DNA from: Phoronis australis
Lineage: Eukaryota; Animalia; Phoronida
DNA length: 64,000 nt
Direction: 5' to 3'
Assembly: GCA_002633005.1 (NCBI GenBank)
Contig: NMRA01000403.1
Coordinates: 186,603-250,602 of the forward strand
Part shown: positions 1-64,000 of the stretch, piece after piece
Layout of the letters: the number at the start of each line of letters is the position of its first letter
How positions within the stretch are numbered: the stretch's first letter is position 1
Program-made: the position numbers and the translations under genes
Notes under the pieces: generated by a model
What the model was told of the DNA's origin: nothing
The model's database searches: none
The model's input: the letters and a program-made list of their open reading frames with translations, nothing else

Positions 1-514
1 TTACAAACTGTGAACTAAGGGCAATAAATTATCTACGTAAGGTATTGTGTACTCGAGCATAGAATAACAGACACTTATCTTGAGTTCGCCCAAAAGTAGA
101 GTAGAAAATGCCAAACCTAATTTCGAGTTCCACTTCGAGTAAAAAGATTGGGCCCAGGTCTGTGGCGTTATTTATACCGGACCAAAATTAAAAAACAAGA
201 CCTTTGTTTAAATCAGTAGCTACATGATACGTTTTACCAGACGTGCACTGATCACTTGGAACCATTTTTATGGTTAAACCAAGCTGAGGAACTTGAAACC
301 TGATTCACGGCAATTTTTGGCAGTGGGATTTTCTGAAAAATGCTCGTTTGATAGCAATGCACTGCAGTTTTGTAGAAACTCTGTCATAGGTTACAGACGC
401 GTCACAGAGCGTAAATTTGATGAATTCTAGCTTACGATTTCACCTGTTTCGGAGACCGGGTTTCAACCACTTTTGGGCTATAATATGCGCCCCCCTTCCT
501 AAAGCGGATTTTTC

Positions 515-550
515 TAAGCGCCCTGGCCACTTATTAGGGCGAATACGGTA
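515..550 (-). repeat. Probable TIR end of a Tc1/mariner/pogo-type non-autonomous element
   Basis: Reverse complement reads TA|CCGTATTCGCCCTAATAAG..., a CCGTA-type terminus on a TA site. The partner TIR was not identified. Confidence 0.3.
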
Positions 551-1277
551 ATATTTCAGAAGGGCAATACTTAGTACCCTTTATGCACGGGGACACTTTT
601 GTTACATTAGGAGTGGGATTGGTTCATTATGTACCCTACAGGTGGCATAAGACTTTACAAAACTGGTTGAAGAATTTTGTTTTCGTCATAATCGTTTGTT
701 TGAAACGCTTAAGTTTGGAAATGTTAGGACTTAAGGCGGAAATTTAAAAGCCATTTTCCAGCTTACAAAAATTTAACATTGAAGAATAAAAACAACCTTC
801 ATACCGCTCTGGTGTAATTTCCTGTTCCATGTTTTCAAAGAAGTTGGTTGCATTTTCATAGACTGCAGTCGAGAGATTTTGAGACTGAGGTACATATTCG
901 ACATGAAATGAGTGTGTAACCTGCTGATGAATTGCAAGATAGATTTTGACTGGTCAGGTGGTTGTTTCTGAAGTATTAATGTAATCTTTATTTATGTTAA
1001 AGGTTTTACCAGCGTTCCATTTATTTGAACACGGAATCCGATGTGAATTTGTTGAAATCGCTGATCCAAATCCTGCTGAGACCAACCATTTGATCAGGGC
1101 CAGCGAAGAGTAATTTGGTTAATTCGCTCACTAGACTATGGCTGAAGTTCCTCGTAAGGACAGGAGTTCATGAGTCACAACCTTTGGAAGAAATTTAGCG
1201 GACAATTTTCGTCAAAAAATTTACCAGATAGTTTTCATCAAAACGGAGACAACAAAAATGGATTTGTGAAGACAGGA

Positions 1278-1502
1278 TTAAGTAGCAGGCCTACCAGAGC
1301 CTCTTAAAAAACATTCATCTTCAAAGTGCCTTTCAGAACAAATGTATAAAGTCTTATTGCTGAAACAACTACCATTCACGTTGACACAAGAAATAGGCTT
1401 TTCTTCCCACAGCCGATTATGAGGTCTTCGGATGGTATGGAAGCTAATTCCTTTGCATTTCGCCTGTGTGGCCGAACAACAGGCCACACAGAAGCCGACC
1501 AT
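1278..1502 (-). pseudogene. Degenerate THAP zinc-finger domain (P-element/Harbinger-type transposon relic)
   Basis: ORF MVGFCVACCS...ISFH...W...LYICSERHFEDECF matches the THAP C2CH signature (N-terminal Cys pair, FH, W, CSxHF). A CATAGAC terminus (RC of 1646-1652) lies ~150 bp upstream, like P-type ends. Confidence 0.65.
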
Positions 1503-2410
1503 GATTAGCAGATGACGTACTTGCCGGAAATTGCACCAGAAAATTTAGCCAGGTGTCGCCAGTGAATAATGACGTAAGGGCTTATGCGTAAGATCACAGA
1601 TTTCGTCCATTGAAAGTATACGGAGTTGACGGTACATGTACTATAGTCTATGGTTACCTGCACATTTTCTAAAATTTTTCAAAAATACTGTTCTCCCCAC
1701 AGACGTCAGCTTTTGATCGTCCCCAATGCACTATATAAAAAGGACATGGGGGGGCCCAGGGGGCCCGGGCCCCTCCCCCCCGCTCTTGGCTGCCGCAAAA
1801 AAAAACAGCAAGAGCGTAGGGAAATGTTGAGTTTATTAATTAACCCCGGTAATTAAAATTATACGGATGAAACAAGATTTAAATGTGTGCAGTTTTAGTG
1901 TTTGGGGGGAGTGGGGGGCTCAGATCCAATTTGAAGTGTCAAATTCGGAACACGGCGCATTCGTAACGGAACTATGGCTAAGTATAAGCTCTCCCGCCAT
2001 ATCCCAGGCGACCGGCAGTGTCGCTGCGCACTACAACTCCGATTTCGTCGTCTGCTCCACTGTGCATTGAAGAAAATTTACTTCATTTTTTAACGAAAAT
2101 GGAACCTGAGTGACGATGAAAAAACAGAAACTGCTGGTAAGATGTCAATTTTAATCGTGAATTGGTGAATCACTCAGAAACTCATAATTCTCTCTTTGTC
2201 AAACCTTAACTTAAGATGATTTCCAAAGCAATCCCGTAATTATTGCCAACACCAAAAATGGATTTGGTCTTTTAGGCACTTGAAGACTGTTTTAAAATGA
2301 CGAATTTGTTAAGAACCGATTGCACAAAATATAAATCGTGTAATAAGCATAACAAAAAGAAGTAGGTTTCGCGCGCAAACGCTGTGGACCATAAACAAGT
2401 AGGTCTTGTA

Positions 2411-2485
2411 GCACTCGTGGTGGTGTAGTGGTTAAGCACGCGCTCTAACCGTCGAGTCGTGATTTCGAGTCTGTGGTACACACGG
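2411..2485 (+). repeat. tRNA-derived SINE head or tRNA-like relic
   Basis: A-box-like TGGTGTAGTGG and B-box-like TTTCGAGTC are present, but no complete cloverleaf can be folded by eye. Confidence 0.3.
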
Positions 2486-2852
2486 TTTTTCCTGTTTAAC
2501 ACATTCTCCATGTTTTTTTTTTGCCGTTTTTCTTGGATAATACTTCAGGAATCAAGGAAGATGCTTGATTTTTAAAGGAAAAAACAGAAAAATTTCCTGG
2601 GCGGGAGGGGGGGGCAAACCCTCCTCCTGACCTATGCGCATCTACAATCATGGTTTGCGTAAATACTTACAGCCGTACAAAATGTTGGGCCCCCCCTTGT
2701 GATATCCTAGATCCACCACTGAAGTAGTACACTTCGTACTCTAATTCCACGGGTGCTTCACTTTAGCCGTCCATCCATTGCACTGGCAAACACAAAACTC
2801 TAATTTACACAAAATAGGGGTTCGGCAAACCATGAAGAATTGTTCTTTCTTC

Positions 2853-3468
2853 TGTGATGGGAGCGCCGTCTATTGGTGGACCCGTGAGTGAGGACGAGTC
2901 GTCAGTTTAGTTTCAGAAGCTAGAGTGTGTTATTATATTTTAAAGGGGTGTAAGATGGTCAATTCCTTATATGGAACTTCTGATGACGAAATTTTTAGTT
3001 CTATTCTGATTGGTTTTCACATTTATCTTGAGACCCCTATTTTAGCGTAATTTGGAACATTCGCGGTGCGAATAAGCCTATAAAAATGGGCCCCTCACGC
3101 TAAAACTGGGGATTCTGCCGGGTCTCGACTCTATCCGCAAGGAATCTCAGCCAAGCAAACTAACTGTTTGGGCCTCCTAAAACTGGACTTTGACGTTTTT
3201 AGCGATTTCTTCTTGTTTATAAATTCTTTGTGTTAAAAGTTAAAGCTGCGATGTCGACGGAAGTTAGCGATGAGTTGTAAGTTTGTAGATTGGTGTTTCA
3301 TATATATCGCATAATAAAATTCAGTATATTTATCTACTTCTCTCTTGTTTCACTCTTTATAAGTTGTCACCATGGTTCTCTCGTATGCGATTCGAACGAG
3401 TGAAAAAGTACACAACGCTGCAAATATTTTTATCGGCTACGAACAGTCGACATTTTAGAAGCTAGGTA
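2853..3468 (+). mobile_element. Gypsy LTR (copy 1), 3' end interrupted
   Basis: Starts TGTGATGGGAG and is collinear with the LTR at 12347-13002 (TATA-like TATAAAA, AATAAA). Similarity stops at a TA at 3467-3468. Confidence 0.85.
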
Positions 3469-3576
3469 CAGTCAAGACTTGACTCAAGTGACCTAATTTT
3501 CGGACGTTTTGGCACGTTTTGCATTATATTTAATTGAAAATACTACGGATTGTTGTAAATTCTTTGCTGAAATAAA
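3469..3576. mobile_element. Start of a Tc1/mariner-like insertion into the LTR (truncated by contig join n3577)
   Basis: Unrelated sequence beginning CAGTC directly after a TA inside the LTR. Confidence 0.45.
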
Positions 3577-3975
3577 NTCTTCTTCTACTAACATTCTACC
3601 AGAACTTTACTGTCTTTAATCTTATGTTCGCATCCTAGTATCAGGAACGGAACTGAAACCTTTTCTTGTCTCGACCAAGACGCCGGATTATGACTGGCCA
3701 CGGTCCTATCACTCACCGATATTTACGGGCACCATCGATCGTGGAAGCCGTTCTATCGTTCTACTTTTTGCTTACCTCTTAATTAACACCAGCTGTTTTC
3801 TTTAGGGTTATATCCTTCATTTTTTCGAGTATTCCGTGGGTACGTTGAGTTTCTGTAGCTTGTTCGGTAATTCATTGGTCGGTAGATTCCGCACGATTCC
3901 GATTCTCGTTTTCAGTCCAGTATTTTTCTTGGCGATCACGCACTTAATAGCTAGGAAGTTTTAGTAATTTGATCC

Positions 3976-5001
3976 ATGTTTGTTCGAGCGGTAACTTACT
4001 CTGATTATTTCCTCTGGTTACTTGTGGTCCTTGGTTGTCTTGTTTTGATTTACGCAATGGCCAATTTCGTGGAAAGGGTTACGCAGTATTTAACTCCTGT
4101 CAGGAGATCTGCTCAATTAAATTCCGTCACTTCAGTACTCTCACCCATCGAGGATCCTGCGACCCCCAACACTCCTGACCACCGCAACGTAAATGCTACA
4201 ATGACAGGGAACATTAATCATTCCCCGAACAACCCCTTTCTAACGCCCAGTGACCGCCCGAGAATGTCTGTTGATGAATTACGTCCGGCAGCTGGACATA
4301 CTCTTCTGCCCAATGTTGTCAAAAGAAAAGAAAAACAACCGCCTATGTTTGATTCAAAAACCACCGAGTGGGTTGATTTTATTAAACAATTTGAAATTGT
4401 TTCGGGTTGGAACAATTGGACTCCCGCGGAGATGGCGATTCAGTTGTGTACGTGTCTGAAGGGACCGGCACTCAGAGTCTTGTCAGAGATTGCAGAGGAT
4501 GAATTGGTTGATTATCATTCCCTCAGAACTCTTTTAGAACAAAGGTTCAATCCCCCTGAGCGGACACTTGCCTATAGGTGTGAGTTCCGAACGCGCAAAC
4601 GCGCCAAAGGCGAAAGCGCGGCAGATTTCGGCTACGCCCTAAGGCGAATGGCCGCCAAAGCGTATCCAGAACTTGACAATTTTTCGAGGGAAACATTAAT
4701 TATTGACCAGTTTATCTCGGGCTTGGGTGATCAGTCTTTAAAACGTCACGTTCAGTTTAACCATCCCACTACTGCGGACTCCGCAATAGCTTTAACGGTG
4801 GAGTTCGAGGCGTTTGAGGGTTCTCAAACGTTGAGAAAACCTTCTGACGGGGACCGCGTCATGACCATTGGGGCCGGAGGGCAAAATGCTCAATTTAATA
4901 GAATGGAGAAAGAGATCAGAGACTTGCGTGCCGAGCTAGGGCGCTTACGTAAGAAGGAATTAACTTGCTTTTCTTGTGGTGAAACCGGCCACGTAAGCTG
5001 A
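3976..5001 (+). pseudogene. gag: Ty3/Gypsy gag (copy 1) with a premature stop inside the CCHC knuckle
   Basis: W.DF..QFE.V...N.W, LKG.A and capsid-like motifs. It ends CFSCGETGHVS*, a CGA>TGA change relative to copy 2. Confidence 0.9.
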
Positions 5002-5003
5002 GA

Positions 5004-5241
5004 GTGTCGAGCGCAACGGCAACAGGTGGCTCAAGTCAAACAGCCAGCGGGGTCGTCAAACTAGTGTCGACTGAATCCGAGACCGGGGGTTCAGTCGAGA
5101 ACTATGCTGACTCATTAGCAGGTTGTCTGTTTGTGAATGTAAATATTTACCGTAGGGAGTTTGAGGCATTGTATGATGGTGGGTCGGCGCGGACTATTAT
5201 TTCTAGATCTGTGTTCGACCAGTTGAATGATTTGGGTTCGC
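5004..5241 (+). pseudogene. pol: Start of Gypsy pol (aspartic protease), truncated
   Basis: ALYDGGSARTII protease motif. Similarity to copy 2 ends abruptly at 5241. Confidence 0.8.
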
Positions 5242-5570
5242 AACAGTGATTAATGGCAAATTTGGCAAAACTGGTCAGTTTTTGGCAATCTTCGTCTTTC
5301 TCATAAACCGAGCCCACAAAGAACTCCAGAGATGCGTCAAGAACAATGACTTCAGTGGCTATATCAACATTTTCCCGACTACGCAAGATGTATTCTTTGC
5401 CCTGAACCGCCCAAACTACGCCAGATGGGGAACATTGTTTTACCAAAAGTTGAAATTGGCAAACCCAATATTACGTGAAGCGATGGAAAACGGTGCGTTC
5501 TCAGTGCTACGTACGAGGAAGAACTTCAATAGATCAGCTGTTGACCTCTCTTTGAAACAGTCTGTATTTT
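5242..5570 (+). mobile_element. Academ(X)-like DNA transposase fragment fused to the truncated Gypsy
   Basis: Translation FFALNRPNYARW...GAFSVLRTRKNFNRSAVDLSLKQ resembles the FFxxxxxNYARW / FSVxRT / DxxLEQ blocks of Academ transposases (family assigned from recalled motifs). Confidence 0.55.
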
Positions 5571-6309
5571 TTATGTTCGATATGGTGTTCTCCAAAAAGG
5601 CTGAAAACACCTCTGCGGCACGTGATATTGGGTACGTATGGTTGTGTTAGATTTCGTGTAAACTATCAAAGCTGTAACGTAGATAAAAAATTCTGTTCAT
5701 GTTGCGAATATGTTATTCACAACTGATTCGTGGGTATAACGAGTCTTATAAATTTTTCATTTTAGTTAGATTGACAATTATTTCACAGATATGGGGGCAA
5801 TGGAACTGTTCGCTTTTTGTCTTCATAGTGAATATAAAACACGTTTGAATTCATTATTCATAGATGTTGTATATGGTGCTCAGCCACCGTGGCGACGGAC
5901 CCGGGCATCCACATTGGGGAAGGGGGTATCCAACCACTATGTATAATATTTTTGGAAATAGTGACTGAATTGCAGTTGAATCAAATAAAGAATCTAGTTT
6001 ATGCTTCACCTTTTTTTACTTTTATTATAAATAATACAGGCCCATAGTCAGTAGGGGGGGAGGGTTCGGGGGGTTCGATCGAACCNTTGTAGATCTGTGT
6101 TTCATATATATCGCATAATAAAATTCAGTATATTTATCTACTTCTCTCTTGTTTCACTCCCTATAAGTTGTCACCATGGTTCTCTCGTATGCGATTCGAA
6201 CGAGTGAAAAAGTACACAACGCTGCAAATATTTTTATCGGCTACGAACAGTCGACATTTTAGAAACTAAATAGATCGGTGCTGGTCGCTCCACCGATTCC
6301 CGTTACATT

Positions 6310-6327
6310 TGGTGCCGTGGCCCGGAT
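6310..6327 (+). promoter_or_regulatory. Primer-binding site complementary to tRNA-His
   Basis: TGGTGCCGTGGCCCGGAT lies 2 nt after the LTR end. It matches 16/18 of the eukaryotic tRNA-His 3' complement TGGTGCCGTGACTCGGAT. Confidence 0.8.
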
Positions 6328-6746
6328 GAACCTGTGGTGATAACTTTTTCTTCTTCTACTAACATTCTACCAGAACTTTACTGTCTTTAATCTTATGTTC
6401 GCATCCTAGTATCAGGAACGGAACAGAAACCTTTTCTTGTCTCGACCAAGACGCCGGATTATGACTGGCCACGGTCCTATCACTCACCGATATTTACGGG
6501 CACCATCGATCGTGGAAGCCGTTCTATCGTTCTACTTTGTGCTTACCTCTTAATTAACACCAGCTGTTTTCTTTAGGGTTATATCCTTCATTTTTTCGGG
6601 TATTCCGTGGGTACGTTGAGTTTCTGTAGCTTGTTCGGTAATTCATTGGTCGGTAGATTCCGCACGATTCCGGTTCTCGTTTTCAGTCCAGTATTTTTCT
6701 TGGCGATCACGCACTTAATAGCTAGGAAGTTTTAGTAATTTGGTCC

Positions 6747-7835
6747 ATGTTTGTTCGAGCGGTAACTTACTCTGATTATTTCCTCTGGTTATTTGTGGTC
6801 CTTGGTTGTCTTGTTTTGATTTACGCAATGGCCAATTTCATGGAAAGGGTTACGCAGTATTTAACTCCTGTCAGGAGATCTGCTCAATTAAATTCCGACA
6901 CTTCAGTACTCTCACCCATCGAGGATCCTGCGACCCCCAACACTCCTGACCACCGCAACGTAAATGCTACAATGACAGGGAACATTAATCATTCCCCGAA
7001 CAACCCCTTTCTAACGCCCAGTGACCGCCCGAGAATGTCTGTTGATGAATTACGTCCGGCAGCTGGACATACTCTTCTGCCCAATGTTGTCAAAAGAAAA
7101 GAAAAACATCCGCCTATGTTTGATTCAAAAACCACCGAGTGGGTTGATTTTATTAAACAATTTGAAATTGTTTCGGGTTGGAACAATTGGACTCCCGCCG
7201 AAATGGCGATTCAGCTGTGTACGTGTCTGAAGGGACCGGCACTCAGAGTCTTGTCAGAGATCGCAGAGGATGAATTGGTTGATTATCATTCTCTCAGAAA
7301 TCTTTTAGAACAAAGGTTCAATCCCCCTGAGCGGACACCTGCCTATAGGTGTGAGTTCCGCACGCGCAAACGCGCCAAAGGCGAAAGCGCGGCAGATTTC
7401 TGGTACGCCCTAAGGCGAATGGCCGCAAAAGCGTATCCCGAACTTGACAATATTTCGAGGGAAACATTAATTATTGACCAGTTTATCTCGGGCTTGGGTG
7501 ATCAGTCTTTAAAACGTCACGTTCAGTTTAACCATCCCACTACTGCGGACTCCGCCATAGCTTTAGCGGTGGAGTTCGAGGCGTTTGAGGGTTCTCAAAC
7601 GTTGAGAAAACCTTCTGACGGGGACCGCGTCATGACCATTGGGGCCGGAGGGCAAAATGCTCAATTTAATAGAATGGAGAAAGAGATCAGAGACTTGCGT
7701 GCCGAGCTAGGGCGCTTTCGTAAGAAGGAATTGACTTGCTTTTCTTGTGGTGAAACCGGCCACGTAAGCCGAGAGTGTCGAGTGCAACGGCAACAGGTGG
7801 CTCAAGTCAAACAGCCAGTGGGGTCGTCAAACTAG
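6747..7835 (+). CDS. gag: Intact Gypsy gag, 362 aa, with CCHC zinc knuckle
   Basis: CFSCGETGHVSREC knuckle. The ORF ends at ...TCAAACTAG, overlapping pol in the -1 frame. Confidence 0.9.
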   Translation: MFVRAVTYSDYFLWLFVVLGCLVLIYAMANFMERVTQYLTPVRRSAQLNSDTSVLSPIEDPATPNTPDHRNVNATMTGNINHSPNNPFLTPSDRPRMSVDELRPAAGHTLLPNVVKRKEKHPPMFDSKTTEWVDFIKQFEIVSGWNNWTPAEMAIQLCTCLKGPALRVLSEIAEDELVDYHSLRNLLEQRFNPPERTPAYRCEFRTRKRAKGESAADFWYALRRMAAKAYPELDNISRETLIIDQFISGLGDQSLKRHVQFNHPTTADSAIALAVEFEAFEGSQTLRKPSDGDRVMTIGAGGQNAQFNRMEKEIRDLRAELGRFRKKELTCFSCGETGHVSRECRVQRQQVAQVKQPVGSSN

Positions 7836-10800
7836 TTTCGACTGAACCCGAAACCGGGGGTTCAGTCGGGAACTATGCTGACTCATTAGCAGGTTGTCTG
7901 TTTGTGAACGTAAGTATTTACCGCAGGGAGTTTGAAGCATTGTATGATGGTGGGTCGGCACGGACTATTATTTCTGTTCGACCAGTTGAATGATTTGGGT
8001 TCGCGAGATTTGCGCCCCATTTCCGTAAGCGGTAACTTGATCAGAGGTTATGGAGAGATAGAAATTAGTTTTAGTATTGGAGGTTTATATTTTAGTCAGG
8101 TAGTAGTTGTTACTGAGATTGATTTTCCAGTTATTCTGGGTTTGGATTTTATGAAGCGTAATTGTTGTACGCTTTCTAATTTTCCAAACAAAGATATTTT
8201 GACGGTTCGGAGGCGAGAGTTTCCTCTACACCACAGAAATGTGCATTTTAGTGGAGTGGTAATACCGAGAGTTGTATGTGCTGAGAAAATACCCTCGGTA
8301 GGCTTAGTGAATTCAGATTCTGTTCCGGCAGGGCGTGGCGAAGGGGTGGTGCCTCCTCATTTGGTATCATTGATCGTGAACGCAATAGAGGGGCTCAACC
8401 CTGAGCAGGCTGCCAAGGTTAGAGCATTGACTTTGAATTATGTTGACGTTTTTGAGGGACCAAATGGAGAGTTGGGTCTCACTGATAGAGTCCAACATAA
8501 AATCCATACGGGGGACAGCCATCCCATCAAACAAACACCGAGACGTATTCCTCTCGCACAACGTGAAATTGTGGATCAGGAGATTGAGAAAATGATTTCT
8601 GCAGGTATCATTGAGCCTAGCGACAGCCCTTGGGCGTCTAATATTTGTTTGGTTCCTAAAAAGACGGATAGTTCAGGTGAGAAAAGTTGGAGAGTTTGTA
8701 TTGATTTTAGAGCGTTGAATTCCGTTACAACCAAAGATGCACTGCATTTCCGCTCCCGAGAATAGATTCGTGTTTAGATCAGTTGGGTGGTAATTCGTTT
8801 TTTTCGTCGCTTGACTTGGCTAGTGGTTACTGGCAAGTTCCCATGGCGGAAGAGGACAAAGAGAAAACTGCATTTTACGCACCTGGTCGTGGTTTGTGGG
8901 CATTCAAGGTCTTACCATTTGGTCTTTGTAATGCAGTCGGCTCGTTTGCGCGACTGATGGAGAATGTTTTAGAGGGTTTATTATGGAATAAGTGTTTAGT
9001 GTACATAGACGACGTCTTGTGTTATGCTAAAACATTTGATGGCGCGTTATCCGATTTAGAACAAGTTTTCATTCGTTTACGTAACGCTGGTTTGAGGCTG
9101 AAGCCTAGAAAGTGCACACTGTTTAAACGCAAAGTTAACTTTTTAGGGCATGTACTGTAGTTACGACAGATGGTATAGCTTGTGACCCCGCGAAAGTTGA
9201 GGCGGTCTCGTCCGATAGGTGTCACCAATGTACGGAGTTTTCTTGGGTTTGCCTCGTACTATATATAGAAAGTTCATTCCCGACTTTTCTACGATCGCTG
9301 CTCCGTTGACGGCACTGACGAGGAAAAATCGTAAATTCGTATGGGATGACTCGTGTGAGGAGACTTTTAATAGGCTGAAGGATGCGTTGACTGATCACCC
9401 TATTTTGTCATTTCCCGACCGTGACGGTGGTGAGTTCATTTTAGACACGGACGCGAGTGCCTTTGGCATCTCGGGTGTTTTGTCTCAGGTACAGAATGGT
9501 GAGGAGAAAGTTCTAGCGTATGCCAGCAAAATTTTGTCTAAATCTCAGCAGGGGTATTGTACTACCTATCGTGAATTATTGGCCGTGGTGACGTTTGTAA
9601 AACATTTTCGTCATTATTTGTGGGGTAGGAAATTTACAGTGAGATCTGATCATAGTTCTTTAAGGTGGCTAAGAAACTTTAAGGAACCTACTGATATGGT
9701 AGCTAGATGGATTGCTATTTTGGACACTTATGATTTTGAAATCAAACATCCTAAGGGGAGTGTTCACGGGAACGCTGATGGTCTTTCTAGGAAACCCCGG
9801 CGACGTTGTCAGCGTGAAGATTGCCAACAATGCGCAAATTGTTGTTTTGTAGCGGCAGCTGTGCCGAAATGCGGGAAACGTAAGGTTAGTAGTGAATCCT
9901 GTGACTCTAGAGTTTGGTTGCCAACTTGGAGTTCAGAGGAGCTGCGCAAGTTTCAACTCGATAATTCGGTCATTGGTCCCGTTGTTTTAAGAAAAGAGGC
10001 TTCGGTAGAAAAACCCTGTTTTGATGAAATCGGTGGTTATGATAGATTAACCAAACGTTTAGTGAGTGAATGGAATTTGCTTGAGTTTAGAGATTGTGTT
10101 TTATATCGACGATGGGTCGATAGTGATGGTCTTGGAGATTAACTAGTGGTAGTGGTTCCGCAAGTTCTGCGAAGTGAAATTATGAAGGCTTTGCATGACA
10201 GTCGTACGGCAGGTCATCTTGGTAGGGAGAGAACTTTAAAAGCTGTGAGAACACGATTTTACTGGCCAGGGTTATTAGGAGATGTCACTTGGTGGTGTCG
10301 CAAGTGCGACATGTGTGCACGTCGGAAACCAGGTCCAGGACGGGGTCGTGCCCCTCTCAAGCCCAGTAAAGTAGGCGCTCCCTTTCAACGTATTGCGATT
10401 GACATCATGGGCCCTCTCACTGAAACAGAAAATGGTAATAAGTACATTATGGTTGTTGGTGATTATTTTAGTAAATGGGTTGAAGCCTATAGTACTACCT
10501 AATCACACAGCTTATACTGTTGCAGATACTCTGATGACTCAGTTCATTAGTTGGTGTTCCTAAATTTTTGCATTCTGACCAGGGTAAAGAATTTGAGAGT
10601 GAGCTTATGGCCGAACTTTGTAAACTTTTACGGATCAGTAAAACGCGAACTACAACCTATCGTCCGCAGAGTGACGGTATGATTGAGCGTTTTAATCGAA
10701 CTGTTCAGCAGATGCTGGCTATGTTTGTGAATGATAGTCATGAGGATTGGGATGATCATTTACCATATGTCATGATGGCTTACCGATCTACAGTTCATGA

Positions 10801-11256
10801 TAGCACAGGCTGTACTCCATATAAGTTGATTTTTGGTCGCGAGGTGTCGCTTCCTATTGATATTATGGTTGGTCTGTGGAGGCGGATTCGGACTCCTCTC
10901 CTTCATGCTTGGTTGAATATGTTGAGTGGCTGAGGTCGTCTGTCCACAACTCTTTCGAATTTGCTAGAGAGAACCTACAAAACAGTTCTAGGCGCCAGAA
11001 AACGTATTACGACGCTAAAACAGTTTTGAATAAATTTGAGGAGGGTAGTTTTGTTTATAGGTGGTACCCACCCACTGCTCAACAGAAATTGGGATTGGGT
11101 CGGCGGGGTCCCTATTTGGTTGTTGCAAAGTTAAGTGACTACATTTACAGAATTCAGGAAGGACCTGGCGCTCGTGCAATTGTGGTACACGTAGACCATT
11201 TAAAGGCCTGTTCACAGGAGGGCTTGGTTCCCTGGCATAACGCAAAGTTGTCGTGA
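7775..11256 (+). pseudogene. pol: Gypsy pol (PR, RT, RNase H, integrase) broken by several frameshifts and stops
   Basis: ILGLDF, RVCIDFRALN, SSLDLASGYWQ, LPFGLCNA, YIDD, LDTDAS, ELLAV, HDSRTAGH..CRKC, IAIDIMGP, HSDQG, DGMIERFNR and GPY are spread over 7-8 ORF pieces. Confidence 0.93.
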
Positions 11257-11543
11257 GGACTCGATTGGGACCTCAGGGGTCTCACGCTCCACCGGCTAAA
11301 TTGAAAAGGCTTTGTCCAGTCACGCGTTGTGGGTAATAAATCGAGATAATGATACCAACAGCCGACGCGACAAGCAGAACTACTTTCTTTTACTTCATTT
11401 GTGCACTAACTGGAGAAATTTAGAATTAGACTTTTAAACACTATCCGATCTTCAACTTTTTTCGGGAGACTTAAATCTCAGTGTAGTTTGCGCAAAGACG
11501 ATGTGCAATTTTTGGAGGTGTATTGACGATGATCAACGTTAAA

Positions 11544-11945
11544 NNNNNNNNNNNNNNNNNNNNNNNNNNNNNNNNNNNNNNNNNNNNNNNNNNNNNNNNN
11601 NNNNNNNNNNNNNNNNNNNNNNNNNNNNNNNNNNNNNNNNNNNNNNNNNNNNNNNNNNNNNNNNNNNNNNNNNNNNNNNNNNNNNNNNNNNNNNNNNNNN
11701 NNNNNNNNNNNNNNNNNNNNNNNNNNNNNNNNNNNNNNNNNNNNNNNNNNNNNNNNNNNNNNNNNNNNNNNNNNNNNNNNNNNNNNNNNNNNNNNNNNNN
11801 NNNNNNNNNNNNNNNNNNNNNNNNNNNNNNNNNNNNNNNNNNNNNNNNNNNNNNNNNNNNNNNNNNNNNNNNNNNNNNNNNNNNNNNNNNNNNNNNNNNN
11901 NNNNNNNNNNNNNNNNNNNNNNNNNNNNNNNNNNNNNNNNNNNNN
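11544..11945. other. Assembly gap
   Basis: Run of N. Confidence 1.
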
Positions 11946-12346
11946 CAGTGTTCATGATTTCACCTGGATTAAGTTCGGTAACCTACGGCTCTAATCTCCG
12001 ACAACTGGGCTGTGCTGCTAAAAAGAAAGTTAACTAATAACATATTTGAACATAAAACCAATAGCATTTCTGAATTTCTTGTCAAATGCTGATCATATTT
12101 AGTTTTTGAATCACCAAAGTCTCCCAACTACAACCGAGATTAAGACAGTTCATTCCGCCAGGTTTCAGTTAACCCTTTGAAGCCTGGGAGATAATTGGCC
12201 TTCCTGTTGTCGTACGGGACAAAAGACTGTGGTAGGCAGTTCCCAAGGAAACACGTTCAAAACCCCTCACGTCTGCAATAGTTCAATAGTGCTGAACGAC
12301 AGTACGTCGTCATGCACTTGCCCGGTGTTCAGCTCCCCGTTACAAG

Positions 12347-13002
12347 TGTGACGGGAGCGCCGTCTATTGGTGGAGCCGTGAGTGAGGACGAGTCGTCAGT
12401 TTAGTCTCAGAAGCTAGAGTGTGTTACTACTATATTTTAAAGGGGTGTAAGATGGTCAAGTCCTTATATGGAACTTCCGATGACGAAATTTTTAGTTCTA
12501 TTCTGATTGGTTTTCACATTTATCTTGAGACCCCTATTTTAGCGTAATTTGGAACATTCGCGGTGCGAATAAGCCTATAAAAATGGGCCCCACACGCTAA
12601 AACTTCGGATTTTGCCGGGTCTCGACTCTATCCGCAAGGAATCCCAACCAAACAACCTAACTGTTTGGGCCTTTTAAATTTGGATTTTGACGTTTTTAGC
12701 GAATTCTTCTTGTTTATAAATTCTTTGTGTGTTAAAAGTTAAAGCTGCGATGACGACGGAAGTTAGCGATGAGTTGTAAGTTTGTAGATCTGTGTTTCAT
12801 ATATATCGCATAATAAAATTCAGTATATTTATCTACTTCTCTCTTGTTTCACTCTCTATAAGTTGTCACCATGGTTCTCTCGTATGCGATTCGAACGAGT
12901 GAAAAAGTACACAACGCTGCAAATATTTTTATCGGCTACGAACAGTCGACATTTTAGAAACTAGGTAGATCGGTGCTGGTCGCTCCACCGATTCCCGTTA
13001 CA
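12347..13002 (+). mobile_element. Complete 656-bp Gypsy LTR (solo LTR, or 3' LTR of copy 2)
   Basis: TGTGACGGGA...TCCCGTTACA terminal inverted repeat, near-identical to 2853-3468 and 6087-6307. Flanks are CAAG/CAGG and there is no polypurine tract upstream. Confidence 0.9.
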
Positions 13003-16000
13003 CAGGGACCGAAATGTCTTACATCCCGTTTAGCAAGAAAAAATGTAACACCTCGAATCTAAATAGAGGGCCTCTACGGTGCTTGGGACCTGGTTCCAAG
13101 CTGCATGAGACCAAGGCGGTGCCGAAACGGGCGCAACGAAGGCCTCAGTAGTGCAGCGGGGGGACGGGTTTTGTGTGCCGCGCAGCACGGCCCGGGAATG
13201 AGCGTATGCTGCAGTACTGTTTAGAGTTAAATATAGTATAAAGATGTCTATGATAACAACACAGTACTGGTGTCACTGGTATTGGTGAAAGTTGCATTTA
13301 AAATCCGTGCATGTTACTACTAAGTTCAAAATAGGATCACTTGCGCAGAGTATACATTTGTTGTCTAACTGTATTGTCAGATAAAAGCCTAACCTGCCAC
13401 CTGTTGGCTGTCAATAACCTATTTAAGCAATGACTCATCGAAACTTCTGGAATTACCCACTGAGGAGTACTTTCAGTTCGCTGCGTAATATTCGCTGGAC
13501 GAAGAAGAACCGCAGGTATTCTAACGACCAGACATTGACCATGGCATCTAACAAGGAATCATGTCGTTTACATCTCGGTTGGGCAGAATTGGAAGAGGTG
13601 AGAGTTTTCTCAGAAATCATTTCATCTTTTCGCCCCTCCCCTGACATAGTCGTTGAAATCTTGTATGCTGAATATATTTATTTAGGGCGGGCTTTTGAAG
13701 TTTGATTGTTTAACCCGCGGCGTTATGTCGACGATCAGCGTGACTTTACAATCAACTTAATGGTTTGTTAAGTTAATGAACGTTTTGAGACCCACATTCA
13801 TGTCAATGTTGTTGGCAAAAGACATTTTAAGTTACACCCTTGTACTGTCGCAAAATGGCTTAATTCAGTCGCACTAGGAATTTCCCAATATCACCGCAGA
13901 GGAGGGGCGGAGCCTGGGTGAGTACCACTTCATAGAAAATAATAAAAGTCTACCTCTGCACGTTTGGTTTCATGCATGCCTTTTGCCAATGGACATTTAT
14001 AAAACTCGATTGTTGGCACAGACCAAACCATTGTTGTCACACCAAACCAACCATCAATCACTCCCTTCCTCAAGCCTGAAATTTTATGTCTTCCACCGGT
14101 TTATGCACTTATTTCACAAGCTGGTCGCCATTTTTTTTCTTGTCTCAACTCAAAAATTCTATTTGGTTGCCAACGTGTGTTTAGAAGGTGTGGTTTGAGC
14201 TGTTATGACTGTCTGGAAATAGCAAGATCAGTGTAGCCCTCACCTGGACTCGGCCTGATCCCCTCGATCCAGATTGTCATTGCAAATAAAATGTCAGGCT
14301 GAAGATATCCTTACATTCTAAAAATGTAGATGGGAGAATAACTCTATACGCATGTTACGGTAGTGGAGCGTTAACTCCTAGAGTATACTTTCACTTCTGG
14401 GTAAGACTGACTTCAGTGATGTCACAGTTTTCGCCAGGTGTATTGTAAACGAGACTGGTTAAGGTGACCGTCTATATTTTCACTAAGGTCGTGTTCTTCA
14501 AATAACTTTCTCACCGAACGCCTTTTGTCAAGCTCAAGAAAAGGGCTGTGAATGTAGACTCACAAGTATTCACGGTTCATGGCATTTGTGCGTTGTTGAG
14601 TGTAGGTCTGTGTGCGCATTTCATAGTGGAACGTTAATTACTGCATTCTACGTTCACTTCTGAGAAGACCAGCCTCAGTGTTAACTACGCGATAGGATCT
14701 CGGCTATGAAGCAAGACCTCGCGAGGCAAGACCGCTCTCATTGGTTAATGTCAACCGTCCAGTTGTCCTAATTTAGGTCATGTTCTATAAATAACGTTAT
14801 GCCACTGTATACCAAGCCAAGAAAAACAATGAATGTTGACTGGCGCTCACACTGTCCATGACAACTCATGTACAAGCTCGCGATAAATCAATCAATTGTT
14901 TGCTTTCACATGATGCATTATGCGTAGAACGTTATCATTTGTTACCGGGTCAAATGCATCAGGTTCATATTGTACGGTGTCTCAGTAGGCCTACATGTAG
15001 TACTTGCGTAAGCGACATGTCCGTGCTAGTGCTTTAGATCCTGGAAAGTGAGGAAGTTTTTTAATGTAATGTAACGTACCCCTTTCTTGCCAATAGGCTC
15101 TACATGTCCCTTTTTCACCTCGGTCGGAGTTCAACTTAGTTGTTTGTCAACTACCGTATACTTATTCGCATGTGCCCCTATATATTCAATGCATATCGAT
15201 GTAAACCTCAGTCTTTGAAGTAGAGTGTACTATAAGTTTGCAGACACGTAACCGGTCTTTCACTTCATGATGCCTTACCCGCTAGTGACCTATGAATTCC
15301 CATATTCAAGAAGTCGGCATATCCTGCACTAGTAGTCAACATTTTTAAACACACATAGAAGTCCGTCATGACGTTTTTAAACTCACATAAAATTCCGTTT
15401 TGGTGTTTTACTTATGGTTGTGATTGCATTTCCGAGTCTCATCTTTGGTAAACAATGAAGTGGTTTTGTTCGTCAATATATGGCATACACGTAGTGAAAA
15501 TGTAAGCTTCCGTATAGCGAACGAGACGTTTTTTTAACAAAACCAGATTAGTACATAGGAACCATTCACTAATTGTCTTTACTTGTTATGCTAAGACGAA
15601 TTATATCAGGCTGCTTCCTCGATGTCTTTCACCCGTTTGTTGATCAATCATAATTGAGAGAGGGGATGCTTGACAAATGGGATTGATTCAGGTGAACAAA
15701 TTAGGATACTCATTCATTTTGATATAGGACTTGAAAAAGGGGCCGATTTACGAGGCAGAAGCTTCAATGAAAATGTTATCTTTCAGAACCTACTTTTTTC
15801 GTAAGAGTTTATGTACAGCTGCGTTTTTATTTATTGATCCTGATTGCAACCGAACAATGAGTGCAGCTGTTGCAACAAAAACTTGTCAATATAACATTGA
15901 CGTTTGATATTGGATATTGGAGCCCAATCTTTCCAGTTAAGTCTCGTACTTGAAAGTAAGTCGTTTTAAGGGTAATCAAGTCGGAAAAGGTTTTGTAGGA

Positions 16001-16047
16001 ATTATAAGAAAAAAGTCTCATTTAAAAGAGATTTTGATGGAAATAAA

Positions 16048-16302
16048 NNNNNNNNNNNNNNNNNNNNNNNNNNNNNNNNNNNNNNNNNNNNNNNNNNNNN
16101 NNNNNNNNNNNNNNNNNNNNNNNNNNNNNNNNNNNNNNNNNNNNNNNNNNNNNNNNNNNNNNNNNNNNNNNNNNNNNNNNNNNNNNNNNNNNNNNNNNNN
16201 NNNNNNNNNNNNNNNNNNNNNNNNNNNNNNNNNNNNNNNNNNNNNNNNNNNNNNNNNNNNNNNNNNNNNNNNNNNNNNNNNNNNNNNNNNNNNNNNNNNN
16301 NN
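16048..16302. other. Assembly gap
   Basis: Run of N. Confidence 1.
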
Positions 16303-16834
16303 GACTGTACTTTCCTTAAGCAAATATATATATTTTTTTCAGTGGCTTTTTCATAACAAATCCTGGAATGCCAATAACCCAAAAACTTGACTTTTGTTGA
16401 ATCAGGCGACCTTGAGGTACCGGCTAACACGCTCAGTTTGCCCTTTACTTAGTTATCAACAAAATAATTTGTATAACCACTATTAACTAGAACTCACTTA
16501 TGCTCTGGATTTCAGCTTTTGATGTAATCCAGTCAAATGATATACGGAGCGCCCTATTGAGGTAACTTTTCAGATACTGTCGAGATAAGCACTTAGGGCC
16601 TTTATATCTAAGATTGTCTCTCATGTTGCCATTGACACGAAACAAGGGGTAGAACCTGACGGTGTACCAACTGTATGTCTATTGATTATCTGAGTGGTGT
16701 ACGTATGTTGAAAAACATTGTAAAATATAATGTTATGGTCGACTTTCAAGATAAATTGAATGTAATTATTCATTATCACAATTAACATAAGTCACGAAAC
16801 CACGAAGCATATTGTATGTGTACTGCATGTAAGA

Positions 16835-17109
16835 TACTCATTTTGATTATGAATTAGTCAGACAAGTCCGATCATTGGGAAAATATGCTGGGTAATGTAA
16901 TCAATCTTTATGTGCCGAACAAAGACAACTCGCATTTTTACATCGACATTGATAAACTTATTTTTGAATTCAGAAATAATACATGTAGATATTTACCGGG
17001 ACTTGAATTTATTCCAAATCTATGTATTAGGGTGCAGCAATCATACCAGAATAATGCGACTGCCAGAGATGAATTTCTAAACTTAGTGAATACTATACTA
17101 CAGCAGTAG
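16835..17109 (+). pseudogene. Relic of L1/Tx1-type LINE APE endonuclease
   Basis: INLYVPNKD..F, a frameshifted GDLN-like motif and NN.TARDEFLNL resemble the NVYAPN..GDFN region of L1-clade endonucleases. Confidence 0.5.
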
Positions 17110-18903
17110 GTACGAATAGCGTATTGTTTTAAATAGCTTATTTTTAAACTAAATAAACAAAAATAATTTTCGAACCTGAAAATTGGACAGCCTATATTAA
17201 TAGAGGTTCCACCCAAGGTCACCAAGAGTAGAGGCTCCTGTACTAACATGGGGAGCCCCGTTCGAGGACCACCACCAGCAGGGGCTAACTGTATTATTAT
17301 AGAAGACTCCATCTCTTCGTGTGCTGGTGCAGTGGTGTAGTGGGGGATAAATATACACAGACACAGAGCACCACCATTTTATGTTAGTCTACGCACTGTA
17401 AGTTACGGAATCGTGAGGCGTAGACGCACGCAGACGCAAAACCCAACGTTATTTGCTTTGAACGTAGAGCTTATTTTCAGTGCTAGAACACTTCATTCTA
17501 CAGCACGTCAACCCGGCAAAATTCAAGCTATACTGCTGCTGATGATTTCAAATGTTTCTTTGGGCTCGACGTTCGTTGGTTTAGCAAGTGAGTTCTGCGC
17601 GAAACCATGTCAGTATGGAGATCGCTGAAAGATGAAATCGTCATTGTCATATTGGCCAATCAAAAAGAAGCCACGATTCCACGGATAAAAACGTTTCCTC
17701 GACTCACGTTATACTTGGAAAGTTTTATCATCTTTCAGGTTCTTGGCTTATGCTGACTGAATTGTCAAACCAGCTGTGTCTGGGTCTAAAACCCATGCCA
17801 ATCACAATACTACTAAACTTTCACGTGACTGACAGGCTTTTGCCACTGCACTATCGTGTGTCCATAAAATAGGATTGGGTTCCTTTAACTGAAGGGGAAC
17901 ATTAATAAATGGACTGGTGTGGCAGAAAACCCTCCAAATTGAAGATTATCTTAGGACGCTATCGACTTGTAGGTGAATTTAGTCAAATATCTACAAAATT
18001 GCATGTTTAACTTAGTAAACGTCCCTATATGAAAGTAGAATTTGATTCTTGCTTTGATACCAATTTGAAATAATGGGTTCTTGTCGTTTTAGAAAACTTT
18101 CCCATGAAACCTACATTCATAGCAAAACTACATGTACGGTATCAATAACATTACTGAATTCTGTTTGGTATCAATGTACACCATAAATTAAAGTCTCAAA
18201 AAATGTACTGCAGTTTAATTTGTAAATTATAATTTCCTTTTAGTTTTATGCCCCTTTCGTTTTTTGCAAAACAATTAATCACAATTAGTAACAAGATTTT
18301 GGAGAACAGCGCATCAGTTAGTATGTCTGAGAGATTCATATGAATCCGATGACACATACCATATGTGAGATATGGTATTCCAACGTGAGCAAGATTTGGA
18401 CCATATTTCGAGGGTCTCAAATAACCTTAAGCAAAGAACGGGCAAGAATCAAGAACAAACAGTAAAAAAGAAATACCGACGACAGGTAATTAGAAAAAAT
18501 GGGAACTGGCATAACACGGAGAACTTATTGTTACGAGCAAGGTGGCAAGGAGGAAGGGGGTGGGGGGGTGACAAAACAGGTAGAGTGAGGGCGGGGACAT
18601 TGATTAAAGTCGAGTGATGGTGTTATGTCGCAGGGAGGATGTAAGTCAAAGGACACGTCAAGTTAAAATCCAATATTTGGTGAAATAAAGGATGTGAGTT
18701 CCACGTTGTCTGCGTTTCTTACAGTCCAAAATTCTAGGCTCACGTTGATTCACGGAGTTTCGCGGGTTTTCAGTCCCTCACTATTCATCGCTGCAGCACT
18801 GCTGATACAAGGTTATAATAAAGGTGGTGGTCCACGTTGACTCATTTGTTAAACCCACCCAGTCGCTTTAAATGCTGTCAGTATTTCTATGATTTGTTAT
18901 GAC

Positions 18904-18925
18904 GACAACAACAACAACAACAACA
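18904..18925. repeat. (CAA)n microsatellite
   Basis: gacaacaacaacaacaacaacaa. Confidence 0.8.
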
Positions 18926-19302
18926 AGATGACGCCACAAAATCCTTAATAAATATATACCCGAGCCGATACCTCAACGACAAACACACTCCGAGAGGCTA
19001 CATGTACGTGAATGAGCAAATAACAACTCGAGACGATGCCCCCTAAATGGTACCGAAGGGCAAAATACCTACCCCAAGACAATGTTTGAGATGGCAGGAT
19101 ATCAACTGCAGTAGGCAGCACGCTGAAATTGAACATAATAGGTGGAAATGAAAGTGGTGGTAAACTGGTTTCAGTAGGTGAAATGGACACGAAGGTCAAC
19201 GTGGACACAATGAGTCAGAAGGAGACCGATACATGTGTTTCTCGTTTGAAAAGTGTTTCGTATCAAAAGTATCTATAAAATCTTTGTTCATATGGTCTTC
19301 AG

Positions 19303-19369
19303 CGTCAAGATCCATGAGCAACCCGAGCCCTCACGGACTGTTCATATCATCTACGAAAGCTCTCGGCTT
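19303..19369 (+). CDS. Candidate upstream exon of the ankyrin gene (VKIHEQPEPSRTVHIIYESSRL)
   Basis: Borders TTCAG|...|GTAAGG. It ends in phase 0 and joins to give RL-VRSAAENG. An alternative donor or start nearby cannot be excluded. Confidence 0.35.
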
Positions 19370-19441
19370 GTAAGGATGATTCCATGCTGGTAGTGAATGT
19401 AGACTATGTGATTTCAAATCTGTTTTTGTTATTATTTTCAG

Positions 19442-19531
19442 GTTCGATCAGCTGCAGAAAATGGAAATTGTTCTGAACTTGTGAAATATATAAAACGTGG
19501 GTGGGATGTGGACCAAGAACTTAATCCGTAT
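19442..19531 (+). CDS. Ankyrin exon 1 (N-cap): VRSAAENGNCSELVKYIKRGWDVDQELNPY
   Basis: TTTTCAG acceptor, GTGAGT donor, 90 nt. Splices in frame to GTALH at 38814. Confidence 0.75.
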
Positions 19532-22500
19532 GTGAGTATTCACACATAAACGCTCGTATGATCATCATTGGCTTGAAGTGCACCTTTTTAAAGAAATGAC
19601 CATTGTTACACGTTCATCAGAATGGCATTGCTTTCCTGGTTTTATGTTGAATATTTCTATATCAACACTCTATACTGTTAACCAAAGCAACAGGTGAACA
19701 TCGTAGTAACATTACAACAGTAATAACAAAATATTCACATTTAGCTGCAAAAGTTGTAAATATGGCAGATGTTTTTCTTGATTTACGGTAGTACGTCGGT
19801 GAAAAAAAATTAATCAATTTATCGTATAAAGACCGTTTAGTATGGAAATGCTGGCAACTTTACTAAGGAGCACTTTATAGACGCTATTGGGACAGTCATG
19901 AGAATCAGTGATCAAAAAATATTTTTACCATGGAACGCTATTAATTTTTCCTGCAATATCGTCGACTGTCTCCAGGGTCCGCCTGAAGGATCCCGAAAAC
20001 GATCGATGATAGTGCAAACAATTAGAAACTGGCCGATTTGGGCAGACCACAGTCGCACCGGAGAGACAGTCTTTGAAAAGTGGGTCCGATTTTTTTAGAG
20101 TTTAACAATAATCTTGACCTGAATCTGTTGACAGATTTCGATATAGGACTACAGGAAGAAAGACGTTATTCATTAAGAAAAAGTATGGTATAAAATGAAT
20201 TTAGTAATGCTATATAATTTCTAAATTCCGTGTGTAAATTGGGAGGGTGTGACATGTATCTATGCCTTGGTTATTGTGGATTTACGAGTGGCTCGACTGT
20301 AAGATGGCGGAACTAAGGAAGGCATGCCTGAAAGAGACCCCGGTAGAGATCGGTAGCCGTCTCGGGCTTCGAAAAACTGTCCAAATTCACGTGTTCTTTT
20401 TTAAAATACACGGCGTAATCTCGCGAATGGCCTAGCGAGTTTCTAGCGTTATTGAACTCTACCCAGATCGAGTGGTATTCGAATTTTGTTTTGCTTATGT
20501 CATTTACTTTGTTGAGAACTTGAGGTGTTATTACCTAAATGCATTTTTCATTGCAATTGCATTTTGGACGACAAGGTTTTTGACTATATTCGACCCTTTC
20601 ATGACACCAGTAATGATTATTGCAAGCTTGATAATATAGTCTGTCTAGCTCAAGCAAAAGTTCCCGCACAATTTACATGTACTTGGTGCATTATATCACC
20701 ATAGTCAAAACGTTTAAATCGTATGTACTTATCAGACGATTCAAAGCTTGCATTAAAGATGCGATACACTGTCAGTAAGTTGATTAGATTTTTTTCTTGC
20801 GCACGGACTCGTCAGTGGGGTTTAAATGGCATTTCATCATCTTCTATTATGATTAGATTTCTTTACCAGTGCTTTTGGGTAATAATTTCACCATCCAGAC
20901 TCAAATAAGAATAGGCCTGTGTACAATTGGGGATTCTAGACTAACACATCATCTCAGCCTTGAAGTTTACATGTGTGTGCCTTTTACGAGTACTGAGCTT
21001 AACCAAGATTCAGTTGTAGTTGGTTCTTGGGATGGTTTCGAGATTTGGATAAAATTTGACTCTATCACTGACTATGTCATGGGTGCTTTTGGAAGTCTGT
21101 AATTGATGTAGAGAATAAAAGGGAGACCAGTTTTCCGTACCCCTTCATAAACAAAACCTGGTTTAGAAAATACGTCATCTACAAGTGGTCGTGCTACCCG
21201 AATCGATAGATACATTTACATGTCATGTGGGAAGTGAAGAGTGTATGCATAGTATGCAATATTCGATAAAAGACAAATTTGTAACAGAAGAGATCTTTTG
21301 AAACCTTGTCAAATGGGGATTAATTATCCAACATTAAACCCAATTTTTATATTGTTATCGTATCTCATGAACAACTATAAACAGGAGAGATGTAGTACTC
21401 TTTTCACTCATAAACCAAAGTGAAATAAAGTTATTGAAAATGAGGTTCTTGTACATTTCATTCACTTTTAAAGAAAGACTGCTGCAGTGATTCTGAATTC
21501 TTTTCTAATTGGGTACCATAATCCCAGTTTCAAATAGAAGGGTACTAGGCTCCTGTCGGTAGAATTTTGTTGAATAAATTAATGATCAGTAGAGGCATAT
21601 CTTTATATTGGTGTAATTATTTATTTGTTATATAGTCGTAGCAATCACCTTTTTACATGAATGTTTAATCGATTGATGCATATTGGAACACACGACACGT
21701 TTTGTTATTGACAGTCTTTATTCCGCTTCGTTCATACATGTATGTTCAGAATAAAACTCTACACTCAACGGAACATAGATGAAGTGACTGACATACCGAC
21801 ACAATTGACTTATCCCCAGGATTTTGGGTGACGGCTTACTGACCAATCAGAATGCAGCATTCTTGAAACACCGTCGTTTCCAAGCTGCCATTTTACCCCA
21901 TTAACAACACGTCGCCAGGTAAAATTTATTGTTTGTTTGTCGACATTTCGCAAGGGGTGGAACTTGCGATAGGTCAATCAAAAGGTATACCTAACACGAT
22001 ATTTCGAAACAACCGGGGTACTTGTTTCATTCTCAAGTGTATATAATATGACGCAGCAATGCCACCACAGAGCATAAGCTGGATACTTACACAGTGGGAC
22101 ACGGCAGCTGTGAAACACTGCAAAGAATGACAAATGAAGTGGGGTAAAGAGAAAGTCACGCAACCAACTGTAACGTGCGGCGCGACCCTGTTTGCTGCTC
22201 ATTCAAAACAGGCGTGCGTTCAGTAACGCTAGGACCTACGCTAGGACCTAGCTAAAATCTAGCCAAAGTCACGTGTTCTCATTTAAAATACACGGCCATA
22301 TCTCACGTAATTTCACGAAGTCTTGCTTTTTAGGGAGGTCCTAGCGTTACTGAACGGGAGGCTGGCTTCTTAATTGCAATCAAGAGTGATTAGAATACTT
22401 TCGATTGCAGCACATCGTGCTCTACGTACCGAATTGACGTGCTTTCCACAATTTCTTCACGGGTGATTTTACGTTCGTGACGTTGCAAAAATTGATCTAG

Positions 22501-25500
22501 GATGATTTTCTAGTAAAGTTGTGACATTTGGTAGGGTCTCTTCGACTTGGAAATTTGGCAAATGATCTGGACTGTTTGCAAACAAATGGTATTTTAATAC
22601 CCACATCTTAAAAGATGTTGCTTTGTTTGTGAAGTAATCCAAGCAAAGAGCACATAAACTACATGTACGATTGGTATCTCCCATCTGGTGATTTTATAAT
22701 AAGACATAAGTTAATTTTGTTCGCCTTGCCAAATCAGTGAACCAAAAGTCGTCTCAAACCATTCTGTAAGCATGTTACACAACATGCACGGTGTCTGCAC
22801 TTGAAAAGAAGCCAAAACGAGTACAAAAAATATTAGAATACAATTTAGTTTTGACGGAATTGGTAAACCCGCCTAAAATTTACCATTTCAACTCAATGGT
22901 AGGTTACACCTCTCGTTCTTTGTCACATTATAGACTAATTGATATGGTGCATGCATGCAACCAGCTTAAAAATTGAGGGCTCCAATTTTGAGAATGGGTA
23001 CCTTTTATTGAAAGAAACAGGGTACATGTACGTTCACAGCTATGAATTGGGCATTCGCTGAATTTAGTTGGTTCCTGTCTTATCAGTGGCCTTTTGTCTC
23101 GTTTTTTCTGAGTTTTTGTTTCTCTGAGGCGGAATAAGGCTCAACATTTAAAAAGAATAGTATGAGATGTGACATTAATTCAGCCCACGAGTCTTGATCA
23201 CTGTGGATTAAAGTGTTTCTTACGTTTTAAATTATTTTAAAAAATGCGATAATCGTCATCTTCAATCCATCATGTCATAGACAATCCTTTCTAAGCAAAA
23301 TCAGGCGAAGAATGGATGCAGTGAAAAAAGCTTCAATCTATACACTATCGTGTACAACTGGCAGCATTTTAGACCAATATGAAAAGAAAGAAAATAATGC
23401 TTACTTCTAGCGTCAGGTTTACATTGGACACAAAGTGTAAGAGGTCCGAATACAGCTTCACCAAACACAGACAGTTTTATCAAAATTGAGGTTCAAGTCT
23501 GAGAATTTGCAGACTGGTCGACTAGTGAGAGTGATGACTTGAGTGAACTTTCATAGCCTTCGAAAAGAGCAACATCATCAGTATATTGCAACAGTTTGCA
23601 CTCCGTATTTTCAAATTCGTTTCCTTTGCATCATGATTTTTTCCTGAACAATATCTGGAGAAAGATGTCACAAGTGCAACAAATTGCACTAGTTTAAACA
23701 ACGTCCAGACAGCACCCCAAATCTTGCAGCAACTCCATTCCAAGAATAACATATTCTACAACAGTGTTGTATGTGGATGGCTCTGATGCCTACTGCTCTC
23801 TGCATATAACCAAAATCAGGAGACAGAGTCTACAACCGCGGTTGGTTGAAAAGAGTTCAGAAAATATATAATATTGCATTATAACAAGATTTGAATTATG
23901 TAATAGTGCTTCAAACCAACTTCTAGTATATTCGTGAACAAGAATTATTTGTCTCATAAAATTCAAGCGCGCACCCAGGGGGAGTGAGCCTCCCATTTGG
24001 CGAAGTGGACTAAAAGGTCCGCCTCAGAGAAACAAAAAGTCCGAGAAAATGAGACAAAAAGTCCACTAAGAAGGCACAAACGTACAATTCACATCTCTGG
24101 GCGTGGTACCCCGTTTTTTTAGTCTTTTGGCTTTTTTGTATGTAAAAGGTCCACATCCTCTGAAATTCGAGCCCCCCATATTAAAGGCTGGGTGCGCGCA
24201 TGAAAATGATTGGAAGCAGTAGTGCAAGGAAGGCATGTATATTCTCCGATTTAACGTCCCGCCAAATAGACCTTTTGATCATCAGGGAGTAACTGCGTTT
24301 TAACTCGATCGGCAACAACACCTGAAAAACATGCACTAAGCAAAAAGAAGAGTTTCCAATTTCGTTAGCTTATAACGATTGTTTTTCTTCTCAGGAATGA
24401 GCGTGTTTATATCTTGACCCTGTAATTTAGTGGGTCGCCTGTTTCAACTACAGGTGTAGTTAGCAGTTCTCTGTAACATAGGTAGCAATGATTTTCAGAA
24501 AATAACATCCATTGGAAATCCATCTAACCAGGGAGGTTTTTCGTATATTCACAGTTTTTAGGTCTTCCTTAGTAAATACAGACCCAACCTTTGCTAACTT
24601 TACGTAATTTTGGAACGACGGTTGCCGATGTTGGTGCTTTCTCACCTGACACACGCCCTTGTCTACAGTCAGGTTTCTGGGTCGCGGTTATTAGTATCCT
24701 ATCCCAGACCAGTACTTGTTCGACAGACAACTATAAATTGATAAGAAAAATCACATAAATTGATGAAGCTATAGCAAATATTCCACTGAACACCATGTAA
24801 TAACCTCTAACAAATTTGTGTAAGGAACAAACGAAATAAAGAGGACAGAGGAGACATCAATACCAGGTGAACACGAAATACAGTTGGATTCTAATATCAA
24901 AATAGGTTAATGACTGGAGAAAAAAGTTCCTGAGGGTGAATATCGGTTGTAAAACCTTTTGCAAAGAGAGCATTGGGAAAAAAGGCACGGGGAACACCTT
25001 CAAATTAATATGTAAGCGGGTAACAAATGCTCTAAAAACCCATATTTATATAAACCCGTTGAAACCATTTTTACCTAAATTAACCTTCTGTGCAAGACCT
25101 CTGTCTAGTCAAAGAATCCAAACCCTAATTTTTAAGTTGTTCCGTGAGTTGAAATGACGACGCGTGCTCCGATTTAAAAAGCAGCGCTTTGCACGGCAGT
25201 TCTCACGTGCACACGTGTTAGCTACAGTGAAACACTTGTTTGAAGTATTTAAAGGGGCATTCATTAATCACGATGAAACGATCAGATTTCAGGTGTACAA
25301 TTCCGATTTGACCTTGCGTATTTCGTCATGATGATTCCGACTGAAGCTGCTGATAAATATTTATCTGACGTAGTATTAATACGTACAGGCTAGGTTTTTG
25401 ACAGAAGATTTGTAGAAAATCCCAGCAGTTAAGGACAAACGACGTGATGGTTGTTCACAGATTCCGGATGAGCTGTTCTAAGTAACATCGATCACGTAAA

Positions 25501-28500
25501 CGCAGTTGCCTGGAAGACTTTTACTATCAAATTGTAGCAGGTTTTTCAGATTTGCTCACNGCAGGCTAGGTTTTTGACAGAAGATTTGTAGAAAATCCCA
25601 GCAGTTAAGGACAAACGACGTGATCGTTGTTCACAGGTTCCGGATGAGCTGTTCTAAATAACATCGATCACGTAAACGCAGTTGCCTGGAAGACTTTTAC
25701 TATCAAATTGTAGCAGGTTTTTCAGATTGGCTCACAATTCTGTCTTCACGCCAACTTATCAGATTTTGCGTTACAATAAAGGAACGCCGAAAATTTTCGT
25801 ACCTTTCAGTCATTTGCCGTTAACATTCACAGGTGCCTATGGTTTTATACACTCTGTTCAACATTTCCCTAGATTTTGTTACAGGGTATTCATTTTTTCC
25901 AGGCGTAATATTTGCACAGTTGTCAATCCAAGCGTGGTTGATGGTGAAACGTATATTTTCCGGGATATAATTTTCACAAACAATTCCCCAAGTGGCAAAT
26001 GTTAAAAGTTACAGATTCAAAATATAACGAAATATGTTAACCAAATATGTCACCAAATGCGCGCACCAGGGGAGGCTCGGGGGGCTCGAGNATCTGAATG
26101 GTTGACCCCCCACCTTGCCGCTTTTTGGCTGTACAGTGGTCGGTGGATCCGTGGACTGATACTTAATTACCATTTTCTGAAAACGGCATTGATGATTATT
26201 GCTTATTACAAAAAATATGTAAGTAAATCAACTGGCATGCGTGCTTATAAATGATAGATGGCGCTGCTTTTGTTTACGTGGAGACTGAAGAGCATCTAGA
26301 ATAAGAGCAGTAACACGAGGACCTTGCTATAATTCAAGACTTCGCGAGATATTGTCCTGCATTTTAAATGAGAACATATGGTTTTGGATAAATTTAAGAG
26401 AGGTTCTAGTGTTACTGAACTCACCCCTGCCTTGTTTTCTATCTGCCTTATTCGTTCCACAGGTAAAGGAAGGCACCCAAGGTGGATATGACCCGCTAGT
26501 GTTCAGTGCAAAAAATCCTTCAACTTGTCAATAGTCATTGTAACTTTGGGATCATATTGTAATGTCCCTGCTGGTTACTACAAATTTTAGTCGCCACCAG
26601 TCGCCAGAAATCTGGTGTTCCCCCCACACACCGGGCACCTTAAGATGACGCTGAATATTTCTGCCAATGTGATCATCAGTGGTATAAAAAGGTACACATT
26701 CACAGTCAATAGAAAATAATTCACGAGAGACAATTTTATTAATGACTCATTCATGACAGACATGAAGTAAATAGAAGTAACGGTCTCGACTTCTTATATC
26801 ACACATCTTTCAGTGGTATGCTACAACACTAGGCTAAACGTTGAGCTCATTTACCACTTCATTCACTAAATCTGACGACATAACAGCATATTCAGCAGAA
26901 ATAGCATTGTCATAAACATTGCTGCAGACAACCTCGAAAAAAACCAACAATCTGCGATTCACTTAACATCACAGATAAACAATTTCACAGTGGGTTCTCG
27001 TAATGTTTTCTCCATTTTGGCACTTCAGAGGGTGAACGTTTTTACCTGACTTATCTCCTTCATCGAATATGTTCGTCAGAAATTTCTTAACCTTTGCTGA
27101 AAATCTTGTTGACCTTTTACCTTTTTTCAATGCCTAACCTATTGCTTCAGCATTCGTCACATCCAAACAGTACTCTGAGGCTGCCTCAAATGACGCTCCG
27201 GTTCTTGCATCTGAGAGCATTTCTGACCACTTTCGTGCGATGTGGTCATACGTGGTTTCCCTTTGTAAATGTTCAGTGTGGTTACCCACATCCAAATGCT
27301 GACCTAGTTCTGCGTCTGTAGCAAAAAATTTCGAGTAACCTTGCTGGGTACAAGGGAACTTTTGCTGAGGCTCTTCACTAGATACAATGCCAATCTTAAC
27401 TCCTGGTGTTGAAAATCCGCCATGTCTAGAGATGTTACTGTATTTGAGAGAAACATGCTTCCCATTTTCTCAGTATTTGTAAGAACTTACCGTCACCTAC
27501 ATGGAATGATTTCCACGCGCGAATTCCTTGGGTGGAATAGTGGGAATTTGGGAATGTGCTTATACCAGGAACTGAGTATTTTGGAAAACACTTTGTTGCA
27601 TTGACTGAGGATGCATACACATAACATCCCCTTCACACGGCCACTGGAAAGTAATTCTTCTTTCAAATCCAGAAAGTTTATGATATTGTTACCTTCGGCT
27701 TGAGTGGAGCGATCTTGCGATCACAGAGATCCTTTCCATTCTGACTTTCACTATCGAAACAGAAATGCCGGTAGTTGATAAGGCTCCTACGTTCAGGAGG
27801 AGAGGATCAGAGTGGTAACATCCAGCATTACCTGACTCTTCCATGACTGGTACTGTTCAATCAGAAATTCACCGACTCTGGGTAGTACGAGTCCGTACTC
27901 TGGCAGAGGCCTTGCTTTGTGAGTTAAATGTACTTCCCTGTATCTCAAATGTTCAGTGGTGTCTTTGACATAACTCACTAAAGCACAAAGTTTTTGTGAT
28001 CGGAATTTTTGCAGAATAAACTCTAAAGGAACATGGAGACCCATCGACATCGTCCGCCACTTTGTCTTCTCAAAATGCACTTGCTTCTCTCAAAACCAGT
28101 CATTACAAATATCAATTCTTACTCCATTTAAAAGTCCTGTAGAGTGTTTAAATTAACCCGATAATGTAAAAGAAATGAAAAAATACAAGAGGGTTACACG
28201 TACATTTTTATATATCCTCAAGCTTAAACTCAACTGACTCCCTCAGTGGGCAAAAGTCATTGGGTTCAGTTTTGATACTAGCCGCGTAATAAACCCGGAA
28301 AACATCTTGTTTTCATTTTAAAGAGTTTAAACTTGGTTTATAACTATTTAAAGCAGACTTCTTGTTTAAAAGAAAAAAAAGTTTATTCAAATGGTCTGTA
28401 AATTCTGCTCGTCATTTCCAAACTATGAAAATAGACAGTTTTGCAAGACAATTTTCACTAAAGTGCAAAGTTGAGGCAAGATTTTTTATTACTCAGACAT

Positions 28501-31500
28501 CAAGACTAACTCTTTAGCTGTATGTTCAAAACGTCACATAAGGCTACAAGGTGTTTTATGGCAGTAAGAAGGTCACAAAAATGGCCACTAAAATTAGCCC
28601 CAAAAAGTGGTCAGTGGATTATCTCCCCTGTCTAGCACAAAACTGTTATATTTTAATAAATGGCTCAAAATTATGCACAGTATACGTTGGTTATTTCAGC
28701 CACCAAAATATAGCTTTTGATCTATTTTGTATGTTACTCATTTCTGTTGTTGAAAGCATGCGATTTTTGAGACGGCTAATAATGTGCCAATTTGTGTTAT
28801 CATGCTCCAGCGGCGAAATTACGGGTCATTGAGTGCACAAAATTTGGCATTTGGGTTTTTGTTAGGATACCTACCCATGTACAAAAAATGAAGTTGTTTT
28901 AAATTTTGACGTATAGACTGATTTTTGAAAATCTACTGGTTTTTATATGGACTGCCTCTTAAATCGTATGTACTTATCAGACGATTTAAAACTTGCATTA
29001 AAGATGCGACACACTGTACAATTTTCAGTAAGTTGATTTGAACTGTTTTTGCGCACGGACTGGTCATTGTGGTTTACATGACATTTTATCATCTTCTATT
29101 ATGGTTAGATGTCTTTACCAGTGTTTTTGGGTAATAATTTTACCATCTAGACTCAATAAGAATAGGCCAGTGTAAAATTGAGGATTCTAGACTAACACTT
29201 TATCTCAACCTTGAAGTTTACATGTGTGTGCCTTTTACGAGTCCTGAGCCTAACCAAGATTCAGTTGTTGTTGGTTCTTGGGATGGTTTCGAGATTTGGA
29301 TAAAATTTGGCTCTATCGCTGACTCTGTCATGGGTGCTTTTGGAAGTCTGTAATTGATGTAGAGAATAAAAGGGAGACCAGGTTTCCGTACCCCTTCATA
29401 AACAAAACCTGGTTTAGAAAATACGTCATCTACAAGTTGTCGTGCTACCCGATTAGATAGATACATTTACATGCCATGTGGGAAGTGAAGAGTGTATGCA
29501 GAGTATGCAATATTCGATAAGAGACAACTTTGTACAAGAAGAGATCTTGTGAAACCTTGTCAAATGCGGATTCATTATCCAACATTAAACCCATTTTTTT
29601 CATATTGTTATCGTATCTCATGAACAACTTTAAACAGGAGAGATGTAGTACTCTTTTCACTCATAAAACCAAAGTAAAATTTGTTACTTATATTAAGTTA
29701 TTGAAAATGAGGTTCTTGTACATTTTATTCACTTTTAAAGAAAGACTGCAGTGATTCTGAATTCTTTTCTAATTGGGTACCATAATCGCAGTTTCAAATA
29801 GAAGGGTAGGCTCCTGTCAGTAGAATTTTGTTGAATAAATTAATGATCAGTAGAGGCATATCTTTATATTGGTGTAATTATTTATTTGTTATATAGTCGG
29901 AGCTTTCGAGACGTGGTACCCTGTTTTTTTAGTCCTTCGGCTTTTTTGTATGTAAAAGGTCCACATCCTCTGAAATCCGAGCCCCCCCCATATTAAAGGC
30001 TGGGTGCGTGCATGAAAAAGCTTGGAAGCAGTAGTCCAAGGAAGGCATGTATATTCTCCGATTTAACGTCCCGCCAAATAGACCTTTTGAATATCAGGGA
30101 GTAAATGCATTTTAACTCGATCGGCAACAACACCTGAAAAACATGCATTAAGCAAAAAGAAGAGTTTCCAATTCTTTAGCTTATAACGAGTGTTTTTCTT
30201 CTCAGGAATGAGCGTGTTTATACAGTATCTTGACCCTGTAATTGAGTGGGTCGTCTGTTTTAACTACAGGTGTAGTTAGCAGTTCTCTGTAACATAGGTA
30301 GCAATGGTTTTCAGAAAAAAAAAACATCCATTGGAAATCCATCTAACCAGGGAGGTTTTTCGTATTTCACAGTTTTTAAATCATCTGCTACGTCCTCCAT
30401 AGTAAATACCGGTCCAACTTTTTGCTAACTTCACGTAATTTTAGAACGACGGTTGCCGATGTCGGTGCTTTCTCACCTGTCACAAGCCCTTGTCTACAGT
30501 CAGGATTCTGGGTCGCGGTTATTAGAATCCTATTCCAGACCAGTACTTGTTCGACAGACAACTATAAATTGATAAGAAAATCACATAAAATTAATGAAGC
30601 TATAGCAAATTTCCACTGAACACCATGTAATAACCTCTAACAAATTTGTGTAAGGAACAACGAAATAAAGAGGAAGGAGGGGACATCAATACCGGGTGAA
30701 CACGAAATATAGTTGTATGGTAATATCAAAATACATGTAGGTTATTAGCAGAAGAATAAAGTTCCTGAGGGTGAATATCGGTTGTATAACCTTTTGCACA
30801 GAGAGCATTGGGAAAAAAGGCACTGAGAAGACCATGTAATAACCTCTAACAAATTTGTGTAAGGAACAAACGAAATAAAAAGGACAGAGGGGACATCAAT
30901 ACCAGGTGAACACGAAATACAGTTGGATTCTAATATCAAAATAGGTTATTGGCTGGAGAAAAAAGTTCCTGAGGGTGAATATCGGTTGTAAAACCTTTTG
31001 CACAGAGAGCATTGGGAAAAAAGGCACGGGGAACACCTTGAAATTAATAATTATGTAAACGGGTAACAAATGCTCTAAAAACCCATATTTGTATAAACCC
31101 GTTGAAACCATTTTTACCTAAATTAACCTTCTGTGCAAGACCTCTGTCTAGTCAAAGAATCCAAACCCTAATTTTTAAGTCGTTCCGTGAGTTGAAATGA
31201 CGACGCGTGCTCCGATTTAAAAAGCAGCGCTTTGCACGGCAGTTCTCACGTGCACACGTGTTAGCTACAGTGAAACACTTGTTTGAAGTATTTAAAGGGG
31301 CATTCATTAATCACGATGAAACGATTAGATTTCAGGTGTACAATTCCGATTTGACCTTGCGTATTTCGTCATGATGATTCCGACTGAAGCTGCTGATAAA
31401 TATTTATCTGACGTAGTATTAATACGTGCAGGCTAGGTTTTTGACAGAAGATTTGTAGAAAATCCCAGCAGTTAAGGACAAACGACGTGATCGTTGTTCA

Positions 31501-34500
31501 CAGGTTCCGGATGAGCTGTTCTAAATAACATCGATCACGTAAACGCAGTTGCCTGGAAGACTTTTACTATCAAATTGTAGCAGGTTTTTCAGATTGGCTC
31601 ACAATTCTGTCTTCACGCCAACTTATCAGATTTTGCGTTACAATAAAGGAACGCCGAAAATTTTCGTACCTTTCAGTCATTTGCCGGTAACATTCACAGG
31701 TGCCTATGGTTTTATACACTCTGTTCAACATTTCCACCAAATTTGTGCTAGATTTTGTTACAGGGTATTCATTTTTTCCAGGCGTAATATCTGCACAGTT
31801 GTCAATCCAAGCGTGGTTGATGGTGAAACGTATATTTTCCGGGATATAATTTTCACAAACAATTCCCCAAGTGGCAAATGTTAAAAGTTACAGATTCAAA
31901 ATATAACGAAATGTTAACCAAATATGTCACCAAATGCGCGTACCAGGGGAGGCTCGGGGGGCTCGAGCGAACCTATTTTTACAAAACGTGGTTGTCAAAA
32001 CGTTTCTACATTTTAGTGGCTTTGATTTTTTTCTTCGAGAAAACTTATCGTCAATAGCACAGTATTTCCGAGTACGGTATCAAAAATAAAAGAACCGTTT
32101 GCTTATCAACAGATTCTACTTGGACTTCCAATGTCATCTTTAATGTATTAATCAGATTATCACGAAGTCACAGAAAACAGTTATTAATGATTTTATACAC
32201 TCCACTTTCTTGCGAAACTAAGCGGAATCTTCGCTTAGTGTGACTGATGAAAATATAAATTAGAAAAAACTAATAATTGCGTTACACATATTCAAGATAC
32301 TCAAATGAAATGTTTTCAATGTAGACTGATTCACAAGTTCATTACAAGTGTTTACTCAAAATGGCGTAATCGATTGTGCTCTTTGTACTACAGTGTATTT
32401 GTACTGATTTCACGGAAACTGATGCACATATTTTTGGGTAGTTTCCCTGTTGTAAATGCGGTATGGGTTAGATTATTGCCGGCTAAAGCATATCTTCTAC
32501 GAGAATATTTCTTTAACAACTACACTGTAATGCAGCTCTGTTTGGTTCTTCGGAATCTTAGAAAGTATTAGAGTATAATGTTATTTTTGCTTAGCTACAC
32601 TTTCCTTATCTAAACATGAACTTAAAGGTAGTATTCCAGAGTTTTGAAAACACAAAATAGTATTATTGCATTTTATGTAGATTAATGTTAAACACATAAG
32701 ATATGTCAATAAACTTACGGGTATACAGTGTACTTGCAGCAATTACTTTTATTGCTTTAGTCGTTTTGTCACATTTTGTGATCAACTTTTCTTGATTAAA
32801 TACACATGCAGGTGTATATTTATGTGTATAGATACATGTACATGTAAATGTACCACGCCCATACACTGTGTATGCATGCATATGTGCTTCACAGTAAAGC
32901 AACAAAAATATACGGCTTCATATACTCGACTATAAAGTCAACGTCTAGTAGCCTGGGTTATTTGCTACATGTATGTGGTCTTAACAAAAAGCGTTGTTTT
33001 TGATTTGCGTTTATTTTTGTTGTATCACTTGTTCGGTATTGTTACGAAATGCCTTTATCCAAGCAATAGTTTATATCCTTAGACAATACTTAACATTGTG
33101 GTCATGGCACAAGCAAAAATAATAATAACTCGCCTTACCTCCACATTTTGGGACATTGTCAAAATCCCAGCTCGCTGTCACGAATTCCAGGTCGCAAAAA
33201 TTACCCGCAATTTTTATGCGCCAAATTGATTTTTAGGCCATCGACGGAGAAAATGTTTAGATAAAATGCTCTTACCTTCGGCGTTAAGTATTCTCAAATT
33301 TCAGGTTGCATAACTGAGTTCTTAATGTTTGATGTATCTGTTTTCCTCCGAAGTCGACCGCTTTTGATATGCCCTAGATGCGCTTGTTGCTTTGCAAATC
33401 AAATAATTCCCTGCCGCCTGACCTTCCTGTAAGGGTTTTCTATATCTACCGTACTATAGCACATCCTTTCGCGAGTTCAGAAAATTAGTTGCGAGCTTTG
33501 GTGCCTAAGTGAAAGTTGAGCCAGTGCTCTCTAACCGTTTCGAGTTACTAAATATGCATCGTAAACAATAGAAGAAAGTAATAGTTGAAAAGATACGCAC
33601 GACTCTTTTATTATTAATCTGCCATGTTACTGTAATCAAAGTCGTTAAAGAAGCAAAGATATATACATTATGCTTTTACTCTGAGTGCAATCTTCCTCCA
33701 TTTGTTTGTTCTTCAAATTTTACGACTCGACTGACTAAAAAACATGCTGTCGAAAAAAATCCGCAAAACGTTTTCCTAGCTGAATGACGTGTTGTGCATA
33801 CACCGCTATCGATTTGGGGGCAGAAATTAAGATGACATAAACAGTTATCAAACAAACGGCAGGTCATCACGAACAATTAAGAACGGAATGCTGTTTACGT
33901 TTTCGATTATAAGCTTTTCATTAAATAAAAAGCTTCAAATAATACCCATTCCGTGCGGGTTTCCATTATTGGGTAATTCGAGTTTGCTCCCTTAGCACGG
34001 ATACACTGTACACGTGCAGTGCTGTAGTGGTAAAATTAAAGGTAAGTACATGTAGGCGCCCAAAGCCCATCCTATCACCTTGAGCGCTGAACGTGTCTTA
34101 CGGTGGATANGCAAAAATAATAATAACTCGCCTTACCTCCACATTTTGGGACATTGTCAAAATCCCAGCTCGCTGTCATGAATTCCAGGTCGCAAAAATT
34201 ACCCGCAATTTTATGCGCCAAATTGATTTTTAGGCCATCGAGAAAATGTTTAGATAAAATGCTCTTACCTTCGGCGTTAAGTATTCCCAAATTTCAGGTT
34301 GCATGACTGAGTTCTTAATGTTTGATGTATCTGTTTTCCTCGACCGCTTTTGAAATGCCCTAGATGCGCATGTTGTTATGCAAATCAAATAATTCCCTGC
34401 CGGCTGACCTTCCCGTAAGGGTTTTCTATATCTACCGTACTATAGCACATCCTTTCGCGAGTTTAGAGAATTTGTTGCAAGCTTTGGTGCCTAAGTGAAA

Positions 34501-37500
34501 GTTGGGCCAGTGCTCTCTAACCGTTTCGAGTTACTAAATATGCATCGTAAACTAGAAGAAAGTAATAGTTGAAAAGATACGCACGACACTTTTATTATTG
34601 ATCTGCCATGTTACTGTAATCAAAGTCGTTAAAGAAGCAAAGATATATACAATATGCTTTTACTCTGAGTGCAATCTTCCTCCATTTGTTTGTTCTTCAA
34701 ATTTTACGACTCGACTGACTAAAAAACATGCTGTCGAAAAAAATCCGCAAAACGTTTTCCTAGCTGAATGACGTGTTGTGCATACACCGCTATCGATTTG
34801 GGGGCAGAAATTAAGATGACATAAACAGTTATCAAACAAACGGCAGGTCATCACGAACAATTAAGAACGGAATGCTGTTTAAGTTTTCGATTATAAGGTT
34901 TTCATTAAATAAAAAGCTTCAAATAATACCCATTCCGTGCGGGTTTCCATTATTGGGTAATTCGAGTTTGCTCCCTTAGCACGTATACACTGTACAGTAC
35001 GTGCTGTGCTGTAGTGGTAAAATTAAAGGTAAGTACATGTAGGCGCCCAAAGTCCATCGTATCACATTGAGCGCTGAACGTGTCTTACGGTGGATATAGG
35101 CGCTATGTTCAAATGCCAAAAGGTGGTTGGCTGCGCCGACGTGCGCCTACGGCCCACTACAGCACTGTGTAAGTGCCATATACATGTAAGTATGCTGACA
35201 ATAGATTAGCCTCAAAACAACACGTGACCCTAGCATGCATGTCGCTATGGCAAGGCCGTACCTTCTTAGGCACAAAATGAATCCGGGATTTTGCTTTTAA
35301 ACGTTCTTTTAGAAAATGAATTTGTTGTTACCGGTAAGTAAAATGAGAGTGGGACCCACTATAGACTGCGTAAGTGACAAATTCAAACCACGCGTACGCT
35401 AACAGGATACAATACAATGTCTCCTTCGATCACTGCACACATGATTATACCGTGCGACTCGAAACATCGCGATCCGGTTTCCGCATTTTGAATACATCTT
35501 GCAGTTTTGAAAACAAATTCCAGCGAGTGAAATTGTGGGTGGGGGCTTGCCAGAGCTGTTGGCGCTTTATTGAAGGCTGCCAAAAGTTAAGAGGGCGATT
35601 AGTAGAGCTGTTGGCGCTTGTTCCGAAAACTTCCAAAGGTAAGGAATACTGTACATGTACACTGTAGGCACAAACTTTAGTTTGGTCGTTGTTACGAATG
35701 ATCGCCGTTTAAAGAAGACGTTAAAAGCAAGTACCATGTTTCTGTGCTATGCAACCACCAAGGCGTCAATGTTTGGATATTCTTAACAACCACGGTACAT
35801 GTATTTTAGCCACCCGCAACATCTCTTCTAATTATCTTTAGCTGACGTTTCAATTGGAACAGTACTTTTTCCAAGCGAGTTTTAAAAATCAGTGACGTAG
35901 TCAATTGAAGACACTAGGAGTAAAAAATTTTCATATATTATTAATCGCTCACAATTTTACGTCTGCTTGTTCATACATGTTAGTAGCAATAGTTACATGT
36001 ACCAACTCAAAACTTGCCTGCTGAAAGAGAAGTCGTGTTCGTCGTTTGGCTATTGATAGATGTAGGGTTGAAATTTACACGCTTTGTGTGTTTTGCGATA
36101 AGAAAAACGAGACGCATGTTCAAACATTATGTTACTTTATTTTTCCGAATCATTATCCCCTGATGGGACCTCGACCGTGCACAAAAACAACAGGATCAAG
36201 CAGTGTCGCAATGCGATACTAAATTTATCTGAGATAATGTAATTGAATAATCAAGACATTTTACTTAAAAAATTAATTCATTTTTTTCACCACAAACTTT
36301 GGTAAGTTGATCGTTCCAGAATTTTTGTAAACGTCGCTCTTTTGTGACGTTTTATCATGTATTCTGCCATGGCCCAGAACTGGCTTCGGCGCAACAACAA
36401 AATTATGGTCGGACCCACATGAGTTGCTTCATAATTGCCTGGTATATGCTGAGAAGTGTACTACATATAAAATCTCAGTACGCTTATGTTGGAAATTCTA
36501 AGTTGCATACATGGACTTGATACGAGTGGCCAAAACCCGTGCTCTCATAAGAATTTTGGTCTGTACAGTACTACTATTGCAATATGCTAACGTGTCGAGA
36601 CTGAGTTCAATAATAGGTCTTAGTTAACGGGAACGACGTAACTCTGTTTTTAAAATACACTTTAGCAACATTCTTGTCATGGTTGTGCGGCCGTATTTTG
36701 ATGTTTCCTGGGCACTCGGTTGATGAAATTGGATGATGAGATTAATCATTTCGAGTGAATGTCACCCTACTGAAGATCTTGTCTTGGAATTACACTTGTC
36801 AAAAAGTAAGCGAAAGTGACATAGGCCTAATTTTGTTATTTAATCTTGATGCTCCGTTCAAAAGGTCACTAATAAATGTACACTGTACATGTATTGTGAA
36901 CTCAATATTTATTTTTCAAAACAATTAAAACGAACGCATTGACATTTGCTTGATTTCAATCCGGCGGCATTTTTATCGCTCTGTATCAGATTTTGAATTC
37001 TCTAGTGAAATGAAGTACAGTGTTGACGTGCAAATGCATGTCTAATTATTGATGTCCAGATGGTCTTCTATAATAGATGTACTGGTGTAGACGCGACGCA
37101 TTGTATTACTTGAGTGATTTTAAGAAACAATTAAATTTTAAAGATTTATTTAGATATTTTTCAAACAAGCACTAGTTTTACGGTGCAATATGTTGCTATA
37201 ATTACGCATCATTTCCCATATTTTGTACTTATGTTTTACGGTTCATGTTATAATTTTTGGTATGAGAGCTATTACTATATTATATTATTTCCCATATGTA
37301 CACATCAGTAAGTTTTTTTTACATATTTTGCCCATGTAGCCGTGTAGTCTAAGCGGCTTATGTTCAAGATGTTGAATTTTTTGGTAGTCCTTGTTTGCAT
37401 GCCATTAAAGCGGTCGTGATATTACCGTTTCATATGAAGCTCTTTGAGTCCACATATTTTTTACCTTTCTCTCTTTGAGAACCATCTCAAGGTAAATCAG

Positions 37501-40500
37501 CGATCATCTCAAAATTTTCTAGCACAACATAGAAAATTGTATCCTTGTCGAAACAGCATTTAGAACGTCTGTGCGTAGAAAGAGTCAAATTAATGTCAAA
37601 AACTCAAATTGCAACATCTTTTATTTCGTTAGTCACGTTCTCTTTAATTGATTTCTTGCGATAATGAAATGCCCCTTTAAATATATTCAAGAACTGACAA
37701 ATGTATCAATTTATCGCGTGTACACGCGAAAACTGTCTGGAAAAGCGCTCTTTTTAAAAGCAACGCTTCGCCTGGCCAGACCACTGCCACGTCGTCTGAA
37801 GAACAGTTGAACAAGTTGGGTTTGCGTCGAAATGGGAACCACAAGATTGATTGATTTTCTGAATAGCAATCTTGATAAGAAGATTGGTTTTGGTAAAATG
37901 TGTTTCTTCATGTGTTTAATTTGTAGAGCAGGGTTTATCATTTCCAGGATATTGTTCCTGCTAGCATTTTGTTCGAGACAAGTGGAATTGTGTTCCCAGT
38001 GCCCGTGTTCTTGGCTTGTAACAAACCCTATACCAAACATTGCCCAACTTATATTTTCTTAAACATCTTCAGACTTCAGTTGCGTTTTGATAGTACCCCG
38101 TGCCAATACCATATTCACCCTATATTGATGTTCTCTTATCCTTTTATTCCGATTGTTCCTAACTTTAATTTGTTAGAAATTATTTTGGATCTCAGGAAAA
38201 AGTGAAACCGTACTTCGTAAATTAGTTTGACTACATGTGCATGTATGTTTTTTCAATTCATGCGTCCAGAAGGAATTGTTTTGCGGTAGACCTAATTAAA
38301 AGAAACCAGACGACCACGAAAGTTTTACTCATATAATTTCAGCTTTCAAATAGAGTATATTTGATTTTTAAATGTCTATTACATCATATTTTGTGTCAAA
38401 ATTTTTCCAGCAAATTAAATTTCGTCCTGTTCATCTGTCTAAAAACGAAAAGTGAATTAAACCATTTGCTCTCATGAAATTGATTATTAAATATGAAGAT
38501 GATGGTCATATTGTCAATAACAATGATTGTTCTAGCTGCAACCAGTCGCCCATATTTTTAATGAACATGCTATGTCTTTGCTCTGAGGATTATTTCTGAC
38601 ACTAACAAACATACTACGAAAGCGATGTAAACTTGTTCTTTATAAATGATGATCTATTACAAGACAACTGATATATTGCATGATAAACAGAAAGTAGATT
38701 TAGTAATTGTGTGTACAATTGTCTTATTTCAACGTTTCCATGATGAGTAATTAAGATTCACGGTGAAGTTAATGATTCTGAAGTTTGCTATAACTTGTTC
38801 ATTGTTTCTGCAGGGCACAGCACTACACCGTGCAGCAGGGTGGGGACGTACAGAGGTGGCGCGTGTTTTGTGTAAAGCAGGCGCTAATATCAACAAGCAA
38901 AACGTGGTAATAGAAACTACTTGAGACGATTTTATAATTAAGACAGTGTTATCTTTGTTACAAAGCTGTAGACTAACTGAAGTTTAACTAAACATGTTGT
39001 GTGTAATAACACTTTTTATTTCTCATCATTTCGACATGTATTTTTCAATCTGTACCCGGTACATGCATCTTAAGAAACAGTGAGGTTTGAATTGTGTCAA
39101 CAATATATTTGGCGATTTAACCTTGATATTTTTCTATTCTTAATGGTAATCGTCCATTCAACATTACAACTTTATATTAAACAGGAAGCCGTTAAACCGG
39201 TGTATAAACACAACATGGAGGGGTCACTGTGAAGTTATGGCGGCGCTCAGTAATTTCTGACAGTCGACGTCTACACCATGTTCTGTTCTTACTTCAACAT
39301 TTTAAAATCACCTGTAAAACTTGAGTGTTGAAATCATTACAGGTATTGTAGCGTCTTAGAGGGGTCAGTAATGTTTCATTTATGTCACCTTTCAAGTTCA
39401 CTGATCCCCTGTGTATGTTAATTTGCTCTAAACGTTGATCGTCCATTCACACATCTCCATTATATATTACATAGATGATGGGCTGGACACCGCTGCACTT
39501 GGCAGCACTGTGTGGTCATACAGAGACAGTGAAGTGTCTTGTGGAACACAACGCTACAGTGGATGTCCGTACTCAGGTAATTAAGGACACACAGGTTGTT
39601 TGGTTGAACTAGTTGTTTACACAAGAGATGATTAAAACTGTTGAAGAACAAATTTTGTTGATATTTTCCCAATTTAATGTCCTTAAACAATGTTAAAATA
39701 AATGTCGTCTGCTTTCCGTTAGAGAACTGCCAAAGCTGCATCCGAACATTTCAGTTGATTCATTATTGCTGTTTTATTTACCGATATATATTCTACATTT
39801 CGTCAAACAATAGTTTCCTCCAGTCGATCTGGATCGCCTCATTTAGTTTAGGACTTATTTTCTACCTTATTTTGATTGTCCAACACTTTACAGCGCACAA
39901 TTACTTGCTGTGTGTTACCGTCCTGTAACGAGACAGGGAACACTGAACACGCTCTGTTGTTTTGTTCTTAAACTTAACATTTCCATGTTGAAATCATTAC
40001 AAGTATTGTAGCGTTTTAGAGGGGTCAGTAATGTTTCATTTATGTCACCTTACAAGTTCACTTTCCCCCGTGTATGTTAATTTGCTCTAAACGTTGATCG
40101 TCCATTCACACATCTCCATTATATATTACATAGGAGGGCCTGACACCGCTGCACTGTGCAGCACTGAATGGTCATACACAGACAGTGAAGTGTCTTGTGG
40201 AACACAACGCTACAGTGGATGAACGTGATAAGGTAATTAATGACACACAGGTTGTTTGGTTGAACTAGTTGTTTACACAAGAGATGATTAAAACTGTTGA
40301 GGAACAAATTTTGTTGATATTTTTTATAATCTAATGTCTCTCAACAATGTCAAATTAAATATCTTCTGCTTTCCATAGGAGGGCCACACACCGCTGCACC
40401 TGGCAGTACAGGAGGGTCATATAGCCGTCGTACAGTGTCTCATCGAACTCCGGGCCAACGTGAATGTTCGTAATGAGGTAATTATTGACACACAGGTTGA

Positions 40501-43500
40501 TGAACACAATACGTGACTAGGCTAATTATTGCGTGTTTTAATTAAATAATCGCAAATTGTGAAGTTCTGGAACAGAAAGGTATAAAACGTGACGTCCTCT
40601 TGACACACCCACTTCGCTATATTTAAGGATGACCGGCATTCTCTCATGTTTGTTCACTTTAGAATGGAGATACATGTACAGCATTACACCTGGCGTCGCA
40701 GAGTGGAAAGGCAGCGGTCGTAGAGCTGCTTGTCAATGAAGGCAGTTGTGAGGTGACTGCCGTAAACAAGGTATCTCTAGAGTGCTGCACTCCGAGCTTA
40801 GTAAATGTTCCAATAAACATGTTTTAAATGAATATTGAGTTCGAGGAATTGTTCATTCATAATAAATATCTCATCAAAAATGAACAACCTCTTTACGTGG
40901 AGTTATACAAAGAGTCACTTCTTCACTGCAAGTACCTTCCCTGAACACGCAGTGAAACCAGAGTCGCTGGTGTGATCGTACTATTGGCATACTAACTAAA
41001 AAACCAACCACACCATAAAGCGCCGAACACATACACAGATTTTAATTTTCTCACCTCATAAAGTTTATTCAGGTTTTTAATCACGTCAGTGCGCATTTAG
41101 GAACCCCACTTAAGTTTTTTTAGCCAAGATTGCTTTAAAAAGGGACTTTGAACAATCAGACTTCTAAGTCACATTGTCGCAAGTCCGTTCGGTGCAAACT
41201 TTTCGATAGGATAGTAACAGAGCACAGCACTGTACACTCATCTGGCCGGTGAGAGGATATTCCGCGAATAAAGTCGCTTGTGTTGCAGTTGCTAGTGGAA
41301 TATATAATACCCACACACAAAATGTGTGCTATGATCAGGATCAATCAAAATCGTTTCCTTTTGAGTAAAATAAATGCATGTCTAAATATTTCGTTTAAAT
41401 GTCTATTCCTATTATCAATTTCAATGAAAGTTTCGAATCTCATCCTCTATTAATTAATTAAAACCATTTGATAATAACCAAGTACTACAAGATGTGGATT
41501 TTTGTCTAAAAACGTTTTGTTGATGCTACGATGGTCAACACAAAAGTGACAAGACTAAATCGCGGTGTGTGGTATGGCGGATCTTGATCACGAAATAAAA
41601 AATACGTAAACATTTCAGTTTGAAAGCCATCAAACAGTTTGGTTCACCCCTCACAGTACCATCGTATTTCGGGTACCAGGACATAGTTCTCGGCGCAGCC
41701 CATCAAATGCTTTTTAGATTAAACGTTCTGGTCAAAACCTTCCGCAAGACGTGCGCTTTCATAGAAATGCAATTACGCAAAAATTAAATGAATGGACAAA
41801 AATATTCATATCTTCAGGAAGAATAAGAGACTGGCATTTCTTGAGATGGATTTCACATTACGACTGAGACTAAATCGAATCTTAATTATATTAAAAACTT
41901 TGTTCAAATTTCAACATTGTAGTGAGAAGAACGGTTTGGGGGTTTCAAGTTGTGAGACTTAGTTCTTGAACGTAACATTTTCGATGATGTGTGCACTGAG
42001 TGTATTGTGTGGAGAACGTGGAAGTTTTAAAACTCTTTCGGTAATAGCTTTTTGGGGGATGGTTTATTATTAAAATATTTATTCGCATTCCACTTTATTG
42101 TCTCAAATGTATGAACTAATAGAATGGCAACCCTTTTCGTATTGAGTCACTTACATCATTATTAAAGATGCTATATTACAGTATAATTCAATCACTTTCC
42201 TTTTCTGTGAGATTTGTCGGGTAGCATATAATTTTATCGATGGCCATGGTGCAACCTACTTTAATTCCTTCGGTGTGAGCATTATAGTATATGAAAAACA
42301 AAAAAATCACCAGAGGGCTGCAGGTTACTTGAATTTGCAATAAAACTCTCAGCGTGTCTTTATTTTGATCCCACTGCACGACTATGTATGTTAATGGCGT
42401 TGTTTGATTTATGTTCTCTGTAATGATGTAAACTTGCGAGCTCCATACGACGTCATTTGGCCTGGGTTGTTTGTAAAATGTATTTAAAAAATGTGCCACC
42501 GGTCGGGGTATAACCACCTGTCTCTGCCACGTGCACAATCTTTTTTCTTATAAACTGTGAATTTTAGGCCCCCACTTTCGGGTGTTAAAATCTCAATTTC
42601 CATTATCTTTTCCGTGCAAATTTTAAGTCATTCTTGAGCGCATATCTGGATAAATTGCCAAGGAGCTCCTTACTGAAAGATGCACAAAATTGTACAAATA
42701 AACATGTAGAGAACTGGAAATGTGTGTATGTTTTAATATTTGATTGCCGTTTATGAAGTAAAACTACATGTGAAGGGTTCGTTGCTCTATGATTTGCATG
42801 TTTATGCTTCCACGAAAATCGGCAATTCTCCGATTTACGAATAAAATCTGCCAATTCTTAAAGAAACATCTTCAGAACATTGAGCTTCTAGACCCCCAAG
42901 CAACAAGTTCCGTAGATTCCAAAACGTGTTACGTATTTTAGAATGTTGATGTTTTAGGACACTTTTACCAAGGAAATTTAATGAACCAAGGTGTAGAGCT
43001 GAGACAATAACAGTGGGGGTGTCAGTAAACTTTTTTTCATTGGTTTCCTTTTATAAATTCTGAATATTTGTCATGTAAGCCAGTGTGTCTGTGTTTCATG
43101 TATTTTTACCCTATATGCGCGTATTTAGGCCAATACGTAAAATGAAATATTATAAAGCCTACAAAACATGCAAGTATACAAAGGATATTATGCATGTGTT
43201 TGTGCGAAACATTTGAGTATGAAAATTTCCTTATGGCAGTTATTTCGGATATAGGTGTTAGTGCCTAAATAATGCGTAAAACACACAATGCTCTACACTG
43301 GGTTACACTTTTCGTTGTTTACTCAAAAAATTTCGTTTAGTGTTCTTCTTTAGAATTAAAGTGCATTAAAATGTGCCAAGTAAACAAATCTCTTACAGTG
43401 TATGCTCTAGTGGTCGAATAAATGTCAGTGGCATTCTGAATACGTGCTGTGCTTTTACTGAAACACAGACTGGTTAATGAAAGCTGTTTCCACTACTACA

Positions 43501-46500
43501 AAAGATTGAACGAATTCAGTTGACGCGATATAGGCTGAGCATCACCTGATTTGTGATTAAGGCATTTTAAGATGGAAATCAGTGCTTGTCCGATGTTTCT
43601 TACACGACGACAATCTCGAGACTGTCGTGAACACATCGGCCACGCGTTAACAGCTCATCATTTAGGCGAAGGTCAGTCGATGTCATGTTGAGTGTCACCA
43701 GATCGCCAACAGATAATTCTACGACTTAAGCTGCCGAAAACACTTTGCCTAATGGTGCTTCAGTTGCTGCGTGTTGACACCGATGGCACCGACTGCACTC
43801 CGGAAAATTTCCAGGCAACTGCCCGCCTTCCATCGACATAAATGCGAGCCACCTGATTGTTTTAAACGTGATAGTGTGTTGATACTACCCACCCAGAACA
43901 ATGATATCTTTGTTTCTGTTTCGCTTACTACAGTATTATACGTGTGTGTTAAGGATTTGTATGCCCTAATTTAGCAGTCTACCTATTTTGATAATGCTTA
44001 AAAACATGGATTGTAACAGAGTTGATGTTTGTAGTTTCTGAAACTAAACTACAAAATTTGATTTTTACCTCTCTACTACTCTGCCACTATTTGCATCACG
44101 TGACTTAACAGAAAGGAAATGTACATTGATAACAAAACAATATCAGATTTTATAACGTATAAATCTTTAAGATGATATCTCAAAACGTTACTGTTTCTAA
44201 TACACCTGTTCGTTTTTTTGTATAACTCGTGAAATCCCTGTTGACAGCCTCTCATGCAAAAATGCATTGTTTTAAAAACAGTTACGTACAGTGTGTTAGC
44301 AAACAGTGCATGAGAATAGTTTCCGATCAACCCTTTTGAGATAGGGTACTCCGAAGTTATCCAAATGTCCCTGGAACCCACACAACCTTAAAGAACAAGC
44401 GCCTCATACAAAGCTGCTGGTTACATATTTGAAACAGCTTGAGTGAAGTCAAGAAGCAAAATTTACAAATCAAGTGAACAAATAAGTAATATCGCTCTAT
44501 TCTGTAATACCCGGCAATAAAATGTCCTTGATATGTGACTGAAATAAATCATAGTTGTTTCATTTTGAACTTGGCGTAATTTTTGACAGTTTAAATATCA
44601 TTTCCACGAGCTGTTCATCAAACAATTGAAAATCGTGCAAATTTGTTTTTGGTTCATCAACACATTTCCATGCTTCTTGTAGGAAGGCAACACGCCGCTG
44701 CACAGCGCGTCTTCACGTGGCCGGCTAGCTGTTGTGGAACTGCTTCTGAAAACTGGTGTCGATGCGACGGTTGTTAATACGGTAAGATAAGAGTGTCAAT
44801 CAAATTGTGTGGTATGCTATCAGTATCTGCTTTCAATGGATAGGTAAGAGTGTTTGTAGTCATCATAACTCATTACAATTGTATATGTAAATATTATGTA
44901 TGTCCTGGTACACTGGAACAGCGTCCACCGTTGCTGATAAAGTCCTTTTCTACTTTTCTTTAAACTCCGAAGCGACTATCGACACGGAATTTTTAACAAA
45001 TTTAAACTATTCACTTGATGTAGTAGCCAGGTCGCTATGTGACTGCTTCAAATTTTGAAGAACCCGCAGCCCAATGAAGCCAGGAACTTACGTGAAGTAT
45101 TACCATTTCGTTCTCAACGTTGTATATTCGTCGTCTTTCCTGTTTAACACGCCAATCTACCAGCCTCGCATTGCTTATTTGGCGATAGGTGCAAGTATTC
45201 GGTTCATATTGGTACAGTTCACGTGCTTGATATTATAAAATTTTAGCACATGGTAGGAAGTAAATTTTACGTGCTTGTGTTACTCTTCAGTGTGAGCTTT
45301 AAAGGTAGTAAGTTGTGTCTTGCAGGTCGGACAAACAGCTTACGATGTCTGTGGCGACAATCGTGACATGTTTTTTAACAAAGTCGACGATGAGACTATC
45401 GAGAAAATAAAGAAAATTCTTGAGGTATGTAGTAGTGAAAAAAATCAGATTCTTGCTACAAAGACCATATTTTGTGATTAATGTCATTAACGCCATTTGC
45501 ACGATTGGGAGAAGTCGTGTGTTCGAACCCCGATCTGGACAGAGATATTTTCAGACTTAGCTATAGGTCACGTGGTGCGACCAACAGATGGCGTGTCAGA
45601 CGACTGATAATTCTCTCTTTTTTGTTGTATCAGTGTTATTTTGTTATAAATATACATCTCGCCTAGGCGGGTACAAGTAAGGTTTTCTCTCACTGCATTG
45701 GGGATCTTTGTATCATTTAAACAGCTCGGAACGTAATGTAGTAAATACTTGTGTCTAGAATCTGATATTTCTTTTACTTTATTTGACAAAAATCGTTGTT
45801 CACTGTAGAAGAATATGCGATTAAAGCAGCAAAGCGGAAAACCACCACCCTCAGATGAAAATGCGAACGGAAATCTCCTTCCTGTCAACGAGGAAGAGAG
45901 CGTACTATTAGCGTGGCTGGAGGGTTATCTGAAGTCGAAATATCGAGACATCCCTGACGGCGAATTGGACGTCAGCGTAAAAATAAAAACGAGAGAGAAC
46001 GGCACATTCCAACTGCTGAGTGTGGATACCAAGCTGATGGGTATTATATTGTGACTAAGTGTAAACTAAGATATATGTAAACACAGTCTTCATATAGACC
46101 GTTAAGTTCCATGTATAACGATATTTTTATTGAGACACCTCTGGAACTCAATACTTTAAGCTGTCATTAGCATGGCGAAAGTGCACGATGACAGCGCATT
46201 TCCAGAGGATTAAAACCGTTACTTGTCTTGCGTATTCAAAGACAAGAGGTGACTATGACTTCAGAATGGAAAGCATGCCGTTGTTATCAATGACAGTACA
46301 TGTATATTAAGAGCCAGGACTAGGAATTACATAGCCAGCTACATGTAGCTACATATACAGTACGTGATGGCTTCCTGTAAGCTAAAAAACTGGTCAAGAA
46401 ATTCAACTATATCAGTTTTGATTGCAATCATTAACTATGTAAAATTTCAAAATCTTTGTTAAGAACCAATAACTCATAATTACAAGGTGGTTAATGATAC

Positions 46501-48546
46501 AGAGTAGATCCTATTAATTTGTGTACAAAATTACATGTATGTGTGGCATGTCATCATTTTCTGGAACAACTCATTTTGTGCTCAACGTTATAGGTGGGAT
46601 GTTCTCTTATGTTCTCGTTTGCTACAAAAAACCCAAGTGACTACGTATTGATAGTTCTCCACCGAAATAAAATAAACAATAACCGATTATAGAGAGAGAA
46701 AGACGTTTTTGTGTGATTTTAAGGTAGTGAAATAGTCAAAATAGTTTATTTGAAAAATAAAATGAGCACCAACAACTGAAAACGGGTTGATCGACGAGTT
46801 TGACTGTGAGCCTGGAAGTGGTATTGCTCGCACTGGGGGAATTATGCACGGGAGTAGGATTTGTCCGAGAGTAGAGAAACATGTCCACCACACCGTAAAA
46901 TGTGGTTCATGAAGTCAAACTACGTTCGCTAGGGGGGAACAGCGTGCGCGTCCGAAAGATGTTGCTCGTTTGTAGATAATTCTAGGTCTGGCAAAACGAA
47001 ATAAATATTGAATCTATGAATTTAAGGGTCTGGTAACTGCTCATTTACGTTTGCAAGTTACGAAGTATACGGATGTTTCATTTCCTTTCCAGACTATTTC
47101 CCACTAGTTGTACCCGTAAGGCAGTCCTGTCTTTTGGGCAAGTTTCCTGAACAAGGTCAGAACGTGATATCGGCTGAGCTCCACGAGTCATTGGCCAATG
47201 CGCTGAAGTCGGTTGTTCTACTTGCACGTGCAGATGCACAAGGAGTGGGGTCCGGCTTCCGAGTAGGGCGCAATTATGTGATTACAAACTATCACGTGTA
47301 CCAATGCCTGAATGTCCCCAGTAAGTATTTTGTCTGTTGATTGAATGTATGAATCCGGGTTTTTGTAATTCGCCTAGGACACATGTATAATGGTTCCACT
47401 TTCCCTGCTGTAATCAAGGACCGGAATTTTAAGAGTTGGGTTAGATTTATAGGCCTATTTTCAGTTGTCCCCAGAGTTGCGCTGTGTATCGTCACTTGCC
47501 AATCTAATGCACTGTGATGACGACTAGTCTGNNNNNNNNNNNNNNNNNNNNNNNNNNNNNNNNNNNNNNNNNNNNNNNNNNNNNNNNNNNNNNNNNNNNN
47601 NNNNNNNNNNNNNNNNNNNNNNNNNNNNNNNNNNNNNNNNNNNNNNNNNNNNNNNNNNNNNNNNNNNNNNNNNNNNNNNNNNNNNNNNNNNNNNNNNNNN
47701 NNNNNNNNNNNNNNNNNNNNNNNNNNNNNNNNNNNNNNNNNNNNNNNNNNNNNNNNNNNNNNNNNNNNNNNNNNNNNNNNNNNNNNNNNNNNNNNNNNNN
47801 NNNNNNNNNNNNNNNNNNNNNNNNNNNNNNNNNNNNNNNNNNNNNNNNNNNNNNNNNNNNNNNNNNNNNNNNNNNNNNNNNNNNNNNNNNNNNNNNNNNN
47901 NNNNNNNNNNNNNNNNNNNNNNNNNNNNNNNNNNNNNNNNNNNNNNNNNNNNNNNNNNNNNNNNNNNNNNNNNNNNNNNNNNNNNNNNNNNNNNNNNNNN
48001 NNNNNNNNNNNNNNNNNNNNNNNNNNNNNNNNNNNNNNNNNNNNNNNNNNNNNNNNNNNNNNNNNNNNNNNNNNNNNNNNNNNNNNNNNNNNNNNNNNNN
48101 NNNNNNNNNNNNACTGTGCTTCTGCACCTCCCACTGAGGGCGCTGGCGTCGCTGTACTTTCCGTGGGCTCGCCGTCGTAAAAACCGTTTAATTTGTAATT
48201 TCAGGTTTCTGAGTTAAACCAATGGGCACAGCGGACATTTCCTGGCCGTGCCGTATTCCCACAAATCGACGACCCACGACGAGTTCTTTACCGAACAAGT
48301 CTACAGTTTGGCAAAGGCAGCTCAGGAAGTCCTGGTTTTGTACCCGATGACAAACATGAGGCGTGCGTCGCCGCGATACAGACACGTGGATTTCCGGATT
48401 TGCCAGATTTTCATTTCGTTCCCCAAGAGGTAGTCAAGGCTCGTTCTGTGGAGCAAGGGGTCAGGGTGGAGGCTGTCTATGACTTCCTCCACACCAACCA
48501 CCCTGCACTGTGTCAGGATATCTTTGGCAACAATAAGCCTAGTTAA
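19442..48546 (+). CDS. Spliced gene: ankyrin-repeat array + linker + FAM111-like trypsin-2 serine protease (5' end and catalytic-Asp exon unresolved)
   Basis: Exons 19442-19531, 38814-38906, 39475-39576, 40134-40232, 40379-40477, 40663-40770, 44683-44781, 45326-45424, 45809-46040 and 47093-47320 all have AG/GT borders and compatible phases. A terminal exon at 48205-48546 follows a gap. Confidence 0.8.
22217..22356. mobile_element. MITE with perfect 21-bp TIRs; relatives at ~20340-20462, ~26305-26428 and ~61120-61281
   Basis: CGTTCAGTAACGCTAGGACCT ... AGGTCCTAGCGTTACTGAACG. Related internal CACGTGTTCT..TTTAAAATACACGG cores and GTTA(C/T)TGAAC ends occur in the other copies. Confidence 0.75.
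23964..24202. mobile_element. hAT-like MITE (CA...TG ends, GCGCGCACCCAG inverted repeat); an inverted relative lies at ~22975-23135
   Basis: CAAGCGCGCACCCAG ... CTGGGTGCGCGCATG. No clear TSD. Confidence 0.55.
26092..28958 (-). mobile_element. Sola3 DNA transposon (decayed; one terminus present, the other lost at contig join n26091)
   Basis: Minus-strand translation gives SGNAGCYH, SESQNGKDLCDRKIAP, FPC..GY..F....L.QHLDVGNH, G*ALKK.K...RFS.KVK.FL..IFDEG..SG and LSESQI. The terminus GAGGCAG... abuts TTAA (28959-28962). Confidence 0.75.
28959..31968 (+). repeat. Second copy of 20714-21637 + 24102-26090 (allelic haplotype or segmental duplicate)
   Basis: Long high-identity alignment. This copy lacks ~2.5 kb and has an internal ~210-bp tandem duplication (~30617-31030). 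Confidence 0.85.
33113..35096 (+). repeat. ~1-kb direct duplication centred on single n at 34110 (likely overlapping haplotigs)
   Basis: 33113-34109 and 34111-35096 are near-identical, with identical ORFs at 33676 and 34660. Confidence 0.85.
35004..35168. mobile_element. Small MITE with CAGTGCTGTAGTGG-type TIRs
   Basis: C(A/T)GTGCTGTAGTGG ... CCACTACAGCACTG. Confidence 0.5.
38814..38906 (+). CDS. Ankyrin exon 2: GTALHRAAGWGRTEVARVLCKAGANINKQNV
   Basis: CTGCAG|...|GTAATA, 93 nt, ankyrin consensus. Confidence 0.9.
39475..39576 (+). CDS. Ankyrin exon 3: MMGWTPLHLAALCGHTETVKCLVEHNATVDVRTQ
   Basis: CATAG|...|GTAATT, 102 nt, TPLH motif. Confidence 0.9.
40134..40232 (+). CDS. Ankyrin exon 4: EGLTPLHCAALNGHTQTVKCLVEHNATVDERDK
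   Basis: CATAG|...|GTAATT, 99 nt. Recent duplicate of exon 3 together with its introns. Confidence 0.9.
40379..40477 (+). CDS. Ankyrin exon 5: EGHTPLHLAVQEGHIAVVQCLIELRANVNVRNE
   Basis: CATAG|...|GTAATT, 99 nt. Confidence 0.9.
40663..40770 (+). CDS. Ankyrin exon 6: NGDTCTALHLASQSGKAAVVELLVNEGSCEVTAVNK
   Basis: CTTTAG|...|GTATCT, 108 nt. Confidence 0.88.
44683..44781 (+). CDS. Ankyrin exon 7: EGNTPLHSASSRGRLAVVELLLKTGVDATVVNT
   Basis: TTGTAG|...|GTAAGA, 99 nt. Confidence 0.9.
45326..45424 (+). CDS. Ankyrin C-cap exon 8: VGQTAYDVCGDNRDMFFNKVDDETIEKIKKILE
   Basis: TTGCAG|...|GTATGT, 99 nt. GxTAxD is typical of a terminal ankyrin cap. Confidence 0.8.
45809..46040 (+). CDS. Linker exon 9 (KNMRLKQQSGKPP...DTKLM)
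   Basis: CTGTAG acceptor, open 77 codons, and a phase-1 donor compatible with the next exon. Confidence 0.7.
47093..47320 (+). CDS. Protease exon with catalytic His: ...ALKSVVLL...GVGSGFRVGRNYVITNYHV...
   Basis: TTCCAG|...|GTAAGT, phase 1-1. GSGF..TNxHV is the trypsin-2 (FAM111/HtrA/V8-like) His motif. Confidence 0.85.
47532..48112. other. Assembly gap inside the protease domain region
   Basis: Run of N. Confidence 1.
48205..48546 (+). CDS. Terminal protease exon with catalytic Ser: ...DDPRRVLYRTSLQFGKGSSGSPGF...AAIQTRGF...RSVEQGV...HPALCQDIFGNNKPS*
   Basis: TTTCAG acceptor, 113 open codons (absent from the ORF track). Aligns by eye to the FAM111A C-terminus (ITYDT.FFFGASGSP...AMHAAG...RSIIEFG...HKPWYEEVF). 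Confidence 0.85.
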   Translation, partial: VSELNQWAQRTFPGRAVFPQIDDPRRVLYRTSLQFGKGSSGSPGFVPDDKHEACVAAIQTRGFPDLPDFHFVPQEVVKARSVEQGVRVEAVYDFLHTNHPALCQDIFGNNKPS

Positions 48547-49652
48547 TTTGAGTCGACCATAGGGAGCTGTCAACCTAATCCTTATATATGTTAAGTTATT
48601 TTATTGCAATCAGGTTGTGTATTACCATGTTTATGTACAGTTTTAGGCGTGTATATCCAGTAAACAATTTAGTTTTTGTCATACCTCAGGGCCGAGAAGC
48701 GTGGTCCATGCCCCAGAACACTGCTTACAAATATCTGAATAAGTGTACATGTACATGTTGCTTACGTGAGTTTTACTGGCGGATTTAAAGTAAATGATCC
48801 TATAAGATGCCAGATGTGGTAAAACTAACTAGCGCGTTGATAAGTTTGAATGCCTAAGAACAAAACTTCAGACTGAAAAGACAAGATATGATTTCCTGAC
48901 ACATTCATGGAGCCCGTTCTATGACCCTGACTTAAGTTCATTTTTACTTAAAGAGTTCCCACCATGTATTTTCTTGGTTTTTGAGGTTTCAGTGAGCTAA
49001 TATGACATGAATACCATCAAGTGTAACTGAAGCACTTTTTGTTCTAAATAGTCGTAATTTTTCTATCTCTGAAGATAAACTATTTATTTCCAAGTTTCTC
49101 GCCAAATGATGTAATGGGTGGAATACGTTTGGTCACTTGAGAATCAGTTGCAATGGCAGAAAACAGCAGATCAGAAGACTACAGGGTGTAGGACGATTTT
49201 CAGCGAGAACTGGACAATTATTATGAAGACAGGGAAGTGATCGGATATGGGCGTCACACAAACAAACAATCAATTCGATTTTGCACTTAACGAACTTTCG
49301 AGGGGTTTTAGGTCGTAAGAACTCGGCCCACATGCGCGAGAAATGCTGAAGACAAATGTTAGCTACAAAAAACTGAACCAAGGGGTGATCAATATTCACA
49401 AAATAGACTCTTAACAATCACAAGGCTGCAGTAAACCTGGGTCACTAGTATTCACTATTGCTATGATGGAATGAGCACGGTCTATACAATGCATGCGCCA
49501 ACCCTACGTGTCGTAGCACTCGATATGGGCCGTGGTCGAGGGACTGGTATCACTCGCTCTATAATGGAAGCAGTTTGCTCGTTATTTATAAAATTTGAAA
49601 ATACACTTACAAGGTGGTGAATCGTTCGTCGTTTGATCGAAACACAATTGNG

Positions 49653-49772
<120 letters not shown>

Positions 49773-52583
49773 TAACACTTCGAACGAAATAACATGCGCC
49801 AACCCTACGTGTCGTAGCACTCGATATGGGCCGTGGTCGAGGGACTGGTATCACTCGCTCTATAATGGAAGCAGTTTGCTCGTTATTTATAAAATTTGAA
49901 AATACACTTACAAGGTGGTGAATCGTTCGTCGTTTGATCGAAACACAATTGCTTGAAATCTGCCGAACAAAGTGGGGCTCCAGACTGAAAGGCATGTTCC
50001 AGCCTGACATTCTACACTCTCATGCATCGCACAAACCGATGTCATTTCTGTGCAACTTTCACGTATTTAGGAAATTTGAACCCAGAGACGTTCTCAGTCA
50101 AGTTACAGTTACTACAGCCTCCACAAACGCTCGCCGCGGACTTTCCTAACAACTCCTCAGTAAAAAAAAACTACGGCAGAGACGGTCTTCCACCCATTAC
50201 GTACAGGTGTACAACCCCTATACGAAATTATCTTAGCAGCAGGCATACTAAAGGCTATTAAATCACTTAAGATGTTTTGATGAAATTCTTTATTAGATGC
50301 AGGGTCATGGTAGGAACTCTTTATGTCTAAGATTTGTCTAAACTTCCAAACTTTAAAACTTTCACATCCGCTAAGTTAGGCAAAATTAAGATAAAAATTA
50401 ACTCAAAATTTAAATCGACATTAAAATCTCTTCCTTGAGACAAATTTTAAGTTTTATTTTAAATTGACTGCAATGAAGGATAGGCCGTTTTCTTGGAACG
50501 TGTCCATGACCTGTATATATGATAATAGAACTCACATGTCCATGCACACAGTGTCCATACTGGGGTGAAATGTAGCTGCCTTAACACGGGGCACCAACCT
50601 CGGTTAATAACACACCCACATATAAACACGTGCATTTTAACATTTGCATATTTCTACTCTATATGTGTATAACATGTAATTACTTTTGATCGTTATCGCC
50701 AAGATAATGTATAGAAGTATCGTACATTTTTGTATGGGAATTTATATCAATTTATTTTTATATCATATGATATCTGTTCTCGGCGTATTTCTATATACAT
50801 GTATGTATATTTAAATGTTTATGCAAATATATGTTAATAAAACAAATCATCTCAAAGTTACACGTAATATGTTGTGAACGAGTATACGGATTCACGTTAA
50901 CGTGCTCTCTCCCTAAGTTTAGTTGAAAAGGGCGCCATTGGTAGCCACTCGTGGAACTACATGTACATATACATGTACTTCCGCGACCACGATAGCATGC
51001 TCACAATCCGGTATTTCAGATCTTTTTCTCGCGTCACTCTGTTTTAATCACGAGCATTTTCTTGTAATGACTAATATATTTTTGTCTCAATGCGCGTTAT
51101 GAACACTTTGACAACAATGGAATTGAATGAACGCTGCTACTATGGGCGAAGACTCTTTCATGGAATAGGCCTCTTTGAAGCTTAGTAAACGTGAAAGCAG
51201 GGGACAGCACTACTGTGTATACGCAGTTACAAGTACCATAGGGGTGTAAGATTGTGTGCAGGGGGCAGGGATCAGTATTGTCTTGCACGTCCTTCGGTCA
51301 GCTTAGAGTGAGAGGTCGAGAGAGGATCTCCCACGAAATTAAAATAAGTTGTTTCGCGCCACCAGGAGGTGATTGTGGTTTTAAGAACATCTATTCACTA
51401 ATGTTTGTTTTGAGTTACGCTCCATGCTAACAAGAAAACATTATTTTAATATTAAAACGAGACAATCCATAACTTGGCGAAAGTTTGCAAGTAAGGCTTA
51501 CATGTACATAGAAATAAAAACTGTGGTTTGGTACAGCAAAACCGCAAAGTGTTCGCATTTGGGTTATACACTGTACATGTACATATGTACATGTATATGG
51601 CCACGAAGATGCAATTATTGTTTTCCTTAGTATCCACGCAATGTCGTTGAGAAAGTTCGAGAATTTCTGTGGGGAAGATTATCGAAGCGTTAACTGATTT
51701 GTTGTACATTTTAATAAGGCTAGTCACTAGCTAGCAACACCATAAGATCTTCAACACACCATACATACAGTGTACATATATTCAGTAGTGGTGGACCTGT
51801 GGGGGGTTCAGGGGGTTTAACCCAACCCCCTTTGGGACAAAACCAAAAAAATGAAAATTAAAACAAAAACTTCATCGTTACCTTAATAAAACAAGGCACA
51901 GTTTTTATTGATGTGTTAGTTTCGCTATCAAATAACGATTGCGCAATAATTTGAATTTGTTTGTTCACAATTGTTTCTAAGTGTTTCAGTCGTGTTTTCT
52001 CTAAAACCGCATTTTATTTACGAATTGTTTCTTTACACAGCTCTCCAGGAAGTCACAAGGTGGCGCTTGCTACAAATTTAAATATTCACCATTTCAATGA
52101 GATACAGCAGATTCAATTGGACCTCTGGTGCCGTTTGATACATTCTTCAGTACCGGATGTAGTTGTGTGATATACATTGTAGATAGACCATGACATACAT
52201 GAAAACTGCAATGCAGAACTTTCCCATGGTAGTACAGTATGTAAAAAAAATTCATTTCTTAAGAAAGTAAAAATTAGTGATCCTGATACTTACATGTACA
52301 GTGAGTGTGGCTAAAATTTCTATTTCCATTACGAACAAAAATATTAGAACCACTTCCAAGGCATGAAAACGTTAATGGAGTTTACTGTGAATTTGATAAT
52401 GATGCATTCTTTGTGACTGGAGTTCAATGGAAACTGAAATAAAACTTCCATCTGGATAAGGAACATTTAGAGGCCGATATTTCCATCATGGATGGGTGAA
52501 ACACGGCTTTACCTTCCACACCCCGGCAAACCCGCGATCGAGAACGCCCGGAAGGCGATCGAGAACGAGACCTTGCACCAAAA

Positions 52584-53619
52584 ATGGCAGACGGTGAGTT
52601 TAAGTGTCGTTTTCTGCTTAAATAGAGGCGACTTTGGTACGAATGCTACACACAGGAAAGCGTCAGAGTGTAACCTTGTTGTGGATCTGAAATAATACAT
52701 GGCTTTTGCTTATTTTTCAAAATAAAGAGCTCAGAAAGCAATGGCTTTCGGTAAAATGCCTTGCTCATCGTAAAATCGACAATTTCTACTTGTTATTAGC
52801 AACTCCAAGGTTCTTAACAAGAGACGTGTGACGTTTATAGTTCAATCGTCCCTGATGGCACCTTTGTTAGTTATGATTTGTCAAACAATTTGAGATGTAC
52901 CAATACAAGCAGGTCCTTGTGTGAGACGGCGATCGGGAACGAAGTCGTTAATTCTCTATGGATATCGTGAACGCTAAAAAGCGATCGTGAACGCACATTT
53001 TTTTTCTCCGCATTGGCCTGAATAGTCCTTCAAGTTACGGTATTATGTCAATAATTTTATAATACTACGGAGCCTGAATTAGTTGATGGGTTGATTATTA
53101 TTTACATTTCATCGTTTTTTTCATGATTTCAAAGTGAGATTTAGCCAAACAAACATGACTGCATGCGTTTTGATTTTTTCAGTTGAATTGTAGCCACACC
53201 AGATGTCCTTCAGGGTGTTAACGTCCACGCCTTCAAAAAGAGTAGTACAACTGCTGCATGTCACAAAAAGTGTGTGTATGCTGTGGAGCCTTGTTCAGAA
53301 ACTGAGAAATCGACTTAGTATGACCACATGACAATAAAACACAGTGACACTACTACAAGCAAGACCTTTACCAGCCCTGTGATTGACGCGTTGCATTCTC
53401 AAGAGCTGTTTCAGCAATATAGTAAAACACAACATGAAGCATCGTGCTCAGGAACCAAGTCGACTCAGTGTCCTATTTGTGACCAATGTTTCACGGAATG
53501 AGTGAGCCTGATGCAACACTGCGTCACAGCACGAGGGCACTCTTTTTTGTGGTGAATGTGGCATGTCATGCAAACAGTATGCCTCCTTCTACAGGCATAG
53601 CAAGCAGAAACGTCATTAA
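52584..53619 (+). pseudogene. Decayed C2H2 zinc-finger gene inside the element
   Basis: Exon 1 is ATGGCAGACG|GTGAGT just inside the left TIR. Exon 2 from 53183 gives CVCCGALF...DHMTIKH, CPICDQCF...LMQHC..QH and CGECGMSCKQYASFYRHSKQKRH*, with stops and frameshifts. Confidence 0.65.
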
Positions 53620-54329
53620 TGAAATCATTAAGTCCGGTAGTGAAGGGTGTTAAGTCATTATAGTTTATTCAGATTTACAGAGTTTATGGTTGGTAGTTGT
53701 CTGATGTTATAGTATTTTGACGTTTTGTTTTGATCCTTTTTTCCTCAAGTTTCTTTCTATATTTGTGTTATTTCAAAAGGATCTTTAACAGAACCAGTAC
53801 ATTTTTGTAGTGTTGAGGTTGATTTAAATGGCCATACTAAGTGCCATTGGGCAATACTTACATACAATTGTTCTGACCAGTTAGTATTTTAAAAGAAAAT
53901 ATTTGTCTATGATTATTGTAGAAATTGCTTTGATATTGTTGTTGATTTCCTAGTGAGAGACTATTATACGGCTATAAATACATTGTCTAAGATTCAGTAA
54001 TGATTTAGTTTAATAGATTCCAAAAGTAATTCGTGGAAATGTTCAATGGATTTGTAATGTTGATTTCCCTAAAGCAATATTTTATATATTTTTGTAAGAC
54101 CAAGTTTGAGATATGTGTGATAAAACATTAATATTATAATAGAAATGTTATAATATTGTTGTTGATTTCCTGTGTAAATCACTACAGTGTGTAGTTGAGG
54201 TGATGTTAATGACAACATGTTGACTACATTTTGAGAAAATCACAACATAGTACGTGTATTATAACCCTCAATTTTTTTAATGTCACATTAAGCTGGAGAT
54301 CATGAACTGATGGTGCAGGTGAACTTAGG

Positions 54330-55245
54330 ACCAAGGCAACAAAACAGAAGAGTCAAGCACAATGAACATTCAAGCCACACGGGTGCCACAAATCAATCTG
54401 TATCAATGTTATTAGTAAAACATCAAGTAAAATCCCACAGGTTTTATCAGCGCACCAGTTTCCACAACTTCTGGCCAATTTTTAGATCCCAGACGTTTAT
54501 GAGTGAGAATCTTTGAATCATCTCGTTAAGTGTTGCCGGCTACACTCTCCTCCAGTCTCTCCCCATGGGCAAGTCCACCATCATTCTTTGACTTCACTGG
54601 CTATTTGTTTCTTTTTCCTTTTGCTGTCACAATTCTAGAACAAGATTCTACACTCGCTTTTATCTGCTGCTACAATTTGTTTACCCCTGTCTGACAGGCC
54701 ACGTGGAACAACTGCTGGGCGAGTCTTCAGTTTAGAACCCCTTGTTCTCAGTGGTTTCGTCTAAAAGTAGATGTCTGTTTTTAAAAACCCTGGTAGGGTG
54801 TTCCTTCACGTCGTGGGTAACATGTTCGTTGAAGCTCGCCTCACAATAACAGTGAACTTGTTTCCTGCAATGAAAATAAATTATTTTGTGAAACTAAAAT
54901 TATGCTTGATGTACATGTAGTGCTCATGGCAATTTAATGGAAATGTTATGCTGTTGTTCAGTTTTGATACGAAAATAACACAGTAATGACGCAAAATGTG
55001 ATTAATTCATTGCATCACACTTATTTTGTAACCTTGTTCACGTTTTAAAGTTCATCACTATTCGACACACCACGGTGCGTTCCCGATCGCATAAACCAAC
55101 ACGAATTAGCGTTCCCGGTCACTTATCGTTGCGTTCTCGAAAGCATCTTTCCACAGAAAAGCGTCGAAAAATCAGAGATCCTGACAAAACTACAAAAAAC
55201 AAGCACTGCGTTGAATATTCACACGTCATTTCTTCATAACTCCAT
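54330..55245 (-). pseudogene. Relic of a RAG1/Chapaev-like N-terminal region (Cys-rich domain + RING start); transposase core absent
   Basis: Degenerate motifs in order: STQCL..F(C)RIS (~55175), F.EHV.HDVKEHPTRV (54835-54785; cf. RAG1 DV..IHPT.FC) and GF...F....D(L)ICG...WL (54440-54365). An acceptor lies at 54865. Frames are broken. Confidence 0.45.
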
Positions 55246-55738
55246 GGTCAGTTGATTGATAAAAATAACGGTAATTTGCCAAAATGACATACAAATCAAA
55301 TTCGGCTTATGCATTGCTTCGGCCAACGTAACTTTTCTCCTATAATTGGAACAGACTTTAGCCTAAACCTCTACCTGCCCTTCCTCAATGTGTTACGCTT
55401 TGAACTCATGTCTCTGTTTTCACATTGGAAGTGAAAACAACGAAAATTCATCAAATTTACTGACCTTGCCTGGCTTCGCTTCTTGCGCCAAATTTCGTTC
55501 TCGATCGCCTTCCGGTCGTTCTCGATCGCAAGTTGGCCGGGGTGTTCCATGCACATTCGAGTATTGTTGTTTTCGTTCCTCAGTTGCATTACACTCAATG
55601 TGTGAACATCATGTTTGCAATAAAACGCACAGTGGGCAGTTACATATACATGCACAGGTACAGCTTAAATGACATTCCCGCTTGCTACGTGATCTCGTCG
55701 GTGGTAACTGTGGGTCAAGAATTCGCTAAATACAGTAT

Positions 55739-55822
55739 ATGAGCAAGTTGTATCTTATGTGTGTGTGTCTATACAGTGTATGAGCAAATTGTATCTTATT
55801 TGTGTGTGTGTGTGTGTGTGTC
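55739..55822. repeat. (TG)n microsatellite within a short tandem duplication
   Basis: ATGAGCAA(G/A)TTGTATCTTAT + (TG)n occurs twice. Confidence 0.75.
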
Positions 55823-56544
55823 TAAAACGGAATCATATCAAAAACTCCATCAAAGGTCGTAAGTAGATCTTTATTTACGTGTACTTGTCATCAATTTTGA
55901 TAGTAGATCGTACCGTACGTTTTCTTTACGCACAAAGTGAGCGGGGGAAGTGAGTATTATTTTCTTTTATCTAAAACTGACGAATTCTCCCCCAACTCCT
56001 CGGCAGCGCATGCCTCTGTCGCAGCAGTAGCTGGTTTTTCCAATCCTCCATGTTGATTTCATGCAGAGCATTCTAGACTAGCGCGGTTTTCAATCGCAGA
56101 ATAGCAATAGATAGTTAGCGTTCAGCGGTACACAGCATCACACAGTTACACTGTTGCACAAACTGCCTCCATTATAAGAGTACCTATGGAAGGCTTTGCT
56201 AATGCAACAATTGACTTTCTCCAAACGGGAAAAAACTTGCATGCACGCATGCAATAAGAACAGCCTGGGGTGTTTCTGTAGCCATCAGATTTGTTTAAAG
56301 GCTACGCAATTACCCGAGGTGCTCCGGACGACGTGCACTTTATAAGTCGTGCTAACGCGTAACATTGTAAAAGACGAGCAAAGTTTCGGTCGTAATAACG
56401 CTGGTAATTAGGGGCGACACTTACCTCCCAACAGATCACGCTAGTAAACGAGGTTAAACAGGAAGTAAATTTGCCGGGAATGAATAATATATCCTGCGTC
56501 TTTAGTTGTAATAATGCAGGTGACTGTTTGTTTTTCTTTCCAGT

Positions 56545-59500
56545 ATGATGTCATTCCTGGTGTACTTTACAGTGCTGTTGCTTATCACCACCGCCTCGAG
56601 TGAAGAGGAAAACAGTTAGCAAATCGTTCATCGATAATGAAAAATATTTTTCGTGCTAGGAATTCAGTACGACTCATTGTCCCGGGGCTGCTCAGTGGTA
56701 CTCCATCCAAACGTCTCAATTCAGTCTGGGGACTTAGCGTAAATAGAGACTCATACGACTAGTCTTGTACTCCTTTGGGCTAGGTAGGTCGGGAGATTAA
56801 ACTATTTCACTTTCTATTTTTCAGTGTCGGGATGCACTTTTTGTTGACTTAGATGGCCTGAGTTAATACCAAAATAATGAACCCCAAAATGTTTCTCAGA
56901 GTCTGCTCGTAATTGTATTTGCTATACAAAACGTTAGAGTGTTAATTTTACAAGATTTTTATTGACTTAGTTAATAAGCATCTCAGATCTTGTCTAGGTG
57001 GACATGTGCAGTACTTGTGCACTCATGATCTGTATAATTAGGGTATTCACTGCATATTGTGACGTTTTTTTGAGAGAATGTCGCAGAGCGTGCACGAATT
57101 GGAACGGAAATAACTATGCCGGATTCGTGAACACCGACTACATGAACTTCACGTGCCGTCACTGGGCTGAACTTGACCCCGCGGTGACTGTTCTTGGGAC
57201 AGACGACGCCGATTTCCCCTGCGACAACTACTCCAGAGTATCCGCCAAGAACTACTGTAGAGCCATCAAGTCGGATATACCTTGGTGCTACACCGAGTTT
57301 GGATACATGCGCCGTTCATTTTGTTTCGTACCCAGGTGTGGTAGGTAAAACGATGTGTTAGTGAAGCCATACCATGTTTGTTTTAATTTACACGTACGTT
57401 TTAGGGAATTACATGTACCCTCTTTGTTTACACGACGGGATGGTTAGCACACCTAATAACGCACCGTAATACCATGCACTGAATGAAGGTTATGGATTCC
57501 TTCAGTGTAAATTCATTCATTCCAGTATAAAGTTTGTCATTTTGTTTATTTTCATATATACTACAATTATTGTAAAAGGCAAAAGTAATCAGGCAAAATA
57601 CATGTACCGTTTCCCCGTCACGACGGCTAATTTGGTTAACTGCATGTCACTAATACAGTATCAACTACTGTAATTTGGTCAATCTAGAATGCTTTAACCA
57701 CATCCCTGTTACTGCCTTTTCAATCTGAGTCACGAGGCAATTATCTGACGATGAATGTGACTTTTACTTAGGCGTCCGGTCGTCAGGGGAAATTTTGGCG
57801 TTTCATTAAGCGAAAAATAATAGCTGACCACTATTATAAACTGTCAGAAAGCACAAGACTCGATTTTGTGTTCGTCGCAAAAAATTCAGACATACGACCA
57901 CTGCCACTGTTTGAAACGTGATGCCCCTATAAGGTAATACTTGTATTACATAAACGTGATGCCCCTATAAGGTAATACTTGTATTACATAAACATCGCTC
58001 AGTTACCTTATGTGCTAATGCAAAGGAAAGAACTAAAACTACCTGCTACTGCCCAACTTCGCGCTATATATTGGCGAGAGATTGTGGTTCTCTATGTATA
58101 GTTAATATGTTTGTGGAATGTCACATTAACGTTTCAATGGCCTATGTCCAGTCTTGTTGCCTTTCACACGGAAAAAGTTTAGTGGACTGAGTGAAACGAC
58201 TATACATTTTAGAACCTCCTCCGCTTTGTTTCCTGACATGTGCATCTGGGCCGTCATATAGTGGCAGATGGTCAGTCACAAGAAGTGGTCAGAGGTGTAA
58301 ATCGTGGAGTTCACAAATGTATCCTTCGAAATGCATTGGAACCGTGGACAGCAACTTCCCATGTGATGGTTCCCTACGTCATGCAAGAAACTTCTGCCGC
58401 GCCCCTGACGGCGATCCGAGAGGACCCTGGTGTTACACTGCAGAGAACAGCACCGCATGGGATTACTGTGATATTCCTCAGTGTGGTAACTAACCACAAA
58501 TTGCTTATAATTTATTTTAATTGAGAATCAGGGATGCATTTAAGAAAGGTCTCCTTTGTTTTGGCCAAAAGATGAGTACGACAATTAAAATCAGAGCATA
58601 TGTAAACAACGACATCGTATTAATCGACGTTTTGGTTTATTGTCACTTTATTCTCAAGACAGATGTTCACACTATTCCGGTCAGTTAATACAGGTGGAAA
58701 AAATCTGCACAGGTACATGTACACGTTACCTGATTGGAATATTGTGAACATTTGTCTTGAGAATGGTCTGAAACGTCAATTAAGACAATGTCGTTGTTTA
58801 CATACTTTATGCACTGAATTTAAAGTTCATTTGAGCATGCCGAACGTCGATCTTTTTATAAATCTATAAATAGTTTCAAAGATTTTTGAAGTTTGGAGGC
58901 CCGGCCCCACCGCCGGCAAACTTGCCTCCCTGCTATAGGTCTTTTTGACCGTAAGTTACTCCCCCCGTGTTATTTGATTTACAATTCACACGATTCATGT
59001 ACGTCACGTGTTTCGTAGATCGCAACTGTGGAATTCGTTACGTTTATCCAAGACTGAGGATCATTGGCGGGAACGACGTCCAACAGGGGGAGATACCGTG
59101 GCAAGTGATGATTATGAAGAGAAGTCAGTTCGGCAACTGGCTCTTCGTTGTCTGTGGCGGAACCATCGTTGATGAATGGTGGATTGTCACAGCCGCACAT
59201 TGTTTTCTGTAAGTCACAATCTAACGTTAACAATGTTCAGCTGATGGGATTTTTCATAATTCATTGATGAGGTAAAGAACAAGCTTACCTTTTAATCATG
59301 AGACACGGACTGCGCAATTATAAAAAGACAGTGAGTCATTTACCATTCTCCGTACATGTACATGTATCGGCAGCATTTCGTTTGTTGACAAGGAAGCTCA
59401 CTAGAGTGTTCCGTTCCCTGATAAATGAAACTGGCTGATTAAATGTTTTGGAGTGGACTTGAACTTCCCTGAAGTGTGCTTAGACCATGACACCCTAAAG

Positions 59501-61077
59501 CAGAATAAGGAGGTTTAAGTGGTCGGACAATATACGTCACCATGGCATCACATGCAAATATAGTTTACTAACGCACACATACAGTTCTACAGCGGTGGTG
59601 CTCTATTCTAGAGGCCTTAAGCGCCATCGGGAGACTTTTTCGAGATGGCAAAGTAAGTTAGTGAAGCAAAACTTTCCTAATCTTTCAGGAAGGGAGGAAC
59701 CGAGGATTTTGTGATAAGAGTCGGTGCCTTGGACAACAGACGACCAGACGCGTATGAACAGTCTTTCTCCATAGACGTCCTCATCGTTCACGAACATTTT
59801 AAAGGTGGGCTTGTACATTTTTAAAGATATATTGAGCGCGTTACTTCGAATAGCTGGTGAAAATTCCAAAGTAATGTAAAATAACAACCTTTATGCGAGT
59901 TATTTTTCCAAGTCCAGAGTGTCTCTTCAGCTTGATTATGACAGCCATTTTAATAGCACCTGAATTAAACATTGTTGACCTTACGTTAAAGCTTCACAGC
60001 AGAAAAGAGTTCCTTCAATTTACATGTAATTGGCATAAATTCACCCTTTCACAACAAAGTTTTGAGGACACGTTCCGTTATCAAGTTGGTCTCAAAATTC
60101 CCTCAGTCAAATTGGAGGTGATTAAAGGACTTCGCAGAAAGAACAGGCAATTATTGTTAGAAACCAAGCTCTAAAGGTTGATTTGTCACGAAGTGTCATT
60201 TCATGCGAGGAACATGGTCTCGAGGACTAGCGAACTTTCAGTTCTTTCGAGAAAATCACCTTACATCTGATTGGAAAAGTTGAAAGCAATGTTACGGTCG
60301 TCTGAGTGATCGAAATCAAAAGTCAGCTTCTAGAACGAAATGCAGGTTTGTAGTCGCTTTGATGTGTTGTTATCAAAGTTAAAATAACATTGAGCCCTGT
60401 TTTGGTTATTTCAACCAACCGTTGTTCTTTCATCTGCTAATACATCATTGGCGTAAGACTTGAGTGATTAAAGCAAGACTGAAATAAAAACTCATGCTTC
60501 CTATGTCACGCGTTGGATATTATGGTTCTTCAGTTGATGGGCAGTCTTTCACCACAGTTGCACCGCTGTAACTCGCCTATCGTAGGTCACGCTTAATTGC
60601 CTGTTTAGTACATTTTGAAAGGCGTTTTCAAATTTTGCTCCAAACTTATGAGGGTTGTATATGGTAGCATAGCACTATTTCTATTCAAAGAACTGTATGG
60701 AGAAGTCGTTTTTAGTATCCGTTACTAGGCCAAAGCCCCATTTGGTACACTTTTAATAAACGCGAAGTTTATCTAATAATTAGCACCGGTGTTATCTGCT
60801 TTCATTTTCCTGACGGAAGCCTCTCTTTGAACATTTGTTTTTCCTACAGGAAACTGTTTTCAATTAACGTTCCTTGCACCCACTCTTCCGTCCATTGCAG
60901 GCGAGAGTAGTCTTGACAACGACATCGCTATGGTCAGGGTCAAATCGGTCAATGGCTTGGGCATCGTTTTTAGTCAAATTGTTCAGCCGGCCTGCCTAGC
61001 AACGCCGTCTGTCTTTGAAAACGTCCGCCGTAGGAGGCAGGGTTGCATTGTGTCTGGCTGGGGATTCGATTCTCGAG
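56545..61077 (+). CDS. Secreted two-kringle S1A serine protease (plasminogen/tPA-like architecture), 3' exons not found
   Basis: Phase-consistent exons: 56545-56614 (signal peptide MMSFLVYFTVLLLITTASS), 57077-57340 (kringle, NYCR/PWCY), 58213-58485 (kringle, RNFCR/PWCY), 59019-59208 (CG..RLR|IIGG, PWQV, TAAHC), 59689-59804 (VIRVG...IVHEHF) and 60901-61077 (DNDIA, PACL, SGWG). Confidence 0.9.
57914..57993. repeat. 38-39 bp tandem duplication in intron
   Basis: AAACGTGATGCCCC(C)TATAAGGTAATACTTGTATTACAT occurs twice. Confidence 0.8.
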
Positions 61078-61619
61078 GTAATATGACGTGGATTAAGACA
61101 ATCTGCTTTGTTGTAACCTATCACTTGTGCAATTATCAGGATCGCGTAATGCAAGTGGTTCGCTTGAAATTTAAAAGTAAAGATCTTGCGAGACTCCGCG
61201 AGATGTCGCCACGTAATTTTAATGAGAGCTCTTAATTTTGGCTAGATTTCTGTAGCGGCGAGGCAGTTATTGAACTCGCCGACCCGGTTTAGTCTATCTG
61301 TCAGCTCACTAACAACAGCCAAACAACATGTCTTGGAAATCGACGACATTTCGTGAGTCCGCTCACAAAAGTTCGGCAAAGTAACAAGAACTTATTTAAA
61401 GGGTATAAATATTTCCATCTTGAAACAACGCCCACGTTAAGGCTATAGGGTAGATTAGGTTTGAAGGAGAATACCACCCGATTTAATTGGTCTTTTTACT
61501 GTCTTAATCGGTCTATATCCTTTATCGGCGCCTCTTATACGGTCGACCTTACCTTGCCGAGAGGTCTCGCGTTACTATAAACTGTGAGGAAGGTGAGAAA
61601 CGACACAGCGACGTTAGTG

Positions 61620-61835
61620 GTTCGTCTGCAGAATGCGTGAATGCCGCTATATTGCGGTGCATCGTTCCCGCTTGCCCGAATTATGTTTTTTTGACTTGTT
61701 CGAGAGCCCAAAATGCTTAAGAAGTGGCTCGCAGTAGTGAAGAATGAAAAGTACGCTTTTAATATCAAGTACATGGGGCCGTGAGCTCCGAAGTGTCTTT
61801 GGCCGGCATTTTGTCGCCAGTGATTTCTCTGACGA
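61620..61835 (+). pseudogene. Possible degenerate THAP domain
   Basis: REPKMLKKWLAVVKN...GRHFVASDF resembles the THAP W and CxxHF..DF motifs. Frames are broken. Confidence 0.35.
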
Positions 61836-62544
61836 ATTTCGGCTTACCCTTGCATACGTTCTGTTGTTTGTGCATGTTCACCACGCATCTCTGAGTATTT
61901 TTTGATCAGTGTACGTATTCTGGTTAGAACTGATAGTCTGTGAAACCAAACGAACCGACCCGTGAATTCTTCGTCGGATGACATCTCGACTAAGTCGGGA
62001 TATGCGCCGGGCGAAGTGCCATGTAGACGTTTAATATTCTGCGTTCTGTTTCAAAATGAATTATTCTCACCCTAACTAATGCTTATATAAAACTGAAACA
62101 ATTAGTCTGTCTCATTAGAAACAATTTGTAATGCCTTTGGGTTATTTGTGAGTGCAAATTCTTTGAGAAGCCAGCAATGAATAAACCACTGCGTTACCGG
62201 CTTTAGATGCAATACAGGTGATTGACCGGGCACCGAGGCCGTGTGAGCGCATGCTAATTCTGTGTTTGCTGAAAGAAAGCTGTTGTGAAACAATAACGCG
62301 ATTTCATATGGTATGGTCACATGTTAGGGAAATCTTTCTTTAGATATACAAATACATTATTCAAATCATTGTAACTGTATAACCTTTGCCCTGAAGGTTC
62401 TGTGGATGGGGAACCTGACTTCAAGGCCCCAACAACTAAGTAGATTTTCAGTTTCGTGTATAATTCACCTAAATAATTACGTGCACATTATTTCTTTGGC
62501 TCACTGTTATATTCTTTTCGTGACTTAAGTCTTACTTTCCAACT

Positions 62545-62775
62545 TTTAAGTTGGAACATAAACCAGCGGTTCGTGTTGTCCAGTCCCGGCCGCTGCGACG
62601 GGCCTGGTCAGGTTCCCAGCCATTGCCTGGGAGTAACAAGCGTTTTGTGTGTTTAGAACAGAAAAAAATCGAAAGTCTAAAACAACAACACACAGCTATG
62701 TTCTCCTGTCTGTATTCCACGGAAGAATGATTCGAATTTATTACCAAACAGACCCAAACTCCCGCGATCGACCAT
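62545..62775 (-). pseudogene. Possible degenerate THAP domain
   Basis: Fragments MVDR.., PWN.DRR, FCSKH and VPT appear across frameshifts. Confidence 0.3.
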
Positions 62776-64000
62776 GGTAAATTCCTAACCGAACTCTGCT
62801 CTACGGTACGTTCAAATATCTAAAAATTCTTAACAGTGAAATAAAACAACACGTTTGTTCAAGAACTCGTTGTATTTTTAGGGAATTAACATCGAATTGT
62901 GATGATTTTTTGGTGTAAAACGACGAATTCAAGCGATAAGTTGACAGTAGTAAGCGTGTTATGAACGGCTGTACAGACTGCATTGGAACCGATTACGTCA
63001 TTGGTTAATTTCAACACCTCCGTCTGCCGTTAGGTGTCAGGTAAAAAAACTGAACTTGGTCTTATCGAGCGGATCTACTCGATCTAAATTGATACAAAAT
63101 ACGTGTAGGTTGTTTTTGGGTGGCATTCTCCTCAGAGTAGGAAATGTTGTCAAAACAATTTACAAGGGAGAGGGGAACAAGCCACAGGTATATTGTCGTA
63201 TAGCTTCCACGATATGCTGTATAGCTGAGCCTTTCGACAACTTCAGCTATTGTACATGTATACATCGTATTGTGATAACACGACTTGACACATTTCGTTT
63301 TGGAATAAAAAGCCTTTTCAAATACCGGGTTCAAGGGAATTTAACAAAAATATATACAAAATTACATGTATCTGCCAGACATTTATCCATCTGCCTTTCC
63401 GGTTTATTCTGCTTGTGTTCAACAGAAGTACAACTTTCCAAAGCAGACCACTCACAGAGATCTCTCGTCTCGCGGCCATTTTATACCTGCAAAGAAATGG
63501 CCTGGGATGATCTGCAAAACTGTAGACCTAGCAAAGAACATCTGAGACTCACTGGACTCCATTTTACTTTTAACAAGATAAAGAGCGCGAAATACCCAAG
63601 GCGATGTACGAAAACAAACTGTGACCGCTTTGTATAATTTTGTCAACCCCCAGTCAAATTACCTGTTATAAGTCCTCAGCTTTTCCATTCCATGGATCGC
63701 TTGAAAAAACTTTGGTGTCCGACCGGAATCAAACTTTGCATTCGAATCCGCTTTAATCCGATCTGTATATGAGGAGGAACTCTTTGGATTATTTCAATAC
63801 AGGCCTAATTTGTTGATTGCTCGATGTCGACATTTCTTTTGGGTGACATCATGCGATATGTATGTGTTTAGTTAGTCCCAATAGTTCTAGTGCACGTTCA
63901 ATTAAAATGGGAGGAACCGGCGGTATATTTTACTTTTATAAGCACACCAGCAAGCGTGCACTGAGAGTGTTGGGATACACAACCATTTTCGGGCAATTTT

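What the first reader, a model, noticed from the sequence alone, without database searches (positions are those of the whole stretch)
19442..48546. Hidden ankyrin-array + FAM111-like protease fusion gene: candidate sensor-coupled intracellular defence protease
Seen: ten GT-AG exons join in compatible phases from an ankyrin N-cap through eight ankyrin units and a linker into GSGF...TNYHV. A terminal exon missed by the ORF track carries GSSGSP and a C-terminus resembling FAM111 (RSVEQG, HP..CQDIF). No signal peptide is seen in the recovered exons, although the true N-terminus is unresolved. Established: vertebrate FAM111A is a trypsin-fold protease (His/Asp/Ser triad) with PIP-box/UBL N-terminal regions. 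It acts at replication forks and restricts SV40 and poxvirus host-range mutants. Ankyrin arrays act as ligand sensors gating an effector in RNase L. Inference: here the regulatory module is an ankyrin array, giving a ligand-activated protease. I do not know this architecture to be characterised.
Basis: partly seen in the sequence, partly recalled or inferred. Interest (0 to 1): 0.85.

Follow-up and report, generated by a model that had tools for sequence, protein, structure and literature searches.

The report
Variable ankyrin array on FAM111-like protease
This expressed animal gene splices six ankyrin binding repeats, whose contact residues differ between copies, onto a FAM111-like protein-cutting domain whose middle is hidden by an assembly gap, and it likely works inside cells as a variable target-finder that would aim or switch on cutting of foreign proteins.

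Summary
The fusion is real.

Two corrections. There are six full ankyrin repeats plus two cap-like exons. The last two protease exons are out of phase: about 100 residues, including the catalytic Asp, lie in a 581-N gap.

The protease is FAM111-like. A profile of its relatives hits human FAM111A at 4e-28, the next structure at 0.005 and no HtrA. A bivalve relative models as a FAM111A-type helix dimer.

Two recently duplicated repeats differ only by amino-acid-changing codons, at 5 of 6 positions that ankyrin binder libraries randomise (p about 0.001, one pair). All 15 variant RNA joints checked keep the frame.

Best reading (0.5): a variable target-binding defence protease. No defence role was tested, and the N-terminus is unknown. 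I found no such architecture in print. This scan noted a similar ankyrin-FAM111 gene and a Roco-FAM111 gene on other pieces of this genome (unchecked).

The parts
19442..19531 (+). Exon 1 of those recovered: ankyrin N-cap-like unit; holds no ATG in frame, so an upstream coding exon is needed
   Evidence: no Ank hit; joint 19531>38814 in 3/5/66 reads
38814..38906 (+). Ankyrin repeat 1
   Evidence: Pfam Ank 31.6 bits, cut-off 21.1; joint to repeat 2 not listed, joint to a repeat-3-type exon in one contig and 4 reads
39475..39576 (+). Ankyrin repeat 2; one copy of a recent tandem duplication
   Evidence: Ank 41.6 bits; 39326-39717 vs 39986-40374 91% identical
40134..40232 (+). Ankyrin repeat 3; second copy of the duplication, differing from repeat 2 at 8 of 33 codons, all changing the residue
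   Evidence: Ank 39.8 bits
40379..40477 (+). Ankyrin repeat 4
   Evidence: Ank 42.6 bits; joints
40663..40770 (+). Ankyrin repeat 5 (36 aa; the reads that span its 5' joint carry a form two codons shorter)
   Evidence: Ank 30.0 bits; tables 4, 5, 5c
40771..40845 (+). Candidate intronic 3' end: read-through of 18 codons to a stop, AATAAA at 40812, molecules ending near 40845; would give an ankyrin-only form
   Evidence: table 6 (5 of depth 8 in X2, 14 of 49 in X4, not listed for X3); suggestive only
44683..44781 (+). Ankyrin repeat 6
   Evidence: Ank 34.1 bits; joints
45326..45424 (+). C-cap-like exon
   Evidence: no Pfam hit; joints on both sides in RNA
45809..46040 (+). Linker exon, 77 aa, no family assigned
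   Evidence: no Pfam hit, no Atlas hit; joints in RNA
47093..47320 (+). Protease N-terminal exon: predicted dimer helix, GSGF strand, catalytic His motif TNYHV; ends in phase 1
   Evidence: Trypsin_2 E=0.078 only; second-best of 2905 six-frame segments against the relatives' profile, E=0.04
47532..48112 (.). Assembly gap (581 N) where the missing protease exon or exons (about 100 aa, with the catalytic Asp) are inferred to lie
   Evidence: phase mismatch; unmatched profile positions 42-145; loose read ends and one bridging contig; their ends are not elsewhere in the window
48205..48546 (+). Terminal protease exon: catalytic Ser motif GSSGSP, FAM111-type C-terminal helices, stop
   Evidence: phmmer best E=8.6e-10; E=1.5e-26 to the relatives' profile; RNA depth

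Best explanation
The gene is spliced and expressed and joins six ankyrin repeats with variable contact residues to a FAM111-like serine protease domain; it is likely an intracellular defence enzyme whose ankyrin array would bind a foreign or invader-altered protein and bring it to, or switch on, the protease. Step 1 (shown): one repeat per exon, all in phase 0, lets repeats be duplicated, lost and swapped; RNA holds many in-frame variants. Step 2 (shown for one pair, inferred in general): differences concentrate on the concave binding face. Step 3 (inferred): binding a multimeric target would hold two protease domains together through their N-terminal helix, the interface human FAM111A needs for activity. 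Step 4 (inferred): the active dimer would cut the bound target or nearby host proteins.
For: Chain of RNA joints from the ankyrin exons to the protease. Profile of relatives to FAM111A E=3.9e-28, next structure 0.005, no HtrA among the 16 hits at E<=1. Model of relative P0012: FAM111A Z 11.2 (rmsd 4.6, 210 aligned), next 8.0. His and Ser motifs intact. P0012 homodimer: score 0.61 against best control 0.01, runs agree in at least 95% of contacts, pLDDT at least 83; the mark was reached by 21 of 30 solved homo-pairs and 0 of 23 single chains (eukaryotes 17 of 29 and 0 of 30). Its interface (residues 24-40) is the helix FAM111A uses (PMC10920703, passages), and H33, L36 and A37 of that helix are identical in the window's exon. 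Repeats 2 and 3: 8 of 8 codon differences change the residue, 5 of the 6 positions randomised in PMC3308923 differ (p=0.0013), and amino-acid-changing differences per site are 0.17 against 0.07 in the flanking introns (p=0.010). 15 of 15 variant joints checked keep the frame. Mammalian FAM111A restricts viruses (PMC10469034, abstract).
Against: Nothing here tests infection, induction, ligand or substrate. The selection signal rests on one pair of repeats; non-synonymous against synonymous is not significant (p=0.09), and a second, recalled set of positions gives only 4 of 6 (p=0.02). The catalytic Asp and the N-terminus are unseen. The dimer model is of a bivalve stand-in and may be from memory of 8S9K (only 1 of 7 eukaryote pairs without an older solved relative passed). 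Full-length FAM111A is already a dimer without ligand, so gating by clustering is a guess. The joint between repeats 1 and 2 is not listed and that intron is covered at about 130-260x in X4. Variants cannot be split into alleles and paralogs without a genome.
Confidence: 0.5

Rival explanations
1. An ordinary lineage-specific domain shuffle: the ankyrin array is a scaffold that recruits a host substrate or partner for a regulatory or developmental protease, and the variation reflects high polymorphism and exon duplication.
For: Ankyrins commonly recruit substrates (PMC5662874, abstract). Introns here also differ by about 5% between reads and window (32 of 577 letters in one contig). Expression differs 9-16-fold among three RNA runs for unknown reasons, which could be tissue.
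Against: Differences between the duplicated repeats are all amino-acid changing, fall on the binding face and exceed the flanking intron rate. Five different in-frame forms of the first hairpin occur in one run.
Confidence: 0.25
2. A conflict gene, but not against pathogens: the variable array reads self versus non-self proteins (allorecognition, gamete or selfish-element conflict) and triggers proteolytic cell death.
For: Near-identical repeats with a few hypervariable sites are the mark of fungal allorecognition NLRs (PMC13449251, passages).
Against: No NTPase domain in the recovered exons; no evidence on tissue or germ-line expression.
Confidence: 0.12
3. An RNase L-like switch: the ankyrin array binds one small second messenger and thereby dimerises the protease.
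For: N-terminal ankyrin array plus a dimer-dependent effector (RNase L layout recalled; FAM111A dimer need).
Against: A fixed small ligand should conserve the binding face, yet it varies between neighbouring repeats and between transcripts.
Confidence: 0.06
4. The protease is inactive or seldom made: the gene acts mainly as an ankyrin binder or decoy (short ankyrin-only forms), or the hidden exon lacks the catalytic Asp.
For: Candidate intronic 3' end at 40845 and a well-covered intron after repeat 1; Asp unseen.
Against: Joint counts stay level from repeat 4 to the protease (142-205 reads for the main joints in X4). His and Ser motifs are intact, and the 30 read letters at each end of the missing part have no stop in the expected frame (read by hand).
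Confidence: 0.07

Closest known systems
Human FAM111A (PDB 8S9K, 8S9L; PMC10920703 passages, PMC9798293 passages and section 11, PMC10469034 abstract)
   Same: C-terminal trypsin-fold domain of the same family; His and Ser motifs; N-terminal helix at the dimer position; same C-terminal helix pair.
   Different: Ankyrin array upstream instead of the PIP box and two ubiquitin-like domains; variable between copies; replication-fork role not implied.
Invertebrate FAM111-like gene models (coral and lancelet entries named in PMC9798293; bivalve proteins P0001, P0003, P0012, P0013, P0015, P0043 found here)
   Same: Nearest sequence relatives, at most 36% identical over the aligned terminal exon; lack UBL domains according to PMC9798293.
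   Different: No ankyrin hit in 0 of 17 relatives scanned and 0 of 23 listed (limited to 585 aa or less). The window's exon sits on a long branch in no well-supported group.
Fungal NLRs with highly internally conserved repeats (HNWD family; ankyrin cases Pa_3_8560, Pa_7_10370, Pa_2_8180; PMC13449251 passages)
   Same: Near-identical repeats with hypervariable contact positions and repeat-number variation, joined to an effector.
   Different: No NACHT or NB-ARC ATPase in the recovered exons; only one near-identical pair here (86% nucleotide, 25 of 33 residues); effector is a FAM111-type protease; repeats are separate exons.
RNase L (recalled, not looked up)
   Same: N-terminal ankyrin array before a dimer-dependent effector.
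   Different: No pseudokinase or nuclease domain; binding face variable.
Trypsin-like effector domains of bacterial counter-invader systems (PMC8195603 passages)
   Same: A trypsin-like peptidase used as a swappable effector behind sensor or adaptor domains.
   Different: The paper's main text never mentions FAM111; this is a spliced animal gene.

Membership tests
FAM111 serine proteases | C-terminal Trypsin_2 domain homologous to the FAM111A protease domain | tested here: met
   Through relatives: exon to relatives E=8.6e-10 and 1.5e-26; profile to FAM111A E=3.9e-28. Direct tests are weak: the exon alone does not find FAM111A by phmmer; a three-sequence profile ranks it first at E=0.013; the exon's model ranks it first in Foldseek at E=0.53 and tenth in VIA, Z 2.7.
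FAM111 serine proteases | Catalytic His and Ser | tested here: met
   TNYHV and GSSGSP align with the family motifs.
FAM111 serine proteases | Catalytic Asp | not testable with these tools
   Falls in the N gap; the read tool gives only 30 letters of each loose end.
FAM111 serine proteases | Dimerisation through the N-terminal helix of the protease domain | tested here: inconclusive
   Bivalve stand-in P0012 passes (0.61 against best control 0.01) with that helix as interface, possibly from memory; three core residues shared with the window's exon; the window's own domain could not be folded whole.
Vertebrate FAM111A/B orthologues | Two ubiquitin-like domains before the protease | tested here: inconclusive
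   No hit in the linker; only about 110 residues lie between the last cap and the protease helix; the N-terminus is unknown.
Vertebrate FAM111A/B orthologues | N-terminal PIP box (placental FAM111A) | not testable with these tools
   N-terminal exon not found.
FAM111 serine proteases | Intracellular, no signal peptide | tested here: inconclusive
   Highest 19-residue hydropathy 1.23 in the recovered exons; first exon missing.
HtrA/DegP (S1C) | PDZ domain after the protease | tested here: not met
   The frame stops at 48544-48546 straight after the protease helices; no Pfam hit in that exon.
TYSND1 | Closer kinship to TYSND1 than to FAM111 | not tested
   No TYSND1 sequence was compared; the tree holds neither FAM111A, HtrA nor TYSND1.
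RNase L | Ankyrin array followed by pseudokinase and nuclease domains | tested here: not met
   The exons after the ankyrin array encode a linker and a protease.
NLRs with highly conserved repeats | NACHT or NB-ARC ATPase domain | tested here: inconclusive
   None in the 11 recovered exons, but the upstream exon or exons are unknown.
NLRs with highly conserved repeats | Repeats 80-100% identical with a few hypervariable positions | tested here: inconclusive
   One pair only: 85 of 99 bases, 25 of 33 residues; the other repeats are more divergent.

The most novel reading that the evidence does not exclude
Invertebrates keep a germ-line library of natural DARPin-like receptors, built from swappable one-repeat exons and wired directly to a FAM111 protease. 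FAM111 would then be an ancient plug-in immune effector whose replication-fork role in mammals came later.
Probability: 0.3. Interest if true: 0.85.

Novelty: new variant of a known kind. Interest (0 to 1): 0.62.

Why it matters
PMC9798293 asks what drove FAM111 evolution and suggests antiviral defence came first, but describes no sensor domain in the invertebrate members. A FAM111-type protease behind a diversifying ankyrin binding surface is the architecture that idea predicts, and it makes the idea testable in an invertebrate. It would also be a natural example of a binder library coupled to proteolysis, of interest for invertebrate immunity and for targeted protein cleavage.

Tried and rejected
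No genome is held for this window, so paralogs could not be counted.

Searches for longer relatives, which would hold an ankyrin-protease fusion, found none: 0 of 133 candidates with the terminal exon and 0 of 7991 with the profile. Both are weak evidence by the tool's own note. The metagenome scan confirmed 0 of 253 matches. The Atlas gave generic Trypsin_2 clusters for P0012 and nothing for the linker.

Direct join of the two protease exons: rejected (phase mismatch). Two in-frame AG sites at 48284 and 48317 exist, but the listed read ends point to 48205.

Extra ankyrin exons in the 19-kb first intron or upstream: none; the best other score had E=1.2. The first coding exon: 17 ATG-to-donor candidates between 11946 and 19420. 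The nearest, 19292-19369, has no joint among the 15 of 80 shown, so none was accepted.

The model of the terminal exon alone (pLDDT 66) was too partial to discriminate among trypsin folds. RHIM-like motifs seen by eye in relatives were not matched by Pfam at E<=5 (0 of 8). The 9-16-fold higher depth in X4 is not used as evidence of induction, because conditions and individuals are unknown. P0008 was dropped as a spurious repeat hit.

Literature searches that found no ankyrin-FAM111 description: 1 paper, a poxvirus review where the terms are unrelated; 25 of 183 listed; 20 of 46 listed. No supplements were read; those of PMC8195603 or PMC9798293 could list such architectures.
Full report
Observation. 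The ten exons from 19442 to 47320 each have an AG acceptor and a GT donor and read as one 416-aa frame without a stop. Six of them pass Pfam's ankyrin cut-off, one repeat per exon, all in phase 0; the first and the eighth are cap-like with no ankyrin hit. A profile of the six repeats finds no further ankyrin exon in the window. Exon 47093-47320 holds GSGF...TNYHV, and the terminal exon 48205-48546 holds GSSGSP and the stop.

The gap. Those two exons cannot be joined: one ends in phase 1, the other starts in phase 0, and 581 N lie between them. A profile made only of 36 database relatives matches the first at positions 12-41 (E=0.04, second-best of 2905 six-frame segments) and the last at 146-254 (E=1.5e-26). 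About 100 positions, including the catalytic Asp, are therefore missing. In run X4, 170 reads leave the exon at 47320 and 338 enter at 48204-48205 from sequence not in the window, and one contig of X1 holds both sides. The missing exon is inferred to lie in the gap; the Asp itself was not seen.

One gene. Four runs were laid on the locus. Two are listed through variant alleles (repeat 3 to 4, repeat 4 to 5), and one is bridged across the gap. The joint from repeat 1 to repeat 2 is not among the 15 of 107 shown. Repeat 1 is linked onward only by a joint to a repeat-3-type exon (one contig, 4 reads), and the intron after it is covered on the sense strand. No single read spans the gene. From repeat 4 to the protease the main joint counts stay level (142-205 in X4), which argues for one transcript. 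The first recovered exon has no in-frame ATG and its upstream partner was not found.

What the protease is. The terminal exon finds 17 representatives among 1.84 billion (best E=8.6e-10). One was a spurious repeat; those that carry names are uncharacterised bivalve proteins. A profile of them and the two window exons hits human FAM111A at E=3.9e-28, the next structure at 0.005, and no HtrA among 16 hits. A model of the relative P0012 matches FAM111A at Z 11.2 against 8.0 for the next and 7.7 for DegS. Direct tests of the half-domain exon are weak, so the assignment runs through relatives. In a tree of 37 rows the exon lies on a long branch in no supported group; FAM111A, HtrA and TYSND1 were not in that tree. 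The organism was not identified; it is an animal whose nearest named relatives for this domain are bivalves.

Dimer. Human FAM111A needs a dimer made by its first helix (V347, V351) for activity, and the full-length protein is dimeric (PMC10920703, passages). P0012 folded as two copies passes the mark (0.61, best control 0.01; runs agree in at least 95% of contacts; pLDDT at least 83; calibration 21 of 30 pairs and 0 of 23 single chains) with residues 24-40 at the interface. H33 and A37 are the V347 and V351 positions by alignment, and the window's exon has the same His, Leu and Ala there. This is a stand-in, and the pass may be from memory of the solved dimer.

Variation. Repeats 2 and 3 come from a recent tandem duplication (91% identical over about 390 bases with flanks). 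They differ at 8 of 33 codons, all changing the residue, at positions 1, 2, 3, 5, 10, 14, 18 and 32, and repeat 2 has one extra codon. Five of the six positions randomised in the ankyrin library of PMC3308923 (passages) are among them (p=0.0013); a second set recalled from memory, tested first, gives 4 of 6 (p=0.02). Amino-acid-changing differences per site are 0.17 against 0.07 in the flanking introns (p=0.010), but against synonymous sites p=0.09. In the RNA, all 15 distinct variant joints at exon borders whose letters were shown keep the frame; 203 and 108 further rows were not shown. They include five forms of the first hairpin in one run, skipped repeats and repeated repeats. Alleles and paralogs cannot be told apart without a genome.

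Mechanism. Shown: a spliced, expressed ankyrin-protease gene; His and Ser motifs; variation on the binding face. From known biology: FAM111A is an intracellular, dimer-dependent protease that restricts viruses (PMC9798293, PMC10469034 abstract, PMC13245274 passages); near-identical repeats with hypervariable sites mark fungal non-self receptors (PMC13449251 passages). Inferred: the array binds variable foreign proteins and recruits them to, or clusters, the protease (0.5). Rivals: an ordinary scaffolded protease (0.25), non-pathogen conflict (0.12), an inactive or decoy product (0.07), an RNase L-type nucleotide switch (0.06). A candidate intronic 3' end at 40845 would give an ankyrin-only form.

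Novelty. Seven literature searches found no ankyrin-FAM111 protein. The FAM111 review mentions ankyrin 0 times and describes coral and lancelet members only as lacking ubiquitin-like domains. Database searches for longer relatives were blank but weak, so uncharacterised gene models with this layout may exist. This scan's own unchecked notes report a similar ankyrin-FAM111 gene and an LRR-Roc-COR-FAM111 gene on other pieces of this genome; the first prompted the binder-position test and the fungal comparison. They are leads, not independent support.

Verdict. A real gene and a new variant of a known kind, with a testable link to the origin of FAM111 proteases. Function is untested, and the Asp exon and N-terminus are unseen. 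Interest 0.62.

Noticed in passing
window 3973-11253 (+): LTR-retrotransposon-type remains: two gag-like frames (3973-4998, 6726-7832), then reverse transcriptase, RNase H and integrase pieces in shifted frames (Pfam).
   Followed up: partly
window 56998-61232 (+): A separate gene with two Kringle exons and classical trypsin exons, plasminogen-activator-like in layout.
   Followed up: partly
window 38907-39474 (+): The intron after ankyrin repeat 1 is covered on the sense strand at about 130-260x in X4 and by a 577-base contig; read-through stops after five codons. Retention, a short form or a paralog's UTR.
   Followed up: partly
window 40771-40845 (+): AATAAA at 40812 and molecule ends at 40845: candidate intronic polyadenylation giving an ankyrin-only protein.
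   Followed up: partly
proteins P0001, P0002, P0013, P0015, P0042: Several FAM111-like relatives carry a short repeated Ile/Val-Gly-Asn motif upstream of the protease that resembles a RHIM amyloid motif (recalled), three of them after an MG/MD-Cys start; Pfam gave no RHIM hit.
   Followed up: partly
window 22200-22400 and 23990-24200: Short repeats in the first intron that are abundantly transcribed on both strands, with many loose read ends; probably dispersed mobile elements.
   Followed up: no
window 33572-33784 and 34556-34768; 49517-49561 and 49818-49862: Local duplications giving near-identical open frames.
   Followed up: no
runs X2-X4, window 45106-48408: Depth per base read is 9-16 times higher in X4 than in X2 and X3 on the cap and protease exons but only 2.5-3.6 times on two ankyrin bins; other genes may share these ankyrin exons.
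   Followed up: partly

Follow-up and report, generated by a model that had tools for sequence, protein, structure and literature searches.

Among fungal NLRs, the highly internally conserved (HIC) ANK, WD and TPR repeats of Podospora are near-identical to one another, carry a few hypervariable codons and undergo concerted evolution; the ankyrins show repeat-number polymorphism and positive selection on inner helices and hairpin, with exchange between genes proposed (excerpts of PMC4986451 and PMC13449251). The Ectocarpus candidate receptors, ROCO-LRR and NB-ARC-TPR, are built with one repeat per exon, keep inactivated copies in their introns and turn over as gene families, with positive selection on the concave binding face and exon shuffling (excerpts of PMC3341825 and PMC11378527). 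On the engineering side, a published ankyrin library randomises exactly positions 2, 3, 5, 10, 13 and 14 of the repeat (PMC3308923, in excerpt). Trypsin-like peptidases act as effectors of bacterial conflict systems, expanded ankyrin families of marine animals have been proposed to sense invaders (PMC8195603, in excerpt), and FAM111A is a mammalian antiviral trypsin-like peptidase (PMC13245274, in excerpt).

The gene described here lies in a 64,000-nt stretch of Phoronis australis DNA (the window, meaning the whole stretch analysed) and consists of about eight ankyrin-type exons followed by a linker and a predicted trypsin-like protease; it is spliced and multi-copy. It works like the fungal and brown-algal systems but is a member of neither, with no NTPase and no Roc-COR seen. 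As in the fungal HIC ankyrins, hypervariable codons fall on the inner helix and hairpin, here measured as read diversity and not by a codon model. Set against what the excerpts say of fungal NLRs, this is an animal gene, each of its repeats occupies its own phase-0 exon and its homogenisation reaches the introns; no NACHT or NB-ARC is seen, nor any NTPase in the spliced model (19442 onward, from ankyrins through a 77-residue linker to protease), and the predicted effector is a C-terminal trypsin-like protease. The fungal HIC definition asks for more than 85% internal identity over at least 100 residues. In this copy, the two closest repeats (exons E1 and E2) share 76% protein identity and the others 17–48%; only these two of about eight are near-identical, unlike the fungal arrays as excerpted, and other copies may carry more modules.

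With the brown-algal receptors, again as their excerpts describe them, the gene shares one repeat per same-phase exon and a pseudo-exon within an intron. It differs in coupling ankyrin to protease, where those receptors couple LRR or TPR to Roc-COR or NB-ARC, and in having no inverted exon copies, none being found within the window. The layout of the library of PMC3308923 (cap, variable internal repeats, cap) recurs here with putative caps; unlike the DARPins of that excerpt, this is a natural, germline-encoded array, a putative binder fused to a predicted enzyme. We read the gene as a multi-copy, spliced ankyrin array that is variable mainly at six codons of the binding face, is joined to a predicted trypsin-like protease and likely serves as a recognise-and-cut defence protein, and put the probability of this reading at roughly 0.6.

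Layout of the ankyrin–protease gene

All exons lie on the forward strand. The model opens with a probable upstream exon at 19442–19531 (phase 0, GTGAGT donor), coding for a capping-type ankyrin-like repeat; the RNA loose-end consensus before 38816 matches 19508–19525 exactly, with 0.09 matches expected at three or fewer mismatches. A suspected frameshift at the junction of the 19.5 kb exon with 38814 was rejected, the GTGAGT donor after 19531 giving a frame without stops as far as the protease His exon (416 codons before the N gap). The ankyrin exons that follow are A0 (38814–38906; Pfam Ank 31.6 bits, RNA depth and loose-end consensus), E1 (39475–39576), E2 (40134–40232), E3 (40379–40477; 42.6 bits, RNA joins on entry and exit), E4 (40663–40770; Pfam Ank, RNA join to 44683), E5 (44683–44781; Pfam Ank, RNA joins) and E6 (45326–45424; 99 nt, RNA joins on both sides, no Pfam match), the last a probable C-capping repeat by virtue of its size and GQTAYD start. 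The linker exon of 77 residues (45809–46040) has RNA joins and no Pfam or family match. Six of the seven exons scanned between 38814 and 45424 pass Pfam Ank (PF00023) at 30–43 bits against a cut-off of 21.1, E1 and E2 with one repeat apiece, and all ankyrin exons are phase 0/0 with one repeat per exon. Sense-strand joins from 40477 into E4, 40770>44683, 44781>45326, 45424>45809 and 46040>47093 are confirmed in X5, X6 and X7, RNA runs that carry the same species label and come from a single study. Compared with the form most often expressed, A0 is shorter by one codon, and E4 is two codons longer than in most reads (6-nt deletion in 43 of 46 X7 reads). Searching for homologues with an ankyrin query returned four generic ankyrin proteins, at about 50% identity, among 11 candidates.

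The initial annotation recognised the ankyrin exons, which stand, but overlooked the predicted C-terminal trypsin-like protease effector. Its first exon (47093–47320), entered by the 46040>47093 join, contains the predicted catalytic His in ITNYHV at about 47281–47298. As an exon-fragment query it matches Pfam Trypsin_2 below the cut-off (E 0.078); four of seven HMMER (phmmer) matches are Trypsin_2 proteins, and the Atlas clusters that it matches are Trypsin_2/Trypsin. The other three HMMER matches, including the top match P0001, were rejected as repeat-driven artefacts. The probable last exon (48205–48546), assigned from sequence and its open frame, holds the predicted catalytic Ser motif GSSGSP (48316–48333) and the stop codon. 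All ten of its ten best family-bearing Atlas matches share a family or clan (Trypsin_2, S7, S46, C3, Trypsin); it has no match in Pfam, PDB or the word-based homologue search (0 among 133 candidates), and its single-sequence fold has a pLDDT of 42.7. The PDB matches obtained for the protease are weak and are to serine proteases (best E 0.048). Between the two exons lies an assembly gap, an N run at 47532–48112 that is the probable place of the catalytic-Asp exon, and the sequence of RNA continuing past 47320 was not found in the window. These weak but concordant matches predict a trypsin-like serine protease of the PA clan (Trypsin_2).

The TNYH and GSSGSP motifs recall Trypsin_2 (PA clan) effector peptidases, and the predicted protease is a plausible defence effector; a protease fused to a hypervariable ankyrin array was not found for Trypsin_2 effectors in the excerpts of PMC8195603 and PMC13245274. 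Homologue searches found no close relatives of the ankyrin–protease fusion, which, with exon-sized queries, is weak evidence. No signal peptide is seen in candidate first exons. The protease may resemble FAM111; searching PDB with either protease exon fragment gave no match to a FAM111 chain at E up to 10, in a set that presumably contains FAM111A. RNA depth in the protease exon bin (47093–47320) is 167 in X7 versus 12 in X5 and 10.5 in X6, about 14-fold at similar read numbers.

Several neighbouring features are recorded for the window. Tandem duplicates of 90–100% identity at 20714–31967, 33113–35096 and 49492–49951 adjoin single Ns at 25560, 26091, 34110 and 49651; they probably reflect high heterozygosity, with haplotypes left uncollapsed, and they inflate a 19-kb intron of the ankyrin gene. 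An LTR retrotransposon at 3578–11256, which from its motifs we take to be Gypsy-like, has gag with a zinc knuckle, protease, RT, RNase H and integrase in several frames, its gag part in two copies (3578–5241 and 6349–8004, 97%), and probable LTR-like repeats at 2853–3468 and 12347–12967. Downstream is a forward-strand kringle plus trypsin (S1) protease gene, with Pfam-matched kringle exons at 56998–57345 and 58191–58490 and a trypsin exon at 60831–61232. One kringle exon, used as a query, found matches in an insect and a nemertean at just 40–42%; the kringle and trypsin exons, the Gypsy-like element and the length of the introns point to animal DNA. A short stretch near 49690–49750 (region 49650–49760) resembles, by eye, a trypsin GDSGGP exon, and an imperfect inverted repeat of about 240 nt (58585–58823; 68%, blastn) is possibly a MITE remnant.

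Near-identical modules and six variable codons

E1 (102 nt, 34 codons, phase 0/0) and E2 (99 nt, 33 codons, phase 0), both with AG..GT ends, had been singled out by the initial annotation as recently duplicated exons diverging at binding-face codons under diversifying selection or targeted exchange. Its counts are largely borne out: the exons differ at eight codons (14 nt) plus a single codon indel, every change alters the amino acid (M/E, W/L, L/C, C/N, E/Q, V/E, T/D, Q/K), no codon differs only silently and two of 90 nt differ in the donor flank. The organisation in phase-0, one-repeat exons also holds, for both exons, by their splice ends and Pfam Ank matches. The acceptor flank, given as 65 identical nucleotides, in fact has one difference (64/65). 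That seven of the eight changes lie on the binding face is true under a broad definition of hairpin and helix 1; the six library-randomised positions hold five of the eight (P = 0.0013).

The changes are clustered, since 14 random substitutions fall in eight or fewer codons in only 5 × 10−4 of simulations. Non-synonymous divergence (13/75) exceeds that of the near flanks (3/155, P = 5 × 10−5) and of the duplicated block's intron sequence as a whole (18/289; P = 0.004), although such per-base tests overstate independence because six of the eight changed codons differ at two bases. Comparing dN with dS for this pair alone gives no significant difference (P = 0.09; Nd 13, Sd 1, 24 silent sites, by pathway averaging), and the lack of any silent-only codon carries a P of about 0.06–0.10. 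By itself, the E1/E2 pair does not prove selection.

A larger exon set is available in reads placed at 80% likeness on 40095–40270 (176 nt): 386 records from X5 and 1,066 from X7 (raw RNA reads), 192 from X1 (DNA contigs) and 50 from X8 (RNA contigs from a third study). The reads pool alleles and paralogues and are expression-weighted, so that the results are site counts and not a codon model; diversity was taken from the 40 listed of 63 variant rows, with further places at a frequency of at least 6% numbering about 4 in X1, 11 in X5, 14 in X7 and 7 in X8. Repeat positions follow a 33-residue ankyrin numbering that agrees with the E21/K25 numbering in the excerpt of PMC3308923. Variation is concentrated at exon codons 33, 1, 3, 8, 11 and 12, which are ankyrin positions 2 (40230–40232), 3 (40134–40136), 5 (40140–40142), 10 (40155–40157), 13 (40164–40166) and 14 (40167–40169). 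The six most diverse codons include 6 (X5), 5 (X7), 6 (X1) and 5 (X8) of this set; the chance of at least five in six is 1.5 × 10−4 per run, the runs not being independent. Mean diversity at codon positions 1 and 2 is 0.51 (X5), 0.47 (X7), 0.44 (X1) and 0.33 (X8) for the six codons, against 0.02–0.03 for the other 27 (P about 10−5 to 10−4), and up to four bases are seen at site 40167. Among the variant rows listed, diversity is 0.01–0.06 at 16 fourfold silent sites within this exon.

The six-position set was chosen after inspection of the reads. The classic DARPin set randomises positions 2, 3, 5, 13, 14 and 33; tested first, it likewise separates (P 10−5 to 3 × 10−4). Position 13 is hypervariable in the reads though unchanged between E1 and E2, and the V/E change that distinguishes these exons at position 32 is a minority form. 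The six variable positions are the same as those of the library excerpted in PMC3308923, and position 33 is nearly constant both there and in the reads. RNA editing was rejected as the source of the codon variation, the DNA contigs carrying the same letters as the RNA. With six diverse codons and near-invariant fourfold silent sites in all four runs, the read-based test upholds the proposal of diversifying selection, and we consider selection at the six contact codons to be highly probable. The first codons of E6 (45326–45328) and E3 (40379–40387) are variable in RNA too, with an alternative triplet in 92 X7 reads at the E5–E6 join and different letters at the start of E3-type exons, suggesting that hairpin positions vary beyond the E1/E2 type.

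E1 and E2 sit in a duplicated module of exon and intron flanks (copy 1, 39326–39717; copy 2, 39986–40374; 91% identity over 393 nt). The copies differ at 3 of 152 nt beside the exon and at 15 of 137 nt at the block edges (P = 0.002, with the inner/edge boundary picked post hoc). A gradient of identity centred on the exon is what ongoing homogenisation, rather than one recent duplication, would leave, making the label 'recently duplicated' probably wrong, and it fits gene conversion or unequal exchange that includes the silent sites of the exon. The initial annotation had named intron-restricted gene conversion as a finding that would undo its case. Conversion would account for the intron identity, but it is not intron-restricted, and it leaves the selection reading undamaged because the exon's silent sites are homogenised too and the six codons are not.

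Within the A0–E1 intron, a decayed acceptor flank and ankyrin exon (39110–39290), a pseudo-exon with a broken frame, aligns locally to E2 plus its acceptor with a score of 72.5, reached by none of 1,000 shuffles (maximum 50.5). Sequence after 39717 that looked like a decayed copy of E3 was discounted, since 71 in 1,000 shuffles scored equally high. Sense-strand RNA depth in this same intron (38907–39474) is 44–192 in the bin 38963–39369, about 8–12 times the mean of the E4–E5 intron bins; possible sources are intron retention, transcripts with an alternative 3′ end, or an exon that is live in other copies. The intron just before the acceptor (40095–40133) has a summed DNA contig depth of about 13,000–28,000, several times that of the exon, which suggests that far more modules carry this flank than carry the exon type.

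Copy number and competing explanations

RNA links exons of the E1/E2 type in tandem through several different junction sequences; the window has a single junction of this kind. DNA contig depth is 19–27 for linker-identical sequence, 94–178 for the upstream and protease stretches and about 417 per contig for an exon flank variant (1,669 over four contigs); with the caveat that contig depth is no copy number, 417 against 19–27 would correspond to roughly 15–20 haplotype copies, and the depths suggest few gene copies with some tens of exon modules. Loose ends in both RNA and DNA reveal a sister exon that shares the 5′ half but not the 3′ half, and loose ends also join the variable exon type to exons absent from the window. 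RNA joins from an E1-like exon to E3, and DNA joins in which one module is missing, could be cross-mapping between copies.

This modularity bears on the best-surviving alternative, in which selection is real but is driven by self/non-self, gamete or symbiont recognition, with the protease incidental or regulatory. The variable exon is about 13-fold (X5) and 3-fold (X7) deeper in RNA than the protease exon, so that other genes may use the modules too, and the joins to exons outside the window mean that many modules may have other C-termini. The best-studied fungal precedents, moreover, work in allorecognition (PMC13449251, in excerpt). We nevertheless hold this unlikely: splicing puts the window's copy in frame with the predicted protease, and a repeat sensor with a peptidase is a recurring counter-invader design (PMC8195603, in excerpt).

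A second alternative dispenses with positive selection and invokes ordinary ankyrin constraint, which fixes the framework and tolerates change at the surface, combined with local hot spots of mutation or patchy gene conversion. The identity gradient does indicate conversion, six of eight changed codons show two-base differences, and ankyrin surface positions are tolerant in general. Relaxed constraint, however, would cap variation at the silent rate, and diversity at the six codons is 5 to 40 times that of fourfold silent sites interspersed among them (such as codons 2, 4–6, 9, 10 and 13). Even if the four further X1 places were all silent at 50%, silent diversity would be about 0.14 versus 0.44, and we judge the explanation improbable.

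The six codons might instead be diversified somatically, or by targeted mutagenesis or conversion in which a pool of exons and pseudo-exons serves as donor. Very high diversity at few codons, conserved flanks as possible homology arms and the decayed copy nearby would suit such a process, but DNA contigs with exon variants have depths of 19.5–87, those of single- or few-copy sequence, which favours fixed germline copies over somatic change, and neither a donor cassette array nor an enzyme is seen within the window; the odds are long against it. Equally poor are the prospects of an assembly or mapping artefact (two haplotypes set in tandem, or collapsed introns), for although several tandem duplicates of 91–100% lie beside single Ns and the pairing of flank with exon could be chimeric, there is no N between 34110 and 47532, RNA joins two exons of the E1/E2 type, the codon pattern is present in raw reads independently of assembly, and the 80% filter leaves room for silent differences, most reads being 90–95% alike.

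A putative recognise-and-cut protein

The reading of a variable ankyrin array fused to a protease implies a mechanism in two halves. The near-identical flanks would allow gene conversion or unequal exchange to recur, homogenising the module and altering how many repeats there are and in what order; selection, either diversifying or balancing, would retain old, multi-base differences at the contact codons; this half is well supported by the sequence pattern. For the other half, we infer that the array may bind a fast-changing foreign target, that binding would bring the protease to the bound protein or switch it on, and that this protein, or a downstream host factor, would then be cleaved. Defence is the probable function, architecture and precedent together pointing to a role that may be called immune. 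More tentatively, and as the less likely extension, the locus may be part of a germline 'DARPin library' of tens of interchangeable one-exon cassettes, randomised by selection at the engineers' six positions and swapped and re-ordered via their intron-flank handles within and between genes, that would re-target the protease and other effectors to new foreign proteins.

The evolutionary pattern is already known from fungi and brown algae; its ankyrin-exon-plus-protease form in an animal is apparently undescribed, no account of an animal gene that couples an array of ankyrin exons to a trypsin-like protease being found in a literature search that took in few subscription journals. Natural selection here probably converges on positions picked by protein engineers, and the natural residue preferences, together with the ankyrin–protease fusion, provide a design template. 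How invertebrates without antibodies achieve diverse recognition is an open question, for which this gene family is a compact and testable case: the contact codons are defined and number six, each module is the size of an exon, and the read-out would be enzymatic, so that swapping exons ought to change the substrates should the array direct the protease. Were the germline cassette library to prove true, it would constitute a naturally programmable protease for invertebrate immunity.

What the first reader, a model, noticed from the sequence alone, without database searches (positions are those of the whole stretch)
52514..55549. RAG/Transib-signature transposon with convergent genes: RAG1-N-like relic facing a C2H2 zinc-finger gene instead of RAG2L
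Seen: CAC...GTG termini, 50-bp TIRs (46/50) and a perfect 5-bp TSD, TTCCA. A short exon with a splice donor starts just inside each TIR. The plus-strand relic has three recognisable C2H2 fingers; the minus-strand relic has CRI-like, D..EHPT and RING-start-like motifs. An AT-rich spacer separates their 3' ends. Established: CAC termini plus a 5-bp TSD characterise Transib and RAG-like (ProtoRAG) elements, whereas Chapaev uses 3-4 bp. ProtoRAG has RAG1L and RAG2L tail-to-tail. Inference: this is a deletion derivative of a two-gene RAG1-like transposon whose partner is a C2H2 protein rather than kelch-PHD RAG2L, possibly an undescribed branch relevant to RAG origins. The RAG1-like reading rests on degraded motifs and is the weakest link.
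Basis: partly seen in the sequence, partly recalled or inferred. Interest (0 to 1): 0.8.

Follow-up and report, generated by a model that had tools for sequence, protein, structure and literature searches.

The report
Transib-ended transposon carrying zinc-finger gene
This is one decayed copy of a repeated jumping gene whose ends resemble those of the elements behind antibody-gene shuffling; it carries a zinc-finger gene that likely reads short repeats near its ends, but its second gene is most likely not the RAG1-like relic first proposed, so the link to RAG is unproven.

Summary
The element is real: 52519-55544, CAC...GTG ends, TIRs 46/50, TSD TTCCA. Reads show a multicopy family: depth about 35-120 times the flanks over all 3 kb, zinc-finger part included, and many different flanks starting exactly at both ends. 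Family copies are transcribed convergently, and the plus gene is C2H2. New: a 13-bp word occurs five times near each end. The RAG1-N reading largely fails. The listed majority variants of sister copies remove 3 of 7 stops in another frame and 0 of 10 in the frame with the EHPT and RING-like motifs (P=0.005). 'CRI' is intronic, the motifs score at background, and Pfam and PDB give no RAG1 hit. The likely true ORF (about 150 codons) has no homologue found. CAC, AA at 34-35 and the 5-bp TSD fit Transib, but no transposase was seen. The scan noted this layout before on other DNA, assigned to a P-like transposase (e1-10640140, same genome; unchecked; no sequence match found). Verdict: a non-autonomous two-gene TIR family, probably Transib-type; RAG relevance unproven.

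The parts
52514..52518 (+). Left target-site duplication TTCCA
   Evidence: chance about 0.001
52519..52568 (+). Left TIR, 50 bp; starts CAC, G at 7, AA at 34-35; holds two copies of the 13-bp word (52534, 52555)
   Evidence: boundary from loose ends
52584..52593 (+). Short first exon of the zinc-finger gene: ATG, then a donor GT at 52594 (splicing inferred)
   Evidence: sequence; no RNA joint among those shown
52929..52993 (+). Three subterminal copies of the 13-bp word GCGATCGRGAACG (52929, 52961, 52981; 0, 3 and 1 mismatches)
53183..53619 (+). Main exon of the C2H2 gene relic: fingers at about 53273-53342 and 53365-53440 (frame-split, seen by eye), 53469-53534 and 53548-53616; stop at 53617
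   Evidence: plus-strand RNA rises in the 53210 bin
53620..54300 (.). AT-rich 3' UTRs and spacer (GC 0.29); plus-strand RNA falls after about 53870
54409..54864 (-). Main exon of the minus gene: about 150 codons in frame P0003 with 7 stops in this copy (3 absent in most sister copies); no homologue found; likely the 5' remnant of the transposase gene
   Evidence: acceptor at 54864 from RNA joints
55078..55144 (-). Three subterminal copies of the 13-bp word (starting 55144, 55122, 55090 on the minus strand)
   Evidence: majority variants at 55118, 55121, 55141, 55142 go to the consensus base (read by hand)
55375..55409 (-).
   Evidence: 2 X6 reads; phase
55465..55494 (-). Short first exon of the minus gene; donor GT at 55464; joins 54864 in phase with frame P0003; no ATG in this copy
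   Evidence: RNA joints 55189->55465, 54864->55466, 54866->55470
55495..55544 (-). Right TIR, 50 bp, 46/50 identical to the left; two copies of the 13-bp word
   Evidence: boundary from loose ends
55545..55549 (+). Right target-site duplication TTCCA

Best explanation
It is a decayed copy of a multicopy, non-autonomous two-gene cut-and-paste transposon with CAC ends and a 5-bp duplication, likely moved in trans by a Transib-type transposase, whose own C2H2 protein likely binds the 13-bp word repeated near both ends and whose second gene is likely the 5' remnant of the transposase gene rather than a RAG1 N-terminal relic. Shown: the ends, the TSD in this one copy, the multicopy state of the whole 3 kb, convergent transcription and minus-gene splicing in family copies, C2H2 fingers, five copies of the word at each end, and which minus frame the sister copies reopen. 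Inferred: a master element lost the middle of its transposase gene, and this 3-kb derivative spread; a transposase from an intact master would pair the TIRs, cut at CAC and join the ends to target DNA with a 5-bp stagger; the C2H2 protein would act as an end-recognition or regulatory helper.
For: Ends and TSD. Both TIRs carry the five positions reported as conserved in Transib TIRs, CAC at 1-3 and AA at 34-35 (against PMC1131882 section 9); AA by chance is about 0.07. Depth is 39-114 times (X1) and 34-120 times (X2) the flanks in all 13 inner bins. Loose ends at both boundaries have low agreement (0.36-0.57), so many different flanks. Strand bias in X5: first-mate-plus share 0.22 over the finger gene, 0.70 over the minus gene, 0.03 over a plus-strand host exon used as control. 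13-bp word: 5 hits at up to 2 mismatches in the 2,926 bp between the TIRs against 3 in the other 60,974 bp; 5 of 5 listed majority variants inside these words go to the consensus base (read by hand). Frame: 3 of 7 stops removed in P0003 (P=0.005), 0 of 10 in P0001, 3 new stops in P0002; rough likelihood ratio above 3,000 against P0001 and about 60 against neither frame being open.
Against: No transposase core and no autonomous copy were seen, so the superfamily rests on end features, which vary within Transib itself (10.64898/2026.08.26.747230, passages). The TSD comes from one copy. The heptamer matches 4/7 and the nonamer region is GC-rich, unlike the A-rich Transib consensus. Known Transibs have one gene (PMC4411706). 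hAT5 elements also make 5-bp TSDs (title in a reference list only). A same-genome note gives this layout to a P-like transposase (e1-10640140, unchecked). Only 40 of 106 variant rows were shown, so four stops in P0003 are not shown to be absent in sister copies. The minus first exon has no ATG in this copy. Binding of the fingers to the word was not tested.
Confidence: 0.45

Rival explanations
1. It is a deletion derivative of the undescribed lineage noted elsewhere in this scan: a P-element-like transposase with a nested exonuclease plus a separate, inward-facing C2H2 gene. The minus ORF would be that transposase's N-terminus, and the Transib-like ends a coincidence.
For: Unchecked AI notes used as leads only: same genome, 49-bp TIRs, convergent C2H2 gene (e1-10640140); a shrunken derivative with spliced inward-facing C2H2 genes in another genome (e1-9181860). 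Tested here: this element has 50-bp TIRs and a convergent C2H2 gene that starts just inside one end.
Against: Described P-superfamily elements make 7-9-bp TSDs (PMC3698922 passages); this copy has 5 bp. Look-ups by the whole element, the left end and the finger relic found 0 look-alike windows, though these find only close matches. The TSD and end sequence of the noted elements were not given to me.
Confidence: 0.3
2. It is an ordinary non-autonomous Transib-type element that captured host gene pieces early (a zinc-finger gene, perhaps the second ORF too) and carried them along as passengers.
For: No homologue was found for the minus ORF (weak searches). The finger relic resembles generic C2H2 clusters. 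Shorter derivatives exist in the family, such as joint 53879->55516.
Against: The layout is symmetric: each gene starts with a short exon just inside a TIR, both face inward, and the 13-bp words sit in the first introns. That fits genes native to the element better than random capture.
Confidence: 0.15
3. One reading: the minus gene is a RAG1 N-terminal (Chapa/NZD plus RING) relic of a ProtoRAG-like element in which a C2H2 gene replaces RAG2L.
For: CAC ends, 5-bp TSD and convergent genes match the RAGL layout (PMC7204232 passages). HP, WP and CxxC-like letters lie in the expected order in one frame. A minor splice form (2 reads) puts an ATG in that frame.
Against: 0 of 10 stops in that frame are removed by the listed variants against 3 of 7 in another frame. 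The majority variant at the expected cysteine gives Leu (F34L). CRI is intronic. The best matches to the two published motifs are 3 of 6 and 3-4 of 7 residues, against 3-4 in 21 control segments. No RAG1 hit in Pfam for six frames at E up to 10 or in PDB; phmmer on 1.84 billion proteins gave 2 repeat artefacts.
Confidence: 0.07

Closest known systems
Transib superfamily, non-autonomous derivatives (PMC1131882, passages and sections 8-9 read)
   Same: CAC...GTG ends, 5-bp TSD, G at 7 and AA at 34-35 of the TIR, no transposase core in a multicopy derivative.
   Different: Two convergent spliced genes, one C2H2 (known Transibs encode one protein, PMC4411706); a 13-bp word repeated five times at each end; GC-rich TIR without an A-rich nonamer; transposase not seen.
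RAGL / ProtoRAG / TransibSU transposons (PMC4411706 parts 1-2 of 4; PMC7204232 and 10.1101/2023.08.20.553239 passages; PMC9435367 whole text)
   Same: CAC ends, 5-bp TSD, two genes facing each other inside the TIRs.
   Different: No kelch-PHD RAG2L; no detectable RAG1L sequence; the TIR matches the protostome RAGL consensus at only 8 of 17 positions; near-symmetric TIRs with internal repeats.
Chapaev / Chapaev3 (PMC4079192 passages)
   Same: Invariant CAC...GTG ends.
   Different: TSD 5 bp, not 3-4 bp; no Chapa domain detected in the frame that the family reopens.
P-like transposase with nested exonuclease plus convergent C2H2 gene (this scan's unchecked notes e1-10640140, e1-9181860); P superfamily (PMC3698922 passages)
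   Same: About 50-bp TIRs and a separate inward-facing C2H2 gene; one note is from the same genome.
   Different: Described P elements make 7-9-bp TSDs; no sequence link was found; no transposase or exonuclease in this copy.

Membership tests
Transib | CAC...GTG termini | tested here: met
Transib | 5-bp TSD | tested here: met
   This one copy only; paired flanks of other copies were not obtainable
Transib | Conserved TIR positions 34-35 (AA) | tested here: met
   Both TIRs (definition); chance about 0.07
Transib | Full heptamer and A-rich nonamer consensus | tested here: inconclusive
   Heptamer 4/7; nonamer region GC-rich; TIRs are variable in the superfamily
Transib | DDE transposase homologous to the RAG1 core | not testable with these tools
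   Absent from this copy; no genome held; no autonomous copy reached
Transib (canonical) | A single gene | tested here: not met
   Two convergent transcribed genes; definition from PMC4411706
RAGL / ProtoRAG | Two convergent genes inside CAC TIRs with a 5-bp TSD | tested here: met
RAGL / ProtoRAG | RAG1L N-terminal zinc motifs in the coding frame | tested here: not met
   Motifs at background, outside the reopened frame or intronic
RAGL / ProtoRAG | Sequence homology to RAG1/RAG1L by profile or database search | tested here: inconclusive
   No hit, but the queries were decayed and broken by stops
RAGL / ProtoRAG | Kelch-PHD RAG2L partner | tested here: not met
   The partner is C2H2; no kelch or PHD hit in six frames
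Chapaev / Chapaev3 | 3-4-bp TSD | tested here: not met
   No 3- or 4-bp match at the boundary fixed by reads
Chapaev / Chapaev3 | Chapa domain and CMC-type DDE core | tested here: inconclusive
   Motifs at background; core not present in this copy
P superfamily / P-like exonuclease lineage | 7-9-bp TSD of described P elements | tested here: not met
   the TSD of the exonuclease lineage is unknown to me
P superfamily / P-like exonuclease lineage | P-type transposase with nested exonuclease | not testable with these tools
   No sequence of the noted elements was available; look-ups found no look-alikes
hAT5 | hAT transposase and hAT5 end signature (5-bp TSD shared) | not tested
   Only the title of the Repbase report was seen

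The most novel reading that the evidence does not exclude
The master element is an undescribed two-gene branch of the Transib/RAG superfamily in which a four-finger C2H2 protein sits where RAG2L sits in ProtoRAG and reads a 13-bp word repeated at both ends, so end recognition is handed to a separate partner: a second, independent recruitment of a convergent partner gene by a RAG-type transposase.
Probability: 0.25. Interest if true: 0.72.

Novelty: new variant of a known kind. Interest (0 to 1): 0.42.

Why it matters
The current model has RAG arising when a one-gene Transib gained RAG2L (PMC9435367, whole text read). A Transib-type element with a different convergent partner would show that this step happened more than once, and would give a testable case of a helper protein that reads transposon ends. 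If the master is instead the P-like exonuclease lineage, this family would give that lineage its end signature (CAC, 5-bp TSD, 13-bp word). The negative result also matters: short Cys/His motifs in decayed transposon DNA can mimic RAG1-N, and sister-copy variants give a cheap test of frame.

Tried and rejected
No whole genome is held, so no genome-wide TIR search or second TSD. No second copy in the window. Run search: 4 DNA holders from one study at 0.28-0.35 of the words, no RNA holder listed. TIR pattern scans: 120 metagenome loci (best BLAST pieces to the element 42 bp or less, GC 0.46 and above), 34 bacterial genome loci (judged by record titles, not aligned), 0 viral; all taken as chance. 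With the reopened frame: 0 of 49 longer and 0 of 1 near-length candidates, 0 in PDB, 0 of 8 viral stretches, no Atlas hit for a 37-aa stop-free piece, Pfam only DUF4662 at E 0.04-0.07. Single-sequence folds: pLDDT 53 and 60, pTM 0.20 and 0.32, a helical run at about residues 30-85; fold searches gave only generic long helices (best Z 3.6, rmsd 3.5, 52 aligned; best Z 5.7, rmsd 1.3, 54 aligned; Foldseek E 2.3 or worse), uninformative. A resemblance of that helical run to the RAG1 nonamer-binding domain is recalled, comes from no call and was not supported by PDB search. The 3-bp TSD alternative was rejected by loose ends. 52822-52970 as a plus-gene coding exon was rejected because a majority variant puts a stop in it. 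No empty-site joint was among the 15 of 164 joints shown. Literature: searches showed no description of a Transib-type element with a C2H2 partner; most hits were seen as listings only, Repbase Reports are not in the library, and no supplements were read, which may list such families or TIRs.
Full report
1. Observation. The element spans 52519-55544. The ends read CAC...GTG, the TIRs match at 46 of 50 and 55 of 70 positions, and TTCCA flanks both sides; of duplication lengths 2-10 at this boundary only 5 fits, with a chance of about 0.001. A boundary one base further out would give a 3-bp duplication, but reads rule it out (below). There is no second copy in the window and no whole genome is held. 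The element lies upstream of kringle (E 3e-9) and trypsin (E 4e-5) exons on the plus strand, probably in an intron of that host gene (the intron position is inferred).

2. It is a multicopy family. Four DNA runs of one study hold 0.28-0.35 of its words. Laid on 51000-57600, summed contig depth over the 13 inner bins is 39-114 times (X1) and 34-120 times (X2) the flank median, and 39-61 times over the two finger bins. The tool warns that this is no copy number; it does show that the whole 3 kb, fingers included, is repeated. Loose ends start exactly at 52519 (31 X2 contigs, 35 X5 reads) and 55544 (28 X1 contigs, 37 X6 and 20 X7 reads) with agreement 0.36-0.57, so many insertion sites exist; because the TIRs are alike, either end can map to either place. 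One X1 contig matches the left junction with no differences (52153-52558), but X1 may be the source sample. This copy differs from the majority at 82 of 1,451 positions, 5.7%. Shorter derivatives exist, such as joint 53879->55516.

3. Two convergent genes. In stranded RNA (X5) the first-mate-plus share is 0.03 over a plus-strand host exon, 0.22 over 53210-53872 and 0.70 over 54315-54977; X6 and X7 repeat the minus-gene bias. Only 40 of 1,844 laid X5 reads are 99% or more alike, so the RNA comes from sister copies. Minus-gene joints: 55189->55465 (1 X8 contig, GT-AG on the minus strand), 54864->55466 (2 X6 reads), 54866->55470 (2 X7 reads), and a depth step at 54884 (X7 27 to 4). The plus gene has an ATG exon and donor by sequence only. 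Two of six finger-sized pieces score as C2H2 in Pfam, under the cut-off; the Atlas returns 10 of 10 C2H2 clusters at 0.96-0.97 for a 60-aa piece, with recognition 2027 under the 2300 bar; two more fingers are frame-split and seen by eye.

4. The word GCGATCGRGAACG occurs twice in each TIR and three more times 400-470 bp inside each end, always pointing inward. Between the TIRs there are 5 hits at up to 2 mismatches in 2,926 bp, against 3 in the other 60,974 bp. Five listed majority variants fall inside these words and all five go to the consensus base (52962, 55118, 55121, 55141, 55142, read by hand). Repeated end words are typical binding sites for element-encoded proteins (own knowledge); that the C2H2 protein binds them is inference.

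5. The RAG1-N reading. One search showed 40 of 106 majority variant rows; 11 fall in the main exon 54864-54415, after dropping 54701, seen only in one X8 contig. They remove 3 of 7 stops in frame P0003 (hypergeometric P=0.005; about 0.014 over three frames), 0 of 10 in P0001, and make 3 new stops in P0002. A rough likelihood ratio is above 3,000 for P0003 over P0001 and about 60 over neither being open. The main donor at 55465 joins 54864 in phase with P0003. At the expected cysteine of the HP motif the majority variant gives Leu. CRI at 55067 lies in an intron. Scored against the motifs of PMC1131882, the best matches are 3 of 6 and 3-4 of 7 residues, the same as in 21 control segments. Pfam, which holds RAG1_imp_bd PF12560, gives no RAG1, RING, kelch or PHD hit in six frames at E up to 10; PDB gives none.

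6. What the minus gene is. Unknown. The reopened frame gives about 150 codons with a predicted helical run (pLDDT 70-89 over residues 31-80). No homologue was found, by weak searches only; the folds matched only generic long helices. Because the family moved and holds no catalytic core, I infer that this is the 5' remnant of the transposase gene.

7. Mechanism and superfamily. I commit to a non-autonomous derivative of a two-gene element moved by a Transib-type transposase, with the C2H2 protein as an end-binding helper (0.45). For: CAC, a 5-bp TSD, and AA at 34-35 in both TIRs, the positions called conserved in 21 Transib families. Against: one TSD, a weak heptamer and nonamer, labile end features in Transib, and one gene in known Transibs. 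The main rival (0.30) comes from unchecked notes of this scan: a P-like transposase with nested exonuclease and a convergent C2H2 gene inside 49-bp TIRs in the same genome (e1-10640140) and a derivative in another genome (e1-9181860). Described P elements make 7-9-bp TSDs and no sequence link was found. Host-gene capture gets 0.15 and the RAG1-N model 0.07. A RAG-fold two-gene element was also noted in this genome (e1-10416496, unchecked); its partner is not C2H2.

8. Literature seen. PMC9435367 whole text; PMC4411706 parts 1-2 of 4; PMC1131882 passages and sections 8-9; passages of PMC7204232, 10.64898/2026.01.24.700457 (26), PMC12730594, 10.64898/2026.08.26.747230 (43), PMC4079192, 10.1101/2023.08.20.553239 (70), PMC6431247 (71, nothing relevant), PMC5753468, PMC9587614, PMC3698922. 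Nine searches showed no Transib-type element with a C2H2 partner. Repbase Reports are not held and no supplements were read; they may bear on novelty.

9. Verdict. A real, multicopy, transcribed, non-autonomous two-gene TIR family with Transib-type ends, a C2H2 gene and end repeats; a new variant of a known kind. The RAG1-relic claim that carried the first score is most likely wrong, and the master element is unidentified. Interest 0.42.

Noticed in passing
window 2853-13002: LTR retrotransposon with gag-, RT- and integrase-like ORFs (labels read by eye) and LTR-like repeats 2853-3468 / 12347-12967 at 95%; an internal 1.66-kb duplication 3578-5241 / 6349-8004 at 97%.
   Followed up: no
window 5231-5647 (+): Transposase-like ORF fragment between the duplicated blocks; weak Pfam DUF6589 match, E 0.03.
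   Followed up: partly
window about 51870-52109: A separate high-copy repeat just left of the element (X1 depth about 14,000; many loose ends at 51872, 52035, 52088-52109), present in RNA.
   Followed up: no
window 57043-57345 and 60831-61139 (+): Host gene exons: kringle (E 3e-9) and trypsin (E 4e-5); the kringle region is transcribed on the plus strand.
   Followed up: partly
window 20714-35096: Local duplications at 90-97%: 20714-21642 / 28959-29903, 24102-26090 / 29912-31967, and a tandem 1-kb pair 33113-34109 / 34111-35096.
   Followed up: no
window 27137-27469 (-): 111-codon ORF with a C2H2-like motif that recalls a transposase C-terminus (recalled label); no Pfam hit at E up to 0.1.
   Followed up: partly
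window 58585-58823: Imperfect palindrome, 68% self-complementary, possibly a MITE.
   Followed up: no
window 55465-55544 and 52519-52593: Read-through RNA across the element ends with one dominant flank sequence in X5 and X6, so one sister copy elsewhere may supply much of the end-spanning RNA; an X8 contig joins a foreign 124-base exon to the acceptor at 54864.
   Followed up: no
window about 11540-11950, 16050-16300, 47530-48110: Three assembly gaps, 1,244 N in all; none lies in the element.
   Followed up: no
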